Below are positions 1-64,000 of a stretch of 64,000 bases of DNA, one piece after another (within the stretch, counting starts at the first letter, position 1; each line of letters begins with the position of its first letter). The stretch covers positions 35,824-99,823 of the forward strand of contig CAWBQK010000010.1 in the NCBI GenBank assembly GCA_963791045.1, given 5' to 3'. The notes beneath the pieces are model-generated. The model was not told where the DNA came from and did no database searches. It worked only from the letters and a program-made list of their open reading frames with translations. Made by a program: the position numbers and the translations under genes. Source of the stretch: Candidatus Latescibacterota bacterium (GTDB taxonomy: Bacteria > Krumholzibacteriota > Krumholzibacteriia > WVZY01).

Positions 1-1024
1 GGAACGCCCGCTGGATCATCTCCTGATCCTCCCTGACACGCTGCGCGGCAAGTTCTGCGCGTTGTTCATCGAGGGTCTGGCCGTATGTCGCCGAGAACGT
101 AACGGGGTGTGACGATCCCGCCGTTTCTCGGCTGACGAGCCCGTAATCGAATCCAAACCCGTGAGTCGTCACGCCAAGACCAAACGAGAAGTTGCTGTCA
201 TCGAGCCCGACGCGAAGCGCCACGTATTTGGAGAAAGCATACTCGGCACCCGCTCTCAACTTGCTGTCCGCCTTTTCGGGCATGTCGAGCTGGAACATCA
301 CACGAAGCGCCGAGCCATTGCCGAAACCGTGGGTGTACCCCGCGCCCGCCATGATCGTCCGCGGTGTTCGATCCGCCTCGGTGTTGAGCTTGTGTTCGGC
401 GCCGACGAGATCCTGGAAATTGAGCCCGATCGAGAATTTGTCGGCGAAATTCGGGATATACCTGAAACCGAGGTCGACGCCCGGTGACGTGCTCGAGAAC
501 GGGTCCACCTTCTGGTTCACGATCTTTATCGAGGTCCCCGTCGCAATCCGTCCGGCAAGCCACCTTGGAGACCGTTCAAAGGCGTACCCAACCATAACCT
601 GGGTTTCCGAGTATTCCCCCTCCCCCAACGGGCGGCTGAACGAATCGTAGCGGTCGAACGTGTTGGCGACCCGCATGAGTCCGATGCCAAAAGCGCCGGC
701 GTTCAACGTAGGGAAACTTGCGCCGAAGAACGTATACGTCGCCTCGGTGAAATCGCCGTAAAGCGGCATATACATAAAGCTGAGCTGCTTTGTCTGGACA
801 TTCCTGAGCGTCGCCGGGTTCCAGTAGAGCGCGCTGGCGTCGTCCGCCAGGGTTGAATAGGCCCTCCCCAGCGAGATACCGCGAGATCCGGCGCCAAGCG
901 AGAACACACTCTGGGTGCCGCCGTCGCCATCCGCGGCGAACGCATGGACGGGGATCAGAAGCACACACAAGAATAGCGCCGCATACTTAAGAACGTGCTT
1001 GCTGTCCTGATACGATTTGGTCAT
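1..1024 (-). CDS. PorV/PorQ-family (FadL-like) outer-membrane beta-barrel protein with helical C-terminal extension; runs off the left edge (3' partial)
   Basis: Not in the ORF track because there is no stop in the window. Manual translation from ATG 1024: MTKSYQDSKHVLKYAALFLCVLLIPVHAFAADGDGGTQSVFSLGAGSRGISLGRAYSTLADDASALYWNPATL...RAGAEYAFSKYVALRVGLDDSNFSFGLGV...FDYGL. It has a signal peptide and the GARxxxLG..A..ADDASAxYWNPA signature, then helical LDEQRAELAAQRVREDQE. Confidence 0.85.
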   Translation of the reverse strand, partial: MTKSYQDSKHVLKYAALFLCVLLIPVHAFAADGDGGTQSVFSLGAGSRGISLGRAYSTLADDASALYWNPATLRNVQTKQLSFMYMPLYGDFTEATYTFFGASFPTLNAGAFGIGLMRVANTFDRYDSFSRPLGEGEYSETQVMVGYAFERSPRWLAGRIATGTSIKIVNQKVDPFSSTSPGVDLGFRYIPNFADKFSIGLNFQDLVGAEHKLNTEADRTPRTIMAGAGYTHGFGNGSALRVMFQLDMPEKADSKLRAGAEYAFSKYVALRVGLDDSNFSFGLGVTTHGFGFDYGLVSRETAGSSHPVTFSATYGQTLDEQRAELAAQRVREDQEMIQRAF

Positions 1025-1038
1025 GCCGGTTGTCTTTC

Positions 1039-4000
1039 TCATTTCGCCACCGCCATTTTGATCCGCGTCGATTTCGAACCCGCATCGAGCTGGCAGATAT
1101 ACATTCCGTTCCGGACTACTTCGCCCTTCATGTTGCGGCCGTCCCAGGTAACCTCCTGGGGGCCCTCCCCGGTCCCCGGTTCACCCTGTGAAAATTGCTG
1201 CTCGTAGACGAGCGAACCCCGCAGGTCGTAGACCCTTATCGAGACGGGCCCGGCGCTGTCCATAATATAGGCGATCCGCGTCAACTCGGACCCCGCCTGG
1301 AACGGGTTGGGATAGTTGTGCGCGTACTCTTCGAACTCATTGCTCAGGATAACGAGCGGCTGAGAGCGGATGCGGCCGTTGATGAGTTGGCCGGTGTCCT
1401 TGTCGACCACGGCGATCGGCCGCCCAGAGTCATCTTCCTTGACGGCGATCGAGAACGGGCCGTGGAACGAAAGGACGATTTCATCGAGCTGGGCGTTGTC
1501 GGCGATGCTCACCGCGAAGACAAACGAGTCTGCGTCCGCCTGCTCGAGGATGATCCCGCCGGCGTCTATAATCATCGGGTTTTGCGTGATGACTCCGTCT
1601 ATTTGAGATGCAGGATCACCTCGCCGATAAACGTAGAATTCGCTCAGCGTCCGCGACGGCTCGTCGACTTCGCGCCCGTTCTTGTCGAGAACGGTCACAC
1701 GGAAAGTGTCGATCCGGACCCGTTCGGCACTATCGTCGAGGTTCGCCACCTCAACGGCCAACATGTCGATGTCGGATGTGCCTTTTGGCACCACCATCGC
1801 TTCAATTCCGATGTCGCTTGAGAAATCGTCCACGGTGACGGCGTTCGACTCGGTCTGGATCGCGATCGGAACGGGTGAGCTCGAAACAACCGCGGCGGAG
1901 CCGGTGTTCTCATCGTTGGGAATCGAATCCATCACTACGCGGATGAGTTCTAGCGAAGTGAACCTGATGGGTGCACGAACTTGCCACGTTACGGTTTGGC
2001 CAACCACAAATGGCTGCAATGCATCTCCCGATACAATCGTGTATTCGAATTCTGGGTCTAGATCCGGAAGTTCGATCCTAAGCCGCGCGCCGGCCGTATC
2101 CACCGCCGCCAGGCCGAGATTATCAACCCGCGCTTCGATATCAAACACAGTGCCAAACGCCACGCGACCATCTTTTGCCTCATCGGGACTCGTGATCGAT
2201 GCCGTGTACTCGAGACGCGCCTTCGTGACCGTCGTCACCGACAGCGTGTCGCTGAACGCCTCGATGTTCTCGCTCGAGTTCTGGTCGAAGCCGTCATACG
2301 TCACCAGGAATGAGACCTCACCGGGAGTCGCCGGCGCATCGATACGCCATTGCACAGCTTTTTCGCCACCATCGCCGTCACCCAGCGAACGGACGCTCGG
2401 ATCGATCACCTGGCCGACGGAGCCCGACAGGACCTCGAGTGTCGCCGTGATATCCGTCGTGGTCGCCTCGGCAAGCGTCCGTGCCTGAATCGTGTAACGC
2501 TGGTCGGTGCTCACCGAATCGTCCATTGCGCCGTCCGGTGAAATCACCTCAAAGACAAGCGGTGTAAAACCTGCCTGCTCGACAATCTCGAGGGTCACGG
2601 GCGCCGTTCCGGTGGTCACGACGGCCACGTCGCCGCTGTTTCTCTCAATCGGACTGTTTGTAATGTCGACTTCGAGAACCTGGTTCGTCGCGGGGAGTTC
2701 GGGCGCGCGGATGTCCCACTGAACCGGTGCGCCGACAACAAATGTCTGAGTCGCCGGTGATCCCGCGTCGATCGTGAACCCCACCGGCACCGTAAGCGTG
2801 AGGGTTCCCGAGTTGTCCACCAACGACTGTCCGTTATTCGTGACGAGCGCCGTAAGTGTGAACGGCTGCTCCGTGCTCAACGTCGTCGCGTCAGGCGGGA
2901 AAGTAACGCTTGCCGCCACGTTTAGATCGGCCGGCGTCTGAATGAGCATATCGATCCAGCCGTCGTTGCTCGTGTTGTCCGACACGTCCTTGTCCCCGTC
3001 GATATCGTACCCGACGAAGGTCCCGTCAATCCGAAGCGCGCCGGACGGTCCCGTCGTCGTGCCGGTCGACTCGACATTGAAGACGAGCGTATCAACCGCA
3101 CCAGACCGAAGCGAATCATCGCCGGATATCTGGAATACCGCCACATCGGGGATCGTGTACTCGGTCGTCACGTTGCCGGCACCCGAGACACTGATAGAGA
3201 GCTTCGTGAGATCGGGCTTGAGCTGGAGCGCCGCAGCACCGTCGTTACGGACTATCATGCGCACCTGCCAATCCCTCAGCTGCCCTGCAGTGACACTGTC
3301 CTGCGAGGCCAACATATCAACAATAACGACCGCACTCTCGGCGCCGATGGTGACCCGGTCGCCCGCGAGCGTAAAGGATTTTGAATAGTTGTTACCGTTC
3401 TCCGTGCCCACGATGTCAACGGTGACGGGGTAAACACCCTCTGTAAACGTGCTCGGGATCGGGACTTCCTCAAAGGACAGCGTGGTATCGGTTCCCGCGA
3501 GGATCGCGCCTACCTGAGACGCGTCTAGACGCGGTTGGATCGTCGTGACTCCGTCGGTGAACGAGAACTTCGTCCGGTCCGCGTCGAGCACCAGTGTCGC
3601 CGCGCCAACGATCTGGCTTACGTCGATTCTGAATGTGGCCGGCTCGCCGGCATTGACATTCTTGGGAAGCAGGGTGCCGGCGATATAGGTCGGATTGGGC
3701 TCGAGCTGGACCTCCACGCTCCCCGCCTGCTCAGCGGGCGTCACTGGTGTACTCTGGTTGAGCTCGGTTCCCTCGATGTGCGCGGTGAAGGGCTGATTGC
3801 CGAAGCCGTCGCTGAAATCCTGGGTTTGCGGGATCGTAAACGTAAGGATCGTCGACGCCCCACCGGCAAGCAACAGCGATCCCACAGGGCCCGTGACCCG
3901 CGCGGGAATGCCGTTCGCAAACTCGATATAGGTTCTCGCCGGATCGTTGCTCAGCTGCACCTCCGCGCCGCCGTCGTTTGTGACGCCGACGCTGATCGTC

Positions 4001-7000
4001 CAGTCGTTCTCCTGGAACTTCGTCACCGGGTCCTGCGACGGCGTGACGGACGTAATCCGGATATCCCCCGGTGTCTGAACCGTAACCTCGTCGCCCGAGA
4101 CCGGGCCGACCGTCTGTTCGTCATCGGGGCTGTTTGCATCCTCGGCCGTCACCTGTCCGCTGATGGTATAGGTGTCGGGCGCTCCCGTGTCGGTCACGTC
4201 GAAGACCAGGGTATCCAGCTCGTTCTCCTCGAGCTGCACACCACCGCCCTGAAGCGCGTTCCGCGGCGTCGCGTTCCATCCGGCATCAGCAGGATCGAAC
4301 GCCACCGACGCCGAACCCGGTAGTAAGAGATCGAGCGCCGCTTCGCCGCTGTTCCGGACCACCATCCGGATCTGCCAGCTGGTCTGTCCCTCGGTGACGG
4401 TAGGCCGGCCTGGCGTGATACCGACGATCTCGAGGACGCCGGGCAGCTCGACGAAGAGCGCCCCCATCCCACCGGTCGACGTGTCGACCGAGATGGGGTC
4501 GTTGTTCACGAGATTGGTCGCATCGAGGAAACCCTCGATCGTATAGGCACCCGCAAGAGGCAGTGAACTTCCATTCACCACGACGTCAAACGTGATGCTG
4601 CCGTTCGTGCCGCCCGCGAGGGTGTCCGAGCCTGAGTCGAAAACGCCCGGCGGCGTGAATATAAACCGGCCGGACTGGTTGACCCCCGCCCGGATGAACT
4701 CAATATCCGTGTCGTCGAGACGAATGTCCGCGCCGCCCCTGTTTTCGACGTTGAGCGTGACGGTGAAGGACGCCGATTGATTGTTCGTGATCGTGTCCTG
4801 CGAGGTTGTGGTTGACGCGATCGCGACATCCGTCGCTTCGAGAACCTCGATCGATTGGGCAGTCAACATGAACTCGCGCTTGAATCCGTTGTCCATGCCG
4901 ACCACGCGGACCCGCGGTATGTACGACGGACTGGCATCAGACGACACGAGGGTCGACTGGAAGGTCAGTGTTTCCGAACCCGCGCCGGGAATCGTCGTCT
5001 CACCGACCAACGGGGCATCGAACGATTGGCCGTCGAACCAGAAACGTGTCGAGTCGGGAATGAGAACGAGATCGGCGCCGCCGTTGTTTGTGGCGGTAAA
5101 CGAAAAGCTTACCGAGGTTTGGCGGCTCACATCGAGCGGCACCAGACCACCGCCGTATGTAATGTCGGCCGGCGTCTACGACGTCTCACCAGGTCATCGG
5201 GATCAACATCGGCCGTGTTCAGGACCGTCGGAGAACGACCCGCCGTTCTCGTACCCTCCAGGTGAATCTCAATCGGGATAGCTTCCCCCGTGAAAAGCCG
5301 TTGGCACAACCACATCGTCGAATACGATCGTCTGCTGGGCCCCTCCGCTGATCGCAACGGGCGCCGCCAAGAGCGCGGTATACACGTATGCCCGTGCCGT
5401 CGTTGAATGTGATGAAGCTCAACGTCTCGTCGAGCGTCACCGTGGCTTGCGCCGGTATTCTGAACGTCAAGAGAGAATCCATAACTGTCGTCCGCGCGTC
5501 ACGACAGGCGGATCGAGAGTGCTGCCGATATACGCGAGATCCGCGGCGCTTTCGATCGTCCAATTGCCGAGCGGATTGGGCGATACGTCATCGTCACTCA
5601 CCGGCGCGCCGTCGACAGTCCCCGACACGGCGGCGTTGATCGTGAACGTGCCGAGTTCGGATGTCGGTCGCACGGTCACGCTCAGGGGAATCGTGACCCT
5701 CTGCGGGGCCTGCGGGGTTCCGGGGGGAACCGAAACCGCTGGAGAAATGGTTTGTGAGACACCGTCGTACGCGCCGCCGGAGAACGTAAAGGACACAAAG
5801 TCGATGAGCGCCTCGACAGGGCCCTGGTTCTCGACGGTCACCCGGATGACTCCCGTCTGTCCGCGGCTTACCGGCGAGTCGGCGCTGATGCCCAGAATCT
5901 CGATCGCCGTCAGGCGGAGCGAATTGACCGGGAGTGAAACGCCCGCCTTGGCATAGTCGGACTCGTATTCGTCCCGTCCGACAAAATCGACGACGGGCGT
6001 GTACTGCCCCGGATCCATTGCGCTGCTGATCTGACTCGATGAAAACGTAAGAGTGTCCGTCTGCCCGTCAAGGACCCACGTCGCCGCCGTGAGGAACGCA
6101 GTGAAGGTCTCATTCCCGTCCGAAAACTTGAAAGCCGTTCCACCGAAAAGCCGCACATTGGTGGCGTTTTCGGTCTCGACATTAACGGTGAAGCCAACTG
6201 TCTGCCCGGCCTGCACAATCGATGGGGTCGGCCCGGAAACGACAGTGAGGTTCGGCACCGGCGCGAAGTACGACGTTGCCGTCGTCGTGGCCACGGGATT
6301 ATCGAACGCGGTGAGCGTCACAACCGCCGCCTGCACCGTCGTCTCCACTATCGCGCCCGACCGGAGTATGAGCGAGACCGTCCCGTCCGACGCGGTCGCC
6401 CGCTGGTGGCCCGGCGCGGGATCGACGTCGTCCGATTGAATCGTCCCTCGATCCGTCGAGACGGTAATGAGCGTGCCCGTGCTGACAATATTTCCGTAAG
6501 CATCCTGGATGGGGTCTGTCTGAATCGTGACCTCACTCGCGCCGTTCGCCGTGATCGTATCGGGCTCCGCCGACACAACGATGGCATCCGGTATCCCCGG
6601 CTCGATCGCAATGGGAACACTCGTTCCCGTCGCCCCACCGCCCTGGGTTTCCGCTTCGATTTGTATCGGTCCGACGGTCTCCCACGCGAGTGTTGTCGCC
6701 GCCTGTCCGCCGGCGAGCTGTATGGGGTTCGTGCCGAATCCCGTGATGGCTCCGCCCGGGAGGACGCGGAGATCAACAAAATTTGTCGCGGTCGTCACGA
6801 GATTGTCCTGAGCGTCGAGCGCCCGGACGGTAAATCCGAACGCGGTCCCCGCTTCTTCGGTTGTCACATCGGGAATAACTTCATAACTCGCAATGTCGCC
6901 GGCAATCGATGTCACGGTAAACGTCTTCGTCTCGAGCGCCGGTGGATTCCCGTCCTTGATGCTCGAACGCACGTTGTGCGCGCCGGCCTGGCCCGACACG

Positions 7001-10000
7001 GTTAAGTCCACGGTCGCGACACCGGACGAATTCGTGCTCGTGATCCCGCCGTCGGACAGCGATGCGGTTCCATCCGGAGCGAGTGTAATCGTGAATACGA
7101 CGGGTTCACCGGATACGGGATTCCCGTACTGGTCCGTGACCGTCACCGCGAGCGGCTGAACCTGCCCGACGGGGACCAACGTACTGTCTCCGGACGTGAT
7201 GGTTACCTCGTAGGCCGTTGCGGGCACAATCGTGATCGTTGTGCTTGTATCTGCCGGCTCTCCGCCGCCCGTACTCACAGTGAGGCCGGTCTGTTCGACA
7301 ACATCATCGCTTACCGATGTTGTAAACGCGCCGTTCGTTAGTTGTCCCGAGGGCGGGCTAAAAACGGGGTTCCCCGTCGTGCTTCCGAATACGACGGTGG
7401 TAGCGTCATCGTCGACGGGGTTGTTGTTTGTATCGTAGGCCTGAACGGTCACGTTGACCGATTCGCCGGCGGTCCACGTGGTCTTGTTCGGACTGAATGT
7501 GAAGAGATAATAAGAAATCGCCGTACTCGCCTGCGTGGTCACATCGAATTCGACCGCGTCGGTATAGGTGCCGTTGTCGAAGTTTGCGCGGACGCGGTTG
7601 AGACCAACGGTTGATCCCGTCGTGAGAACCGTCGAGACCAGGCCGTTTACGTCGCTCGTATCGGAGTCCGGCGCAACCGAGGCTCCGCCCGGATTCTGGA
7701 TGACCGAGAACGACACGGTCTGGCCCTGAACGTTGTTGTCGTAAATATCCCGTACTTCCGCCTCGAGAGGAGGCGTATCGTTTCCAGCAATGATTCCCGT
7801 AAGTGGATCCGTGATTCGCGAGAGATGGTGGGCAATATTGGGCGACACTGTGACGGTGCCGCTGTACCCCGGCGATCCCGGTGCGCCGGAGACGCGAACC
7901 TTCATCGTCCTCGCTTTGTTGTACGTTTCGCCGACGGCGGCCTGACCCGACATGAGCGTCGCGCTCCGAACCGTCAGCTGTTCTCCGGCGGGAAGCTCGG
8001 CCTGTGTCCCCGCGTCCACAGCGTCGAGATCAATCGCGCTGTTCGCCCCGAGAACAGTATTGCCGTACTGATCTTTCGCGGTGACATTCACAACGAACGG
8101 ATTACCGGCTACGACACTTACCACCGTGTTCACCACATACGTGGAGATGGTACCCGTATCGGTGATTTGAATCGTTTCATCGCCGGACCCAAGCACACTG
8201 CCGTCGTCCTCCGCCAAAAAGTCCCACGTGCCCGTAATAAATCCGCGCGCGTAGACGGTGACCTGTCCGCCGCTCAACACGAACTGCGTTGTCGGGGTTC
8301 CAAAATCCGAGGCGCTGAATACGAGACCGCTTCCCGATTCGGGGACGATGTTGACGGTACTCGTGTTGGCACCGTCAAGATTTCCCGTCCCGTCAACCGC
8401 CTCGACAAGAAACGAAAACGTCTGACCGGCGTTCTGGGGGTCGGGCGTCGGTCCCGTGATCCGCAGAAGCGTCGCCTGTCCAACAACACTCGTGAACGTG
8501 ACCGGGCTCACCGCGGCGGTGGCCTGATCGCCAAAGGCATCGATCGTATCTGACTGACCCGCGGTGGCCGGCGCCTCATAGAGCACCGATATCTGGCCAT
8601 TCGAATCGGTCAAACCGTTTTGGAGCGTAGGGCCGCCACTGGTCGGGTTGGTCGATCCGGGGTCGGATTTGAGAGAACCCTGGGCAATATCGGAAATAAA
8701 AATCGAGACCTGTTTGTTCGGAACCGCGTTTCCATACGTATCAACGAGCGTCGCCTCGACGGGCGGAGCATCCGTCTCGACGGTGACATTCTGGCTCGCG
8801 GGGGTGAGCGTGATCTGGGTTCCCGCCCCCGGCGTACCCGTCGCACCGAATAGCACATCGACGGCAGGCGAACCGGTCAAATAAGCGGTCGCCGTATTGG
8901 AGCCGGTCGTCGTGCCCAGTCGCCAATCCTGGCAGGTTGCTTCACCCAGAATGTTCGTCGTCGCCTCGTTCTCGACGGGGCCGCCCGAAATGACATCGAT
9001 TAAACCGCCGCCCGACACGACTTCAAACGTCACCGACGCGCCGTCGACGAGGTTGTCGTAGTCATCCTTGACACGGACGACGAGATCGTTCGCGACGAAC
9101 TGGTTGACCACGGCGGCTTGAGTGTTACCCGAGACGATTTCGATTTGCTTCTCCGGACCATTGTCGACGACGATGGACCCCGAATTGTCCGACACGGGAC
9201 CACTCTCCGCACCGAGCGTAATCGTCTCCTTTTTGAAGACCGTCACGTTCAAGACAGCGTTCCCGCCATCGAGCGGATCGAATGTGTAGAATTTGCCGCC
9301 GCCATCCAGTCCAATTGTCCCCGACCCCGAACCTTCGGACCAGTTCCCCTCCGTCCCCGTCGTCGTTGTCGACACGTAGACTTTTCCCGCGTAATCGGTA
9401 ATCACGTTTTCTTCCGCATCCCGGGCCTCGAGCGTCACCGGCTCGGGCGTTCCCGCCACGGCGTTCCCATCCACCGTCCACACAAACGTCGCCACCGCAC
9501 CCGGCGTAAAATCGATCTCGACCGTGCCGGTGATCGGCGTTCCGTCGATCGTCGCGCTTACAGTCCTCGGACCGGTCGTCGTGCTCGCGAGGCGGCCCGT
9601 CGTCGTCCCGTCGACGCCGGTCAGCGTGGTCGGCTGCGTGAGAATCGCGCCGTCACCCGGCGGGTTGATCGAAAGCACAACGAGCGCGCCTTCGATCAAG
9701 TTGTCGAATTCGTCTTTTGCCGTGATTGTGATGATGCTCTCGTCGGAGCCGTTCGCTTCGACCGAAAGCGGATTGGCCGCAATCTCGCTCAAATCCGGGT
9801 CCGCCGCGCCCGCGATGAACGCAACCGTCGCGCTGTCCGCGATCTCCACACCGTTCGCCGTTGCTCCCACCTTGACCATCTCGGCCTTTGTGTTCCGTAC
9901 AATTCCCTGGGCCTGGCCCGTCGGATCCGTCGGAGCCGGCGGGTTCACGGGGAGCGCACTTCCCGTCACACCGAGCGACACGCTGGCGCCGGATACAGGG

Positions 10001-11365
10001 TTTCCGAATTCATCCCTCACGATCACGCTTACGGGGCTTTGATCAACGCCGTCCGCGACCGCTTCCGGATCGGTCGTCATGACCGTGGACATAGTCGAAT
10101 GGACGGAGGCCGCATCGACCATCACGGTCGTCGTGCCGCTCAAGCCCGGCAGGAGTCCGTCGTCGGTGAGCATGATCACGCGATGCGGCTCGTTCGCGTT
10201 CGTGTCCGTATTACGGTAGTCGATCACGGCGGTCTGGTCACCCGTATTCATCTGCAGAACCGCAACCGGGGTCGTGTGATCCGACGGAAGATAAAACTGA
10301 CCCGAGGAAGACTCTTCCGGAGCGGGCGAAATTTCGGAAGCGTCTGCGGTGGGGGATGACGACAACAGGACCTGGCGGTTCTGCGTCAGGTTCGTTGGAT
10401 TTCCATAGGCATCGACGACATCGATCGTGTAGGACAAAAATTGTCCCGCCGTGAATGTTGCGCCGTTGGGAGAAAGGATGAGTCTTGCCGGCGGCCCCGG
10501 AATTACCGACTGCATCTGGGTCGCGTCTCCCCAGGATTGACCATTCGCTGAAGCGGTCAGGACGGGAGAACCCGGGATCGTATCCGCATAGAAAAACGAC
10601 ACACCCGAAACCCCTGCCGGCATCAAAACACTGGTGATCGGCGCGCCTTCGCTCGTCGCGGCAAAAGAACCTGTTCCCGATGTCGACGAGAGGTCGATCC
10701 ACTGACCGCTCGCCATTTCGCTCACGTTTCCATACACATCGCGGGCTTCAACGTAGATCGGTCCGCCCTCGCCGGTTGTCGCAAACACAAAGGCCGTGCT
10801 TGTAAACACGAGTTCGACGGCCGGCCCGCCTTTGAGATTGATCGTCGGCATATCGTTAATCGGAGACACCGCGACGCCCGTCGGGTCGCTTTCCACAACA
10901 AACGCGACCGCTGGATTTGCCGCCGTTGGCGGGGTAACGCGTGCACCCGGATTGGCGCCGCCACTGTCGTCGCCATAGACGATGGTGATAAGTTTGGGTT
11001 CGGGAAGGTCGTCGATGCCGATTGTCAAAATCTGCCCGGAAACCGACGGAGTCAATACGGCGCCGTGATCGCTGCTGACGGTGACATAACCCGTTGAGGC
11101 GGGGTTTGTGACCTGTGGTGGCGCCCAACCGGCGGGAAACGTTACGGCAATGGTCCCGTTCGTGAAGTTATCGTCGGGATCATAAACAATCGTCCACGTC
11201 CCCGGCGTGATCAACAACGCCCGAGTCCGGCGTTATTGTCGCATCGCCGCTCCCGGGCCCGATCAATCCCGCGATCGCGGGCGCCGTGTTGCCGAGGAGA
11301 AAGAATGCAAAGGGGATAAGTATCAACAAACCGCGTAGTGGTCTAATAGCACGCAATTGAATCAC
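1039..11365 (-). CDS. Giant (~3400 aa) secreted Ig-like/invasin (Big-1-like) repeat surface protein with C-terminal FlgD-Ig/T9SS-like sorting domain; interrupted by several frameshifts
   Basis: The signal peptide (GTG 11365, IQLRAIRPLRGLLILIPFAFFLLGNTAPAIA) joins ORF 5467..11217 via a 1-nt shift near 11212. That ORF links to ORF 1039..5142 through an indel-rich patch at ~5150-5500. Recurrent VxDxYGNxV Big-1-like motifs; C-terminus HNYPNPF...IRVYDLRG...WDGRNMKGEVVRNGMYICQL...KMAVAK. Confidence 0.8.
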
Positions 11366-11410
11366 CGTATTGGTTACAGGCCTTCGATTCCAATTACAAA
11401 TCGGATGGAG

Positions 11411-11419
11411 ATTATAGCA
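11411..11419 (-). promoter_or_regulatory. Putative extended -10 promoter (TGcTATAAT) for the giant adhesin gene
   Basis: Minus strand reads GTGCTATAAT about 45 nt upstream of the GTG start; no good -35 at 17 nt. Confidence 0.4.
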
Positions 11420-11778
11420 CGAACCCGTCAACAAGCTGCAAAATGCGTGCCTTAGTTCCGGGTGGGCGCCGAGCAGGACTTTCTCGCGCAAAATCAACGG
11501 GTTCCGTCGCCGATCGACCCCGATTTTGCACGATCGGGCCGTTTATCCGGGTGTAATCCCCCAACCGATAGCGAAATTGCAATGAAAACGGGAAGTTAGA
11601 CCCACCGGGGCCCCCTGGATCGGGCAAACCCGACCCGCGGGCTAGCATAACCCTAACCTATTGGCAAAAAATATTTTACGCTGGAATTATTCTTGCGGAT
11701 TCTGTCAGCCGGAACCCCATCCCTGAGATAGCCGGACGAGAAACAATCCCGTGACGCGTAACATGTTGATATATAATA

Positions 11779-12162
11779 CTATCGAGGCCGAACCCGAACG
11801 ACCGAGTTTTCCCCGGAGAAACCGTCTTCGACCGTCTCCGGATTGCTCGGATCCGATGTCCATTCGGTGCCGTTCACAACGAATTTGTACTCGTAGACCC
11901 CTGGGGGGAGGTTGTAGTACAACGTCCATTGTCCATCGCCATTCTCGTCGACCATCGGGTCGGCGGTTGGTGACCAGTTGTTGAAATCGCCGACGATATA
12001 GACCTTTTTTGCATCCTGGTCGAAATACCGGAAAATCACTCCGTCCTCGACGATTTCAGGGCCCGCACCAATGCCCCCACCTTTCGAGCCGCCGAAGCAA
12101 CCGGCGAGCGCAAAAGACAGGAATACAACGCCAAACACCAATCTCGTATGTTTAATACTCAT
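11779..12162 (-). CDS. Lipoprotein with CBM48/AMPK-beta-like glycogen-binding domain
   Basis: Start MSIKHTRLVF at 12162; lipobox LAGC; domain AKKVYIVGDFNNW...GQWTLYYNLPPGVYEYKFVVNGTEWTSDPSNP...DGFSGENSVV. Confidence 0.85.
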   Translation of the reverse strand: MSIKHTRLVFGVVFLSFALAGCFGGSKGGGIGAGPEIVEDGVIFRYFDQDAKKVYIVGDFNNWSPTADPMVDENGDGQWTLYYNLPPGVYEYKFVVNGTEWTSDPSNPETVEDGFSGENSVVRVRPR

Positions 12163-12169
12163 AAGTAGT

Positions 12170-12610
12170 TTACCGGATTTCCAGCCGGTCGCTGTCGGAG
12201 TACAAAATGACCTGCGAACACGTGCCTGTCGGGCCACCGGATACCTCTTCAGGCACCCCCGGATCAAGATGCCACGTGTTTTCGTCCACCCAAAACAAAT
12301 ATTTGTACCGCCCTGCCGGCAACGCAACGGATATTTCCCAGATACCGTCGCTATCCTCATCCTTCATCAAACCGATATTGGCCTCCCCGGCGCTGCCGTC
12401 TCCTCTCGCCCAGTTATTCTCGGGCCAGTTACCGGCGAGCTGAACCCTTCGCGCCGACGGAGAGTAGAACCGGAATACGATTTCACCCTCCTTGACGGCG
12501 GGTCCCGCGCTCAGACTTCGGGGGGCGATATATCCGCAACCGGCCATCGTGCAGATCAGCACGGCGGCGATGATCAAACCTGTTATTGCCCGTATACGGA
12601 GCATCATCAT
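12170..12610 (-). CDS. Lipoprotein with CBM48/AMPK-beta-like glycogen-binding domain
   Basis: Lipobox MAGC; ARRVQLAGNWPENNW...DGIWEISVALPAGRYKYLFWVDENTWHLDP. Confidence 0.85.
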   Translation of the reverse strand: MMMLRIRAITGLIIAAVLICTMAGCGYIAPRSLSAGPAVKEGEIVFRFYSPSARRVQLAGNWPENNWARGDGSAGEANIGLMKDEDSDGIWEISVALPAGRYKYLFWVDENTWHLDPGVPEEVSGGPTGTCSQVILYSDSDRLEIR

Positions 12611-12620
12611 TCGGATTGTC

Positions 12621-14654
12621 CTAGAAGAACACGATCACTTCAAGTTTTAACACCCTGTTGTCCTGAAGGGATTCCTCCTGGCGGTGAATTCCCTCGCCCA
12701 GAACCGCCGCGTCGGCACGTCCCACCCCCACAGGAATCGCCTGACGAAGATGTTCAAGACGGCCGATATCGGAATACTCGTTGATCACCGGATCGAGTAC
12801 CACGGGATCGAACCCAAACCCCACACTTGCTTCCACCCAGTCCCTCCGGTACCCGGCTTCAAGGTAGAGCGAATAAAATGTTTTGTTGAGCGACCACGAG
12901 TCTTTGTCGTAAACGGCAATTCGCGAGTCGAGCTGACCGTAGATATATTTGTAGATCCGATGATCCACCACCGCCCGGAGATCCGCGTATTCGACACCAC
13001 CAAAAAATTCCCGCATCACCAGTGCGCCGCTCGCAAATACGGAGGTCCGCGCCGCGTCGGGAATTCGCGACAACCGCGACAACACGCGCTCGTTCCATAC
13101 AAACGCGCCCCCAAACTGGGTGCTTCGCGGGTTATCGAACACGACCATATTCTCCACGGTCAATTTGTCGCGGTAGTCGAGCCAGAAGTTTCTCGCGGGC
13201 GTGAAGAAGTGGAAATCATCGGGCGTGGCGCCGTAGTCCTGATCGAGATATCCAAGTCTCGCTGTTGCTTTCCATTCGTCCGCGCCATACTCGAGGTCAA
13301 CGCCCGTCGTTTGAATCGTTGCATCCGCGGGCTCGTACAAACCCGCTTTAAATTCGAAACGGCTCCACGAGTAATACGCGCGCGCCGTCCACCGCGATTT
13401 TTCGTATTCGAGCGCTCCATGCCAGCGCTTGCTCGTCTGCATTGGAATCTTCTTGTCCGACGGGTCGGTATTTTGACCGACCGAAATGTCACTACCCGAA
13501 ACGGAAACCGGGTATGTCGACACCGCGTCGGTCCGGACATCGGCCGTCGCCCTTCCCAGCCCAGCAACGGCGGCGAGATGCGACAAAAACCTCCAACGGA
13601 GCCACACTACGTCGGCGCCCCAGAATTCACGCGTTGTGTATGCCGTCGCCACGCCACCCGAATCGCCTTGTTCAACCGAGGCCAGTGTCCCCGGTTGAAA
13701 TCCCTGGTTACCGCGTTTGACATATCCGAGCTTGAAACTCCCCAGGTCGGCAAATACTTCGAACCCCCACGTATCCATCCCGCCAAATGTATTTTCGTAA
13801 CCGTACACCGGCTTATCGCTCTCGCCCGCCAACTCTGTCGAATCGACGGCAACGGGCGGACCGGGACGCGTGCCGATCTTGTCGGTGTAGAGCGCGCTGA
13901 ATTCGACGTTCAACGGGAGCGGCAGCACCGCGGCGACACCGTGGCGTTCGTATCCGGCGTTGTAATCGAACACGCCGACTTTTCCAAAAAGGTTAAACGG
14001 GTCGGACGATGTCCAGGTGGTGTCGTTTTCGAACCCCCTCACAACCTTGTCGTCAAAATGGAGGTCGATGAACCCGCGATCGAAATCGACCTGCGCTTTC
14101 AATGGCGAGAGACTCCACGAATCGTTCAACGTCTTGAAGTCGACGCTCGCGTCAATCCGCTTGCTCGAATGTTTAAATATAAAATCGATCCGCTGGTCGG
14201 AACTGGTAGCACCGTCATCGAGCAAAAACGCCCCCGCATACCGAAGGTGCGGTTGAAGCACCGCGACGACTTCTTTCTCTACCTCCTCGGTCGACCCGAA
14301 CGCAAGCATCCCACCCCGCTCTTCGAGAACCAGCACGGATCCCTTGGCCGCGTCCACCGGCGGGTTGTCGGGATCCACGACCCACTCCCCATCGACCACA
14401 AACTTGTAACGGTAGGTTCCCGCGAGAAGAAACAGATACACCGAGTACTTTCCGTCGACCACTTCCATTTTTTCCAGCGTGGGGTTCCAATTGTTGAAAT
14501 CCCCAACAAGGAAGACGTTCTTCGCTTGGGGCGCATCGAGCGTGAAAATAACTTCATCATCGACAATACGAACCGCCGCTCCGGACGTGCCGGCAATCAT
14601 AACCGCCGCGAGCACGCAGACGATGAGGCATATGCAACCGGGCCGCTTTCTCAA
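12621..14654 (-). CDS. Outer-membrane beta-barrel protein with N-terminal CBM48-like glycogen-binding domain
   Basis: Signal peptide; APQAKNVFLVGDFNNWNP...GTYRYKFVVDGEWVVDPDNP; aromatic-rich amphipathic strands; ends LKLEVIVFF (terminal Phe, BAM-type signal). Confidence 0.8.
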   Translation of the reverse strand: MRKRPGCICLIVCVLAAVMIAGTSGAAVRIVDDEVIFTLDAPQAKNVFLVGDFNNWNPTLEKMEVVDGKYSVYLFLLAGTYRYKFVVDGEWVVDPDNPPVDAAKGSVLVLEERGGMLAFGSTEEVEKEVVAVLQPHLRYAGAFLLDDGATSSDQRIDFIFKHSSKRIDASVDFKTLNDSWSLSPLKAQVDFDRGFIDLHFDDKVVRGFENDTTWTSSDPFNLFGKVGVFDYNAGYERHGVAAVLPLPLNVEFSALYTDKIGTRPGPPVAVDSTELAGESDKPVYGYENTFGGMDTWGFEVFADLGSFKLGYVKRGNQGFQPGTLASVEQGDSGGVATAYTTREFWGADVVWLRWRFLSHLAAVAGLGRATADVRTDAVSTYPVSVSGSDISVGQNTDPSDKKIPMQTSKRWHGALEYEKSRWTARAYYSWSRFEFKAGLYEPADATIQTTGVDLEYGADEWKATARLGYLDQDYGATPDDFHFFTPARNFWLDYRDKLTVENMVVFDNPRSTQFGGAFVWNERVLSRLSRIPDAARTSVFASGALVMREFFGGVEYADLRAVVDHRIYKYIYGQLDSRIAVYDKDSWSLNKTFYSLYLEAGYRRDWVEASVGFGFDPVVLDPVINEYSDIGRLEHLRQAIPVGVGRADAAVLGEGIHRQEESLQDNRVLKLEVIVFF

Positions 14655-16144
14655 AAATCACCCCGGAGTGTAATAACCCACTGCGAAGACCCCGAACGGA
14701 GCACGCCAAGATCCCGGTCCTCGAGAACGAACGGATCATCCCCGAAGTACGAGCGTCCATACCCGACGTACGCAAATATGCGGTTGCTTGGCCGGTACTC
14801 GAGACGGAAGAACGTCGCCTGAGAGACTGTAAAATCCCGACTGAGAAGAAACCGCCAGTGCAGTCCCCAATCCGGCGTAATGACCATCTTGCCGTCCCAC
14901 GCAAACAACCGTTCGGAATAAACCGTGTCGAGATCCTTCCACATGATATGGGCGCCGGTATGAAGTTTCTTAATCCGGTAACGCACGGCGCCGTGAACGT
15001 AGTTCTTTTTGGTTTCGATGGGCTGTTCATCGATCCGCCCCACACCCCCCCTGAGGAAACATTCCATCCCGTTCTTCAGAGCCGTCCATGCGCCCGCTTC
15101 GACAAAATCTCTCTCTTCGTTTTCGAGCACGCTGCGGGCGCTCTTGTGATAGAGAAGGCGTCCGCTGACACTCACATCGGTGGCGAGAAAATATGCCGCC
15201 GCCGTTTGCCCGACCTGCGACCCTCCCGGCATACCCAGGTCGCTCACAAACTCTTCGCCAACGGCCTCATACTTCCAAACGACACCCAGTCGCCCGGCAT
15301 CGGTTACGGGTATCGATCTCAACCTGACTTCGGCAAACGCCGCGCCGCCGCGCGGGAGAACCTGGCTGAAGTTGGTGCCGTCGTACGCGCCCCAATCGAA
15401 CGATCCACCGGGGAGAAAGAACCCCGAATCCTCGTATCCGGATTGTTGATATGACACCGAGACAAACGCGAGTTTCCACGCCGAACTCAGCTCCGTCTTG
15501 ATCAACGCGTGGTTAAGCGGACCATGAACACCGGGGTCATCCATAAGATACGACGCAGAGAACGATGCGAGTCTGTGCGAGTAGAGAGCCTTCAGATAAG
15601 AGGCGCTCCGCGCGTCGCCCGGATCGTCTCCAAAAAGAGAGTACAAACCGGTGATGTCGAAACCGGACCGGGTCTTTATATCGACACGCGCACCGCGGTT
15701 GTCTCCCGATTCTCCCGCCCGGTCATCGTCGATAAGGGGCGTTGTAAAATCGCAAACAAAGAATCGCCGCTCGTTGGCGAAGAGGCGGATTCCGTAGTCC
15801 CACGTCTCGAGCTTCTGGCTCCACAGATAGTCGCCCTGTTCAAATCGAAATCGTTTTTGGGTGTCGTTGTCGCCCACAAATCCCCAGTAACCTGCCCCCT
15901 TGAGATACAGGCTGCCGTAACGGGTTTCGAGCGCCTTGAGATCGAGCATCAAACGAGTCCGGTCGATCGCCGCCTGGGTGGTGGCGTTCCACGGATACGG
16001 GTTCGACTGTTCATCGAGTAACAGCTGATACTCGAACCGGCCGCCGAACTCAACATTTCCTAAACGCGCGGCCTCCTGCGCGCGGACGGCCGGCGGCGCG
16101 AGCGCGACGAGGAGAACCAGTATGGAGATACCCCTCCTTACCAC
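14651..16144 (-). CDS. Hypothetical outer-membrane beta-barrel protein
   Basis: Signal peptide ending AVRA; amphipathic strands; ends WVITLRGDF; overlaps both neighbours. Confidence 0.7.
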   Translation of the reverse strand: MVRRGISILVLLVALAPPAVRAQEAARLGNVEFGGRFEYQLLLDEQSNPYPWNATTQAAIDRTRLMLDLKALETRYGSLYLKGAGYWGFVGDNDTQKRFRFEQGDYLWSQKLETWDYGIRLFANERRFFVCDFTTPLIDDDRAGESGDNRGARVDIKTRSGFDITGLYSLFGDDPGDARSASYLKALYSHRLASFSASYLMDDPGVHGPLNHALIKTELSSAWKLAFVSVSYQQSGYEDSGFFLPGGSFDWGAYDGTNFSQVLPRGGAAFAEVRLRSIPVTDAGRLGVVWKYEAVGEEFVSDLGMPGGSQVGQTAAAYFLATDVSVSGRLLYHKSARSVLENEERDFVEAGAWTALKNGMECFLRGGVGRIDEQPIETKKNYVHGAVRYRIKKLHTGAHIMWKDLDTVYSERLFAWDGKMVITPDWGLHWRFLLSRDFTVSQATFFRLEYRPSNRIFAYVGYGRSYFGDDPFVLEDRDLGVLRSGSSQWVITLRGDF

Positions 16145-17046
16145 TCGCCCACCCCCTCTTCATCCAATTCCGGAAGCGATATCCCCACCGAAAAAAGATA
16201 GCTCAGCCCGAGCATGTCGTGCGATACGACACCGGCGTCGATTACAACGTTGGACACCTTGAGACCGATTCCGCCGGTGACGCTACCTTCGCGAAGACCG
16301 GACCGCAATCGCAGGAGCTTCCCCGCCTTGACTTCGATACCCAAGAGGTCACGCCACTTGCCGTCCTGTCCACGCTCGCGTTCATACACCATCGATACAC
16401 GCCGGTCCCAATGATACGCGACGCCGATCGCGTGGACCATTTCGAGACTCGTCGGGCCGGCCCACGAGCCGCCTTCACGTCCGTTGAGGGCGAAATCAAA
16501 CTCGGGCTCACCGATGTTGCGAACCGTGTACCCGAAACCGATGACGGGAAAGGGCCGCAGGAGAACGGACAACACTCCGGAGACGGCGGTTTTCGAATCG
16601 GCTACACCGGGGTACGCGACATGGGTGACATCGATTGCGCCGCCAACCGAGAGCGAGGCGTCCTGCGACGTCCGTATCAGATCGCGGCCGTAGGCCAGCG
16701 AAAAAAGGTCTTCGGAAGTTACTTCGGAGAGAGAGAATCGATGCCACGACAAACCAAACGCGCCGATTTTTGTCGGTATCACGCCGGCGAGAAAATACTC
16801 GTTCAGGTCGGTCAATCCGTATGGCTGGGAAATTGTCGAGAGAACGCTCGCCGTCGGGATTTGCGTCAACCCCGCAGGGTTGTAGATGACGGCGCTCGCA
16901 TCGTCCGCCACGCTGACAAACGCGCCGCCCATTGAGAACGCGCGGGAGGAAACATAGAGACGCTCGAAGTGGGCATCGGCCGTCACCGGCACGAGCACAG
17001 CCGCAAGGATAATCAGAAGAATGGTTGATCGCCGCCGAATTATCAA
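16138..17046 (-). CDS. PorV/PorQ-family outer-membrane protein
   Basis: TTG start at 17046 with GGAG upstream; signal peptide; SSRAFSMGGAFVSVADDASAVIYNPAGL signature. Confidence 0.8.
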   Translation of the reverse strand: MIIRRRSTILLIILAAVLVPVTADAHFERLYVSSRAFSMGGAFVSVADDASAVIYNPAGLTQIPTASVLSTISQPYGLTDLNEYFLAGVIPTKIGAFGLSWHRFSLSEVTSEDLFSLAYGRDLIRTSQDASLSVGGAIDVTHVAYPGVADSKTAVSGVLSVLLRPFPVIGFGYTVRNIGEPEFDFALNGREGGSWAGPTSLEMVHAIGVAYHWDRRVSMVYERERGQDGKWRDLLGIEVKAGKLLRLRSGLREGSVTGGIGLKVSNVVIDAGVVSHDMLGLSYLFSVGISLPELDEEGVGEW

Positions 17047-17059
17047 CGTGTCACTCCGT

Positions 17060-18211
17060 TTACCGAATGACCGCAAACGATGCCCTGGCCGTATTCTTGA
17101 TCGAACCGCTTCCCGCTCCCCCGGAGACCGCGATGATATAGACACCGCCGCCGACCGTGTCGCCGCGATCATCTTTGAAATCCCACTCGATCCCGAACTC
17201 GCCTTGCGAAAAATCGACAGGTTGATCGTCGATCAAATTGCGGACGGCATACCCCGCCGATGAAAACACCTTTGCCGTCACATAGACCGGCTCCGTGTAA
17301 TCATCCGTATCGAGCACCACCGGAAATGTCGCCGGGACACCGTCCGACGGCGACAGGAGTTTCTTCTCCAGCTGAATTCTTAGCGAGAACACCTGTCTCA
17401 CCGTCGTGTCCTGCGCATCCGCTGATACGGCGTACGTCGCCTCGACCCTCGGCGAGATTCCCATATCGAGGATTCCATCCGAATCCGAATCGAGCGGAAT
17501 TCTTACATGATTGTCGGTGATTGCAACGCGTGTCGAATCGTTCTCGAGGACAATAGAAGGATCGGGTGCGGCGTCACCCGCCCCGGTGCTTTCGCCGCCC
17601 GTAATGACGGCGAGAACGCCGAGGACCGGCTGCCCGGGCGGAACACGAACCCCCTCGGGCGCACGTTCATAATCGCCAAGCTGGTCCCACGGTATCGCCA
17701 CCTCGAGTGCGCCGCCGTTCACCCCATCCTGGACATACATCGACTGGTACTTCCCGTCCTCGATCAGATTGAATGGGCTGACACAATCGACATAACCCAC
17801 AACCGGCTCAGGAGACGTCCGGCTTACGCGCAGCAGGAGATTCGGGGACATTCCGCCAAATTCGATATTCCTCCGAAAATACTCCTGGGTGGCGAGATTC
17901 TCGACGCCGCCACAGGACACGTCGAGAAACAACATCAAAGTGCTCGTCATGGTAACGGCGGGTACAGCCACGTATATATTGTAATTATCCCATGTTACGG
18001 CAATCGCTTCGACCTCGTTATCGCGTCCCCAACGGGAATCTCCTGGGCGTTCGCGAAACGCCGTCGCCGAGTCGAGCACCCACTCGTCATCCTCAAAGTC
18101 GACGGGGCTGCCATCGATGATTATGCGGGAACGGAGGTCGGGGGCGGTCGCTCCATAAACCGCCCCTGTGTGGAGGAGCAAGGCCACAGACAGAAGAATA
18201 GCACGAATCAT
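17060..18211 (-). CDS. Secreted protein with DOMON/CBM9-like sugar-binding-type domain and C-terminal FlgD-Ig-like sorting domain
   Basis: Signal peptide; IIIDG...DSRWG..NEVEAIAVTWDNYNIYVAV...LFLDV...LEVAIPW resembles DOMON-like domains; C-terminus KVFSSAGYAVRNL...WDFKDDRGDTVGGGVYIIAV...ASFAVIR. Confidence 0.65.
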   Translation of the reverse strand: MIRAILLSVALLLHTGAVYGATAPDLRSRIIIDGSPVDFEDDEWVLDSATAFRERPGDSRWGRDNEVEAIAVTWDNYNIYVAVPAVTMTSTLMLFLDVSCGGVENLATQEYFRRNIEFGGMSPNLLLRVSRTSPEPVVGYVDCVSPFNLIEDGKYQSMYVQDGVNGGALEVAIPWDQLGDYERAPEGVRVPPGQPVLGVLAVITGGESTGAGDAAPDPSIVLENDSTRVAITDNHVRIPLDSDSDGILDMGISPRVEATYAVSADAQDTTVRQVFSLRIQLEKKLLSPSDGVPATFPVVLDTDDYTEPVYVTAKVFSSAGYAVRNLIDDQPVDFSQGEFGIEWDFKDDRGDTVGGGVYIIAVSGGAGSGSIKNTARASFAVIR

Positions 18212-18702
18212 TTTGGCGAGTCCCTCTCCTCATCCAGGCGCGTGAGACCTTCGAGCATCAGATGGTCGAGAGGGATATCGATCCGGATTTCCTGAGACAC
18301 CGGTGTCTTGCCGGTAAGAAACGTAAACGAGCCTTCCTGCCAGCGGACGACTTCAAAAATCACATCTTTGATCTGTTCGATCACTGCGCGTCGAAGATCG
18401 ATTTCGTTTATGTGCCCATCTTCGATCAGGACAGCTCCTATCCGCTTTCTCTTTTTGCCGCGCTTCAAAAGCACCGCGTCAAGAAGCTCCTGATTAATGA
18501 TTCCCGCCCTTATGAGATACTCGCCAATCTTCACCGGCCTGTTCTTTATCCCGGCAAAGGTAACGTTTCCATCTTCAAAGAATATGCTCGCCGAATTTTC
18601 GCTCCCCTTGAGCTTCAATTCACCCGTCGCCACGGCAAGGTTGAGCATCTGCATCACCGCAATCGGCTGGAATACCGCGAGATTTCCCTTAAGATCCGGC
18701 AT
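18208..18702 (-). CDS. DUF4388 (PatA N-terminal-like) domain protein
   Basis: LKGNL...VMQMLNLAVATGELKL...IFFEDGNVTFA...IGEYLIRAGII...WQEGSFTF...HLMLEGLTRLDE pattern. Confidence 0.85.
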   Translation of the reverse strand: MPDLKGNLAVFQPIAVMQMLNLAVATGELKLKGSENSASIFFEDGNVTFAGIKNRPVKIGEYLIRAGIINQELLDAVLLKRGKKRKRIGAVLIEDGHINEIDLRRAVIEQIKDVIFEVVRWQEGSFTFLTGKTPVSQEIRIDIPLDHLMLEGLTRLDEERDSPK

Positions 18703-19486
18703 CTTGCGTACCTTTCTTGATGTGTCTCACCCCGATGATCAGTTGGGAGACGATCACCGACCCAAATATAACCCCGAGAAACGGATACAACACCCCGCCA
18801 AACCGGGCACGCCACTCCATATCCGTTTGTGAAAGTACAATGATCAGTATACCAGCGACGGCCTGGAGTACACCAACTATTTTGCCCACCGGCGTCGCCT
18901 TGAATTTCAACGGCCCAGCAACAATCCGCGCAACCACCGCGCCGGCCAAAAGAGTCACGTATCTCGCAAGCAGGACTATCAGCACCCACGCTGGGATGAA
19001 GCCTCTGACAAAGAAAGCAGCAAAAAGCCCGGCGGTCGTAACAATGTCAGCCGCGGGATCCATGACGACGCCAAACTCGGTTTCCCGGTGCGTCCGCCGC
19101 GCGACAATCCCGTCGGCGATGTCCGTCAAACCCGACAACACATACAATGCGAGCGCGCCCATCATTCGATCGTGGATGACGAGCATGACAATCGGCACGG
19201 CGAGGAGAAAACGGGAGAAGGTGAGCTTGTTTGCCCAACCGAGGACGGGTTGTCCACCGCCGGAGCAGTCGCACAGAAGCCCGATGTTGAACAGGACAAA
19301 CGCGAGGAAAACCACACCGCCCACAGTGGAAAAGATCGCGATTGTTGCAAAGAGTCCGGGGCCGGACGACAAACAGGCGACCGCCAGAATGGCGAGGACC
19401 ACGATGTGGCACAACATAAAAAACCGGACGATCTCGTAAACGAGCGTCCGGTTTTTGTCGATTTCAATGATCGAGCCCACTGTCAC
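18689..19486 (-). CDS. CDP-alcohol phosphatidyltransferase family protein
   Basis: ANKLTFSR and DIADGIVARR...FGVVMDPAAD match the DxxDGxxAR...GxxxD motif; multiple TM helices. Confidence 0.9.
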   Translation of the reverse strand: MTVGSIIEIDKNRTLVYEIVRFFMLCHIVVLAILAVACLSSGPGLFATIAIFSTVGGVVFLAFVLFNIGLLCDCSGGGQPVLGWANKLTFSRFLLAVPIVMLVIHDRMMGALALYVLSGLTDIADGIVARRTHRETEFGVVMDPAADIVTTAGLFAAFFVRGFIPAWVLIVLLARYVTLLAGAVVARIVAGPLKFKATPVGKIVGVLQAVAGILIIVLSQTDMEWRARFGGVLYPFLGVIFGSVIVSQLIIGVRHIKKGTQDAGS

Positions 19487-22134
19487 TTCTTCAGCGACGC
19501 CTGTGCCGCCGCCAGCCGGGCCACGGGCACCCTGTACGGCGAGCAGCTCACATACTGCAGTCCGACATCGTCAAAGAACTCGATAGAGGCGGGATCTCCG
19601 CCGTGCTCGCCGCACACACCAAGCTTGATGTCTGGTTTGGTCTTCTGCCCGCGCTCAACGGCAAGGCGGACGAGTCCACCGACACCTTTTACATCGAGAG
19701 AATCGAAAGGATCCCCGGGAAGCACACTCTTCTCCACATAATCCTTGAGAAACTTGCCCGAATCATCACGGCTGAACCCAAACGTCATCTGGGTCAGATC
19801 ATTGGTTCCAAAACTGAAGAAATCGGCTACCTCGGCAATCTCGTCGGCCACGACGGCAGCCCTGGGCACTTCGATCATCGTACCGATGAGATACGGTATA
19901 TCCATGCCTTCCCTTTCGAGAACGGCGTCGCCGACCCGGGCTATCATCTCGCGGAGCAGCGCGAGTTCGGCTTTGGTTCCCACCAGTGGGACCATAATCT
20001 CCGGCTGAACGTCCACGCCCTCGCGTTTTGCCAGGACGGCCGCTTCGAGTATCGCCTCGGCCTGGGTTTCATAGATCTCGGGATAGGTAATTCCGAGACG
20101 GCATCCCCGGTGCCCAAGCATCGGATTGAACTCGTGCAAATTCTCAATCGCCGCCTCGATCTCTTCCACCGAACGCCCGATCACTTTCGCCGTGCTGGCA
20201 ATCTCGGCGGCCTCTTTGGGTAGGAACTCATGGAGCGGCGGATCGAGAAGACGGATCGTCACGGGCTTGCCGTTCATCGCCCTGAACACGCCAAGGAAAT
20301 CATCGCGCTGCATCGGCTGAATCTTCTTGAGCGCGGCAATGCGCTCGTCTTGATTCGACGCCATGATCATTTCCCGTACCACGGGAATCCGGTCTTCGGC
20401 GAAAAACATATGTTCGGTTCTTGCGAGCCCGATTCCCTCGGCGCCGAACTCGACAGCGATTCGGGCGTCTTCGGGCGTATCGGCGTTCGCGCGGACCTTC
20501 ATACGACGGTGTTCGTCCGCCCATCCCATGAACTTATGATAGTAGTCGTCGAGAACAGGATCGACGGTGGGCAAGACACCCTCGAACACACTACCCGTGG
20601 TGCCGTCGACCGTAACTTCGGTACCGGCTTGATAGGTCTTACCATCAACCGTGAATGTTCTCTTATCGTAGTCAACGGAGAGTTTCGAGCAACCGGCGAC
20701 ACAGCACTTGCCCATCCCGCGGGCAACAACCGCCGCGTGCGAGGTCATCCCGCCGCGCGCGGTGACGATCGCCTCCGCCGCCTTCATTCCCTCGACATCT
20801 TCCGGGGACGTTTCGAGCCGCATCAACACAACCTTGTCGCCCGCCGCGACCCGACTCAGCGCCTCTTCGACCGAGAAGACCACGTGCCCGCAAGCGGCCC
20901 CCGGAGACGCGGGAAGCCCCTTCGCAATCGGCTCCGCTTTGATAGAAGGGTCGATCATCGGGTGGAGGAGCGTTTCGACCTGGTTTGCATCGACACGGAG
21001 TATCGCTTCCTTTTGGTTAATGAGCCCCTCATCAACCATGTCAATCGCAATGCGGATGGCCGCGCGCCCCGTCCTCTTGCCGTTTCGGGTTTGGAGCATC
21101 CATAGCTTACCCTTTTGGATCGTAAACTCGATATCCTGCATGTCGCGGTAATGCAACTCGAGATTTTTGTAAATCGATTCGAGTTCGCCATAGATCGACG
21201 GCATCGTTGCCTCGAGACTCTTCGCGGATAATTCGCTCGACCCGTCCTTATTTATTGGCAGCGGTGTCCGGATGCCCGCAACAACGTCTTCACCCTGCGC
21301 GTTCGCCAGATATTCGCCAAAAAACCGCTGCTCGCCCGTCGCCGGGTCACGTGTAAACGCGACACCGGTCGCACAGTCATCACCCATATTTCCAAACACC
21401 ATCGCCTGAACGTTCACGGCGGTGCCCCAGTGGTGGGGAATGGCGTTCATCCCTCTGTATTTGACGGCACGGTTTCCATTCCACGATTTGAACACCGCGG
21501 TGATGGCGCCCCACAGCTGTTCCATCGGCTCTTCCGGAAACGGAATGCCTTTTTCTCGTTTGACTATTTGCTTGTAAGTTTCGATAAGACTCTTGAGGTC
21601 ATCGACGGACAATTCGTTGTCAAGATTGGCCCCAACTTCTTCCTTCTTCGCGTGGATGGCCTTTTCGAAAAGTTCATGCTCGACATCCATCACCACATTT
21701 CCATACATGTGGATGAACCGACGATAGCTGTCGAACGCAAACCTGGGATTTTCCGTGCGATCGATAAGCGCCTGGACCGTTGTATCGTTCAACCCGAGGT
21801 TGAGAACGGTGTCCATCATTCCGGGCATCGACGTTCTCGCGCCCGAACGTACGGACATGAGGAGCGGGTTATCGCCGTCTCCGAATTTCGAACCCATTAC
21901 CTTTTCAACCTTGGAGATATTTTCCTCGACTTCTCCGGTGAGAACGTCCGGATAATTTCCATTGTTATTCATAAAAAGAGTGCACACTTCGGTAGAAATC
22001 GTAAAACCAGGGGGGACCGGTATTTCGAGGTTGGTCATCTCGGCCAGGTTGGCGCCTTTGCCGCCCAGGAGATTTCGCATGGTCGCGTTCCCCTCAGCCT
22101 TGCCTTCGCCGAAGAAATAGACGTGCTTCGACAT
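19483..22134 (-). CDS. ppdK: Pyruvate, phosphate dikinase
   Basis: LLGGKGANLAEM, SVRSGARTSMPGMMDTVLNLG, RGGMTSHAAVVARG (phospho-His), SFGTNDLTQ, GVCGEHGGDP; 883 aa. Confidence 0.99.
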   Translation of the reverse strand: MSKHVYFFGEGKAEGNATMRNLLGGKGANLAEMTNLEIPVPPGFTISTEVCTLFMNNNGNYPDVLTGEVEENISKVEKVMGSKFGDGDNPLLMSVRSGARTSMPGMMDTVLNLGLNDTTVQALIDRTENPRFAFDSYRRFIHMYGNVVMDVEHELFEKAIHAKKEEVGANLDNELSVDDLKSLIETYKQIVKREKGIPFPEEPMEQLWGAITAVFKSWNGNRAVKYRGMNAIPHHWGTAVNVQAMVFGNMGDDCATGVAFTRDPATGEQRFFGEYLANAQGEDVVAGIRTPLPINKDGSSELSAKSLEATMPSIYGELESIYKNLELHYRDMQDIEFTIQKGKLWMLQTRNGKRTGRAAIRIAIDMVDEGLINQKEAILRVDANQVETLLHPMIDPSIKAEPIAKGLPASPGAACGHVVFSVEEALSRVAAGDKVVLMRLETSPEDVEGMKAAEAIVTARGGMTSHAAVVARGMGKCCVAGCSKLSVDYDKRTFTVDGKTYQAGTEVTVDGTTGSVFEGVLPTVDPVLDDYYHKFMGWADEHRRMKVRANADTPEDARIAVEFGAEGIGLARTEHMFFAEDRIPVVREMIMASNQDERIAALKKIQPMQRDDFLGVFRAMNGKPVTIRLLDPPLHEFLPKEAAEIASTAKVIGRSVEEIEAAIENLHEFNPMLGHRGCRLGITYPEIYETQAEAILEAAVLAKREGVDVQPEIMVPLVGTKAELALLREMIARVGDAVLEREGMDIPYLIGTMIEVPRAAVVADEIAEVADFFSFGTNDLTQMTFGFSRDDSGKFLKDYVEKSVLPGDPFDSLDVKGVGGLVRLAVERGQKTKPDIKLGVCGEHGGDPASIEFFDDVGLQYVSCSPYRVPVARLAAAQASLKK

Positions 22135-22198
22135 CTGTCACTCGCTTTCGGTTGGAATGATTTTTCTGGGATAATAAATCCGGACCTGATGGCCAGCG

Positions 22199-24028
22199 TC
22201 AACGGCGGATCAAAACCAGCTTTTTGCTCACCGAGGATCCACCAACGGATAATCTATAGTAATAAACACTCGAGGAAACCGCAATACCCCGATCGTCTAA
22301 CCCGTCCCATTCCACGACATGCTCACCCGCTGATTTTGCCCCTTCGAAGAGCCTTCTCACCAACCGCCCCTTGACATCGTAAATAGACAGAGCCACTTGC
22401 CGCGTCTCCAGTCTGTCCGGAGCGGCCGCCGGCGCGGACACCCCCTGGGCCATTGCCGAGCCCACCAACCGGAATCGAATGGCGGCCTGGCCTGAAACGG
22501 ATGGGATGAAAGGATTTGGCACACTCTGCATCAGGACGGCGGCCGGGGATATCGCCGGCGGGGCGACGGACACACCGGTGGCGCCATAGAGCGCCGCCTG
22601 GTGGGCGTCGATGACCCCCCAACCATACTCGTTGTCCGGGCTCGAAGAATGATCGCCAGACGAACGTAGCGCATCGCGAAGGTCGATCGGGCTCCAATCG
22701 AGGTTCATCTGGAGACAAAGCGCCGCGGCCCCGGCGACCAGAGGCGTGGCAAGGCTGGTGCCGCTCGCATAATAATACGAGGTCGACCCGGTTGCCGCCG
22801 CGGCATATACCGATACGCCCTGCGCGCAGACATCCGGTTTGATGCGACCGTCAAAAGTGGGCCCCCGCGAACTTGAAGACCAGATAAGACCATTGGAATC
22901 TACGGCCCCCACGGCGACCACACTGTCACCATCGGCCGGTGCAATGAGCCCGGGCCACGGGAGAGGTCCTTCATTCCCCGCCGCCGTAATGACGAGTAAT
23001 CCGCGTGCGGCGGCGATGTCCGCCGCGATGGTGGTAACCGCCGTATTGCCGTCCATATCCTCGTATGTGTACCAGTCATAATATCCAAGAGACGTGCTGA
23101 CAATCACCGCGCCGATACTGTCGGCCCATTCAAGACCTCGAACGTAGTCATCCTCTTCCTGTTGGATTTCTACGTCCACCTGTTCGGTCTTGCCGATCGC
23201 GTAAGTCGCCCCCCACGCGGGACCCACAAGAGTTCCTGGAGCGTATCCGCCCATGGCGGAAAGTGTCGCCGTCCCGTGGTTATGCTGCCACGAGGGATCG
23301 CCCGCTTCGTTCTCGGTGACGGGATCGTTGTTTACAAAATCCCATTCGGCGATCACATCGAGATGGGCGAGTGACTCGTGCCGTCTGTTGAACCCTGTGT
23401 CGAGAATTGCGACCAGGATCCCCTGCCCGTAGAGTCCGGCATCGTGAAGAGATATCACATTGATTAAATCCAATTGCCCAAAACTTGGCCCATAGGTCAA
23501 CGCTGCGGGCGACATATCCGAACCGGGACGTACCGGAGCCGTGGGAGATGATGTTTCAATTATGGATATATTCTCGGGGCGCTTGCGATGGGCCGTCTGA
23601 ACCCGGTCGATCCTGCGAACAAATTCAAATCCCTGTATAACCCGGATGTCCCCGGCCGTCGCGTAGGCGCTGACCGCGTTGAGATATTTCGACCGGTGCT
23701 TCACACGGCAGCCGGCTTCAACGATCTGACGGACATACGCTTCCCGCACGGGCAGGTCGTGGATGTCGGCCAGCGGGCCGTCCGAACGGTTCACACGACG
23801 CTGGTACGCACGCTCTTCGAACGTAATCCCCGCAACCATCGACTCGAGATCGCTCTTGTCTGCTTCACCATGGTCCGCGAAATACACCCAGATTTTGATC
23901 TCATCCTGGGACGGAGACGCAAGGTAGTCCTGTACGGCCGACGAGGTTTTGTCGAGTGTTTGTGCGCCGAGAGGAACCGCGATGCAAAAAAAGAACAGGA
24001 TGAAGAGCGGAGCGATTTTCATTGTCAT
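22199..24028 (-). CDS. S8 subtilisin-like serine peptidase with FlgD-Ig/T9SS-like C-terminal domain
   Basis: Signal peptide and propeptide; triad motifs ILDTG, HGT, GTSLATP; AAGNEG; C-terminus PNPF...IYDVKGRLVRRL...WDGLDDRG...KKLVLIRR. Confidence 0.95.
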   Translation of the reverse strand: MTMKIAPLFILFFFCIAVPLGAQTLDKTSSAVQDYLASPSQDEIKIWVYFADHGEADKSDLESMVAGITFEERAYQRRVNRSDGPLADIHDLPVREAYVRQIVEAGCRVKHRSKYLNAVSAYATAGDIRVIQGFEFVRRIDRVQTAHRKRPENISIIETSSPTAPVRPGSDMSPAALTYGPSFGQLDLINVISLHDAGLYGQGILVAILDTGFNRRHESLAHLDVIAEWDFVNNDPVTENEAGDPSWQHNHGTATLSAMGGYAPGTLVGPAWGATYAIGKTEQVDVEIQQEEDDYVRGLEWADSIGAVIVSTSLGYYDWYTYEDMDGNTAVTTIAADIAAARGLLVITAAGNEGPLPWPGLIAPADGDSVVAVGAVDSNGLIWSSSSRGPTFDGRIKPDVCAQGVSVYAAAATGSTSYYYASGTSLATPLVAGAAALCLQMNLDWSPIDLRDALRSSGDHSSSPDNEYGWGVIDAHQAALYGATGVSVAPPAISPAAVLMQSVPNPFIPSVSGQAAIRFRLVGSAMAQGVSAPAAAPDRLETRQVALSIYDVKGRLVRRLFEGAKSAGEHVVEWDGLDDRGIAVSSSVYYYRLSVGGSSVSKKLVLIRR

Positions 24029-24108
24029 CAGATCCTTTGGTGGACTGCGGCCACGTGTTGCCGGTTCGCCTCACACCCAAAGCGAACCGGATAAGCTGTT
24101 GTTACTAA

Positions 24109-24137
24109 ATAATATCACATTAGGGCCCGCATGTCAA
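24109..24137 (-). promoter_or_regulatory. Sigma70-type promoter for the S8 peptidase (possibly reading into the ppdK operon)
   Basis: TTGACA-17 nt-TATTAT with TGn extension. Confidence 0.7.
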
Positions 24138-24225
24138 ATAATCGAGCGGTGTCGGGCGAAAAGAGGTTGGGTTTTCGGCGTGGGGGGGGGTGCACAGGAG
24201 TGGAATCCGGACCAGGCCGAAGGAA

Positions 24226-26559
24226 TCAGTCTACCCGCGGGAGTTTCCACTCCTCGAACAAAATAACTTCAAGGGCTTCTTGGACTTGTGAGGGCTTGAA
24301 AAATACCGGCTCGAATCCCCACACGACACTTCTCGCCGCAACACCTCCGGCCCCACCCGGCAAGCGATCACCATAAGTCGAGGTCCAGAATCCAACGGGC
24401 GCGCCGTAAATAACGGACGCTGCGTCAAGACACCCATGACCGTACATCGGTTGAAAACAATCCCTCTGAGGCTGTGTTTCGGCGACCCTGCTGCAGATAT
24501 CCTGGAAATACGGCGGGTTGTAAATATCGTTTACCAGTCCCCTTCTGTCCTCGGAAAACTCCTTCGTAGCGGCCGCCACTTCCGGTCGCAATTCCAGGGT
24601 TGGGAACCGCAACGAATCTGCCGGAATCGCGAAGCGAAGACCATTCGTGCGGGACAGATGATCTCTTGTGAGAATGACCGAGCACGAGTGTTGCGGAAAC
24701 TGGCGAATGAGTTTTTTGTTCGTGATCGAACTGATATCGATGACATTCAAACAACATTCGTTATAAGCAAACGACAGCTCGCCGACACCTTCCTCGCCAA
24801 TCGAAGAATCCTCATAGGATCCATCCTGATCGCCCGTGAGCTCGTACCGGAATATTACCGGATAACCGGGGGTTTTCGTCCCGCCGGCGAAAACCATCGG
24901 GTTGATGACCGCCGTCATCGGTTGTTCACCGCAGAGCAGCAAATGACCGCCCGCCGCCAAATACAGCGCTAGAATGTTGGGCTGCACTTTACCGGTGACC
25001 ACACCACCAAGGCTGGGGTCGCTGGGAATGAAGTGTATCAGATCGGGGAGAACCGAGATCCCCGCCTGGATATTGTAACCGCTGTACGCGTCCCAGATCA
25101 TCGACTTGTAGTCGGCCACCGCCTGGATGGGCAGATCGTTATCCACCTCGATCATATCGACCGCGGGATCGAAATCCTTTACGTTTGCGAGAACATCGCG
25201 CCAGAACTGGTCGTGCTCCGCGTCACTGGGGACACCGCCGTTGGTCGCGGCAAACCCCGGACTACCGCCCTCGTCATAATCATCGACCACCAGCAGGTTC
25301 TTCTGGAACGTAAACGGGACGATGTTCACACGGATTCCGGCTCTGGACGTGAAACCCGAGTTGTCTATGACCTCGACGTGAAACGTATGGGAATCGAACT
25401 CGAACCTGCGCGACGGCGTCTCGGCCGTGTTTCTGTTCGAGAAAAACGGTGTGTAATCGATGTCCCACTGGGTTCGGTCGTTGAGATCCTGTATGTCCCA
25501 CCCGTACCTGTAACCCGACACCACGCCACCATAACTGGACGCATCGGCTGAAAAGCGGAAGCTCATCGGCACTTTTGCCGGCAAATCGATAATAGTCGTC
25601 GGTGTGTTCGGGCTCGATGTAATAATCGTTCCCATATACTTATTGAATACTGTCAGCACGGGCCCGGTCAGTCTCTGCGAGACCAGGATGCGGCGGACGT
25701 TTCTCGCCTCGTCAAAAACAGGACTGACGGCGCCTGCCTCATCCATAACCTGCAGAGCGAAAACATAAGGACCAAATTCAAGAGGACGAGTCGTCCACGT
25801 CTTGCCGGAGTCGCCAACCGCCCTGTAATACCGCCAATCCGACCACTCGGGAGCATCGAGGTTTGACCTGATATATTCGATCGTGTTGCCCCAGCTCTCG
25901 CCAAAATCCCGGGTGCTGATCATGATCCAACGCACCGAGTCGGGTTCCTGCACCTGGCGCTCGTTCGACACGTAGTCCTTCCCAACCCATCTAAACGATG
26001 AGATGGGCGGCACCTGGGCGGGGTTGGAACCCACTCGCCTGGGAACGAGAATATCCACGACGGGCGAAAGCGTCCGGGCGGTGAACGATCGGTAGGCCGG
26101 TCTTGCGGACGCCAATCCCATGTCGTCAATGGAGCGGATGAAAAAAGTGTGCGAGCGCACAAAATCAACCGGCTCGAGATTGTTCGGATCGGTGGAAGAG
26201 CTATCGGCGAGCTCATCGGCAGTAAAAGTGAATGTGGAATCGTTCGAATACACGCGATGCCACTTGTCAACCCCGACCGTGTCGGCCGGATCGAATACAC
26301 CGTTCCCGTTATCCGTAATGCAGTATTCGAAATAGGCGACATCACCATCCGGATCCCAACCACCCCAGAAAAGATGAAGCGTGTATTCCGACACGGTTCC
26401 CTCTGGCGGCGCCGAAGACAACCAAACGTCGGGTGCCTGGTTCGCCTTCTGCGTTCCGACGAGATCCTCGTTGGCGCAACCGATGGCAATAGCCACAACT
26501 GCGACACAAACCATCAACGCAAACACTGTGTTTATTTTTATGTTCTCAATCGCAATCAT
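24226..26559 (-). CDS. Large hypothetical lipoprotein (paralog of 28025..30345)
   Basis: Lipobox AIGC; NQAPDVWLSSAPPEG...LFWGGWDPDG; C-terminal alpha/beta domain LLVVDD...YLAAGGHLLLCG; 777 aa. Confidence 0.85.
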   Translation of the reverse strand: MIAIENIKINTVFALMVCVAVVAIAIGCANEDLVGTQKANQAPDVWLSSAPPEGTVSEYTLHLFWGGWDPDGDVAYFEYCITDNGNGVFDPADTVGVDKWHRVYSNDSTFTFTADELADSSSTDPNNLEPVDFVRSHTFFIRSIDDMGLASARPAYRSFTARTLSPVVDILVPRRVGSNPAQVPPISSFRWVGKDYVSNERQVQEPDSVRWIMISTRDFGESWGNTIEYIRSNLDAPEWSDWRYYRAVGDSGKTWTTRPLEFGPYVFALQVMDEAGAVSPVFDEARNVRRILVSQRLTGPVLTVFNKYMGTIITSSPNTPTTIIDLPAKVPMSFRFSADASSYGGVVSGYRYGWDIQDLNDRTQWDIDYTPFFSNRNTAETPSRRFEFDSHTFHVEVIDNSGFTSRAGIRVNIVPFTFQKNLLVVDDYDEGGSPGFAATNGGVPSDAEHDQFWRDVLANVKDFDPAVDMIEVDNDLPIQAVADYKSMIWDAYSGYNIQAGISVLPDLIHFIPSDPSLGGVVTGKVQPNILALYLAAGGHLLLCGEQPMTAVINPMVFAGGTKTPGYPVIFRYELTGDQDGSYEDSSIGEEGVGELSFAYNECCLNVIDISSITNKKLIRQFPQHSCSVILTRDHLSRTNGLRFAIPADSLRFPTLELRPEVAAATKEFSEDRRGLVNDIYNPPYFQDICSRVAETQPQRDCFQPMYGHGCLDAASVIYGAPVGFWTSTYGDRLPGGAGGVAARSVVWGFEPVFFKPSQVQEALEVILFEEWKLPRVD

Positions 26560-26667
26560 AGTGGATCACCAAAAACGCGCAAGGCTCTCTGTTATCCGCG
26601 AGATTTCGGAATTTGTCTGGTGGGGACAGTCCTCAGTTTTCATAGCGCGGCGTGCGCGCCACGGCAC

Positions 26668-28002
26668 TCATCGGATAATAATCAATCGACCATACACCCA
26701 GTTGCCGCTCACTGATTCCAGTCTGAATATGTAGACCCCCGACGCCACTTCGTCACCCGCCAGGTTCCTCGTGTCCCACTCAATGGTCCCGGGTCCATCG
26801 GTCTGGGAAAACTCCCACACCAGATCTCCCGCGGGGGTATATACCTTGAGCTGACACTCATCGGGGGTATTGACAAAGCGAACCTTGTTATCGGGATAGT
26901 TATGGTAATTTTCAGTCGTGTATTGCGATGATCCCGAACGGTACGGATTTGGAACCGCGTAGACTTCCGGCAGATCGCGCTGCGGATCCACCTTCGTCGT
27001 GACCGTCACTATCTCCAACGGACACGGATAAGGCGTGCCTTCGGTAACGGGACAGTGGTCAAATTTACTTAAACCCTGAGTCGTCGACCTGACATTGTAA
27101 CCGCGATCGAAGGTTGTAACAATGTATTGATATGTAAACCCGTTGAAGGCGTTTCTGTCCACCCACCACAGCTCGTTGGGACCGAGCCGCCCGTTCGGGT
27201 GAATTTCCCGGATATCAATTGTCTCGCCAACGCCGGGAATTCCACCTGGATAGTCAAAGTAACCCCTCGTTCTCAACGCTGGGATGATATCCGCATAATA
27301 AAGCGAATCAAACGCTGCGCCGCGGAACGCTTCTTCTTTTGACGTTTCTCCGATATTAATGAAGTCGTCACCATTGTCACTGATACCCCGAAACACGTGG
27401 TTGCCCTCAAAATCCTCGACACCCAGGATAAAGATACCGTTACTGTCCACGAGCCCTTCGGTAAATGAAATCGTAAATCCAAGATCGAGCGTGGAACCGT
27501 CGTTCGTATTTCTTAAAATACATTCGATGGGCGCCCCGGCCGTATAGGCGGCGCCAATATCCACTGTATTCGTCAAAAATTCGAACCCAATAATATCATA
27601 ACGAATCCGGATATCCGGCCGTTCCAGTCCGCTGATGCCCACGCGGCCGCTGTTCTGGACGGTAAACCTGATGGTCCTGTCCACCGATCCGGAATACACA
27701 CCACCGGAAACGGGTGTGGACAGGCTGTCCTGCGGGTGGGGGGAATTCTTTGCGCGCCATCCCGTGGTATCCGGAGTGTGAATCAGAGTGCCGATGTCAT
27801 CCGGGATGTCCTCCCAGAAAACATGGTTGGCAAACGAGCTCCGGTCGTCATTCATCTTGGTGATGACATAAACATTCGCTGGCGCAACGAGTTGAAGGGT
27901 ATCCGCCGCCGCCTGCGCGTGAGATTTCGCCGGCACGAGGCACAGGCAAAACGCCAGAAATAAATATACGACCCCAATAGCCCTCAGGCTCTTCATCATC
28001 AC
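26668..28002 (-). CDS. Secreted protein with FlgD-Ig/T9SS-like C-terminal sorting domain
   Basis: AGGAGG RBS; signal peptide; NGFTYQYIVTTFD (Fn3-like); VYAVPNPYR...KVYTPAGDLV...WDTRNLAGDEVASGVYIF...GRLIIIR. Confidence 0.85.
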   Translation of the reverse strand: MMMKSLRAIGVVYLFLAFCLCLVPAKSHAQAAADTLQLVAPANVYVITKMNDDRSSFANHVFWEDIPDDIGTLIHTPDTTGWRAKNSPHPQDSLSTPVSGGVYSGSVDRTIRFTVQNSGRVGISGLERPDIRIRYDIIGFEFLTNTVDIGAAYTAGAPIECILRNTNDGSTLDLGFTISFTEGLVDSNGIFILGVEDFEGNHVFRGISDNGDDFINIGETSKEEAFRGAAFDSLYYADIIPALRTRGYFDYPGGIPGVGETIDIREIHPNGRLGPNELWWVDRNAFNGFTYQYIVTTFDRGYNVRSTTQGLSKFDHCPVTEGTPYPCPLEIVTVTTKVDPQRDLPEVYAVPNPYRSGSSQYTTENYHNYPDNKVRFVNTPDECQLKVYTPAGDLVWEFSQTDGPGTIEWDTRNLAGDEVASGVYIFRLESVSGNWVYGRLIIIR

Positions 28003-28024
28003 AGCTATTGTCCTCCTGTTGCGC

Positions 28025-30345
28025 TTAATTACGCGGCAATTGCCACTCGTCGAACAGAATAATATCCATTGCCTGCTTCACTTGAGACGGAGTGAAATAT
28101 ACAGGATGGAACCCGAATACGGCGCTCCGCGCCGCGACACCGCCCGCATCCGGGACGCGTTCTTCGAAAACAGTTGTCCAGAAAGCGACCGGCGCGTCAT
28201 AAATTGACTCGAATTGAGATCATTCAGACATCCGTTCGAATAAATCGGCATGAAACAATCCCGCAGCGGGATGTTTTCCGTGAAGTCCTGGCATGTACCC
28301 GTCGCGTCGCCGCCTTTGGGCACGTTATTGAAATAAGGCGGATTGTATATGTCACAGTTGATTCCACTACGGTCGGGAGAGTACCATTTGCCCGGCGCGG
28401 CAACTTCCGGACGCAAGTCCAATGTCGGAAATTCGTAGTCCACATCAACGGGCATGGCCATCCGCAGACCGTCGGTCCTCTGATTCTGCGTCCTCATGGT
28501 CGTCACCGGGCACCCCTGGATACCCGGACGACGGATAGACAGATTGGTACGAATATACCCGATATCGAGAACGTTTAAACAACATTCTTGATAGGCAAAC
28601 GAGTCCTCACCGACACCACGCGTCCCGATGTTAGAATCCTCGTACCGTCCATCCTGATCCCCCTGCAATTCGTACCGGAAAATAATCGGGAACGACGGGG
28701 TGGCCGGCGCGAACGACGTACGGTTAATCGCCGCCGTCATTATCTGATTTCCGCACAACAGAACGTGACCGCCGGCGGCCATAAACAGTGAAACGATGTT
28801 CGGCGTCGTTTTCCCTCCGCCCGAAGGGATATCGGGATCAACAAACCTAAGGACATCATTGATAAGAGATGGCGTCGTCGAGTTGTGCGCGGCCGTGGCC
28901 ACCCAAATCAACGACTTGTAATCAGCGAGCGCGTTGATCGGAAGTTCGTCTCCTACCTCCATCACGTCGACCGCCGGATCGAACTGATCGACGTCGGCCA
29001 ACATATCGTTCCAGAACGCGTCGTGTTCTACATCGCTGGGCAAACCACCCAAAGTCACGCCAAACCCGGCGCTGTTTTCTTCCCAGTCGTCCACGAGGAG
29101 CACGTTTTTTTGCATCGTAAACGGCACGACGTTCACCCTCACGCCAAGCCGCGACGAATAACCTGAATTGTCGATCACTTCGACATGGAAGGTGTGGGAG
29201 TCGAACTCGAAGGTTCTCGCCGGGCTCTCGGCAGAGTTGTTGTCCGTCACGAACGGTGTAAAATCGATATCCCACTGTGACGGATCATTGAGGTCCTGGA
29301 TATCCCAGCCGTACCGGTATCCGGAAACCACTCCGCCATAGCTCCTCGCATTCGCCCTGAATCGAAACGACATGGGAACCCTGGCCGGGAGATCGATGAT
29401 GGTAAGCGGTGCATTCGGGCTCGATGTCACCATCGTCCCGATAAATTTGTTAAACACAGTGAGAACCGGGCCGGTTGAGCGCTGAGACACGAGAAGCCGC
29501 CTGACATTCCGCGACTCGTCAAACACCGGGCTCACCGCCCCCGCTTCGTCCTTGACCTGAATACCAAACACATACGGGCCGAAATCGAGCGCAGGTGTCG
29601 TCCAGAATTTCCCCGAATCTCCCGGCGCCGAGTAAGACTTCCATGGATACCATTCCTCGGCGTCCGGAGTGTTCCGTATGTATTCGATCGCCGCTCCCCA
29701 GCTCTCGCCAAACGGCTCGGTGCTAACAAGAATCCACCTCACCGAATCCGGATCCTGGGTCTCGCGAATATTGCTGACGTAATCTCTCGCGACCCACTGA
29801 AAGGTTGAAATCGGCGGCACCTGGGCCGGCGTACTGCCCGATGTGGTAGGAACGAGGATATCGATCACCGGGGACAGCGTCCTCGCGGTAAAAGATCGAT
29901 ACGCCGGTTTGGCCGACGCCTTCCCCTCATTATCGACCGCGCGGATAAAGAACGTGTGGGAACGGATAAAATCGATGGGCTCAAGATTGAGAGGATCCAC
30001 TTCATTGGAATCGGCCAATTCGTCCGCGGTGAAGGTAAACGACGAGTCGTTTCTCACCACCGCGTGCCACTTGTCGGCGCCGGTTGTATCCGCCGGATTG
30101 AAGATGCCGTTCACGTTATCCGCGACCGAGTACTCGTAATAGGAGATCTCGCCGTCGGGATCCCAGCCTCCCCAGTACAGGTGGAGCGTATAATTGCTCT
30201 GAGTCCCCTCGGGCGGCGCGCTGGACAACCACACCGACGGAGGCTGATTTGCCTTGCCGGGGCCCTCCAGCTGATCCGAGGCACAACCGATTAGCGACGC
30301 GCCTAGAAGGAGCACAAAGACGACGTACAACATATTCCTGATCAT
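28025..30345 (-). CDS. Large hypothetical lipoprotein (paralog of 24226..26559), frameshift near 28205
   Basis: ATG 30345, lipobox LIGC, NQPPSVWLSSAPPEG. After a frameshift near 28205 the alternative frame reads IYDAPVAFWTTVFEERVPDAGGVAARSAVFGFHPVYFTPSQVKQAMDIILFDEWQLPRN*, which matches the paralog's C-terminus. Confidence 0.8.
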
Positions 30346-30410
30346 GATGTCTTTCCTCGCTTGGTTATGCAAACCCGGGGTCGGGGTGGGGATCGCAAAC
30401 CCAGAATCCG

Positions 30411-32288
30411 CTATCTCGTCACCTTTAAATAGAACCGCAATGTTTTGTGTTCGGTCCATCGGCCCAACTGTGAGGCCTGGTACGAATTCAGCTTCTCCTT
30501 TTCCCCGGCAACGAACATATACTGTTCGAACTCTTCCCGTCCGATATCTCGTCCGTAAATATCGAATTCATACTCTTTATTCCAGAACGCCGGCTGATTC
30601 GCCCATATGTTGGCCCCGCCCGGATCGGCGGCAAGGTCGTACCTGTAAATAACCTCATAGCGATCGGCGAGCACATTCGGGCTCGGTCCCTCAACCCAGG
30701 CCTTGGAACGGCCAAACTTCTGATTCACGCCGTCCAATGTCCGTGTGAAGAGGTAATACCAGTTCACCACACCGAAGTTCACGTTCTCCTTGGGATGATC
30801 GTGACCGGTCGCATTGATATCGAAATAATAGATCTTTTTGGCGTTCACCTTGCCGGTGCTGAAATCAATCTCCACGGTATCCGTGTTCGACGGATTCCAC
30901 CAGTCCCAGACAAAGGTGTCCGCAGCCGTCGGCGCGACGACTCCATCGTAATTCATCAGATACGAATCGTCGAGTGTCGGATTGAAGTTTCCGACAATTT
31001 CGATTTCGGATTTTGGCAGACCGAACTCCGGTCCGGGGTTGGTCTCGAACATGTTGCCGTCGGCTTTGCCGTACTCATCCACCGACCGCGCCCGAATCAC
31101 ATATTCGACACTGCCCATATTCATTGTCGTGGAATCGGGTGTCCCATCGGGGTTGTTGTCTTCCGGCGTATCGGGAAGCCAGCGGCTCCTGGAGCTGGCG
31201 CCGGGTATCCGCGCGGAGTCACGCTCGTACTGGAGCTGATAGCCGATACACTTATTGACATCATCGACACAGAGAGTGCTGTCCCGCCTGTCATCCCATC
31301 CCCTGTAGTCCAGTCTCAGCCAGCTTTTATAGGGAACGGTGTCCGGAGGACTTCCCGCATCGATATCGATAAACTCGCGGATCTCCTGGCTCGCGACAAA
31401 GTACGTATTCTCCAGCTGGTTGATCTCCGTATCCGGCTGGTAGTTGACCACGAGTTGAACCACACCGTCGGTAAAACTTTTTACATCGGCACGGGACTCG
31501 GCGCTCGACTCATCTTTGCACTGTGTCACGAACCTGAAAACACCGCTCGGCACCGCATCATCGCCAACATTCGGGAAGTACCGAATCGTATCGGCGAGAT
31601 CATCACTCCAGAGATCTTGTCCATCGACATTAACTGTCGCCGTCAGCGGGTAATACTTGTATGCGAGGATCAACCCGTTCGACGTTATCCCGCGATAGGA
31701 CAACGAAAACGGTCTGAACATCCCAACCGTGTCGAGCACGGCGGGATCGTACGCACTCGTCAACGGCGGCGCGCCGGGATCATACGGATCAATATTTGTA
31801 ATGGTCGTCGCGAAGACAACCCTCGGCAGTTCCCCTACCGTCGCGACAAACTCCACTGCCGCCGGAGTGGAATCGATTACACCGTTGTCATCAATCGCGG
31901 CAATATGAAACGCCTGCCGGTTCTTCCTCAACCCAACACCCGCCACATTCTTGAAAGCCTCAAAGGCTATAACCGTATCCGTTCTCGAAGTAATTCTTCC
32001 GGCTCGGTAATCGACCACTCGTTCGGCGGGACTCCATCTGAGATCGAGGTTCGCCTCGAGCGTGTCGGTGATGGTCCAGATGTACTGAGTGGCGGTGCCA
32101 TCCATGTCAATCCCCCGCCAGTACAGGTGTACATTCCAATCATACTCCGTCGAATCGGGTGGCGCGTACCACAACTCCGTATCGGGAGAGCGGTTGGCGT
32201 CAACGAGCGACGGCTGGTTTCGCCGGCAGGAGAAAAGTATGACCGATAGGCACACTAATATCAGGAAAAAGGCCACTCTAAGCTTCAT
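30411..32288 (-). CDS. Hypothetical lipoprotein, distant relative of the two downstream lipoproteins
   Basis: Lipobox LFSC; NRSPDTELWYAPPDS...VHLYWRGIDMDG...FHIAAIDDNG mirrors NQxPxVWLSSAPPEG...LHLYWGGWDPDG...FFIRAVDNEG. Confidence 0.85.
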   Translation of the reverse strand: MKLRVAFFLILVCLSVILFSCRRNQPSLVDANRSPDTELWYAPPDSTEYDWNVHLYWRGIDMDGTATQYIWTITDTLEANLDLRWSPAERVVDYRAGRITSRTDTVIAFEAFKNVAGVGLRKNRQAFHIAAIDDNGVIDSTPAAVEFVATVGELPRVVFATTITNIDPYDPGAPPLTSAYDPAVLDTVGMFRPFSLSYRGITSNGLILAYKYYPLTATVNVDGQDLWSDDLADTIRYFPNVGDDAVPSGVFRFVTQCKDESSAESRADVKSFTDGVVQLVVNYQPDTEINQLENTYFVASQEIREFIDIDAGSPPDTVPYKSWLRLDYRGWDDRRDSTLCVDDVNKCIGYQLQYERDSARIPGASSRSRWLPDTPEDNNPDGTPDSTTMNMGSVEYVIRARSVDEYGKADGNMFETNPGPEFGLPKSEIEIVGNFNPTLDDSYLMNYDGVVAPTAADTFVWDWWNPSNTDTVEIDFSTGKVNAKKIYYFDINATGHDHPKENVNFGVVNWYYLFTRTLDGVNQKFGRSKAWVEGPSPNVLADRYEVIYRYDLAADPGGANIWANQPAFWNKEYEFDIYGRDIGREEFEQYMFVAGEKEKLNSYQASQLGRWTEHKTLRFYLKVTR

Positions 32289-32351
32289 GAAGCGAGTTCT
32301 CCTTTTAAGTGCTCTGTGGGGTTTGGTGGGGACTGATTACGAAGCGTTAGA

Positions 32352-32381
32352 AATATAAAGGATTTACCCGGATGGTGTCAA
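32352..32381 (-). promoter_or_regulatory. Sigma70-type promoter for the lipoprotein cluster
   Basis: TTGACA-18 nt-TATATT upstream of AAGGAG and ATG 32288. Confidence 0.6.
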
Positions 32382-32435
32382 TAGAAAAACTTGGCCGAGC
32401 GAGGCTCTAAAGCATGATAAAAAAAAAGGATACAT

Positions 32436-32472
32436 AAAACCAGGGCCGGCGCATGGCACCGGCCCTGATTTT
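32436..32472 (-). terminator. Rho-independent terminator after the frameshifted secreted protein gene
   Basis: CAGGGCCGG/CCGGCCCTG 9-bp stem flanked by A4/T4; on the minus strand followed by GTTTT and a T9 run. Confidence 0.8.
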
Positions 32473-32494
32473 CAAACCACGATTCGGAGACTTC

Positions 32495-35400
32495 CTACTT
32501 CAGAAGAACCATCTTCTTCGTCTGTGTGAAGTTCTTCGTCATCAGTTTGTAGAAATACACACCACTCGAGACAGGCTGGCCCTGGTCGTTCATACCGTTC
32601 CAGTCTTTGGTGAAACCGGCTTCGGCCGGGGCGACTGCATCTCGTCGACGAGGTCCGTACCAGCTGTCCGGCAACGTTGTAAACCTTGAGCGACACATGA
32701 CCACGCTCTTTAATGGTGTACTTGATCGTCGTTGTCGGGTTGAACGGGTTCGGATACGCATTGTCGAGTTTGTTCTCGAACGCGATCGGATCGATGCCGA
32801 TTGGATCCGTCGAACGATGTTCTGGAAGAAAATAATGATGTCATGCATATGCGTCACGCGATCAGGGGCGCCACCGCAGGATCCGTCGTCGCGGATAAAG
32901 TTGAGCCAAACCCGCTGAGCACGCACACGCGCGTTGGTGCCTGCAGGGTTCACCGTCGGCCTGGGCCATCACAGCGCCATTCGGGCCGTCCTGGGCACCG
33001 TAGGAGCTATCGCATGAAACAGGCCGGGCCACCCGGTGGCGCATGACATCAAAGTCATTGATAACCGCACAGCCACCATAGGCGAACATGGTCGGCAGGA
33101 CCGATCGGCGTACCCGTGTTCTGGTAAACCAGAGGCGAAACCGGCAGGTTCGTCACCGGACCAGCGTGGTTGCCAGTCGTCAGGACGTACGACATGTACG
33201 TACCCTTGAAGGCTACCGCATCCGGATGCGCCAGGGTGGCCCACTCTTCGGCAAGGTCGTCACCGGCAAAGTAGATACCCGGGTTGTTCGGATGGAAGTC
33301 CATGAAGAACTTCAACGCGGTCCAGTCAAGCGACTTGTCGGGGCCACTACCACCGTTGGGCGGGCTTCCGTCGCAGACGAGGCCGGCAGCTCAGGTCACT
33401 CGAGTTCCAGAGAATCTTCTGATACCGCTCGACGAGCACTGATACCTTTGATAGCTCTTCACTCGGGAGGCCAGACTGTTCCCCACCTGTGAGGACGGTC
33501 CGATCACGTCGAAACGATCGACGAGGTCGAGGATCCCCATGGAGTCAAACGCCCAGTCGAAGTACAGCTGAGCAGGGCCGCCACGATCGTCGGCATCATC
33601 CACGAAGAGGATGTCACTGTCGGAGACTTCCGCATCCGGCAGAACCGACCACTCACACGCCGCGTTGTATCGCGGTGGCGAGGCTGGTGGTCGGGTCGGC
33701 GGCACCCTGGCCTTCCATCGTGTAGAGCGGATGGCCATTGTCAAGATAGCTCCACTGACCCAGTGCGTTCACGGCCCCGAGGAAGTAACGGATCACATGA
33801 CCCGGCACGAAGGCACCGGTGTTGCCCGCAATTTCTTCGTATGTTATAGTGAGGACCGGTGGCGCCGAAGCTACATCCATGAGGTCGGCACAGTAGCGAT
33901 CGCTCACCGGCCGCCACCCGAGGATGTAAAGATCGCGTCACACCGGAAGTGATTCCAGCCAGCAGGCAGTCCAGCGGGAGCGGAGGCGTTGCCAGCCGAA
34001 CCACAATACGGATGACGCTTGGTGGCGCTAACGTCGCCAACATAGCGCATGAAGTCCGGGGACTCCATCGCCGCACCGGCTTCCACCCATGTCGTTGCCA
34101 TAGCGATCGACCACTTTAGCGAACACATAAACCGCGGGCCCACGGCAAACTGGGGTATCAACACCCAGTCCGCCCGGATCGGTTACTTCAAAAGCAATCG
34201 AGTCACCAGGAAGGATCGCCGGGTTGGCCGCCGGCAGCACGTCCTGTGCCATGTCGCAACGGGCAAATCCAGTGATGGTCACTCGCCATCTTCGGGGAAG
34301 TTGTCATGGAACAGATCAATATGACGAACATTCCACTGCGGTCCCAATGTGAATCAACACGAACAAGTCTGACCTGGTCGATCACCGGTGCATGGCTGTG
34401 ACAGGCGCCTGTCCCATACACACCGCACCAGAAGGTACACATGTCCACGGCACCGATCGATGCCTGAACATCAGTCGCGGTACCCGGAACAAGACTTCCA
34501 ACTTCCCACGCCGTGCGGATCCAGTCCTTCTGCCCACCGTAGTAGACAAAGTTGAAGTTATCCCACGTCGTCGGGCAACCCGCTGCGTCCTGCGTACGAA
34601 TGCTCCAGATGTAGAACTGGAGGTTATCGAGCGGCAGGTCACGGTAGGTAAGAAGCGACAGACGATACTGGCTACCAGCTCCGGCGTTCGCCACAAATGG
34701 CGACCAGATCTCGTTGTTCATGTACAGCCCACTGGCATCCGGGCCATACGGCATCGCGCCCTGTGTCGGCCAGCCGCCACAGGCGTAATTTGTAACCGAG
34801 AGGAACGTCAAAAAACGCCCACATGGTCGACAACGGCCGCAGACAGGGATCTTCCTGAACGACAGTCGCCGCGGAAACCAGATGTCCATAGAGGCCGTAA
34901 CGGCGTGGCCGGCTCGGACTGCCAGAAACCATCCTGGGAATTCAACAGCGTAACAGGCTTCCCCTTCAAAGTCCTCGTAAATGTCGGGCCGGCGCCATAG
35001 GTTGTCGTGATGTCGTCAACTTTGAACGCGCCTTCTGTCGTCGGCCAAAGGCCGTCTTCATTACTCCAGGCTCCATCCGACTGGAAGTGGAAGCGGAGCT
35101 GCTGTTGGTTCGATCCTGTGAACGATGTGGGTCTCTGACAGGTCCACCGGTGCCATCATAGAAGCCTACACCACCGTTGACCGGAAGCGAGACCCACTCC
35201 GTCGACTATGTCCCAGTAATCCACATAGGTGAAGTCATAACCCGGCTCGGAATCCCAGATACACGTATACGTGATCGAGGGCATGAGAACCGGTTGATCA
35301 GCTGCGCCCAGTTATTACCATAGCCTGGCAGCGTCCCCCAACCGCAGTACGGTACCGCGGAGGTACGCCCAGCTCGCCACACCACATCGACTGGGACCGT

Positions 35401-35719
35401 TGACAGCGCTATGCCGCTACATCCCGGACCATCAACATGGAAGTAAGCCGATCTGGGCGGTCATATCGGTTGCGGTCCAACCCTGAAATCAGGTGCGCCG
35501 ACGCCGCTGTCAAACTGCCACCAACCCAACACGGTGGTTCCGGCAGCGGCGGCCTGGAACATTGATCCACCGATTTCCGAAGGGTTCGAAACCGCTTGCG
35601 GAAGCTCGGTGAAATTATAATCAGCATATTTACCCTGCGTGTCCTTCGCGAACGAAGCCGCCGAAAGGAGGCTAACCGCGAAAACGGTACACAAAAGTTA
35701 CTAGAAACGCTTTCCTCAT
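32495..35719 (-). pseudogene. ~1070-codon secreted Cys-rich protein with FlgD-Ig/T9SS-like C-terminus, broken by many frameshifts (probably sequencing error rather than true decay)
   Basis: Coherent pieces in shifting frames: MRKAFLV/LLCTVFAVSLLSAASFA signal peptide, IWDSEPGYDFTYVD, LRFHFQSDGAWSNEDGLWP, ILFVDDADDRGG, AYPNPFNPTTTIKY, VSLKVYNVAGQLVRT, WNGMNDQGQPVSSGVYFYKL...KKMVLLK. Confidence 0.75.
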
Positions 35720-36065
35720 CGTATCATTCCCCCATCGTTGCTGAGAAGGATTTGAATACGCGAAAACCAAAGCCAATTTATAACTTCCTCAGGCTGCAGG
35801 AAGTAAGCTGGACAAGAGGCAAAGTGCTACGAACGCTTCCTGAATAGTGTTCGTCAACACGTCCTGAAACTACGGGGTCACCTCCTCGTCTCGGCGTCTC
35901 AGGATAAGCCCAGTGGTAACCGTCGGGTTTACACTAACTTTGTCGAGTAAAAGGCACACACCAACGGTGGTCGGCTAGTTGTGCACGCAATTGAGCATGC
36001 GGATCCAACTATCAGGAGGATTTGCGGCCGGTGCCGCAAACCATAACCCTTTGCCCCTAGGCCAG
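35720..36065 (-). promoter_or_regulatory. Long (~345 nt) structured 5' leader
   Basis: Lies between the promoter at 36071-36100 and ATG 35719; stem-loops at 36021-36040, 35862-35904 and 35783-35804. Confidence 0.45.
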
Positions 36066-36070
36066 CGCAA

Positions 36071-36100
36071 ATTGTACCATAGAAATGGGGTAAATGTCAA
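36071..36100 (-). promoter_or_regulatory. Strong sigma70-type promoter
   Basis: TTGACA-18 nt-TACAAT with TGn extended -10. Confidence 0.75.
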
Positions 36101-36130
36101 GGTGTGAAAACGGTTCCCGGCGGTCTATAG

Positions 36131-38304
36131 TTACTTGGAAGGGCTGGTCATTTCTTCAACAATGAAGGAAAAATCTGCATATCTCGAAAACAAGATAAAA
36201 ACCGCCGCCAGAAACGCGTGCCGGCTTTCCCGCAGCCGTTTGTCGTCGCAGTTGACGAGGACCTTGTCGAAATAGGCATCGATCGTCGGTCCCAACTCGG
36301 ATAACACCGCTAAAACAGAGGAGATATCATCCGCGGCGTCGAATTTGGCCATCCGCGGGACCACACGTCGGATTTCCTCGAAAAGGGCGGTCTCGGCGTC
36401 CTCCTCGAAGCGGTCTGCGTCGATCACGGCGCCGCCGGGGAGCGAACCGCCGCCCACCCAGGCGTTCTCGAGCGCGTCCCATTTGACGCCATAGGCCTTC
36501 ATATCCTTGCCCAAAATGTTCCCCACCCGCTTTGCGCCGGTTATCAATAGCTCGAAGGCTTTGTCGCCGCGGAGCTTCTGGACGGCCCTGGCCCTGTCGA
36601 GCGCGATTCCCGGGGTCGACCACGCAACGGCGCCCACGGCGCCCACCACATCATAGGCAATCCCGTTGTCCTTGAGGAACGTCTCCGTCCGAACCCGGAA
36701 AAAGTCGATCAGCTGGGCGAGAACTTCGTCGCGGGCCTTGTCCTTACCAAGCCCCAATTCCTCGTAGGCCTCGAGCGATTTCTCGACAAGCGGATAGATC
36801 GACACCGACGGCATGTTTCTCAAAATTCGGACCAGACCCGTCGCCTGGCGCCTGAGCGCGTAGGGGTCCTGGGAACCCGAGGGAATCAACCCCGCCAGGA
36901 AACACCCGGCGATAGTATCGACACGGTCGGAAATACTCAGTATCGCACCGAGACGCGTTTTGGGAAGGTCATCCCCGGGCGTCCGCGGCATATACTGCTC
37001 GCTGATCGCGGTCACGACATCGTTGTCCTGCCCCGCTTCCCTCGCGTAATGGCTTCCGATGAGGCCTTCGAGCTGAGTGAATTCCTTGCCGTCCTTCACC
37101 ATCTCGCTCGCAATATCGGCCTTGGCGAAACGCGACGCACGGCGAATCTGATCCTCGGCTACACGCTTGTCAGGCGGCGCCATATCGTTTATCGCGCGTC
37201 CAAGCGCCGTCACCCGTTCGGCCTTGTCGGACAATGTGCCCAACCCCTCGATAAACACGATCGACGAAAGTTTTTTCGAAAGCCCGTCGATCCCCGTCTT
37301 GAGATCCTCCTGCCAGTAGAAGAGAGCGTCTTCGAGCCGTGCCCGCAGCACCTTTTCGTTGCCCTCGCGGACGAGCGAGGGCGAGCCCGCCTTACGCTCG
37401 GTGAACGTGAGGAATTTCGGAACGAGCTTATTGGAGCCCGATCTGAATGCGAGGTAACGCTGGTGCGCTTTCATCGCCGTCGTCACCACTTCGGGCGGAA
37501 GCTTGAGGTACGCCTTATCGAAATCACCAACAAGCGGGTCAGGCGATTCGAGCATAAAGGTAAGTTCGTCGAGGAGCGAAGCGTCTTCGATGATCTCCAT
37601 ACCGAGCGTCTTCGCCGTCTTCGCCGCAAGCGCCTGGATCTTGTCGCGCCGCTCGGCATGATCGACAATAAGACCGGCGCCGGCGAGCGCGGCAAAGTAA
37701 TCGTCGGGACCGTTAACTTTGTACTTGTCGTTTCCCAGCCAGGGGATAAACCGCGTCACACTGCCCGTCTTTACGCCGGCGATCTCGAAACGGATCACTT
37801 TGCCGCCGTAGAGACAAACCATCCAGCGAATCGGGCGCGCGAACCGCGTCCCCGACGCTTCCCACTTCATGAGTTTCGGGAAACGCAACCCCGTGATCAA
37901 CCGGGGAGGAGTTCCTTGAGTATCCCCGCGGTCTTTTCTGATTTCAACTTCCTTGTAAACCCGACATATTCGCCGCGGTCGGTCTGAATGCGCTCCAGCT
38001 TGTCGACGGCCACTCCCTGCGAGCGGGAGAAACCGAGCGCCGTTTTTGTAGGCTCGCCGTTCTCATCGTACGCCTTGGATGTGGGCGGCCCGGTGACGAG
38101 TTCGGTCGAGCTTGTCTGCGATCCGGCAAGCCCGCGGACTACGAGAACGAGACGCCGCGGAGCGCCGGTGACATAGATGCTCTCGAACGGAAGCCGCAGT
38201 TCGTCAAGCTTCGCCCCGGTGTCTTTTCCAAGTTGTTCAAACGCCTGGCGGATCGACGCCGGCGGAAGGTTTTCACAACCGATTTCCAGAAGCAGGTCTT
38301 TCAT
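36131..38304 (-). CDS. glyS: Glycine--tRNA ligase beta subunit; 1-nt frameshift at ~37900 splits it into ORFs 37897..38304 and 36131..37900
   Basis: [12 protein letters not shown]...PRRL...GPP; [11 protein letters not shown]; [17 protein letters not shown]; EFTQLEG; [14 protein letters not shown]; directly follows glyQ. Confidence 0.95.
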
Positions 38305-39209
38305 GCGTTGTCGGCTCCTCGAAGCAATGGGAATCCCAGCGCTTCTCGCTTTTCGATGTAGTTGATAGCTATTTTTCTGGCAAGCCCGCGGATGCGCCCT
38401 ATGTAACCGGTTCTCTCCGTAACGCTGATCGCTCCGCGCGCATCGAGCACGTTGAAGATGTGCGATAGTTTTATCACGTAGTCGTACGCGGGAAGAACCA
38501 GGCCCGCATCGAGCATTGCCGCCGCCTCTTTCTCGTAGTCCTGGTACAAGCGGAAATAGAGCTCGGTGTTCGCCGCTTCGAAATGGAACGCCGAAAACTC
38601 CTGTTCCGCCTGGAGGTTGATTTCACCCCAGCTCACACCGTGGCCCCACTCGATATCCATCACCGAGTCGACCTTCTGCAGGTAGAGACAGATGCGGAGT
38701 AGACCGTAGGTGATCTCCGCCGAAATCGGGTCGAGTTCGAGCGAACCGGCCTGCTGAAAATAAGTGAATTGCGTGATCTCCATCCCGTCGAGCCACACTT
38801 CCCAGCCGAGGCCGGACGCGCCGAGTGTCGGCGCTTCCCAGTCGTCCTCGACGAGACGAATGTCGTGTTGTTTGGAATCGATCCCGATGTGTTCGAGGCT
38901 CTTGATGTACAAATCAATGATGTCCGCGGGAGGCGGTTTGAGAATTACCTGGTACTGCAAGAACTGTTGAACGCGGTTCGGATTGTCTCCGTAGCGGCCG
39001 TCCTTGGGCCGCTTCGACGGCTCGACGTACGCGGTTCGCCACGGTTCCGGCCCGAGCACGCGCAAAAACGTCTGCGGGTTGAGCGTGCCGGCGCCCACCT
39101 CGGAGTTGTAGGGCTGGAGCGTCACGCACCCTTGCTTCATCCAGAATTCCTGGAGCTTGTGGATAATCTCCTGATAAGTCGGTACTTTTTTGGTTTTTTT
39201 TGAAGCCAA
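38301..39209 (-). CDS. glyQ: Glycine--tRNA ligase alpha subunit
   Basis: [59 protein letters not shown]; start uncertain (39209 or 39254). Confidence 0.98.
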
Positions 39210-39276
39210 CGGAAGCGCCACTCCTTTTAGATGTCGGACGGTCGGCTCTTGCAACCGCCGTTCGTCCCTTTTCCTT

Positions 39277-40017
39277 TTATTCTCTTGGAATCAGCTTGAG
39301 CGATTCGGGCAGGCGATAATTATTTACGTGGAAAGTATACGTCCAATGGATGACGGCGCCCAAGCCTTTTCTTGTGTCGGGCGACACGATCGAACCCGCG
39401 GCCGCGGCGAGCGGGTCGTCGTCGAGCGATTCGACGAGTGAAATCAACTCCCCCGTAAGTTTGATCCGCTGCGGCTCCGGCTGCGTGTGGGCGGGGCAGG
39501 CGCAAAGACCTTCATCGGGATGGTAGAACCCGCCGTCGAGCTTTGCCCCGCAAGCGGCGCAACCGCCAAAATCCGGTGACGCGCCGAGCACGGTGAGGAG
39601 CTTCCACTCGAAGGCGAGAAAAAAGAAAACCGGGTCGATGACGTCGGAGGTTTCCAGGTACTCGAAGACAAGATCGACGATACGGGATTCGGGGCTCTCC
39701 CAAAAACACACCCGGTCGAGAAGTTCGAGAACTGCGAGCGCCGTCGCCATGCGCGAGAGCGATTCGCGGCCCGACTCGAGAAGCGACCGCACGTTGACCT
39801 CTTTTAGAAAATAGAGGGTCCGGCCTTCCCTTCGGTAGTAGACCACTTCGAGGCGTCCGCCCGTTTCGAGCGCCCCTCTGAAGGGGCTCTTCGGCCCCAT
39901 CGCCCCTTTGGCGAGAAGCCGGACCTTGCCCGACTCGCGGCCGAGAAACGTGACGAAACGGCTCGTTTCACCCGAGCGTGTGGTCTTGAGAACGACACCT
40001 TCGTCTTTTTGCAGCAT
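39277..40017 (-). CDS. recO: DNA repair protein RecO
   Basis: EGVVLK...[24 protein letters not shown]; CxxCG...CxxH Zn motif; upstream of glyQ. Confidence 0.93.
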
Positions 40018-40026
40018 GTGATTCTG

Positions 40027-41382
40027 TTAAGCGCCGAGGAACGCCACGTAGAAGGTGGCAAACGTCATGTAAATGATAAGACCGATGATGTCCGAGGTCA
40101 CCGTTATGAACGGGCCGGTGGCGATCGCAGGGTCGATCTTCACCCGGTTCATGACCAGGGGGATGAACGCCCCGAGAAAAGCGGAGACGACCGTGACGGA
40201 GAGAAGGGTACAGACAAGAAGAATTCCAAGACTCACGTCCCGCTGCCAGAAGAAAACGATTCCAAAAAGAAGAACGCCCAGAACGGCGCCATTAAGGACC
40301 GTCACCTGCATCTCGCGAAACACACGGCGCCAGATGGACGCGGTTGAGACCTGTCCGAGCGCGATCTCGCGAACGACGACCACCGCCGCCTGGATGCCAG
40401 TACTCCCCGCGGTACCGATGACAAGAGGAATGAAGAACGCCAGCGTGACCAGCGTCTCCAGCGACACGGCGTAGTGACTCATGATGACGGCATTCAACAC
40501 CTGGCCGAGCATCGCGATGGCAAGCCACGGGAGCCGCGCCCTCGAAATCTTGAGCGGCGACGTTTCGCCGATTTCTTCCTCGACCGTACCGACGATCCTG
40601 GCGATATCCTCCGATGCCTCTTCTTCGACAACGTCGAGAATGTCGTCCGCCGTGATCCGGCCGACGAGCTTGCCCTCAGCGTCAACCACGGGGAGCGTGA
40701 ACTCGTCGTACTTTCCAAAGAGGCTCGCGACCTCTTCCTGGTCCATTTCGACGGGGACGCTTATCACATGGTCGTCCATGATATCAGCCACGCGGGTGGC
40801 GTCATCGTGGAGGAGGAGATCGAGTACCGGCACGCTCCCGACGAGCCGGCCATCCGGCTCAACGACATACACGCTCTGGATATTCTCGATTTCATCGGCC
40901 AGCTGACGCACGAGCGCAATGGCGTCGCGCACCGTCGCGCCCACGCCCACCGCGATCTTCTCGATTTCCATGATACCACCCGCGGTATCCTCTTCGAATG
41001 TGAGAAGCTCGTGAATCATCTCGCGGTCTTCGACCGGGAGCAACGCGTCGACCTGTTTTGATTTTTCGGGCGGGAGGTTGGCGATGATATCCGCGGCATC
41101 GTCCGACGGCATCTCTCCGAGCAGAGACACCACTTCCGAATCGGTGAGCAATTCAAGAAGCGCCTGACCCGAGTGCTCGTCGATTGCGGTCAGGACCTCA
41201 GCCGCCGTCTCGGTGCCCAGCGCCTTGAGCACGCGCGCCTGCACCTCTTTGTCGAGCCCCTCGAGAATATCTGCGATATCCGCGGGGTGGTGCGGCTCGA
41301 GCAACTCGGCAAGCGCGATCATATCGCCGCGCTCAACGAGATCGCGGACCTGTTCGGTGGTTTCTTCGTGGATGTCGCTCAT
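40027..41382 (-). CDS. mgtE: Magnesium transporter MgtE
   Basis: HPADIAD, EDTAGGIM, CBS pair, RARLPWL, FFIPLVIGTAG, IDPAIATGPFITVTSDIIG. Confidence 0.97.
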   Translation of the reverse strand: MSDIHEETTEQVRDLVERGDMIALAELLEPHHPADIADILEGLDKEVQARVLKALGTETAAEVLTAIDEHSGQALLELLTDSEVVSLLGEMPSDDAADIIANLPPEKSKQVDALLPVEDREMIHELLTFEEDTAGGIMEIEKIAVGVGATVRDAIALVRQLADEIENIQSVYVVEPDGRLVGSVPVLDLLLHDDATRVADIMDDHVISVPVEMDQEEVASLFGKYDEFTLPVVDAEGKLVGRITADDILDVVEEEASEDIARIVGTVEEEIGETSPLKISRARLPWLAIAMLGQVLNAVIMSHYAVSLETLVTLAFFIPLVIGTAGSTGIQAAVVVVREIALGQVSTASIWRRVFREMQVTVLNGAVLGVLLFGIVFFWQRDVSLGILLVCTLLSVTVVSAFLGAFIPLVMNRVKIDPAIATGPFITVTSDIIGLIIYMTFATFYVAFLGA

Positions 41383-41438
41383 AACACAGGATCGTAGAAG
41401 ACGGGCGGGGATTATACAAGCGGTTTTGAGCGGGCCGG

Positions 41439-42050
41439 TCAACTTCCCGGCGGCGATTCACCCGTAAGGAGCGGCGGGGCGAAAGCGCCCCCCGAAATCA
41501 CGATTTTCATCGCCTCTTCGACATTGATCGGGAGCGGAAAGGTCTCGCGAATCGGAATCATCAGCATGAACCCCGACGTAGGGTTGGGCGTGGTGGGGAT
41601 AAACACGTTTATCAGCTCCTGCCCGACCTTCTCGCTCACGGGGCCGACCTTCTCGTTGGTGACAAACGCGATCGCGAATGAATCGTGGTGCGGGTACCTT
41701 ATCAAAACAACACGCTGAAACGCCGTCTTCTTGTCGGCGAGAAACACCTCGCTGAGTTCCTTGGAGGCCGAGTAGATGCGCCGGATGATGGGGAGCCTGC
41801 GGAGCATTCTTTCTCCCACGGCAATCACACGGCGCCCGATGAGATTGCTGGCGAGAAAACCGGTGATAAGGATAAGAAGGAGCACAACCACGAAACCGAT
41901 CCCCGGAACGTCGATCAGCGGGAATTTCCTCTGGAACGGTTCGATGATGTTGTCGATGGTGATAAAGATCTTGTAGACCAGCCAGCCGGTCACCACGGTG
42001 GGGGCCAGTACGAGCAGTCCCGTCAAAAAGTAGCGTCTCAACACCTTCAC
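41439..42050 (-). CDS. DUF502 domain membrane protein
   Basis: YFLTGLLVLAP...LPIIRRIYS...VFIPTTPNPTSGF...AMKIVISGG. Confidence 0.92.
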   Translation of the reverse strand: MKVLRRYFLTGLLVLAPTVVTGWLVYKIFITIDNIIEPFQRKFPLIDVPGIGFVVVLLLILITGFLASNLIGRRVIAVGERMLRRLPIIRRIYSASKELSEVFLADKKTAFQRVVLIRYPHHDSFAIAFVTNEKVGPVSEKVGQELINVFIPTTPNPTSGFMLMIPIRETFPLPINVEEAMKIVISGGAFAPPLLTGESPPGS

Positions 42051-42075
42051 TGTTGTGCTCCAGCGTCGGGGATTA

Positions 42076-43341
42076 TCAAGTGTTCGAATCCGGATTCCGC
42101 CGGAACGAACTTAACCCTTTGATCCGAACCTTGTCTATCCTTTGTCTCACAACCGATTCGATCCGAAACTCGAGTCCGCGCGTCTCGAAAACCTCACCGA
42201 CACGCGGAACCCTCCCGATGGCTTCGTAGAGAAAACCGCCGAGCGTATCCGCGTCTCCCTCTTCCAAATCTATGCCGGCCGTCTCGTCGAGTTCATCGAG
42301 ACGAATTCTCCCGCTGGACACGATTATATCCTCATCAACCACGAGGACGAGCGCCTCTTCGGAGTCGAATTCGTCTTGTATGTCGCCAACGAGTTCTTCG
42401 AGAACATCCTCGAGCGTCACCATTCCCGCCGTCCCTCCGTATTCGTCGACGGCGATGGCAATGTGGATCCGTTTCTTTCTGAACTCGGCGAGGAGGTCGT
42501 CGATCATTTTCGATTCGGGGACGAAGAACACCTCCCGCATGATATCGGAGAGCAAAAACTCCTCGTCATCGACAATTCTTTTGAGAACGTCCTTGGTGTG
42601 CACCACACCCACCATCCGGTCGATACTATCGTCGTATACCGGTATCCTCGAGTGACCGGCGTCGACGAGAAGGTTGAGCACTTCTTCGGGATTGGTGTGA
42701 ACGTTTACCGCCACCATGTCGATCCGCGGCACCATTACTTCCCTCACCTTGGTGTCGCCGAAGTCGAACACACTCGACACGAGCTGCTGTTCGTCGATTT
42801 CTTCGTCATTGTCTTTGTAGCCGTAGAGCTCGATCCTGCGTTTGAGCGGAAGGATGGGAAAAGACATCCCGTCGAGAAGACCGGGCGCCGTCCGCTTCAA
42901 AAGCGCCACGCCGGCAAAAACCACCGGTTTCAAGATGTAGATTACCGGATAGGTAATATACTTGGTTCGCTCGATAAATCCGTCCGGGTCGCGAAGCGAG
43001 ATAAGTTTCGCGGCGAGAAGCGGCACGAAAAGCGAGAGAAAAACGACAAGAAAAAGGCCGGGGGCGAACAGGTTTCCCTCGAGGAGATATACCGACGCCA
43101 ACCGGCATGCGAAGAATACCAGAAGCGTTAGCGCCAGGATACGGCCAAGCCCGAGCGAGAGATAGTGATTTACCGGTTGACCGAGGAGATGATCGATAAA
43201 CCGCGGCTTGTCACCGTTCTCTTCGCCGTTCTTTTCGGTATAGCGCCAGGAGAGGATTTCTACGGCGGAGTAGGTCCCGGAGAGAATCCCGAAGACCAGA
43301 CCCGAAAGTGCAAGGAGTACCAACTCGATTTCTGAACCCAT
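42076..43341 (-). CDS. Hemolysin/CorC (CNNM-like) membrane protein with CBS and CorC_HlyC domains
   Basis: VREVMVPRIDM, GHSRIPVY, VPESK, VDEYGGTAGMVTLEDVLEELVGDIQDEFD. Confidence 0.95.
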   Translation of the reverse strand: MGSEIELVLLALSGLVFGILSGTYSAVEILSWRYTEKNGEENGDKPRFIDHLLGQPVNHYLSLGLGRILALTLLVFFACRLASVYLLEGNLFAPGLFLVVFLSLFVPLLAAKLISLRDPDGFIERTKYITYPVIYILKPVVFAGVALLKRTAPGLLDGMSFPILPLKRRIELYGYKDNDEEIDEQQLVSSVFDFGDTKVREVMVPRIDMVAVNVHTNPEEVLNLLVDAGHSRIPVYDDSIDRMVGVVHTKDVLKRIVDDEEFLLSDIMREVFFVPESKMIDDLLAEFRKKRIHIAIAVDEYGGTAGMVTLEDVLEELVGDIQDEFDSEEALVLVVDEDIIVSSGRIRLDELDETAGIDLEEGDADTLGGFLYEAIGRVPRVGEVFETRGLEFRIESVVRQRIDKVRIKGLSSFRRNPDSNT

Positions 43342-43371
43342 CTATAAGTGGAACAACCCGAGGGCACGGGG

Positions 43372-43866
43372 TCAAAAAAGTTCCTCCACCTCCGCGGGGC
43401 TGAGATATTCAAGCAACAGACGTTTTTCCTCCGCTTCCATCCTGTCGAAATCCGCTCCCGTTACGTGAACGTATCCGAGAACGTGGAGGAAACCATGCAC
43501 GCCGATCCGGAGAAACAAGTGTTCCGGAGCGATACCCTTTTCACGCGCTTGTGTCTGAATGGTTTCGAACGAAATATATACTTCCCCAATTATCCGTTCC
43601 AGGTCTTCCGGTGATTCCCCGTCGTCGAGGTCGTCGATATACGAGAATGAAATCACATCGGTGGCCCGGTCTGTGTCGCGGTAATCGCGGTTGAGTTCGC
43701 GGATAAACGTGTCGTCGACGATGGTCACCTCGACCACCGCGTCCTCCGGTTGGAGAGAGGCGGCGCTCATGCCTAGCCGATCGGCGATCCGCCCATCGAG
43801 CCAGTCGATCTTAGCCGTGTTGCACCGGTCATGCCGGTTTAACGAGAGCTTCACTCTCTTTGCCAT
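43372..43866 (-). CDS. ybeY: rRNA maturation endoribonuclease YbeY
   Basis: IRELNRDYR..DRATDVISF, GEVYIS, HGFLHVLGYVH (H-x3-H-x5-H). Confidence 0.95.
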   Translation of the reverse strand: MAKRVKLSLNRHDRCNTAKIDWLDGRIADRLGMSAASLQPEDAVVEVTIVDDTFIRELNRDYRDTDRATDVISFSYIDDLDDGESPEDLERIIGEVYISFETIQTQAREKGIAPEHLFLRIGVHGFLHVLGYVHVTGADFDRMEAEEKRLLLEYLSPAEVEELF

Positions 43867-46093
43867 CCCCCTTCTCCTGCCCGGGGTAGGCGACACGCTT
43901 GTGGTAAATACCGGTGAGAATGGCGATGAACTTATCCTTGGTCTTCGCGACATCGTTGAGCGTCAGCCCACTGTCATCGAGCTGACCCTCCTGCGCCCGT
44001 GCATCGACGAGCTTGACGACCATGTTGCGAATGCTGGTTGGGGTCGGATCCTTTAGCGAGCGGCACGCCGGTTCGACGGTGTCCGCAAGCATGAGAATCG
44101 CCGCTTCCTTGCTCGCCGGTTTCGGCCCCGGATACCGGAAGTCATCCTTGTTGACACTCGAATGCGAATCGGTGTCGAGGGCTTTCTGGAAGAAATACGC
44201 CATCACGGTGGTTCCGTGGTGCTGCTTTATCGCATCCAACACCAGCTCGGGAAGTTTTTCCTCGCGGGCGAGTTCGACCCCGTCCTTGACGTGCGAAAGC
44301 AGAATCGTCCGGCTCATCTGCGGCGTGATCTTTTCGTGTTTGTTGAATCCGGACTCCTGGTTTTCCGCGTAGTACTCGGGTTTGAAAATCTTTCCAATGT
44401 CGTGATAATACGCCATGACACGCGCCTTGAGCGGATCGGCGTCGATGTCCGACGCAATAGAATCAACGAGATTACCAAGCAGCATCGCGTGATGATACGT
44501 GCCCGGCGCCTCCATGTTGAGACGCTTGAGAACGGGCTTGTTGAGATCGGTCAGTTCAAGAAGCGCGAAACGGGTCGTCACGTTAAAAATAGCTTCAAAA
44601 ATCGGAAGGAGGAACATCGCGGCCAGGCTGCAGAACAACGCGTTGCCGAACGCCCAGAGAATCGTCATGTAGAAATCGGAAAACTTCAATAGCTGGCCGA
44701 GCTGCGTGCCGACGATGCCGACCAGGTAAGCCGCCGAGACAGCGATAAAAATCGTATAGAAATGGCTCCGCGATCGCATCTGCATAAGTCCCATCACCGC
44801 GGCGGTACCGGCGAGAAGAGACGAGAAGACCACGTTTGACCCAGTGTTTGTGACAAGGGGGAGCAGCACGCAGGCAAAAACCGTCGTGGCAAGACCCAGC
44901 TTGAAATCGAACAGTGACGTGATCATCACCGACACCAGCGCGACGGGGATGAGATAAGGATTGAGCCCGAGCCTGATGACGGCGGCGGTAAAAACAAGAA
45001 ACAACATAAAAACGGTGACCAGCGCGGCCATCTTTGCGAGATCAAAATAGAGCCGGGAACGGAAAGCGAATATGTATCCTCCAACGAGCAGACCGAAAAG
45101 AAACAGGCGGATCACCTCGCCCACATAGAGACCCACAATAAGAAGCGGCGAGGTTTCGCCCTTGAGTCCGCGTCGCGTGTCTTCGAGCGCGGCGAGCATC
45201 TTTTCCTGCTCGTCGGATACCTTGTCGTGTTTTGAAATTATCCTCTGGTTCTTCGATATCTTTACGGTCTTCTCCACCTCGGCGATGGCGAACTCCCTGC
45301 GCGCCTGGGTTTCACTCGTGTCGAGAATGAGGTTTGGCCTGAGGTGAACCTTGGCGATTTCGGCAAACGCCTGGGCGCGGTCTCTTTTCTTTTCGAAACG
45401 CCGCAGCGACTCCTCGCGTGTGAGACGATCGATGCCGCCCTGTTCGATAACGTTGTCGACCGACAACCGCCGCTCCTCGGCGCCGTCTATGACGGCAATT
45501 TCGGTGTACGCGCGCGCCCGAAGCGGGCCGGCGTTATCGATCATTCCGCGGGAGAACACCCGTTTCTGGTACTCGAGCGTTTCGGTGCGGATCGAGGCCA
45601 GACGGACCGGGTCGAACAGCTCGCTCACGAGGCTTGTGGATACGTACGGCACCTGCGCCTCAACCATACGGATACGGGTGTCATCGGTAAGCGTGTCCAT
45701 TCTCGAAATCGTTCCGAGGCTGTCGAAGAGCTCGGTGAGATCCTCCGTGAGTCCGGATTCGATAGACCGGTCGCGAACGTAAACCGGCGGGACTTTCAGA
45801 AGAGCGCCGGCCTTGCGAACATCGAGTTCGGCGCCGGACAGGGGCACTTCGAAGTCGAACGGCGCAATGATCGTCCTGTCGGCGATTTCACCCCGTTTGA
45901 GCGTGACGTCGCGCGCGGACTTCGTCGGCGGAAAAAGAGCAACGGTCGCGGCGACAAAAAGGGCGAGCAGACCGATACGCGGGAGAATTCCCCGGTACAT
46001 CTCCTGTCTGAACCTCAGACGAAAACGTCTCGAAAACTTCTCGGCACGTCCGTTCCGGGTTCTGCCCCGGCGGCGCCAGTAAAACGGTCTCAT
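43829..46093 (-). CDS. 7TM-HDIG phosphohydrolase, PgpH/YqfF-like (putative c-di-AMP phosphodiesterase)
   Basis: Extracytoplasmic domain, multiple TM helices, LLELTDLNKPVLKRL.MEAPGTYHH, YYHDIGK, QHHGTT, FRYPGPKP, ILMLAD. Confidence 0.92.
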   Translation of the reverse strand: MRPFYWRRRGRTRNGRAEKFSRRFRLRFRQEMYRGILPRIGLLALFVAATVALFPPTKSARDVTLKRGEIADRTIIAPFDFEVPLSGAELDVRKAGALLKVPPVYVRDRSIESGLTEDLTELFDSLGTISRMDTLTDDTRIRMVEAQVPYVSTSLVSELFDPVRLASIRTETLEYQKRVFSRGMIDNAGPLRARAYTEIAVIDGAEERRLSVDNVIEQGGIDRLTREESLRRFEKKRDRAQAFAEIAKVHLRPNLILDTSETQARREFAIAEVEKTVKISKNQRIISKHDKVSDEQEKMLAALEDTRRGLKGETSPLLIVGLYVGEVIRLFLFGLLVGGYIFAFRSRLYFDLAKMAALVTVFMLFLVFTAAVIRLGLNPYLIPVALVSVMITSLFDFKLGLATTVFACVLLPLVTNTGSNVVFSSLLAGTAAVMGLMQMRSRSHFYTIFIAVSAAYLVGIVGTQLGQLLKFSDFYMTILWAFGNALFCSLAAMFLLPIFEAIFNVTTRFALLELTDLNKPVLKRLNMEAPGTYHHAMLLGNLVDSIASDIDADPLKARVMAYYHDIGKIFKPEYYAENQESGFNKHEKITPQMSRTILLSHVKDGVELAREEKLPELVLDAIKQHHGTTVMAYFFQKALDTDSHSSVNKDDFRYPGPKPASKEAAILMLADTVEPACRSLKDPTPTSIRNMVVKLVDARAQEGQLDDSGLTLNDVAKTKDKFIAILTGIYHKRVAYPGQEKGDGKESEALVKPA

Positions 46094-47064
46094 GCGTTTT
46101 GGTTCCCCGTGTTATCGCCGTTGTTGGCAAAGGCATCAATGATCTTTTGCACCAGCCGATGCCGCACAACATCTTCGGTCGTCATGTAAATAAATTCGAT
46201 CCCCTCGACGCCGGAGAGAATCCGTTCGGCTTCGACGAGCCCCGATCGCGTAGGCGGGTCGAGATCGATCTGCGTGACGTCGCCGTTTATGATCGCTTTC
46301 GCCCTCTTCCCGAGACGGGTCAAAAACATTTTCATTTGCATCCGCGTCGTATTCTGAGCCTCGTCAAGAATGACGTAGGCATTGTTGAGCGTGCGCCCCC
46401 TCATGTACGCCAGCGGGGCGATTTCTATAGTGCCGTTTTCCTGGTACTTCTGGGTCTTGTCCGGGCCGATCATGTCGAACAGCGCGTCGATGACGGGCCG
46501 CATGTAGGGATCGAGCTTCGCCTGAAAGTCGCCCGGCAGAAACCCCAGGCTCTCCCCCGCCTCGACCACCGGTCTGACCAGAAAAATCCGGTCTATCTCT
46601 TTGCGCTTGAGCGCCGCGACGGCGCTCGCCACGGCGAGGTACGTCTTGCCCGTCCCAGCCGGTCCGATCGAGAAAACGATGTCGTGTTTGCGAATCGCCT
46701 CCGCGTAGGCCTTCTGGTTTAAGGTTCGCGGCTTGATCGCCTGCCCGTTCCTCGTGACCACCACGGTGTCGCGATCGAGTTCGTCGTACCGCGAAACCTC
46801 CGCCGCGATATCCGCTTTGAGAAGCCGGCGGAAATCCCGTTCGGAAACCACCCGGCCCTTCTTCGCGATTTCGATCACGTGCCCAAAGAATTCGGTAAGC
46901 GACCGGATATCGTCTTCGCTTCCCCGGAGGATGATCTCGTCACCACGAACAACCACCACTCCCGGAAATCTCTTTTCGAGTATACCCAGATGGCTTTCTC
47001 TTTGTCCAAATAGCTTCAGAGGGTCTACCCCGGAAAAGGAAAGAACCCTCTTCTTGGTTTTCAA
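46090..47064 (-). CDS. phoH: PhoH family ATPase
   Basis: TTG start after GGAGG; [41 protein letters not shown]. Confidence 0.95.
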
Positions 47065-47439
47065 TCCGCGAACACCTCCGATGACGCTGCCACCCGCGAA
47101 CCCCGGCAAACACGCCAATTACCCTTTAGAACTAAAGGGATTCCAAAGAATCCCCATAATACAAAACTCCTGGAATAACGCGCAAGGCGCCTCTTCCAAG
47201 AGCCGGTTTTTTACTCTTTTTTTTATTCGACCATGGTCCTCTCCCCTAAGGCCCATACAAATAATAGGCCAAATCGTGACACGGCGCAATCCCCACGCCC
47301 AACAACACTCTTAACCTGTTTTTTTATAAATAGATAGAGCCCACCTGTGGAATTTCACCCAGACGGTTTTGACGGTCCGGCGCCGGTTGGGAAGACAAAA
47401 CGGAGAGCAAAACCGGCAAAATTCCGCCGTTTTGCGCCG

Positions 47440-47991
47440 TCAGTCGGTTGGCCAGTCACGCGGGATGACAAGGACGGTATCCGGGAACACGTAGAACGGA
47501 TCGTCGACCTTATCCTGATTTGCCTCAAAGATTTTCCACCACTTCTCGACATCGTTGTAGACCTCGGGGAAGCTGGCGATCAGCGACATGCTCTCGCCGT
47601 CCTTGACGGTCCATGTCGAAGGCAACGCTTTGACCTCCGAGATCAGATCGTTGAGGGTCCGGATTTCCGCTTCGAGCCTGAGTACTTCGCGCTCGACCGG
47701 ATCGATGGCGAGCCGGGTCGCGTCGATCGCTTCCCGGGTATCCTTGAGTTCTTGTGTTTTAGCTTCGAACTCCTGTTGCGTTCTCGTGAGTTCAATACCG
47801 ATCTCTTCACAGTACTGATTTTTCTTTTTGTCTGACAATTCGGCGATCTCGTCCTCGCCATAGTATTCCCCGGCGGAAACGTCGACCTCCCTCTTCTTCG
47901 TGCCGCTACATCCGCCCGACACAAACGCCAGCGGCGCCACGAGAGCCGCGACAATCACAAAGGCCAGAAATGTTTTCATAATATTTGTCAT
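47440..47991 (-). CDS. Lipoprotein with coiled coil and C-terminal LysM domain
   Basis: Hydrophobic leader ending SGGC; heptad stretch; WTVKDGESMSLIA...WWKIFEANQDKVDDPFYVFPDTVLVIP. Confidence 0.85.
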   Translation of the reverse strand: MTNIMKTFLAFVIVAALVAPLAFVSGGCSGTKKREVDVSAGEYYGEDEIAELSDKKKNQYCEEIGIELTRTQQEFEAKTQELKDTREAIDATRLAIDPVEREVLRLEAEIRTLNDLISEVKALPSTWTVKDGESMSLIASFPEVYNDVEKWWKIFEANQDKVDDPFYVFPDTVLVIPRDWPTD

Positions 47992-48005
47992 GTGTTGTCC
48001 ACCCA

Positions 48006-48341
48006 TCAGGAACCCGCCGTCGTTTCAGTCGTTTCTTCTTCAACCGGCTTTACGGTTACGCCGCTGGCCTTCTTCAGCCGTTCGAGTTCGGCCTGGAGCA
48101 CGGGAACCTGCGTGCTCTTGTTGTCGCGCTGCGCTTCCCAGTCGGCAAGCTCGGCTTCCACCGTCGCAAGCCGTTCATTGGCCTTGGCGAGCTGCGCATC
48201 GAGGTCCCGGATATCCGACTTCAATTCCTCAATATCGATGGGCGTGACGGTGCAAACTTTTGGTGCCGCACATCCCAAAATAGCAACGAGGGAGCAGAGC
48301 GCCACGAAAAGCACCACACGTTGAAAGATATTGTGTCTCAC
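48006..48341 (-). CDS. Small coiled-coil lipoprotein
   Basis: AAGGAG upstream of GTG 48341; lipobox ILGC; IEELKSDIRDLDAQLAKANERLATVEAEL heptads. Confidence 0.75.
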   Translation of the reverse strand: MRHNIFQRVVLFVALCSLVAILGCAAPKVCTVTPIDIEELKSDIRDLDAQLAKANERLATVEAELADWEAQRDNKSTQVPVLQAELERLKKASGVTVKPVEEETTETTAGS

Positions 48342-48478
48342 CCGCGTCATCTCCTTTACCATCAATTTCGTGGGGTTTGAAATCGTGGGGGAAAAGTCGT
48401 TGGTAGGGTAACAACCCTATGTGGCGTCTGTCAAGGCGATTCTGGCATCGAGCGCCACCCACCGTCCCACAATTCCAC

Positions 48479-50263
48479 TCACTTCTTTTTCTTCGTCTGA
48501 ATATGCAGATCGTCCAGCTGCTCAGGATCGACCGGCGACGGGGCCTCGTCCATAAGGGACGTGGCCTTCTGGGTCTTGGGAAACGCTATTACGTCCCGGA
48601 TCGAGTCGCACCCGGCCAGGATCATGATGATCCGGTCGAGCCCCGGCGCGATACCGCCGTGGGGCGGCGCACCGAATTCGAGCGCGTGGAGAAGGAAACC
48701 AAACCGCTTGTCGGCCTCCTCCCGGGATACGCCTCCGACGGCGAGAATCCGCTCCTGGAGCTCCCTGTTGTGAACCCTGATACTCCCCGATGCCAGCTCG
48801 ACGCCGTTGCAAACGAGATCGTATAGGTGCGCGCGCACCTTGAGCGGTTCCGTTTCGAGAAGCGGGATATCTTCTTCCCTCGGCATCGAGAAAAAGTGGT
48901 GCGACGGCGTCAGCGCGTTCCGGTCCTCATCCCATTCGAAAAGCGGAAAATCATTGATCCACGCAAACGCAAATTTACGCTCGTCGGGGAGCGACAACAT
49001 CTTGCCGATCTCGACCCGCAGTCTCCCGAGAATCGCCGACGCCTTGCCGTGCTTTCCAACGATGCCCAGGAAGAGTCCGCCGTCTTCGAGGTGTGTTTTT
49101 GAAATCAACTCCGCGGCCCCGTCCCCAAGAATCTTGGCCAGCGGCCCCTTCAAGGCGCCGCCCGCATTCTTGAGATGTATGAGCCCGCCGGCGCCCATCG
49201 CCTTTGCCGTTTCTTCAAATTTTTCGATGGCGCTTTTTTTGATTTCCCCGCCACCGGGAACCACAAAACCCCGCACGGTCTCGCCGCGCGCGATCGCCTC
49301 TTCGATAAACCGGATCCCCGATCCCTCGAAAACCGAATCGAGCGTTTGGAGTTCGAGGCCAAAGCGCATATCGGGTTTGTCCGACCCAAACCGTTCGATC
49401 GCTTCCCGGTACGGGATAATCGGGAACGGCGTCTCGAGTTTTATCCCCCGGCCCGCGTCAAATATTTCCGTCATCAGCGATTCGAGAAGAACAAACACAT
49501 CCTCCTCGCGCACGAAGCTCATTTCGATATCGATCTGTGTGTGTTCGGGCTGCCGGTCAGCGCGCAGGTCCTCGTCGCGCATGCAGCGGGCAAGCTGAAA
49601 ATACTTATCGAACCCGGCGACCATGAGAATTTGTTTGTAGAGCTGTGGACTCTGCGGGAGCGCGTAAAAGCTGCCCGGATGGAGCCGGCTCGGGACGAGG
49701 TAGTCCCTCGCGCCCTCGGGCGTGCAGCGGACCAGCATCGGTGTCTCTATTTCAAGAAATCCACGCCCGGCGAGAAAGTTGCGCACGGCGAGGATCACGC
49801 GGTGACGGAGTTCAATAATTTCCTGCATTGGCCGCCGCCGCAGGTCGAGGTACCTGTACTTGAGCCTGAGATCCTCGTTGGCCTTCACCTCGTCGACGAT
49901 CGTAAACGGCGGCACCTCCGACGCATTCAGGAGCACGAATTCGTCCACGGCAACCTCGAAGGCGCCCGTTTCCATATCGGTGCGGACCATTTCGTCGGGG
50001 CGGCGCTGGACGGTACCGCGGCAGGCGATGACGTCCTCCATGTTTAGATTTTTCGAGAAATCATCGAGGTCCCCGCGGTTGGGGTCGACGAGAAGCTGAA
50101 CAAAACCATAGCGGTCCCTGAGGTCGATAAAGCGCAGACCGCCGAGGTTGCGGACGCGGCCGACCCAACCCATAAGGCGCACCTCTGTTCCAATATCCTG
50201 TTCACCGATCTCGTTGCACTTGTGCGACCGCGAAAACGGCACAACAAATCTTTGCTCGCTCAT
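48479..50263 (-). CDS. aspS: Aspartate--tRNA ligase
   Basis: FIDLRDRYG, RLKYRYLDLRR, TPEGARDYLVPSR, ALPQSPQ, DEDLRADRQPE, GAD insert, PPHGGIAPGLDR. Confidence 0.99.
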   Translation of the reverse strand: MSEQRFVVPFSRSHKCNEIGEQDIGTEVRLMGWVGRVRNLGGLRFIDLRDRYGFVQLLVDPNRGDLDDFSKNLNMEDVIACRGTVQRRPDEMVRTDMETGAFEVAVDEFVLLNASEVPPFTIVDEVKANEDLRLKYRYLDLRRRPMQEIIELRHRVILAVRNFLAGRGFLEIETPMLVRCTPEGARDYLVPSRLHPGSFYALPQSPQLYKQILMVAGFDKYFQLARCMRDEDLRADRQPEHTQIDIEMSFVREEDVFVLLESLMTEIFDAGRGIKLETPFPIIPYREAIERFGSDKPDMRFGLELQTLDSVFEGSGIRFIEEAIARGETVRGFVVPGGGEIKKSAIEKFEETAKAMGAGGLIHLKNAGGALKGPLAKILGDGAAELISKTHLEDGGLFLGIVGKHGKASAILGRLRVEIGKMLSLPDERKFAFAWINDFPLFEWDEDRNALTPSHHFFSMPREEDIPLLETEPLKVRAHLYDLVCNGVELASGSIRVHNRELQERILAVGGVSREEADKRFGFLLHALEFGAPPHGGIAPGLDRIIMILAGCDSIRDVIAFPKTQKATSLMDEAPSPVDPEQLDDLHIQTKKKK

Positions 50264-51531
50264 TCGTCACTCACTTTGTCATTGTTCGATTGTTCTTCGG
50301 CAAACTCGAGGAGGTTTTCGTCTTCGATCTCGAATTGTTCGCGCTTTTCCATATCCTTCCACTTGACCCGGCCGGGGAAATCGCTCTCAACGATTACCGC
50401 AACCCGCGCGCCGTGTTTTTCGGCGTTCTTGAGTTGTTTCTTCAACACCCTCATCGTCGCATCGACCTCGACCGACCCGAAGGCCCTGAGCACGCGGGCG
50501 GTGGTTATCGCACGTTCCGCCGCCGCCTCGTCAACGCATATTACGTAGAAATCAACATCGCGGCGTGCGTGGGCCAGGGCGGCGCTGTCCTTCGGAAGCA
50601 CGCTTATGATCCTTTCGATCCCCGCGCTAAAGCCCACCGCCGGGGTCGGCGGACCGCCGCACTGTTCCACGAGATTGTCGTAACGCCCACCGCCGCACAA
50701 CGCGTTCTGCGAGCCAAGCGACCCGTGGAGGATTTCGTATGTCGTTCTCGTATAATAGTCGAGTCCGCGCACAAGCATGGGATCGACGTCGTACACCCGT
50801 TCGATCGCGTCGAGGTGCGACTTCACTTTATCAAAGTGCGCGGCGCACGCAGGACAGAGATGCTCAGATATCGGCGGGAGTTCGCTTTTTATTTCCTCGC
50901 ATTTTTTGCAGTCGAACACGCGCATCGGATTGCGCTCGGCCCGGTCGGTACAGTCGTCGCACAAACGTCCGGCAAGACCTTTGAGCGCGCCGGAGAGGAT
51001 TTCGGTGTAGGGGCCCCGGCACTCCGAGCATCCCACCGAGTTGAGCTTGACGATCAGTTCTTCGAACCCGAGCGCCTCGAGCGCCGTCATCACGACATCG
51101 ATTGTTTCCACATCGAGGATCGGGTCCATTCCGCCGACGACTTCGAGCCCGACCTGGTGAAACTGGCGGTAACGTCCCGCCTGCGGTCTGTCGTAACGGA
51201 ACATCGGACCCGTGTAGCTGAGCCTAGACACGCCGCCGAGCCTGTGCATTCCGTTCTCGAGGTAGGCGCGGATGACGGCGGCGGTGTTTTCCGGACGAAG
51301 AGTGAGGCTACGCCCCCCTCGGTCTTTGAACGTGTACATCTCCTTCGAAACGATATCAGTGGCCTCTCCTACCGAGCGAAGAAAAACATCGGTGAATTCG
51401 AAGATCGGCGTGCGAACCGGTTCGTAACCAAACCTCTCAAACGTCGCTTCGAAAACAGCTTCAACGTAGCGCCACACATAAATATCGGGAGGCAATATGT
51501 CCTGTGTGCCTCTCGGACGCGAATATTTCAT
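50260..51531 (-). CDS. hisS: Histidine--tRNA ligase
   Basis: PRGTQD, KEMYTFKDRGGR, LRPENTA, FRYDRPQAGRYRQFHQ, LVRGLDYYT, GGGRYD. Confidence 0.99.
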   Translation of the reverse strand: MKYSRPRGTQDILPPDIYVWRYVEAVFEATFERFGYEPVRTPIFEFTDVFLRSVGEATDIVSKEMYTFKDRGGRSLTLRPENTAAVIRAYLENGMHRLGGVSRLSYTGPMFRYDRPQAGRYRQFHQVGLEVVGGMDPILDVETIDVVMTALEALGFEELIVKLNSVGCSECRGPYTEILSGALKGLAGRLCDDCTDRAERNPMRVFDCKKCEEIKSELPPISEHLCPACAAHFDKVKSHLDAIERVYDVDPMLVRGLDYYTRTTYEILHGSLGSQNALCGGGRYDNLVEQCGGPPTPAVGFSAGIERIISVLPKDSAALAHARRDVDFYVICVDEAAAERAITTARVLRAFGSVEVDATMRVLKKQLKNAEKHGARVAVIVESDFPGRVKWKDMEKREQFEIEDENLLEFAEEQSNNDKVSDE

Positions 51532-51533
51532 TC

Positions 51534-51950
51534 TTATTTCCCTTCTCCCGGGATGCCCCGTGAGGTTTCCAGCCGGGATTTCCGTTTGTCCCCAAGACCG
51601 GTAAAAACAAATATGCCGATTCCGACGGCAACGCCTAGCGCATCGGCGCACCAGTCGTAAACGCTCATCATCCGCCCTGGAATAAAACTCTGATAAATTT
51701 CGTCTAGCCCGGCGACACTGACGCCGACGGCAAAAAGAAAAACAAACGTCGCGAAACGCGAACGGCTCACCGTCCACCCGATCCCTCTGAAAAGAAGAAC
51801 CCCGAGCACGCCGTACTCGATGAAGTGAGCGATCTTATCCTTGTTAGCGAAGCTGGGTCCCGGAGCCGTCAACGAAGGAATGGATGACAAAGCGAGAATC
51901 AGGAGCACGTAGAAAAGCACCGGCAGCATGCGACGTTGAATTTGGAACAT
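51534..51950 (-). CDS. VanZ family membrane protein
   Basis: DKIAHFIEYGVLG...DEIYQSFIPGR..SVYDWCAD. Confidence 0.9.
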   Translation of the reverse strand: MFQIQRRMLPVLFYVLLILALSSIPSLTAPGPSFANKDKIAHFIEYGVLGVLLFRGIGWTVSRSRFATFVFLFAVGVSVAGLDEIYQSFIPGRMMSVYDWCADALGVAVGIGIFVFTGLGDKRKSRLETSRGIPGEGK

Positions 51951-52033
51951 GATCCGACACTCTGACCTTCCTATTTCTCGACGGGATTCTCGATGCCGGA
52001 ATGCCGGCCATAGAGAGCGGGATTGTCGCGAGA

Positions 52034-52504
52034 CTACCGATCTCCAAACCGCTTAAAAACCCCCAGCACGTCTTCGACCTCTGTCGCACTCCGAAGTTCC
52101 TGGCGAAACTCCTCGTGGTTGAGAAGCCTCGATATCTTGGCAAGAACCTTGATGTGATCCCGCCGGCTGGCTTTTGGCCCAAGTATTATAAAAAACAAAT
52201 CCACGGAGTCACCATCGAGCGCGTCGAAGTCCACACTCTCGCGCGTGCGGAAAAATCCTGCGACGAGTCGCTCGACACCATCGGTGTAGGCATGCGGGAT
52301 GGCAACCCCGTTGCCAATGCCCGTACTCATTACATTTTCACGTTCGATGACATCGTGGAGGGCGTTATCGAAATCCTTTATCAAATCCTTTGAATCAAGC
52401 GATTTGAGAATCTGCTCGAGCAGAACTTCCTTCCCGGCCGGTTCGATGTCCAGGACGATGCTGTCTTCCTTGAAGAGATCTGAGAGCTTCAACGTTAACC
52501 TCAA
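52034..52504 (-). CDS. PTS EIIA (fructose/Ntr-type) domain protein
   Basis: ERENVMSTGIGNGVAIPHA, VDFDALDG, HIKVLAKISRLL. Confidence 0.93.
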   Translation of the reverse strand: MRLTLKLSDLFKEDSIVLDIEPAGKEVLLEQILKSLDSKDLIKDFDNALHDVIERENVMSTGIGNGVAIPHAYTDGVERLVAGFFRTRESVDFDALDGDSVDLFFIILGPKASRRDHIKVLAKISRLLNHEEFRQELRSATEVEDVLGVFKRFGDR

Positions 52505-52547
52505 TTAGATCGGTCGGGTGTTTCGGTCGGACACACAATAAAACTAC

Positions 52548-52576
52548 AAAATATTTTTTATGCGGCGAACTGTCAA
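52548..52576 (-). promoter_or_regulatory. Putative sigma70 promoter upstream of the PTS IIA-vanZ-hisS-aspS genes
   Basis: TTGACA-17 nt-TATTTT. Confidence 0.5.
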
Positions 52577-53517
52577 GGTCTTATAGTGCTTTCGGCCCGG
52601 ATCGCCGCATCAAACCGGTCGAATAGCGCCGCCGTACGCTCGATCCTCGAGGGAGTAACAGGTTCGAGCCGGCGAATACCATGGGACCTGAGCAGGTCGA
52701 CGGTGTCGTCCCTCCTCGCCGCCAGTTCAGTCTCCTGAAGCAGCGCGGCCACGGCGCCGAGCTTCCGCGTATAGTAACTCGAATCCGAGCCTCGGGCGCC
52801 GATCACGATGTCGGGCAACGCGTCCTCCGAATGGATCACACGGATATCGCTCGCTTCGAGGATACCCCTGTCGATCAGGGCGGCCAGTTCGCTCAGCTTG
52901 CACGCCCCCCACGGGTACTTGCCGTGGAGGACCGAATAGATCACCGGGGTGCCGTCATCCCGGGTCCCCACAAACCGATAATCCTCTTCGCCCAGCCCGG
53001 CGCCCAGCCGTTCGAGGTGGTCCGCCTGCAGCCAGAACCCGTTGACCGATCGGGGATCAGCGAACGCGACGTCTTGCGCCCGCGCACCGGACGGCTCCAT
53101 CCCTTCACCGGCCGGCCCCGCGATCAATATCGCCTTGTCGCGTTGCCTGTCTGTGATTCCGATTTCAAAGAGCGGGGTGATTGGAAGAACGTTCGCGTGG
53201 CGAAAATATTCGTCCATGGGCATCACGAACAGATCGAAGTCGGCGGGCCATTCGCCGGCGCACTCGACCAGGACCGCGGGGCGTCTCGATTCCCTGCTGA
53301 CAAGCGCCCTCAGCGGCTCGAACCGGTTTGCCGATTCGCCGGGGTGAAGCCCGGCCGGGACGCAAATCCTGATGATGTCCCTTCGGGACCCCAGGTCGCC
53401 GTTGAAGAACGCGCTCACGGCGATCAGGATGACGGCGATCGTCACAAAAAGGGTCAGCCATCGTCCCATATACGATGAGAGCATGCTGACGTCTATGATC
53501 CTGGTTTTGTTTTTCAT
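52573..53517 (-). CDS. PhnD/SsuA-like (phosphonate-binding-type) substrate-binding protein with N-terminal TM anchor
   Basis: VAFADPRSVNGF, FVGT...VIYSVLHG, IRVIHSEDALP resemble PhnD-family motifs; no ABC permease or ATPase adjacent. Confidence 0.65.
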   Translation of the reverse strand: MKNKTRIIDVSMLSSYMGRWLTLFVTIAVILIAVSAFFNGDLGSRRDIIRICVPAGLHPGESANRFEPLRALVSRESRRPAVLVECAGEWPADFDLFVMPMDEYFRHANVLPITPLFEIGITDRQRDKAILIAGPAGEGMEPSGARAQDVAFADPRSVNGFWLQADHLERLGAGLGEEDYRFVGTRDDGTPVIYSVLHGKYPWGACKLSELAALIDRGILEASDIRVIHSEDALPDIVIGARGSDSSYYTRKLGAVAALLQETELAARRDDTVDLLRSHGIRRLEPVTPSRIERTAALFDRFDAAIRAESTIRP

Positions 53518-53569
53518 GGCGTGGCGGCCGCGGTCCGTTTCGAGAGCGGCCGCTGCCTTCTGATTACAT

Positions 53570-54520
53570 CTACCGCGGTTCCGTCGCCCGGCTGATAAAC
53601 ACACGCAGGCTGTCGATATCGAGCGCGTATTTCTCGACACCATTGGGAACGATTACTTCGGGAGCGAGCATGTATTGCCCGGTCGGTTTACCGCTGAGAT
53701 CCACCAGCACCGATACATCCCGCGACGACAACGTGTCGAGAAGAGCGCTCGGGCCCTCGAGTGTGAGCGACACCGTGTTCGGGAAAACCTCGGTTGTGAA
53801 GTCCTCGTGATCGACAAGAATCGTCGGCGGAATATGGGCGAGCACGCGGCGTCTTCGTTCGCTCACATAAACGGCAACCAGGACCCTGGAAGGTTCACAG
53901 CTAAAAAGGTCCGGGTTAAAGTCGAGATCGACATCCCGTTCGATCGACTCTCGAATCTTCCCGAGGTCGATCGGTTTGGTAAGAACCTTGTCGAGCGGCT
54001 CGACGGCGCTCTGCGCGCCCCTCACCATCACCCAACCAGGCACCGATTCGGGGACGGAACTCAAAAGCTGTTCTCCGGGTAAATTACCCGCGAGCGAGAC
54101 GCCGACCCGGACCCGTTTGGCCACCACGAGTTCGAGAGTCACGTCGATAAGCAGGGGCGCATTGATCCGCACGTTTCGCGGTTCGACACCCGGCGGCAGA
54201 AGAACGTCCGACACGGACAAGCGCTGGCTGAACCTGCCCGGCGCCGCCCGGTTCATGTTCACCGCCACGCGAATCCGCTTGAATCCCATGAGAAGCAGAT
54301 CCCGGCGCGTACCGGTTATTTCAAGCTCCGCTTCTTCGGGAACCCTGCCGGTGACCGTCAACGAATCGGGAACATTGACAAACATAAGCGGGACCTGGAA
54401 CGTTCTCTCGTCTTCACGCTGACCGATCGCGTTGAACCAGATCGCCACCGCGACGAGAAGCGCGAGGAGTTTCACGCCGACGTTTCCTATAATTCCGTGT
54501 GCGAATTTAGCGCCCGTCAT
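53570..54520 (-). CDS. YbbR/CdaR-like domain protein
   Basis: N..VKLLALLVAVAIWF N-terminal TM; repeated VPL..VNVP / P..V.V.G YbbR modules. Confidence 0.88.
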   Translation of the reverse strand: MTGAKFAHGIIGNVGVKLLALLVAVAIWFNAIGQREDERTFQVPLMFVNVPDSLTVTGRVPEEAELEITGTRRDLLLMGFKRIRVAVNMNRAAPGRFSQRLSVSDVLLPPGVEPRNVRINAPLLIDVTLELVVAKRVRVGVSLAGNLPGEQLLSSVPESVPGWVMVRGAQSAVEPLDKVLTKPIDLGKIRESIERDVDLDFNPDLFSCEPSRVLVAVYVSERRRRVLAHIPPTILVDHEDFTTEVFPNTVSLTLEGPSALLDTLSSRDVSVLVDLSGKPTGQYMLAPEVIVPNGVEKYALDIDSLRVFISRATEPR

Positions 54521-55901
54521 GTCGTTCCCGGATCACGAGTTCCTGCCCCACACGAATGACGTCTTTGTTCCCGAGTCTGTTGGACTCGCGAATCGACGCC
54601 ACGCTTGTACTGTACTGTTTTGAAATCCCCCACAACGTATCGCCCCGTCTTACCTTGTGCACGAAAAGGCGGCCCGTCTCGTCGGGCGGCGGGGGGTATT
54701 TCCGGAGATATGAGATTATGCCGGCTGCTATGGCGTCGGCCGCGGCTTGCCTGCCCTTTGCATTTTTGAAGATCGACGCATCCTTGGAGTTGGAAAGAAA
54801 ACCCGCCTCAACCAGGACCGAAGGGATGTCCACCGACTTGAGCACGGCGAACGATTTTTGTTTGACGCTGCGGACGGGGGGAAGATCCTTCCTGTCCATC
54901 GCTTTTAAGATTTCTTCCCCGAGAAGAAGGCTTCGCTGCATCATCGCCTGCTGGTTGACGTCGACGAGCATATGCATGATGTCGTCGCTCTCCGGTGCGT
55001 CCAGACCAAGTTCTCTTGCCGCGTTCTTTCTGTTGGACAAAAACTTTTTCGCGGTCGCCTCGGCCCCCGCCGGAGATATCAAAAACAACTCAACCCCTCT
55101 GGCGCTCCGCCGGGGCGCCGAATTGAGATGGATGCTCACGAAAATATCGGCGTTTCGCTTCTTCGCGATACGCGTCCGCTCGACCAGATTGAGAAAAACG
55201 TCACTGTCGCGCGTCATAACCGCTTTGAAACCATCTTTTTCGTTTATCTTACGGGCCACCCGCCGCGATATATCCAACACGACGTCCTTTTCCCGCAGCT
55301 TATACTTGCCGGTGGTTCCCGGATCCTTCCCCCCGTGACCGGGATCAATGGCGACTATGATCTGCTGTTTCGCCTCCGGGGGACGCATGCGCGCCGGAGG
55401 AGGAGAAGAAGCCGTCGTCGTTTTTGCTTTGGTATTTGCCGGCACCTTCGGCTTGGTCGACGCCGTTTTGTTTGCCGGTTGACCGGGGCCGTTTTTTACA
55501 TCGACGACAATCCGGTTGGGCATCCCGTCGACGGGAACGAGATACAGATCGTTCCATTCCGCCGCGTGCCTCAGGTCGAGAACAACCTGCGTTCCCCAGG
55601 ACAGCCTGTTGATACGCACACGCCGGACAACTCCGTCGTTTATGTCGGCGCGCTTGGCGTCTCGGGAGAGTCTGACACCGGTGAGATTGATGGCGATCCG
55701 GTCCGGATTCGCGAATTTTCGAATCTTATAGTCCGCCCGCCCGGAGAGATCGAGGACAATCCTCGTCCGATCGGGGGCGACTGTGTACCTTATTTTTGAA
55801 AGCGAGGGAGAAGGGCTCGATGTTGAATGGGTGTTCGTCGCCCATGCGCCAAGGAGAAGCACCAGTGTAACAACCGTTGATATACGTCTGATGATCAACA
55901 T
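54507..55901 (-). CDS. N-acetylmuramoyl-L-alanine amidase (AMIN + Amidase_3 + LysM)
   Basis: RTRIVLDL/NPDRIAINL AMIN repeats; IDPGHGGKDPG, FVSIHLNS, SVLVEAGF; HKVRRGDTLWGIS LysM. Confidence 0.95.
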   Translation of the reverse strand: MLIIRRISTVVTLVLLLGAWATNTHSTSSPSPSLSKIRYTVAPDRTRIVLDLSGRADYKIRKFANPDRIAINLTGVRLSRDAKRADINDGVVRRVRINRLSWGTQVVLDLRHAAEWNDLYLVPVDGMPNRIVVDVKNGPGQPANKTASTKPKVPANTKAKTTTASSPPPARMRPPEAKQQIIVAIDPGHGGKDPGTTGKYKLREKDVVLDISRRVARKINEKDGFKAVMTRDSDVFLNLVERTRIAKKRNADIFVSIHLNSAPRRSARGVELFLISPAGAEATAKKFLSNRKNAARELGLDAPESDDIMHMLVDVNQQAMMQRSLLLGEEILKAMDRKDLPPVRSVKQKSFAVLKSVDIPSVLVEAGFLSNSKDASIFKNAKGRQAAADAIAAGIISYLRKYPPPPDETGRLFVHKVRRGDTLWGISKQYSTSVASIRESNRLGNKDVIRVGQELVIRERHDGR

Positions 55902-56051
55902 CTGCGTCGACGGTTTCCTTTGGGCGCGAAAAGCGCAACTCATGGATGGAACGGCCGGGCCGAGTTCCACCGGGTTTTGCAGGAGACATTTCTGATGCGT
56001 ATCAAAAATAGAACAGGGGGAAAGTAAATGGCAAGAGAATATTCAGTCCCT

Positions 56052-56981
56052 CTAATCCACAACTTCGCGGTTGGAAAGCACATAGGCCAGGGGATTCTTT
56101 TTCTTCCCATCCTTCGTCACTTCGTAATGAAGGTGAGTGGCCGTCGACCGGCCCGATGACCCGACCCGTGCAATCACATCTCCGCGTTTTACTCTTTTAC
56201 CCTTCTTGACAAGGAGTTTAGAGCAATGGGCATATCGGGTGGCGAAACCGTGCCCGTGTGAGATTTCAACGGTCCAACCAAACTGGTACCATTTGCCGGC
56301 AAAGGTCACGACCCCATCAGCGGTAGCGAGAATGGGAGTGCCCAGGCGCGCCGAGTAATCTACCCCGTGATGCCACGAGGTTCTCCCTGTGAAGGGATCC
56401 ATCCGACGGCCGAACCGGCTCGAAACATAACCCGAAGGAAGTGGTCGAATTGACGGTGTTGCGTTGAGCTGTGCCTGTCGTTCCGCGAGCGTCTCGATGA
56501 TCGTTTCGTAACTTTCCCTCTGCAGTCTGGCCTGGCGGGTAAGTTTGTCGATATCTTCACCCAGAATGTTGACCCTCCCGCGCGTCCCCTCATCCAGGAG
56601 CGAGAGAGACTCGATGGCGCCATAATCGGGACCACCGACACCGACCTCGGCAACGTCACCGTCCAGATCGTCCAGGTTGGCGAGAATACGGGCCTTTTTC
56701 TGAAAATCGAAATTCTGCTGAACCTGACGTTCCAGCAGCTCGACCCGTTGGGCGTAATCGTCCAGCTGTCCCCGGAGAACATCGTTTTCTTCCGCGGCTT
56801 GCGTCAGCCGATCGGCGGTCAACGCGCTCGTCGACAAATTGATTACGAATACGGTCGCAGCGGCCACGGACAGGGCCACAAACGCCAAAATCCCGAAAAC
56901 GAGAAGTTTCGGGACGCGGACGGTCTTCAGCCCGCCGTCCTTCTTGGGGACGTACATGAATGTGAAATATTTGTTCTTCAT
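56052..56981 (-). CDS. M23 family metallopeptidase with TM and coiled coil
   Basis: PSIRP...SSRFGRRMDPF, HHGVD, TRYAH, GRSTATHLHYEV. Confidence 0.95.
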   Translation of the reverse strand: MKNKYFTFMYVPKKDGGLKTVRVPKLLVFGILAFVALSVAAATVFVINLSTSALTADRLTQAAEENDVLRGQLDDYAQRVELLERQVQQNFDFQKKARILANLDDLDGDVAEVGVGGPDYGAIESLSLLDEGTRGRVNILGEDIDKLTRQARLQRESYETIIETLAERQAQLNATPSIRPLPSGYVSSRFGRRMDPFTGRTSWHHGVDYSARLGTPILATADGVVTFAGKWYQFGWTVEISHGHGFATRYAHCSKLLVKKGKRVKRGDVIARVGSSGRSTATHLHYEVTKDGKKKNPLAYVLSNREVVD

Positions 56982-57026
56982 CTCAATCGATCGCTTGGCA
57001 AATAACAGGCCGTCAAATCTTCGGGT

Positions 57027-57055
57027 AGGCTAATGAATGCCCCCCCGCATGTCAA
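57027..57055 (-). promoter_or_regulatory. Putative sigma70 promoter for the M23 peptidase gene
   Basis: TTGACA-17 nt-TAGCCT. Confidence 0.45.
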
Positions 57056-57212
57056 GCGCATTCTCCCAAACCTGATGAAGGGCTGCAACTTCCATACCAC
57101 GGGGACACTCGATGGGGCCTCGTTTAAATACAGAAGGTTACCCGGTGCGTCAAATTATAGCACCGGGCAACCTTCCGGTATTTGGCGATATCGAGGCCAA
57201 AAGAGCAATCGG

Positions 57213-58094
57213 CTAGCCCTCGATATAACCTTTGAGGAACTTGGACCGCGACGAGTGGCGAAGCCGAACTATCGCTTTTTCCTTGATCTGGCGGATACGT
57301 TCTCTCGTGAGTGAGAGCTTCTTGCCGATTTCTTCGAGGGTAAACGGTTCCTCTCCGTTGAGTCCGAAATACAGTGAGAGGATCAGCTTTTCCCGATCCG
57401 AGAGCGTATCGAGCGCTTTCTCCATATCGTCGCTCAGCGCACGTTCGTAGGTTTGTTCGTCGGGACTCTGAGCGTTGTCATCCTGGAGATAATCGACGAG
57501 CGCGCTGTCATCCTGATCGTTCGAATAAGGATCATCGAGGGACACATGCGTATTGGCGATGTGCATGGTGTCCTGAACCTCGGTTTCCGAAATCTTTAAT
57601 TTTTTGGCAATCTCCGCAGCGCTCGGAGCCCGTCCCAGTTCCTGGTCGAGCTGGCGCGATGCCTTCCCGATCCGGTACAAGGTTCCCGCTCTGTTGAGGG
57701 GAAGCCGGACGATCCGGGAATGCTCAGCCAGCGACTGGAGCATCGCCTGACGGATCCACCAGACAGCGTACGAAATAAACTTGTACCCACGTTCCTCATC
57801 GAAACGGTGCGCGGCCTTGATAAGACCGAGATTACCGTCGTTGATGAGGTCCTCGAGGGCCAGACCCTGATTCGCGTACTGTTTCGCGATCGAGACAACG
57901 AACCTGAGGTTCGCTTTGACGAGCCCATCGAGCGCGTCTTTGTCTCCCTTTTTGATCCGGCGCGCGAGTTCTTGCTCTTCTTCACGCTTGAGCAGGGGTG
58001 TCTTATTGATCTCGTGGAGGTAGACGTCGAGACTGCGGTTGCCGCCTGTGCTCTCGTTCTTCGCTCCCCGTCTTTTGGCTGGATCTGGCCTCAT
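57213..58094 (-). CDS. RNA polymerase sigma-70 factor, RpoD/SigA family, lacking region 1.1
   Basis: SLDVYLHEI..TPLL, ANLRFVVSIAKQY, KFISYAVWWIRQA, TLEEIG, TRERIRQIKEKA; 293 aa. Confidence 0.96.
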   Translation of the reverse strand: MRPDPAKRRGAKNESTGGNRSLDVYLHEINKTPLLKREEEQELARRIKKGDKDALDGLVKANLRFVVSIAKQYANQGLALEDLINDGNLGLIKAAHRFDEERGYKFISYAVWWIRQAMLQSLAEHSRIVRLPLNRAGTLYRIGKASRQLDQELGRAPSAAEIAKKLKISETEVQDTMHIANTHVSLDDPYSNDQDDSALVDYLQDDNAQSPDEQTYERALSDDMEKALDTLSDREKLILSLYFGLNGEEPFTLEEIGKKLSLTRERIRQIKEKAIVRLRHSSRSKFLKGYIEG

Positions 58095-58149
58095 GGCTTT
58101 TTGTCCTTGGTTAGATGTCCGGTCCGACTTCGCAACACATCTATTATCA

Positions 58150-59631
58150 CTACTTGTTGGGAATCACCGGTACATACTGTGACGTTCGTTCTCTTTTGAT
58201 CAGGAAAGCAATTGGTTCCGTCCGGTCTTTCAACTTCTCGGAGATATCGACGTAGTCTTTCAAGTTCTCCACCTTCCGAGAATAAACTTCCGTTATCACA
58301 TCGCCTTCCTGAATCCCCGCACGACCCGCCGGACTTCCCTCCTCAACCCCGATAACCTTGACGCCGTTTTCTTCGTTGCTTCCGACGTCGTCCACGCTCA
58401 GTCCGAGCCAGCTTTCCTGCCGCTGCGGAGCCGCGGCCAGCACATTGTCCCTTGGTCTCTCTGTCAGTATGATGCTCAATTCTTCGCGTTCGCCGTCACG
58501 GACAACGACGACCGGGACACTGGTGCCTACTTCTGTGTTACCGACCATTAGTCGGAACCTGTCGTCATCCCTTACAGAATTTTTGTTGTATTCCACAATA
58601 ACGTCATTTTTCTTAAGCCCCGCCTTCTCGGCCGGCGTATCCGGGAGTACCTCGGTCACGAGGATTCCCGCTTCGACATCAAGATTGAGCCCCTGTGCGA
58701 GGGTCTTGTTGAGCTCCTGGAGACGGATGCCCATAAACCCATATTGCACATGGCCGTTCGCGATCAGCTGCCGGCTGATGTTCTTGGCCATATCGATGGG
58801 AATCGCGAACCCGATCCCCTGTCCGGATGCGTTGATCGCCGTGTTGATCCCGATCGCCTCACCCTTGAGATTGACCAGCGGGCCGCCGCTGTTTCCGAAG
58901 TTGATCGACGCGTCGGTCTGGATGAAATCCTGATACAGGTTGGCATTGCCGCCCATAATATACAGGTCCGTCCGGCCCTTAGCGCTTATAACACCGACAG
59001 TTACCGATCCGGACAGCTGCCCGAACGGTGTCCCGATCGCCATAACCCAGTCTCCGACACGCATTTCGCTGGAGTCGCCAAGCGGTATAACCGGCAATTC
59101 CCCGTCGGCGTCGATCTGGATAACTGCGATATCCGTAAAGGCATCGAATCCAACAACTTCGGCCTTGTATTCGATTTCATCCGGAGCATAACCCAGAACG
59201 ACTGTGATCTCATCGGCATCGCGGATGACATGATAGTTGGTCAGGATCCGCCCTTCGTCATCGATGATGAATCCCGAACCGCCGCCGGGTACCCGGCGAG
59301 GGTGATCTTCGGGAAGGTTTTCGCGGAAGAAATCAAACGGTCCGAATCCCTCGCGCTGCTCGTCCCCGCTGATCTCGCGCTCGGTCTTTATGTAAACGAC
59401 ACCCGGTGTCACAACCTCGGCCACATCCGCAAATGTGGAGTGAAACTGCCCCGGAGCGGGTAACGCCGAACGCTGGACAGTAGCCTCGGCCTGGACAGAC
59501 GCCGGATCCATATCAGTCGTCAGTATCAGACTCGCCATAAACCCAGCGAGAAACACGGCCGTGCCCAACAAAAACACCCTGAGCGAGCGGCGCAACGACG
59601 TCATTAGCGGTCTCACGACAAACCTTTCCAT
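58150..59631 (-). CDS. HtrA/DegQ family serine endoprotease with two PDZ domains
   Basis: GSGFII, LTNYHVI, DIAVI, FIQTDASINFGNSGGPL, GIGFAIP; two PDZ domains. Confidence 0.97.
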   Translation of the reverse strand: MERFVVRPLMTSLRRSLRVFLLGTAVFLAGFMASLILTTDMDPASVQAEATVQRSALPAPGQFHSTFADVAEVVTPGVVYIKTEREISGDEQREGFGPFDFFRENLPEDHPRRVPGGGSGFIIDDEGRILTNYHVIRDADEITVVLGYAPDEIEYKAEVVGFDAFTDIAVIQIDADGELPVIPLGDSSEMRVGDWVMAIGTPFGQLSGSVTVGVISAKGRTDLYIMGGNANLYQDFIQTDASINFGNSGGPLVNLKGEAIGINTAINASGQGIGFAIPIDMAKNISRQLIANGHVQYGFMGIRLQELNKTLAQGLNLDVEAGILVTEVLPDTPAEKAGLKKNDVIVEYNKNSVRDDDRFRLMVGNTEVGTSVPVVVVRDGEREELSIILTERPRDNVLAAAPQRQESWLGLSVDDVGSNEENGVKVIGVEEGSPAGRAGIQEGDVITEVYSRKVENLKDYVDISEKLKDRTEPIAFLIKRERTSQYVPVIPNK

Positions 59632-59761
59632 ATTTTGGAACTTCCTTAGACGTATACAAACGAATAGGTTGGGGGAGCCGTGGGGGGCGAAACTATTCGT
59701 TTCATCCCGGATTCAGAGGTCTGTCCTGCAGATTTCGGAGCTAAGTGAACCTTCCATAAGA

Positions 59762-59790
59762 ATTTTAGCCCAGATTCCGAAACCTGTCAA
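59762..59790 (-). promoter_or_regulatory. Sigma70-type promoter (proximal) for htrA
   Basis: TTGACA-17 nt-TAAAAT. Confidence 0.7.
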
Positions 59791-59873
59791 GCTCCCGTAA
59801 CTAATTTACTATGCTTAGGTTATTTCTATGCGGGGCGAGATGAGCTGTTCACGCAAGAAGGATTTAGCAAAAC

Positions 59874-59902
59874 AGGATACCAATTGCGCAATACCGTGTC
59901 AA
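59874..59902 (-). promoter_or_regulatory. Second (distal) sigma70-type promoter with a palindrome in the spacer
   Basis: TTGACA-17 nt-TATCCT with TGn extension; ATTGCGCAAT palindrome at 59883-59892. Confidence 0.5.
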
Positions 59903-59983
59903 GTCCGATCTATCTCAATCGCCCCAATTTCTTTACCCACTTGTTATACGATATGCCCCTCCCAGGGTTCCGGAAATTGCGTC

Positions 59984-60011
59984 TTGCAGCCAGAAATAGA
60001 ATTGGTACAAT
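59984..60011 (+). promoter_or_regulatory. Putative promoter for lpxH
   Basis: TTGCAG-16 nt-TACAAT with TGn extension. Confidence 0.45.
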
Positions 60012-60112
60012 GGGATGCAGTATTTCTACAGGCTGGGGCAGCGTTTATTCAATCCAATCTGAACCCCACCCGGCAGGGGTCTGGCGAGGGCGGCCACACC
60101 GTCGAGACAACG

Positions 60113-60877
60113 ATGACAGAAACGTATAAAAAGATAGCGGCCAGCGAAGTGTTTTTTGTCGCTGACAGCCACTTCAGGGACCGGGCGCTGCCCGGGGAAG
60201 CCGAGCGCAGGGACCGTTTCGCGCGGCTCCTCGAAACGGTCCCCTCGGACGGGGCCGTATTCCTGTTGGGCGACATATTTGATTTCTACTTCGAGTACAA
60301 GTCGGTCGTGTCCAAGCGGTACTTCGACATCTACCACGCGCTCTACGAGTGCTCGTCGAGGGGCGTCGAAGTGCACTTTCTCGGTGGGAACCACGACTAC
60401 TGGTTCAACAATTTCCTCGAGGACGAGATTGGCGTGGCTTCGCACGGCGAACACCTGTTCGTCGAGTGCCAGGGACGCCGGATCTGGTGCACGCACGGAG
60501 ATCTCTTCATGCCGGGTGACGAAAACTACACTACCGTCCGGTCGATCCTCCGGAATCGGTATGTCATCGCCGCGGCGAAGATAATTCACCCCGATCTGAT
60601 GGACGCCATCGCCAAGAAGGTCTCATACGGGAGTAAAGCGAGGGACAGGGGATCTGTCGAAGACATGGCCAACCAGCTCGCCGCCAGGCCAACCCAGCAA
60701 TTCTTCTCGCGCGGTAACGACGTGTTCGCCATGGGGCACGTCCACTACCCGCTCCACCAACAGAAAAACGGCAACGATTTTCTGATCGTCGGCGACTGGA
60801 TCACAAAATTTACCTATGGATTGATGAAGGACGGCCGGATCTCGCTGGAGACCCTCAGTTCCGGAGAGACAGACTGA
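60113..60877 (+). CDS. lpxH: UDP-2,3-diacylglucosamine diphosphatase (LpxH-like metallophosphoesterase)
   Basis: FVADSH, LLGDIFDFYFEY, GNHD, HGD, MGHVH, VGDWI motifs. Confidence 0.85.
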   Translation: MTETYKKIAASEVFFVADSHFRDRALPGEAERRDRFARLLETVPSDGAVFLLGDIFDFYFEYKSVVSKRYFDIYHALYECSSRGVEVHFLGGNHDYWFNNFLEDEIGVASHGEHLFVECQGRRIWCTHGDLFMPGDENYTTVRSILRNRYVIAAAKIIHPDLMDAIAKKVSYGSKARDRGSVEDMANQLAARPTQQFFSRGNDVFAMGHVHYPLHQQKNGNDFLIVGDWITKFTYGLMKDGRISLETLSSGETD

Positions 60878-61769
60878 TCCGGTGGCTGTCGCCGAGGTCG
60901 TTGCTCCCCAGTAGCATCCCATAGTCAAAATCGAACTTCCGGTACCGCACACCCAGGCCGAACGTCGCGCCCTGGGAATCGTATCCCCCCTTGAAACCCG
61001 CACGAAGGAACAACAGACGCGAGTAACCATACTCGGCGCCAATGTGCTGTTTGGAGTTGCCGTCATTGGGAAAGATGACATCGAGCGTGAGAAGAATGTC
61101 CCCTTTCAGGGTCTCGACGTGGCGGTCATAGCTACCGCCGATCTTGAACATGCGCGGCAGCGCGAACTCTTCTTCAACGAACTTCATCGGCGACCCGAGA
61201 TTCGCGAGCACCGCGGCAAACTTGACACCCTCGATCCGGCTCACATGATAAACACCAAGGTCGAAACCCAATCCACTCGCGGACGAGTTATCGATTTTCT
61301 GGTATATCGGTTTTACCGCGACGCCAGCAGAGAGGTTCGGGAGAAAATAGCGCGAATAGGCCAGTGCAAACGACACGTCGTATGCGCCAAACGTCCCCAA
61401 CGGCACTTCCGACGGCGTATCCTCGTACCGGTCCATGTCGTCCATGTAAAGTCCGGTAAAACTGATACCAAACGTGCCGTAGTCGGTCTCATGCGTAACG
61501 GCGAGCTGCTCAAGACGGACGGACTGGAAATACTCGTTATGAGTAAACATCATGTTGGTTCCGAGAACGGGACTCATCGCGGCGGGATTCCAGTATACCG
61601 ACGACGCGTCTTTTGCGACCGCAGAGAACGCCTCACCCATACCGGCCGCACGGCCGCCCATACCGAGACGGAGGAACAGCGCTCCCGAATCGCCGGGATC
61701 ACCCGCTAGAAGACTCGTCGGCATGACGAGAACAAGAAGCAATAACACGAGGTGAAGGGTTTTTCGCAT
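60855..61769 (-). CDS. PorV/PorQ-family outer-membrane protein
   Basis: AAGGAG RBS; signal peptide; FLRLGMGGRAAGMGEAFSAVAKDASSVYWNPA; GAEYGY...LRAG; DLGDSHRISL. Confidence 0.9.
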   Translation of the reverse strand: MRKTLHLVLLLLVLVMPTSLLAGDPGDSGALFLRLGMGGRAAGMGEAFSAVAKDASSVYWNPAAMSPVLGTNMMFTHNEYFQSVRLEQLAVTHETDYGTFGISFTGLYMDDMDRYEDTPSEVPLGTFGAYDVSFALAYSRYFLPNLSAGVAVKPIYQKIDNSSASGLGFDLGVYHVSRIEGVKFAAVLANLGSPMKFVEEEFALPRMFKIGGSYDRHVETLKGDILLTLDVIFPNDGNSKQHIGAEYGYSRLLFLRAGFKGGYDSQGATFGLGVRYRKFDFDYGMLLGSNDLGDSHRISLSLRN

Positions 61770-61782
61770 GGTCCGTCTCCTT

Positions 61783-64000
61783 TTAGCGGAGTATAGCAAA
61801 ATTCTTGACGAAAGACTCGGATCCGCCGCCCGATTCGACGACCATCCTCAGCATATAAACGCCGCTTTTTAATTGTGTCACATCTATCGCCTCGTCGAAC
61901 GGTGTATTTGACGCATCAGCCGGATTGCCCGTCTTGGACAGATCGGTGACCCGTTCGCCTTCGAGGTTATAGATTTCGACCCGAACCGTCGATGTCTTGT
62001 TGAGAACGATTCGCGCATGAACCTCGCCGTCTCTAACCGGGTTTGGATAAATCTTGAACGACCCCGATTCCACGACCCCGGCCGCCGAAGCGGGTGGTGA
62101 ATTGTCGGCCAGTCGTCCCTGCCGGGCGAGCCCATGCTGGTATGAAAGCCAATCCCAGTCTCCGCCCATAATCGACCCGGGGAGAGACTGGATGGACAGC
62201 GACATCATCGGAACCGTGAGAACCGAATCGTACACACCATCAATTGTGACGATCGGGTGCACCAGGCCGAGACTCACGAGGCTCATTTCATCGGTTCCCG
62301 CCAGGTCGGCGATCATCGGCGTCGCGACAATGCCGTCGGGGGCTTTTCGCGGGGAACCCGCGACACGCGCGCCGTTCGGAGCAAAGCCATGGATGGCGCC
62401 GTCGCCCCACGGATAGAGAATTTCTACCCCGTCATTTCCATCGATATTCGCGACCATCGGGCTCGCGAGGATCGCGTCGAAGTAGAGCTCGGGAAAATCG
62501 CCGAGTTGAGTTTGACGAAGCGGCTGTGGCCAATTGGTGCGCAACCGCGCGTTGTGCTCGAAGATATAAAAGTTGTCATCGTCCAAGAGGACGATTTCGA
62601 TAGTCCCATTATTGTCTACGTCGCCGAGCGCGGGCGCCGAAGGGCTCCCCGAGTTGAGTGCGACAAGTTCGATAAGACCATCCGTCGATTCGCCCTCAGC
62701 CGGAACCCGGCCGTGCCGATTGAAAACGGCGAGTCTGCCGTCGAGCAACGTAAATACCGCTTCGTCAAAACCGTTGTGGTCGAGATCGCCCGTCACGACC
62801 GGCGAAGCCGCGGGGAAATCAACGGGCAGCGGCAACTCCGAAGCCCAGGTCACGGAAACCGGCGTCAACGGCGCCGCCTCTCTCCGAAATTTCACCGGAA
62901 AATACGAGAACCCATAAAAGCCGCTTGTGGTATCGGACCAGACGAACGCAACGCCTTCCGTGTCTTCGCCGGCGTGTCCCAATGCGCCGTAACCGGGCGG
63001 CGACGAGGTCTGGGCCCTGATGCTTCCACCCCAGACGATCGAGAACGAAGCCCCGATCAGCTGGTTCCTGACACCCGCGCCATTTACAAAACTCACGCGA
63101 AGCGAGTCGGAAACATGTTCGATAATGACTATCTCGAGGACCGAGTCGTCGTTGACGTCGATAAGCATCGGCGGGGCGGCCAGCGGCAGACCGGCGAAAA
63201 GCACGCCGTCTGTTTGCGCGTCACCGTCTCCGTCAAAAACCTCCGACCCATCCCGCTTCCACGCAAAGACGCGTCCCTGGGGATCGGCGCCGATAAGATC
63301 CACGCCCCCATCGCCGTCTATATCCCCAAAGGCCGGTGGTCCAATCCACATGGCATCGGGCGCGGGTATATAGGGATCGATCGTTTCAGGGTTGCCGTCT
63401 CCGTCGACGAATTCTCCGCCGTCACCATTGAAAGCGTAGACCCCGGCCAGATCGGCAAAGACCACGATCTCAAGACCGGCCGCGCCGTCAAGATCGATCG
63501 CCGAAGGCGGCTGATAATCGCCCGTCGCGATCCACCGGGTTCGTTTGTCTTCGAAGGGAGCGGCGAATGATATGGAACAGGTCATAATCGGACCCGTCTC
63601 GGAAATGTCGGTTACCGTGATCCCGGTAACGGCCCCGGCGTTCGAGAAACTCCCCGGACTGGTGTCGGGACCAAAGGTTGTATTATTTCCCACACGGTAT
63701 GTGTCGAAATGGCTGCCGAACGAGAACGGATCCTGGAGACCGTCGAGGTCCTGGACGCCGTCGGCTTCTTCGAGATCGACGCCTTTTCGCGACACAAAAT
63801 CATTTGGCAAATAGCCGGTTTGTATCATTTGACGAATGACGTTTTCATCGACGTGCCACACATACATCCCCGTCCCCGTGTGGATAAACGGCACGACGGC
63901 GTTGTAGATGTCCCGCTCTTCCTGGAGTACGAACGGATCTGTCAAAACCGTCAAAAAGAAATCAAACTCGGCACCATCGAGCGAGTCGGTGTTGTCGGGG
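61783..64000 (-). CDS. Secreted protein with M6/immune inhibitor A-like segment, FG-GAP repeats and T9SS-like C-terminal domain (5' partial)
   Basis: Frame open to the window end; GMYVWHVDE...GVDLEEADG..DLD...FGPDTSP..SN.G..TGITVTDIS; repeated GDxDGDG.xEIV; KIYPNPV...IYNLEGE...SGVYMLRM...KNFAILR. Confidence 0.85.
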   Translation of the reverse strand, partial: PDNTDSLDGAEFDFFLTVLTDPFVLQEERDIYNAVVPFIHTGTGMYVWHVDENVIRQMIQTGYLPNDFVSRKGVDLEEADGVQDLDGLQDPFSFGSHFDTYRVGNNTTFGPDTSPGSFSNAGAVTGITVTDISETGPIMTCSISFAAPFEDKRTRWIATGDYQPPSAIDLDGAAGLEIVVFADLAGVYAFNGDGGEFVDGDGNPETIDPYIPAPDAMWIGPPAFGDIDGDGGVDLIGADPQGRVFAWKRDGSEVFDGDGDAQTDGVLFAGLPLAAPPMLIDVNDDSVLEIVIIEHVSDSLRVSFVNGAGVRNQLIGASFSIVWGGSIRAQTSSPPGYGALGHAGEDTEGVAFVWSDTTSGFYGFSYFPVKFRREAAPLTPVSVTWASELPLPVDFPAASPVVTGDLDHNGFDEAVFTLLDGRLAVFNRHGRVPAEGESTDGLIELVALNSGSPSAPALGDVDNNGTIEIVLLDDDNFYIFEHNARLRTNWPQPLRQTQLGDFPELYFDAILASPMVANIDGNDGVEILYPWGDGAIHGFAPNGARVAGSPRKAPDGIVATPMIADLAGTDEMSLVSLGLVHPIVTIDGVYDSVLTVPMMSLSIQSLPGSIMGGDWDWLSYQHGLARQGRLADNSPPASAAGVVESGSFKIYPNPVRDGEVHARIVLNKTSTVRVEIYNLEGERVTDLSKTGNPADASNTPFDEAIDVTQLKSGVYMLRMVVESGGGSESFVKNFAILR

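Follow-up and report, generated by a model that had tools for sequence, protein, structure and literature searches.

The window, i.e., the whole stretch of 64,000 nucleotides analysed here, contains three barrel genes of the PorV/PorQ family, referred to as W1 (1..1024), W2 (16138..17046) and W3 (60855..61769), all on the minus strand and where a sequence-only reading of this DNA had placed them. The first 341 aa of W1 fall within the window; the full gene (C10:34940-36865) encodes 641 aa and is extended C-terminally by coiled-coil and TPR sequence, the C-terminal 319 aa matching TPR-type models. W2 (302 aa, TTG start) is a divergent family member and W3 is 304 aa long. Direct inspection of the junctions showed that each barrel gene starts 13 to 14 nt past the stop codon of a CTD gene, as had been reported, i.e., KMAVAK-TGA, 14 nt and ATG(1024) at the first junction, FAVIR-TAA, 13 nt containing GGAG and TTG(17046) at the second, and FAILR-TAA, 13 nt containing AAGGAG and ATG(61769) at the third.

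The gene upstream of W1 (1039..5142, minus strand) encodes the C-terminal 1367 aa of cargo 1, with the tail ..RIKMAVAK. Its last ~90 aa (about 1042..1314) form a type-A-like CTD (TIGR04183, 24.3 bits, cut-off 23; FlgD_ig, 27.7 bits), which scored 68.3 bits (E 5.9e-19) on an HMM built only from the unpaired ("bulk") CTDs of the same genome, and orthologues in 7 relatives end in [RK]IAVAK. The probable N-terminal part of cargo 1 (5467..11217, minus strand) is a giant protein whose Ig repeats are of the Big_1 and invasin-D3 types (Pfam Big_1, 6e-45; Invasin_D3, 2e-35). Both parts are in the same frame, with stops and frameshifts between 5142 and 5467 (several in-frame stops appear when 5035..5520 is translated); the complete relative G011 has an orthologous frame (row 2503110-2503373) of 3181 aa. 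Cargo 2 (17060..18211, minus strand; 383 aa) has a signal peptide and, at its other end, a weak CTD with the tail ..RASFAVIR. This CTD had no match among the curated CTD models and was recognised by the bulk-only HMM (E 1.4e-7; Z = 24,659 ORFs); orthologue tails read [FVA]AV[IV]R in 6 of 7 relatives. Cargo 3 (61783..64000, minus strand) is cut by the window end and has 1161 aa in the genome, with an FG-GAP repeat, a CTD at 61786..62070 (TIGR04183, 33.7 bits, cut-off 23) and the tail ..VKNFAILR; its 8 orthologues end in K[TP][FV]A[IV]x[RK], with K89 and A92 invariant. Cargoes 1 and 3 thus carry a type A CTD by the curated definition (TIGR04183/PF13860-like, C-terminal ~80 aa) and cargo 2 only by the bulk-CTD HMM, and none of the three showed a match to type B CTD models.

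Three further minus-strand genes encode unpaired CTD proteins, and the tails previously read for them (KKLVLIRR, GRLIIIR and KKMVLLK) were confirmed. The first is a bulk-type S8 subtilase with no barrel downstream (22199..24028; Peptidase_S8, 2e-37; FlgD_ig, 37.6 bits). The second (26668..28002; 444 aa; tail GRLIIIR) scored 19.6 bits with TIGR04183, under the cut-off, and was therefore left out of the tail statistics; it scored 34.7 bits with the PorZ-CTD region. The third (32495..32953; tail KKMVLLK) is a bulk-type fragment with a CTD split over two frames, TIGR04183 positions 1-36 and 46-70 lying in different frames (C10:68295-68791).

Occurrence and conservation of the pairs

The host lies outside the Bacteroidota, as had been claimed, its closest named relatives being Latescibacterota and Krumholzibacteriia MAGs. 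In its genome (3.66 Mb, 81% complete) the SprA/Sov translocon (543.6 bits summed), PorU (554 bits, cut-off 420) and PorV are all present; the best PorV-family gene (217 bits) starts 79 nt after PorU, and this barrel scored 135.4 bits on the PorV equivalog model NF033710 (cut-off 250). A search for sprA and porKLMN, which the sequence-only reading had proposed, found SprA in 13/13 genomes. The PorL/M motor and PorK/N ring of the canonical Bacteroidota T9SS were not found among these 13 genomes: GldL gave two weak matches and none over cut-off (0/13), GldM (TIGR model and Pfam GldM_1st) and GldN gave none (0/13 each), and the sole GldK match (own genome) reached 23.6 bits; the control genomes of this search carry none of these families and its sensitivity is therefore unproven, while one of the relatives searched is a single contig (96% complete). 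The lineage, as represented by the 13 genomes, is thus one with SprA, PorU and PorV in which PorL, PorM and PorN went undetected. PorZ was not found above cut-off (best match 79 bits, cut-off 260).

At least 10 PorV/PorQ barrel paralogues are encoded in the genome, and 8 of 10 intact barrel genes lie directly 3' of a CTD ORF (gaps from -4 to 146 nt), one of these pairs being the canonical PorU-PorV. As CTD genes number only ~100, or roughly 3% of genes, yet precede 8 of 10 barrels, the pairing is more than chance. Among 8 related genomes, which are non-independent samples, a CTD ORF was found upstream of 49 of 73 barrels. Seven orthogroups of conserved cargo-barrel pairs, each characterised by a conserved tail of its own, were identified among these relatives, with a CTD upstream in 8/8 (W3), 8/8 (PorV), 6/6 (C9), 7/7 (C1), 7/7 (W2), 5/5 (C6) and 7/8 (W1) cases; the single miss in the W1 group is a contig end. 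Each named orthogroup had an SH-aLRT support of 100 in the barrel tree (in C6 for the five core rows only; L147_G007 joins C6 only within the surrounding clade, with 93). An eighth pair in the own genome, C18, has the bulk-type tail KKMILLK and is not conserved, a single homologue in a relative being without a CTD upstream. In other FCB-type phyla, 30 of 80 W3-type barrel loci are preceded by a CTD ORF, often ending in GKF[AV][IV][IV][KR], i.e., often with V at position -4. The observation of dedicated cargo-barrel pairs is confirmed and extends past the window. Several secreted surface proteins, each encoded before its own PorV-like barrel and each with a modified tail, suggest that one barrel serves as the carrier or anchor of one protein.

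The paired proteins might alternatively be secretion or attachment machinery comparable to PorU and PorZ, and not cargo, each barrel seating one accessory enzyme or scaffold in the membrane. PorU-PorV itself is among the seven modules, PorZ CTD is the best match of many upstream CTDs in distant phyla, and cargo 3 resembles the "T9SS-dependent M6-like inactivated metalloprotease" family (NF052323, E 3.8e-33), its module recurring in 5/5 named Latescibacterota/Krumholzibacteria-type MAG loci tested. Cargo 3 and the barrels W3 and C17a also gave partial matches to the NCBIfam models PorU2 (NF052324), PorV2 (NF052325) and M6-like (NF052323), and the names "PorU2" and "PorV2" imply a second sorting pair. 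However, these scores are all far under the cut-offs (114 vs 600 and 65-131 vs 325), and no description of the PorV2/PorU2 models was found in the portions of the literature searched. Moreover, cargo 1 is a giant adhesin-like Ig-repeat protein of about 3,200 aa, and Ig repeats are likewise found in the C6 and C9 cargoes; such cargoes look like surface effectors, and we thus consider a machinery role for the paired proteins in general unlikely.

Tail signatures and divergence of paired CTDs

The sequence-only reading had proposed that the paired window cargoes share the tail [F/M]-A-[V/I]-x-[K/R], as part of a candidate two-class sorting code. In the strict version of this code, the last five residues would direct proteins with the motif to a PorV paralogue and those with KKMVLLK-type tails to the general pathway. 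In the own genome, this strict motif was found in 3/7 paired and 0/91 unpaired tails, the latter typically ending in ..T[KR]KMVLLK. The three carriers are, however, the window pairs on which the motif was defined; it is too narrow elsewhere, being found in 0/4 other pairs (0/5 with PorU). Among relatives, the motif is kept in 7/8 W3 and 2/7 W2 orthologues but in none of the W1, C6, C9, C1 and PorU orthologues.

A broader feature, Ala or Gly at position -4, was associated with barrel adjacency in the own genome (5/7 paired vs 2/91 unpaired tails; p 6e-6) as well as in relatives (32/33 over the W1, W2, W3, C6 and C9 groups), and was found in 0/87 unpaired tails of G011, so that the claimed association between tail class and adjacency holds in this form. 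The small residue is conserved in five orthogroups, among them those of the three window pairs, although these may represent perhaps three independent lineages, not five, because the W1, C6 and C9 CTDs share ancestry. The feature is rare in PorU tails (1/8) and absent in the C1 group, which has "REIFLF.." tails (0/7), and two cargoes of the own genome without an adjacent barrel (C1:6693 and C9:137549) have A at -4. Most paired tails also retain a Lys at either -6 or -7.

Paired and bulk CTDs differ over the whole domain. On the bulk-only HMM, paired CTDs scored 30-65 bits as compared to a bulk median of 121, and CTD bodies (last 8 residues removed) clustered by pairing, with 5 changes as compared to a shuffled mean of 7.8 (0/500 shuffles as low). 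The CTD bodies of W1, C6, C9 and C1 form one clade and the W1 and C6 barrels are sisters in the barrel tree; these phylogenies therefore point to co-duplication of CTD and barrel.

A model of the W3 barrel with its own CTD gave an ipSAE of 0.95 in 3 runs, as compared to 0.00 for the best of 3 controls, which were unrelated proteins (100% contact agreement between runs; partner pLDDT 90). The mark applied is reached by 116/157 solved complexes and 2/215 mismatched pairs; this pass may only reflect likeness to solved PorV-CTD complexes (8gl6 and related). The modelled interface includes CTD residues 88-92 and 94-95, and Ala92, i.e., position -4, is predicted to contact barrel residues 112, 127 and 159, of which F127 and I159 do not vary among 13 orthologues. 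While this placement of the -4 Ala and the retention of the motif in the W3 group fit a code in the last residues, the tail signatures are seven, not two: each conserved module has its own tail, the PorU and "REIFLF.." groups lack a small residue at -4, C18 is bulk-type and the whole CTD differs between paired and bulk proteins. A simple two-class code is thus very unlikely, and the earlier interpretation as a whole is partly supported, namely in the PorV family of the barrels, the tail-adjacency association, the host outside the Bacteroidota and the pass of a cognate model against unrelated controls. We rather favour a reading in which the altered final strand, which usually reads hydrophobic-[A/G]-[V/I/A]-x-[K/R], would be part of a CTD-barrel interface and not the whole recognition signal.

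Barrel family and a possible cognate carrier role

The barrels might alternatively be FadL-like uptake channels that capture nutrients with an upstream secreted protein and bind no CTD. W3 scored 172.8 bits and W1 a marginal 91.4 bits with NF033709, the PorV/PorQ model of NCBIfam (cut-off 90), whereas W2 failed with 39 bits; W2 is nevertheless homologous to clear family members by comparison of the W2 and W3 orthogroup profiles (hhalign, 99.3%, E 5e-20, 253 columns). The equivalog cut-offs were not reached by W1, W3 or the PorU-adjacent barrel (PorQ model NF033711, cut-off 220: W1, 69.5 bits, W3, 97.9 bits; PorV model NF033710, cut-off 250: W3, 73.1 bits). A 10-barrel profile matched F. johnsoniae PorV (6h3i_F) with E 3.3e-31, as compared to 1e-6 for TodX. 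In a fold comparison covering W3 among the window barrels, the AF2 model (pLDDT 68.5; an all-beta barrel beyond residue 70) had PorV as the top Foldseek match (8gl6_F, 2.1e-12, TM 0.66), as compared to 3.7e-7 for FadL. The F. johnsoniae SprA-PorV-substrate complexes (6h3i, 8gl6) are thus the best sequence and fold match, and the barrels group with PorV and not with FadL, as the sequence-only reading had them. PorV is itself a FadL superfamily member, FadL and TodX come directly after PorV in structural similarity, and W1 and W3 gave weak Toluene_X (PF03349, FadL/TodX) matches of 17.8 and 20.3 bits, but these cover ~35 N-terminal residues each and are under the threshold of 29.7 bits. Uptake channels would also leave unexplained why the CTD and not the passenger domains bears the group-specific conserved signature, and why PorU-PorV has the same arrangement; we consider this explanation highly improbable. 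Membership in the PorP/SprF family was rejected, as TIGR03519 (PorP) reached 22.9 bits with a cut-off of 90.55 and the window cargoes match type A models, not CHU_C; W1, alone among the window barrels, has a partial Pfam PorP_SprF match in its C-terminal half (PF11751, 25.6 vs 22.3 bits).

That synteny and tails are relics of old duplications of a porU-porV-like pair, with all cargo using the general PorV, is scarcely probable: module duplication is suggested by the CTD and barrel trees and common ancestry could mimic a "code", but the seven modules stay adjacent, mostly with gaps <130 nt, across order-level divergence, and group-specific tails are near-invariant despite barrels at 40-60% identity, which points to continued selection.

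We thus favour, with a probability of roughly 0.6, the explanation that the PorV-like barrels are cognate carriers or anchors for the CTD proteins encoded just upstream. The genome encodes a T9SS-like export pathway, with SprA as translocon, PorU as sortase, PorV and some 100 type-A-like CTD cargoes, and seven barrel types (PorU-PorV and six more, of which the window holds three) are each encoded after one particular CTD protein. The paired protein would exit via SprA, its own barrel binding its CTD specifically; the barrel would be a dedicated carrier and would probably also hold the protein at the surface permanently and non-covalently, the CTD staying uncleaved. Bulk cargoes with KKMVLLK tails would rely on the general PorV, and PorU would process them.

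For Bacteroidota, a single PorV is described as serving every type A signal, and that of F. johnsoniae takes all type A cargo via a plastic pocket. To our knowledge, cognate barrels have been established in Bacteroidota for type B signals only. A review states that PorU and PorZ keep CTDs bound to PorV and PorQ, and hypothesises cognate PorV-like barrels (PMC10202324). For type B CTDs, cognate PorP/SprF barrels are described as partners, with orphan cargoes sharing one barrel in trans (PMC9143113; PMC12618676), and a near-invariant Lys near the CTD C-terminus is described as touching PorV in F. johnsoniae (PMC10994853); the Lys at -6/-7 in most paired tails here is comparable.

The logic proposed here is, by analogy, already known from PorU-PorV, PorZ-PorQ and SprB-SprF, of which we would see a variant with PorV/PorQ paralogues. 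As in the P. gingivalis attachment complex (PorU-PorV/PorZ-PorQ), a type-A CTD protein would sit on a PorV/PorQ-family 14-strand barrel with its CTD uncleaved, and porU and porV are adjacent in this genome too. In contrast to that complex, there are at least six further barrel paralogues, each with its own adjacent CTD protein, passengers include giant Ig-repeat proteins, the host is non-Bacteroidota and no PorZ was found above cut-off. As in SprB-SprF and PG1035-PorP-PorE, one cargo would have one co-encoded FadL-superfamily barrel as carrier and anchor, and, as in SprB-SprF, a giant adhesin adjoins its barrel; unlike in these type B systems, the barrels are of the PorV/PorQ family and the CTDs are type-A-like (TIGR04183/FlgD_ig). 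In contrast to F. johnsoniae, the PorV family here comprises several conserved paralogues, each linked to a cargo.

These pairs bear on the choice of cargo by T9SS carrier barrels. They provide a natural panel of seven conserved modules whose CTDs all carry type-A-like signals, each module with a group-specific signature, next to the ~90 bulk CTDs of each genome. Specificity rules can be derived and tested from such material, and the pairs would extend the "cognate barrel" logic to the PorV/PorQ branch and outside the Bacteroidota.

More tentatively, and with odds that we regard as low, Krumholzibacteria/Latescibacterota-type bacteria may run a T9SS that has no recognisable PorKLMN motor, its carrier step having diversified into at least seven PorV/PorQ barrels which co-evolve each with one CTD lineage. 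In that case, type-A-like carrier specificity would be readable from natural sequence, with a small -4 residue packing on an invariant barrel pocket. In the W1 and C6 modules, a giant Ig-repeat surface protein would be held by a barrel bearing a periplasmic TPR domain; as the W1/C6-type barrel adjoins HAMP/RsbW/PP2C partner-switching genes, the module might be an outside-in surface-sensing device. The TPR domain is fused to the barrel in W1 and encoded by a separate neighbouring gene in the C6 module of the own genome; a barrel-TPR fusion is likely also present in C6-type relatives.

Pairing and identity of the window barrels

Direct reading of the junctions and family matches confirmed that each of the three PorV-like barrels in the window (W1, 1..1024; W2, 16138..17046; W3, 60855..61769) lies just 3' of a gene encoding a cargo with a T9SS C-terminal domain (CTD), as the sequence-only reading had stated. 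Nearly all genes of the window are carried by the minus strand. Cargo 1 ends KMAVAK-TGA and is followed, after 14 nt, by the ATG of W1 at 1024; cargo 2 ends FAVIR-TAA, with 13 nt containing GGAG before the TTG of W2 at 17046; and cargo 3 ends FAILR-TAA, with 13 nt containing AAGGAG before the ATG of W3 at 61769. Cargoes 1 and 3 passed the type A CTD model, while the CTD of cargo 2 matched an HMM built only from the unpaired CTDs of the same genome (E = 1.4e-7). The three unpaired tails quoted in the earlier reading were all found in the window as well; one of them belongs to a CTD (32495..32953) that is split across two frames.

Several neighboring genes were also recorded. A 1916-aa ORF with Big_1/invasin repeats (5467..11217) is in-frame with cargo 1 (1039..5142), with several stops in 5142..5467; the orthologous frame in a complete relative has 3181 aa. 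The two ORFs probably represent one giant gene, broken via assembly errors or mutation. Downstream of W2, positions 11779..16144 hold a 497-aa ORF with no family match and two proteins with CBM48/AMPK1_CBM domains, which match the "T9SS plug" model weakly (17.7-20.1 bits; cut-off 100); a DUF4388 protein, which has a c-di-GMP-binding motif, is encoded upstream of cargo 2. Among the genes for CTD proteins are three large ORFs that resemble lipoproteins (24226..26559, 28078..30459 and 30411..32288; 777, 793 and 625 aa, respectively) and had no match in Pfam or NCBIfam; the first two were judged by eye to be similar. The glycyl-tRNA synthetase beta subunit (36131..38304) is present as two ORFs with a 4-nt overlap (Pfam positions 1-130 and 132-534), which represents a frameshift or assembly error.

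Against the NCBIfam PorV/PorQ family model (cut-off 90), barrels 1, 2 and 3 scored 91.4, 39 and 172.8 bits, respectively. Despite its weak score W2 is a true relative, because the W2 and W3 orthologue profiles match each other (hhalign, 99.3%, E = 5e-20, 253 columns). The possibility that the barrels group with FadL transporters rather than with PorV was not borne out. A profile of ten barrels from the genome matched Flavobacterium johnsoniae PorV over its full length (E = 3.3e-31), compared to 1e-6 or worse for TodX/FadL-type channels; single-sequence PDB searches yielded a weak PorV match for W3 (E = 3.9e-4) and none for W1 and W2, and the W2-group profile alone gave no meaningful PDB match. 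Family membership is settled by the ten-barrel profile and the hhalign comparison. The AlphaFold model of barrel 3 is of modest confidence (pLDDT 68.5; poor at residues 13-59), and its best structural matches were also PorV (8gl6_F, 2.1e-12, TM 0.66; 6h3i_F), with FadL behind (3.7e-7). No barrel reached the equivalog cut-offs of PorV, PorQ or "PorV2", or the cut-off of the PorP/SprF family (TIGR03519); the barrels are unclassified members of the PorV/PorQ family.

Some barrels carry additional domains. The W1 barrel (genome C10:34940-36865) has 641 aa including a C-terminal coiled-coil and TPR extension; at the paralogous C6 locus of the same genome a gene of its own encodes the TPR protein, and in relatives W1- and C6-type barrels occur in open reading frames spanning 620-1060 aa. 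At both loci, signalling genes that are HAMP-domain RsbW-like or PP2C (SiaA/RsbU-like) come next (sites recorded, besides C10:34940-36865, are L002:4527-6538 and L005:5518-6936), and the barrel-TPR and signalling genes may form an envelope-spanning signalling link. An unpaired family member (L004:4320-5633; genome C17:328320-329633) has a C-terminal extension weakly similar to the RlpA C-terminal region, which we presume may be a SPOR-like peptidoglycan-binding domain; this extension recalls PorP-PorE anchoring. A PorV-like gene at C15:87210-88047 is broken into three frames, and the cargo-barrel pair at C9:154862-156082 is interrupted by frameshifts or TGA; both are pseudogenes or assembly errors.

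Tail classes and barrel adjacency

The association between tail class and barrel adjacency was assessed across the whole genome (3.66 Mb, 21 contigs, 81% complete, including the window). Two CTD models yielded 115 frames, of which 98 scored above at least one cut-off and had a match ending ≤30 aa from the C-terminus, a filter that excluded the CTD of PorU itself (22.3 and 26.0 bits); after cargo 2 was added by hand and one duplicate was removed, 7 paired and 91 unpaired CTDs were available. CTD genes represent approx. 3% of all genes in the genome. Among the 10 intact PorV-like genes, 8 are located directly 3' of a CTD ORF (gaps of -4 to 146 nt), and the pairing extends well beyond the window.

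Unpaired CTDs (hereafter bulk) typically end ..T-[KR]-K-M-V-L-L-K. The motif [FM]-A-[VI]-x-[KR], proposed earlier as the mark of paired cargoes, was present in 3/7 paired and 0/91 unpaired tails; its carriers are only the three window pairs from which it was defined, and none of the four pairs outside the window showed it. A looser feature, Ala or Gly at the fourth residue from the C-terminus (position -4), was associated with adjacency (5/7 paired compared to 2/91 unpaired tails; p = 6e-6), also when only pairs outside the window were considered (2/4 compared to 2/91; p = 0.008). Both unpaired CTDs that show the feature (C1:6693 and C9:137549) have convergent neighbors and no adjoining barrel.

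The ten-barrel profile found 2-14 barrels in each of 12 relatives from the same family or order; for the nine genomes with ≥90% completeness the range is 9-14. Of the 12, G003, G004, G006 and G008 were excluded before counting. The remaining eight, which are better assembled, gave 73 barrels at E ≤1e-29, and each was read with 900 nt upstream. A CTD ORF lies just upstream of 49/73 barrels when the frame with the CTD match is chosen; choosing the longest ORF missed three CTDs (46/73). The barrel tree comprises ten to eleven orthogroups, and those named here have SH-aLRT 100, except that C18 and its one homologue have 99 and that L147_G007 is placed with C6 only at the level of the enclosing clade (93).

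In five orthogroups, A/G at -4 is the rule. An upstream CTD was found for 8/8 W3-type barrels (tail K[TP][FV]A[IV]x[RK]; A/G at -4 in 8/8), 7/8 W1-type barrels, the one miss being a contig end ([RK]IAVAK; 7/7), 7/7 W2-type barrels (mostly [FVA]AV[IV]R; 6/7), 5/5 C6-type barrels ([RK]KV[AG]V[LIV]R; 5/5) and 6/6 C9-type barrels (RKI[AG]xVR; 6/6). Two further orthogroups are paired throughout and have other tails, i.e., PorU-PorV (upstream CTD 8/8; RGK[VLI]xK[IV][EQR]; A/G at -4 in 1/8) and C1 (7/7; RE[IV]FL[FY] plus 2-5 residues; 0/7). CTD pairing was absent from the orthogroups located 3' of a sigma-54 regulator (0/8) or 3' of another barrel protein ending GFGFEF (0/8), and from the C17b-type orthogroup (0/6). 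The C18 pair of the window's own genome has a bulk-type tail, and its barrel-CTD adjacency may be accidental, because the one homologue of its barrel among the relatives lacks an upstream CTD. In G011, the single-contig complete relative, 89 of 102 CTD matches were read; none of the 87 unpaired tails kept had A/G at -4 (V in 67, L in 8, T in 8, I in 3 and M in 1).

CTD subclasses and probable dedicated barrels

The difference between paired and bulk CTDs extends beyond the tail. Scored with an HMM trained exclusively on bulk CTDs, the bulk CTDs themselves had a median of 121 bits, compared to 30-65 bits for the paired groups, and every paired group shows a strongly conserved pattern of its own along the CTD. 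The bulk "WDG" motif is absent from W3-type CTDs, where K89 and A92 do not vary across nine genomes. CTD bodies without their last eight residues still group by pairing (5 changes on the tree, compared to a mean of 7.8 after shuffling; 0/500 shuffles as low as 5), with those of W1, C6, C9 and C1 together in a single clade. Because aligning the paired CTDs to the bulk HMM with hmmalign trimmed most tails, no per-column comparison of the last strand was derived from it. A 1152-aa protein (genome C3:97380-100838) that ends GKLVHVK has a CTD sister to that of PorU (SH-aLRT 98).

Barrel 3 (residues 23-304; 13-row alignment) and the last 95 residues of cargo 3 (9-row alignment) were modelled as a complex. 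The ipSAE score was 0.95 in three runs, with 100% contact agreement and a partner pLDDT of 90, compared to 0.00 for the best of three controls, which were unrelated proteins rather than non-cognate CTDs. The score mark is reached by 116/157 solved complexes and 2/215 mismatched pairs, rates that are rough here as our own alignments were supplied; since PorV-CTD complexes have already been solved, the predicted complex may reflect likeness to these only. In the model, the interface includes CTD residues 88-92 and 94-95, and Ala92 (position -4) contacts barrel residues 112, 127 and 159, of which F127 and I159 do not vary among 13 orthologues. Inspection of the alignment by eye revealed no clear pattern of barrel changes compensating for the -4 residue.

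Two known systems come closest. In one, PorU sits on PorV and PorZ on PorQ, with their CTDs retained and barrel-bound; a review speculates that cognate PorV-like barrels shield a CTD from cleavage (PMC10202324). In the other, type B CTDs have co-encoded PorP/SprF barrels (PMC9143113, PMC12618676). For F. johnsoniae, all type A CTDs are described as using one PorV (PMC12618676), which is contacted by a near-invariant Lys close to the CTD C-terminus (PMC10994853). Based on these precedents, the window pairs would represent modules of the PorV/PorQ branch in which a cognate barrel serves type-A-like signals as carrier or anchor, with the last CTD strand as one part of a distributed CTD-barrel interface; we infer that the CTDs bind their barrels and are not cleaved, and that the barrels are specific. 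The earlier interpretation is thus partly supported, with dedicated barrels and distinct CTD subclasses retained and a simple two-class tail code abandoned.

Secretion system and wider distribution

Barrel 3 has its nearest named relatives in Candidatus Latescibacterota (71% identity) and Krumholzibacteriia MAGs, which places the organism outside Bacteroidota. The genome encodes a SprA homologue (543.6 bits summed) and a PorU sortase (554 bits; cut-off 420), with the best PorV-family gene (217 bits) 79 nt downstream of PorU. The search for sprA and porKLMN suggested earlier had a divided outcome. SprA was found in 13/13 genomes (this genome and the 12 relatives); GldL, GldM (two models) and GldN were above cut-off in 0/13, although the control genomes carry none of these families and the models had no positive control, so that the motor families count as not found rather than as proven absent. 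In the genome itself none of the GldK, GldL, GldM and GldN models gave a match above cut-off, GldK matching weakly. The T9SS-like system may lack the known motor and ring, or have very divergent versions. Our literature searches found nothing joining Latescibacter* with type IX secretion, and no paper describing "PorV2" or "PorU2" as such.

Four more genes with signal-peptide-like N-termini follow porU-porV (L001:10942-15044; genome C7:204942-209044); two have no family match, one has an NHL-repeat match and one has a short partial SprA match (34.6 bits). No PorZ was above cut-off in the genome (best, C7:127525-129951, 79 bits compared to 260); this candidate, whose -4 residue is Ser (tail ..KMVSLIR), has no adjoining barrel.

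A search with the W3 barrel as the single query revealed relatives in other candidate phyla, including Zixibacteria, Neomarinimicrobiota, KSB1, WOR-3, Desantisbacteria and Elusimicrobia, among others; 30/80 of these loci have a CTD ORF just upstream. Many of the paired tails in these distant phyla end GKF[AV][IV][IV][KR], so Ala at -4 is not universal among these more distant pairs. All five named Latescibacterota/Krumholzibacteria-type MAG loci that were tested have one and the same M6-like protein as cargo. Outside these loci the passengers vary, and several of their CTDs best match the CTD of PorZ.

Follow-up and report, generated by a model that had tools for sequence, protein, structure and literature searches.

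The stretch of DNA analysed here (64,000 nt; hereafter, the window) derives from an uncultured sediment bacterium, Candidatus Latescibacterota, the genome of which is 81% complete with 5.8% contamination. It carries six minus-strand open reading frames (ORFs), g1–g6, in the same orientation, each overlapping the next or separated from it by ≤13 nt. The coordinates place a 13-nt gap at g1/g2, overlaps of 7 and 4 nt at g2/g3 and g3/g4, and gaps of 10 and 7 nt at g4/g5 and g5/g6, confirming the six-gene contiguity reported in a preliminary description of this DNA. In order, the ORFs encode a 383-aa secreted protein with a signal peptide and a FlgD_ig/T9SS-tail-like C-terminal stretch of ~90 aa (g1, 17060..18211); a predicted PorV/PorQ-family (FadL-like) outer-membrane barrel (g2, 16138..17046, from a TTG start, the longest possible ORF beginning at 17172); a 497-aa barrel of ~24 strands ending in RGDF (g3, 14651..16144); a 677-aa protein ending in VIVFF that joins a CBM48/AMPK-CBM domain to a ~22-strand barrel (g4, 12621..14654); and two CBM48 lipoproteins with an AGC lipobox, one with a degenerate sugar site (g5, 12170..12610) and one with a full canonical AMPK-beta-type site (g6, 11779..12162). 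In the window ORFs scanned with Pfam we find neither a glycoside hydrolase nor a TonB-dependent receptor or SusD, as had been noted before, and seven more window ORFs of ≥150 aa match no family. A promoter and terminator scan of 4800–22500 is uninformative, since it predicts 4 promoter sites where shuffled sequence averages 6.9, and 19 terminator sites where it averages 19.4.

The neighbours on both sides lie on the same strand. Upstream is a DUF4388 protein (18208..18702; PF14332, 96.8 bits; NF053729, 40.7 bits against a cut-off of 38), whose terminal 4 nt are shared with the start of g1, an arrangement of translational coupling, and which is a predicted c-di-GMP receptor carrying an apparent MshEN-type tandem c-di-GMP-binding motif. 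On the other side, a giant adhesin is encoded in two parts (5467..11497 and 1039..5142), followed by a PorV/PorQ-family barrel (2..1042; NF033709, 91.4 bits, cut-off 90) that runs off the window start. The N-terminal part of the adhesin contains four Big_1 and four Invasin_D3 stretches and two weak families (E 0.001 or better); no LysM or inverse-autotransporter barrel family is matched at this threshold, and an inverse autotransporter was ruled out on the lack of a matching barrel family. Its signal peptide lies in frame 11180–11497, joined to frame 5467–11217 by a 1-nt frameshift near 11211, where contigs of two public runs have one base fewer. The C-terminal part has no signal peptide of its own and ends in a T9SS type-A sorting domain that passes TIGR04183 (24.3 bits, cut-off 23; residues 1277–1363 of 1367). 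Single ORFs in relatives match both pieces, the longest open frame reaching 5918 aa. The genome's own T9SS includes SprA_N, a PorU (554 bits) with PorV adjoining, and ~45 tail-like ORFs.

A tail-like secreted protein beside a divergent PorV/PorQ barrel

FlgD_ig is matched in 20 of the 39 members of the g1 family, and a profile of the family finds FlgD and, with low significance (E 0.015), the C-terminal tail of PorU; the window g1 alone gives only weak PorU-tail and FlgD matches and no C-terminal sorting-domain match in Pfam or NCBIfam. The g1 C-terminus is homologous to that of a large protein encoded upstream of g2', the g2 of the paralogous type-B loci introduced below (hhalign 95.9%). We find 83 homologues of g1, those named being from Latescibacterota or Krumholzibacteria. 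The label "DOMON-like" formerly given to g1 is not borne out by any Pfam match. As a lead only, its language-model neighbours carry CBM9-type domains and T9SS tails.

Against NF033709, the NCBIfam PorV/PorQ model, g2 scores 39 bits, under the cut-off of 90. Aligned with the genome's own PorV/PorQ members (the PorV beside PorU and the two window members that pass the NF033709 cut-off), it reaches an hhalign probability of 99.7% (E 5.6e-27) over 257 columns. On this homology g2 is predicted to be a divergent member of the PorV/PorQ family, and its earlier reading as a PorV-like barrel stands. With its tail-like end, g1 is encoded directly upstream of g2, and two cargo-then-PorV/PorQ pairs occur elsewhere in the window (the adhesin followed by 2–1042, and 61783–63954 followed by 60855–61799).

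Two wide barrels and three CBM48 domains

AlphaFold2 gives confident barrels for both g3 and g4, in agreement with the initial predictions. The g3 model (barrel pLDDT 82.7, pTM 0.74) has ~24 strands, no soluble domain and a C-terminal Phe; that of g4 (pLDDT 90.1, pTM 0.80) shows a signal peptide, a CBM48 domain at aa ~26–119 and a barrel at aa 132–676, with C-terminal helices at 631–664. No Pfam or NCBIfam family is matched by g3, which has only 52 homologous cluster representatives among 1.84 billion proteins and is homologous to type-B g3' (hhalign 97.7%). The possibility that g3 and the g4 barrel are paralogues was ruled out (hhalign 0.7%). Single-sequence searches with g3 find matches almost only in families f1 (9/12) and f2 (22/23) because g3 diverges fast, and we dropped it as a phylum-wide marker. 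Full-length or nearly full-length g4 homologues number 74, and those named are again from Latescibacterota or Krumholzibacteria.

The best VIA-align rows for g4 are 22-strand TonB-dependent transporter barrels (Z 15–16.6; 350–390 residues aligned, rmsd 4–5.7), with porins also reaching Z 15, and Foldseek against the PDB finds generic barrels only for g4 and g3 (TM 0.3–0.5; g4 about 0.3); therefore no specific family can be named for either. The g4 barrel matches no Pfam/NCBIfam barrel family, and a Plug or TonB_dep_Rec Pfam match (E ≤0.1) is absent from both proteins: g4 has CBM48 at its N-terminus and g3 carries no extra domain, so that the plug and TonB box of SusC/TonB-dependent transporters are found in neither. 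The former designation "novel porins" fails for g2, which belongs with the T9SS PorV/PorQ barrels. Co-folding of g4 (aa 26–677) with g5 (aa 26–146) scores 0.00, which speaks neither for nor against binding.

The CBM48-like domains proposed for g4, g5 and g6 all pass Pfam gathering scores (49.5 bits against 26.8; CBM_48, 31.0 against 22.4; 51.1 against 26.8), and all 25 aligned homologues of g5 share its lipobox Cys. We scored four site residues, W100, K126, W133 and N150 in AMPK beta-1 numbering; in that protein, W100G and K126Q abolish glycogen binding (PMC6274970). The g6 site is complete (W63, K93, W101, N119), g6 matches the AMPK beta CBM (PDB 1Z0N, 4Y0G) with E 1.8e-9, and its orthologues keep W-K-W in 15/16 and the Asn in 16/16. 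The g5 site reads W-L-W ... C (Lys to Leu, Asn to Cys) and lacks the canonical glycogen-binding set; among type-A copies, Lys and Asn are each present in 0/19. In g4, W-K-W is present and the N150 region falls outside the alignment; W-K is kept in 13/13 copies from f1/f2/f3, and K and the second W are lost in 7/7 from f6–f8. Within the window, then, g6 is the only one of the three seen with all four residues, and g5 is short of two. Over the CBM region, g4 and g6 also match the NCBIfam "T9SS plug" model at E 1.4e-3 and 2.7e-4, far under its cut-off. Elsewhere in this genome, in which we find no GH13, CBM48 domains are also joined to an anti-sigma factor and to the C-terminus of a porin.

Conservation and genomic context

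We compared 34 loci from 31 genomes, sampling all nine families: 19 type-A loci (19 genomes), the adhesin-linked set that includes the window, and 15 type-B loci, which hold a paralogous four-gene core g2-g3-g4-g5 elsewhere. The g2, g4 and g5 genes occur in order in 19/19 type-A loci, g6 together with the adhesin in 15/19, and DUF4388 upstream in 19/19 (matched in 0/15 type-B loci). The cluster is thus kept as a unit across Latescibacterota/Krumholzibacteriota, far beyond chance. PPDK also lies upstream in 19/19 type-A loci; its synteny, like that of a CDP-alcohol transferase, may be mere gene-order conservation. Matches to g4 occur in 195 of 208 genomes, but as some of them cover the CBM alone, this number does not tell how many modules there are.

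The adhesin N-domain is found, single-copy, in 72 of 208 genomes (f1, 7/12; f2, 16/23; f6, 1/1; f7, 38/43; f8, 7/8; f3, 0/7; f4, 0/12; f9, 0/91), and in 66 of these 72 the adhesin lies within ~4 kb of a g4 match on the same contig, as counted by comparing position tables by hand. The giant T9SS adhesin and the DUF4388 protein with its c-di-GMP motif are the tightest partners of the module and had gone unmentioned before.

The sequences of g4, g5 and g2 cross-match between types A and B, and the two types are paralogous, with the same four core genes. A quick tree unites 14 of the 15 g4 sequences of type B in a single clade (SH-aLRT 100); in it type A is not one clade, and locus L050 (f4) groups with f3 type A. 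Type B is located in other families of the phylum than the window's lineage and adjoins secreted GH13 enzymes with 2–5 copies of CBM48 in 14/15 loci; the f9 loci have a second GH13, a lipoprotein, and one locus (L061) also has genes for a MalK-type ATPase and a debranching enzyme (GDE_C). The type-B GH13 enzyme lacks a T9SS tail. W-K-W is present in 20/21 copies of g4', 12/12 of g5' and 44/44 CBM copies of the GH13 enzymes (13 proteins), and the Asn in all of these save two alignment-edge cases.

In the window's own genome we find no match to GH13, GH77, GT35 (glycogen phosphorylase) or GT5, and the sole GH57 match (30.9 bits) is a GH38-like mannosylglycerate-hydrolase homologue rather than a genuine GH57; at the completeness and contamination of this assembly, the missing enzymes are not proven absent. 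A one-contig relative (G200) carries the module at 55% identity with no GH13/15/31/57 match. GH13 is matched in 1/12 other f1 genomes, weakly (E 5e-6), and in 6/23 of f2, five of them weakly (E 1e-6 to 1e-8); within f1, GH15 is found in 0/13 and GH31 in 1/13, weakly. Strong GH57 matches in 3/13 f1 genomes make alpha-glucan use possible within that family. Co-occurrence with GH13/GH57, which had been put forward as a check, is not seen as a genuine match in the own genome; the type-A module is tied instead to the adhesin.

Discussion

The uncultured Latescibacterota and Krumholzibacteriota are heterotrophs widespread in sediments; to our knowledge, their way of binding polymers and taking them up has not been described. 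The module is specific to these lineages, and we found no published description of it in the literature on Latescibacterota, CBM48 and type IX secretion; in PMC6851124, the term CBM48 is attached to GH9 cellulases.

Our leading, though tentative, reading is that the module forms the base, in the outer membrane, of an apparatus for adhesion and glycan capture, and that it descends from a module of alpha-glucan loci. That it serves attachment rather than starch feeding in the window's lineage is more likely, because this lineage was found without enzymes to use alpha-glucan. In Bacteroidota, PorQ and PorV retain PorZ and PorU, respectively; g1 would likewise be held on g2 via its retained tail, a pairing that is not essential because g1 is missing from 7/19 type-A loci. 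With its glycogen-type site intact, g6 would hold an alpha-glucan-like polymer at the envelope, and the degenerate CBM48s of g5 and g4 could act as gates or adaptors of the two wide barrels, that of g4 being probably periplasmic because it precedes the first barrel strand. With the adhesin included, the whole would amount to a c-di-GMP-associated apparatus for attachment and glycan capture. Against this reading, the glycogen-type residues of g6 and of f1/f2/f3 g4 fit true alpha-glucan handling equally well.

Such handling is the essence of the nutritional, SusCD-independent system first proposed, in which the lipoproteins would catch starch or glycogen, the plug-less g3 and g4 would pass oligosaccharides, and a periplasmic g4 CBM48 would receive them. 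What survives of that proposal is a conserved outer-membrane unit, a g4 barrel modelled at about SusC/TBDT size, and a paralogue beside secreted GH13 (with MalK-like and GDE_C genes at one locus) whose W-K-W residues, in the GH13 CBMs and in g4' and g5', recur in the intact g6 site. However, the own genome and G200 show none of the enzymes sought, GH13 in f1 and f2 is rare and mostly weak, the site Lys is gone from f6–f8 g4 and, with the Asn, from all 19 type-A g5 copies, and the module is locked to an adhesin rather than an enzyme, and we consider uptake for nutrition unlikely in type A.

Similarly improbable, in our estimate, is an accessory for export, sorting or anchoring of the giant adhesin, its CBM48 folds binding protein as barrel plugs or adaptors. 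In the T9SS, a CBM48-like part of the Plug protein rests on SprA, and this alternative would account for the one-to-one adjacency with the adhesin, the PorV/PorQ kinship of g2, the "T9SS plug" matches of g4 and g6, the anti-sigma factor and porin fusions of CBM48 in a GH13-less genome, and the need of 22–24-strand barrels without a plug domain for some gate. Yet those Plug matches are weak, the same core serves GH13 loci whose enzyme has no T9SS tail, and the conservation of the g6 sugar-binding residues in 15/16 orthologues goes unexplained without a sugar. Least probable by far is an envelope tether in which CBM48s fasten the outer membrane to a glycan of the periplasm or wall: their placement at a barrel N-terminus, a porin C-terminus and in small lipoproteins mimics the architecture of OmpA and Pal, which bind peptidoglycan, but we know of no case of CBM48 binding peptidoglycan, the tether leaves the GH13 and adhesin linkage unexplained, and, since 8 OmpA-type domains are already encoded in the genome, we retain the tether as no more than a weak rival.

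A bolder and doubtful extension is that the g2-g3-g4-g5 core is a third outer-membrane glycan machine beside LamB-type porins and SusCD. Two wide, plug-less barrels of families not yet described, CBM48-gated and TonB-independent, would thread long alpha-glucan chains inward, where a periplasmic CBM48 would catch them in ratchet fashion; type A would couple the machine to the giant T9SS adhesin and a c-di-GMP receptor, making attachment and polymer capture one regulated device. Whatever its role, the module brings together elements that are usually studied apart: sugar-binding modules of CBM48, sorting barrels of the T9SS, and a giant adhesin accompanied by a c-di-GMP receptor. If the barrels translocate glycans without TonB, they would represent a new polymer-import route; if they anchor the adhesin, they show how T9SS cargo is organised outside Bacteroidota; and the contrast between types A and B is a natural experiment for both questions.

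Known systems each resemble part of the locus. As in intimin/invasin inverse autotransporters, the adhesin carries Big_1 and Invasin_D3, but it ends in a T9SS tail and no inverse-autotransporter barrel was found. As in PorQ-PorZ, PorV-PorU and SprF-SprB, a secreted protein with a tail, or a tail-like end in g1, is encoded beside a PorV/PorQ/PorP-type barrel; but g2 falls far under the family cut-off and lies in an operon among CBM48 lipoproteins and two large, unrelated barrels, and no sortase or LPS-delivery role is implied. The AMPK beta CBM48 shares the W100, K126, W133 and N150 equivalents with g6, which is, however, a secreted lipoprotein of a bacterial envelope and not a cytoplasmic kinase subunit, whereas g5 and part of the g4 family lack K126 and N150. 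Compared with SusC/D/E/F/G of Bacteroidota, the module has no plug domain, TonB box or SusD and has two extra barrels, g2 and g3, and where a Sus-like utilisation locus would have a glycoside hydrolase, the window has an adhesin. Nonetheless, g5 and g6 are small starch-binding-type outer-membrane lipoproteins comparable to SusE/F, the modelled g4 barrel falls in the ~22-strand size class of SusC (BT1762 at Z 16.6, level with other TonB-dependent transporters), and in type B alone the likeness to Sus extends to adjoining GH13 enzymes.

Composition and predicted folds

The module consists of six minus-strand genes, g1 (17060-18211; 383 aa, with a signal peptide), g2 (16138-17046; TTG start), g3 (14651-16144; 497 aa, ending in Phe), g4 (12621-14654; 677 aa, ending in Phe-Phe), g5 (12170-12610) and g6 (11779-12162), the last two each with a lipobox. 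Neighbouring genes overlap by 4-7 nt or stand 7-13 nt apart, and the DUF4388 gene upstream overlaps g1 by 4 nt. All six ORFs agree with the preliminary description of contiguous, co-oriented genes, and its CBM48-like domains in g4, g5 and g6 all score above the Pfam cut-off (AMPK1_CBM/CBM_48); no Pfam family is found for g1 or g3. We also find no glycoside hydrolase, TonB-dependent receptor or SusD among the window ORFs scanned, as had been stated. At the g6/g5 junction (11996-12261), one contig of X1, a public sequencing run compared with the window, has 262 other letters replacing 264 bases, pointing to a divergent strain or a paralogue at this position.

Scored against the PorV/PorQ family model, g2 reaches 39 bits, below the cut-off of 90; it aligns with the own genome's PorV/PorQ barrels in hhalign (99.7%, E 5.6e-27), and by these profile comparisons is clearly homologous to them despite the sub-cut-off score. 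In 20 of 39 members of the g1 family, the last ~90 residues resemble FlgD_ig; the g1 profile weakly matches the PorU tail, and the earlier label of g1, "DOMON-like", has language-model neighbours as its sole basis. An AlphaFold2 model of g4 built with 69 homologues (pLDDT 90.1, pTM 0.80) places a beta-sandwich at residues 26-119, ahead of a region of ~22 long strands that spans 132-676 and includes helices (631-664); it has no plug domain. The model of g3 (32 homologues, pLDDT 82.7) has ~24 strands and no extra domain. Foldseek returns only generic barrels for both. For g4, the best VIA-align scores go to 22-strand TonB-dependent transporter barrels (SusC-like BT1762, Z 16.6; Cir, 16.0; BtuB, 15.9), with porins next (Z 15); this assigns a size class rather than a family. 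Kinship between the g3 and g4 barrels was considered and is not detectable (hhalign 0.7%). We find 52 cluster representatives of g3 among 1.84 billion proteins, 74 full-length or near-full-length homologues of g4 and 83 homologues of g1, the named sources of the latter two being Latescibacterota or Krumholzibacteria.

Two arrangements across the phylum

Among 34 loci fetched from relatives, we find two arrangements. Type A, that of the window copy, occurs at 19 loci in f1, f2, f3, f6, f7 and f8 (of nine families sampled, f1 being that of the own genome), in the order PPDK-(CDP-OH)-DUF4388-(g1)-g2-g3-g4-g5-(g6)-adhesin; the module recurs as a unit, with g2, g4, g5 and DUF4388 at all 19 loci, g6 plus the adhesin at 15 and g1 at 12. 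In the one-contig genome G201, g5 is shortened to 96 aa (L033, 11932-12222), and neither the following 8 kb nor the rest of the genome yields g6 or the adhesin; this locus may represent type A after natural gene loss.

Type B, a paralogous copy found at 15 loci in f4-f9, has the order g2'-g3'-g4'-g5' and, at 14 of these, a homologue of a secreted GH13 (~870-1230 aa, 2-5 CBM48 copies; four proteins checked with Pfam). The f9 loci carry a second GH13, a lipoprotein, and locus L061 has MalK-like ATPase and GDE_C genes. Directly upstream of g2' lies a 1400-1765-aa CarboxypepD_reg/Big_1/Glucodextran_C surface protein. Its C-terminal end and that of g1 are homologous (hhalign 95.9%), as are g3' and g3 (97.7%). 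Both types are present in genomes of f6, f7 and f8. In a quick g4 tree, 14 of the 15 type-B sequences form one clade (SH-aLRT 100) and type A does not, the f4 locus L050 grouping with type A of f3. Type-B loci L054-L063, L066, L067 and L048 resemble full alpha-glucan utilisation loci, except that SusC/D are missing.

CBM48 binding residues and alpha-glucan enzymes

Alignment of g6 with the AMPK beta CBM (E 1.8e-9) equates W63, K93, W101 and N119 with W100, K126, W133 and N150; according to PMC6274970, W100G and K126Q abolish glycogen binding. W-K-W..N is present in all 44 GH13 CBMs and all 12 type-B g5', and W-K-W in 20/21 type-B g4'. In type A, g6 has W-K-W in 15/16 and the Asn in 16/16, and g5 has Lys in 0/19 and Asn in 0/19; g4 retains W-K in 13/13 sequences from f1-f3 and Lys in 0/7 from f6-f8. 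The window copy is thus predicted to have one fully canonical site only.

Of the 208 genomes surveyed across the phylum, 136 have a GH13 match, including 85/91 in f9, 6/23 in f2 (five of the six weak, E 1e-6 to 1e-8) and 1/12 other f1 genomes (weak). The own genome (80.9% complete) yields no GH13, GH77, GT35 or GT5, and its sole GH57 match is GH38-like and was rejected. Across f1, GH15 is found in 0/13 genomes, GH31 in 1/13 (weak) and GH57 strongly in 3/13; G200, a one-contig genome in which the module is 55% identical, matches none of GH13, GH15, GH31 and GH57. The expected co-occurrence with secreted GH13 is seen for type B but not for the own genome. The enzyme survey and residue counts together argue that the module family as a whole is tied to alpha-glucan, and to that extent the preliminary alpha-glucan reading stands; for the window copy it is weakened by the single canonical site and by its lineage, which seems incapable of breaking down the polymer. 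Nutritional alpha-glucan uptake is an unlikely function here.

Elsewhere in the own genome (C9:261396-264295; L068, 7397-10295), three consecutive genes encode an ECF sigma factor, an anti-sigma factor and a Porin_4-like barrel, the latter two each with CBM48 as C-terminal domain; they may form an envelope glycan sensor in a genome where no GH13 is found. Given these fusions, the CBM48 fold is used broadly in the envelope of this organism.

Adhesin, type IX secretion and flanking genes

Downstream of the module, all on the minus strand, lie a 1916-aa Big_1/Invasin_D3 protein (5467-11217), a 1367-aa piece (1039-5142) with no signal peptide and a type-A T9SS sorting domain at its end (24.3 bits, cut-off 23), and a PorV/PorQ-family barrel (2-1042; 91.4 bits, cut-off 90). 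The two pieces are likely one adhesin gene broken in this assembly, since relatives encode it in one uninterrupted frame, up to 5918 aa long; over the 325-nt break (5142-5467), protein-like reading persists with shifting frames. The signal peptide lies in a separate frame (11180-11497), one base out of register with the main ORF at ~11211. Because contigs of X1 and of a second public run, X2, have exactly one base fewer at 11211 (and T for A at 11213), the gene is probably intact in the population and the frameshift probably an assembly or strain artefact.

The N-terminal 240 aa of the adhesin are found in 72 of 208 genomes, with a single match in most: 7/12 in f1, 16/23 in f2, 1/1 in f6, 38/43 in f7, 7/8 in f8 and, weakly, 2/10 in f5, with 0/7 in f3, 0/12 in f4 and 0/91 in f9. 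By hand comparison, 66 of the 72 lie within ~4 kb of a g4 match on the same contig; the other six comprise three on a different, short contig (G052, G060, G065), one in a genome with no listed g4 place (G050) and the two weak f5 matches. This linkage would also suit a sugar-independent accessory of the adhesin, a reading that sits poorly with the W-K-W and Asn retained in g6 and that we consider improbable.

Upstream of the module are genes for the DUF4388 protein, which scores above the cut-off of the MshE-type c-di-GMP motif model (40.7 bits versus 38), a CDP-alcohol phosphatidyltransferase and PPDK. SprA_N, PorU (554 bits) with PorV adjoining, and ~45 tail-like ORFs show that the own genome has a T9SS. 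Cargo-then-barrel pairs seem a habit of this genome: at 60855-63954, a T9SS-tailed FG-GAP-like protein (Por_Secre_tail, 35.8 bits) is followed directly by a PorV/PorQ-family barrel (172.8 bits). Upstream of PPDK, a stretch of secreted proteins (22199-32288) includes an S8 peptidase whose tail is of T9SS type (TIGR04183, 22.5 versus 23) and a tailed 444-aa protein, both found again near the module in relatives, as well as paralogous 777-aa (lipobox) and 793-aa proteins and a 625-aa lipoprotein, these three matching no family.

A possible attachment and capture device

Beyond the composition, folds, paralogy and linkage that we observe, we tentatively favour a reading in which the giant adhesin is the centre of a c-di-GMP-associated device for attachment and capture, and the module is the base of this device in the outer membrane. 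Here g1 would ride on g2 through a retained tail, g6 would bind an alpha-glucan-type polymer, and the degenerate CBM48s of g5 and g4 may serve the two wide barrels as gates or adaptors. An envelope tether, drawn from the same lipoproteins and barrels, seems very improbable.

Literature searches on Latescibacterota, CBM48 and type IX secretion return no description of this system. The two barrel families, g3 and g4, and the assembly as a whole are undescribed; the parts are of known kinds, namely PorV-type anchors and SusE/F-like binding lipoproteins.
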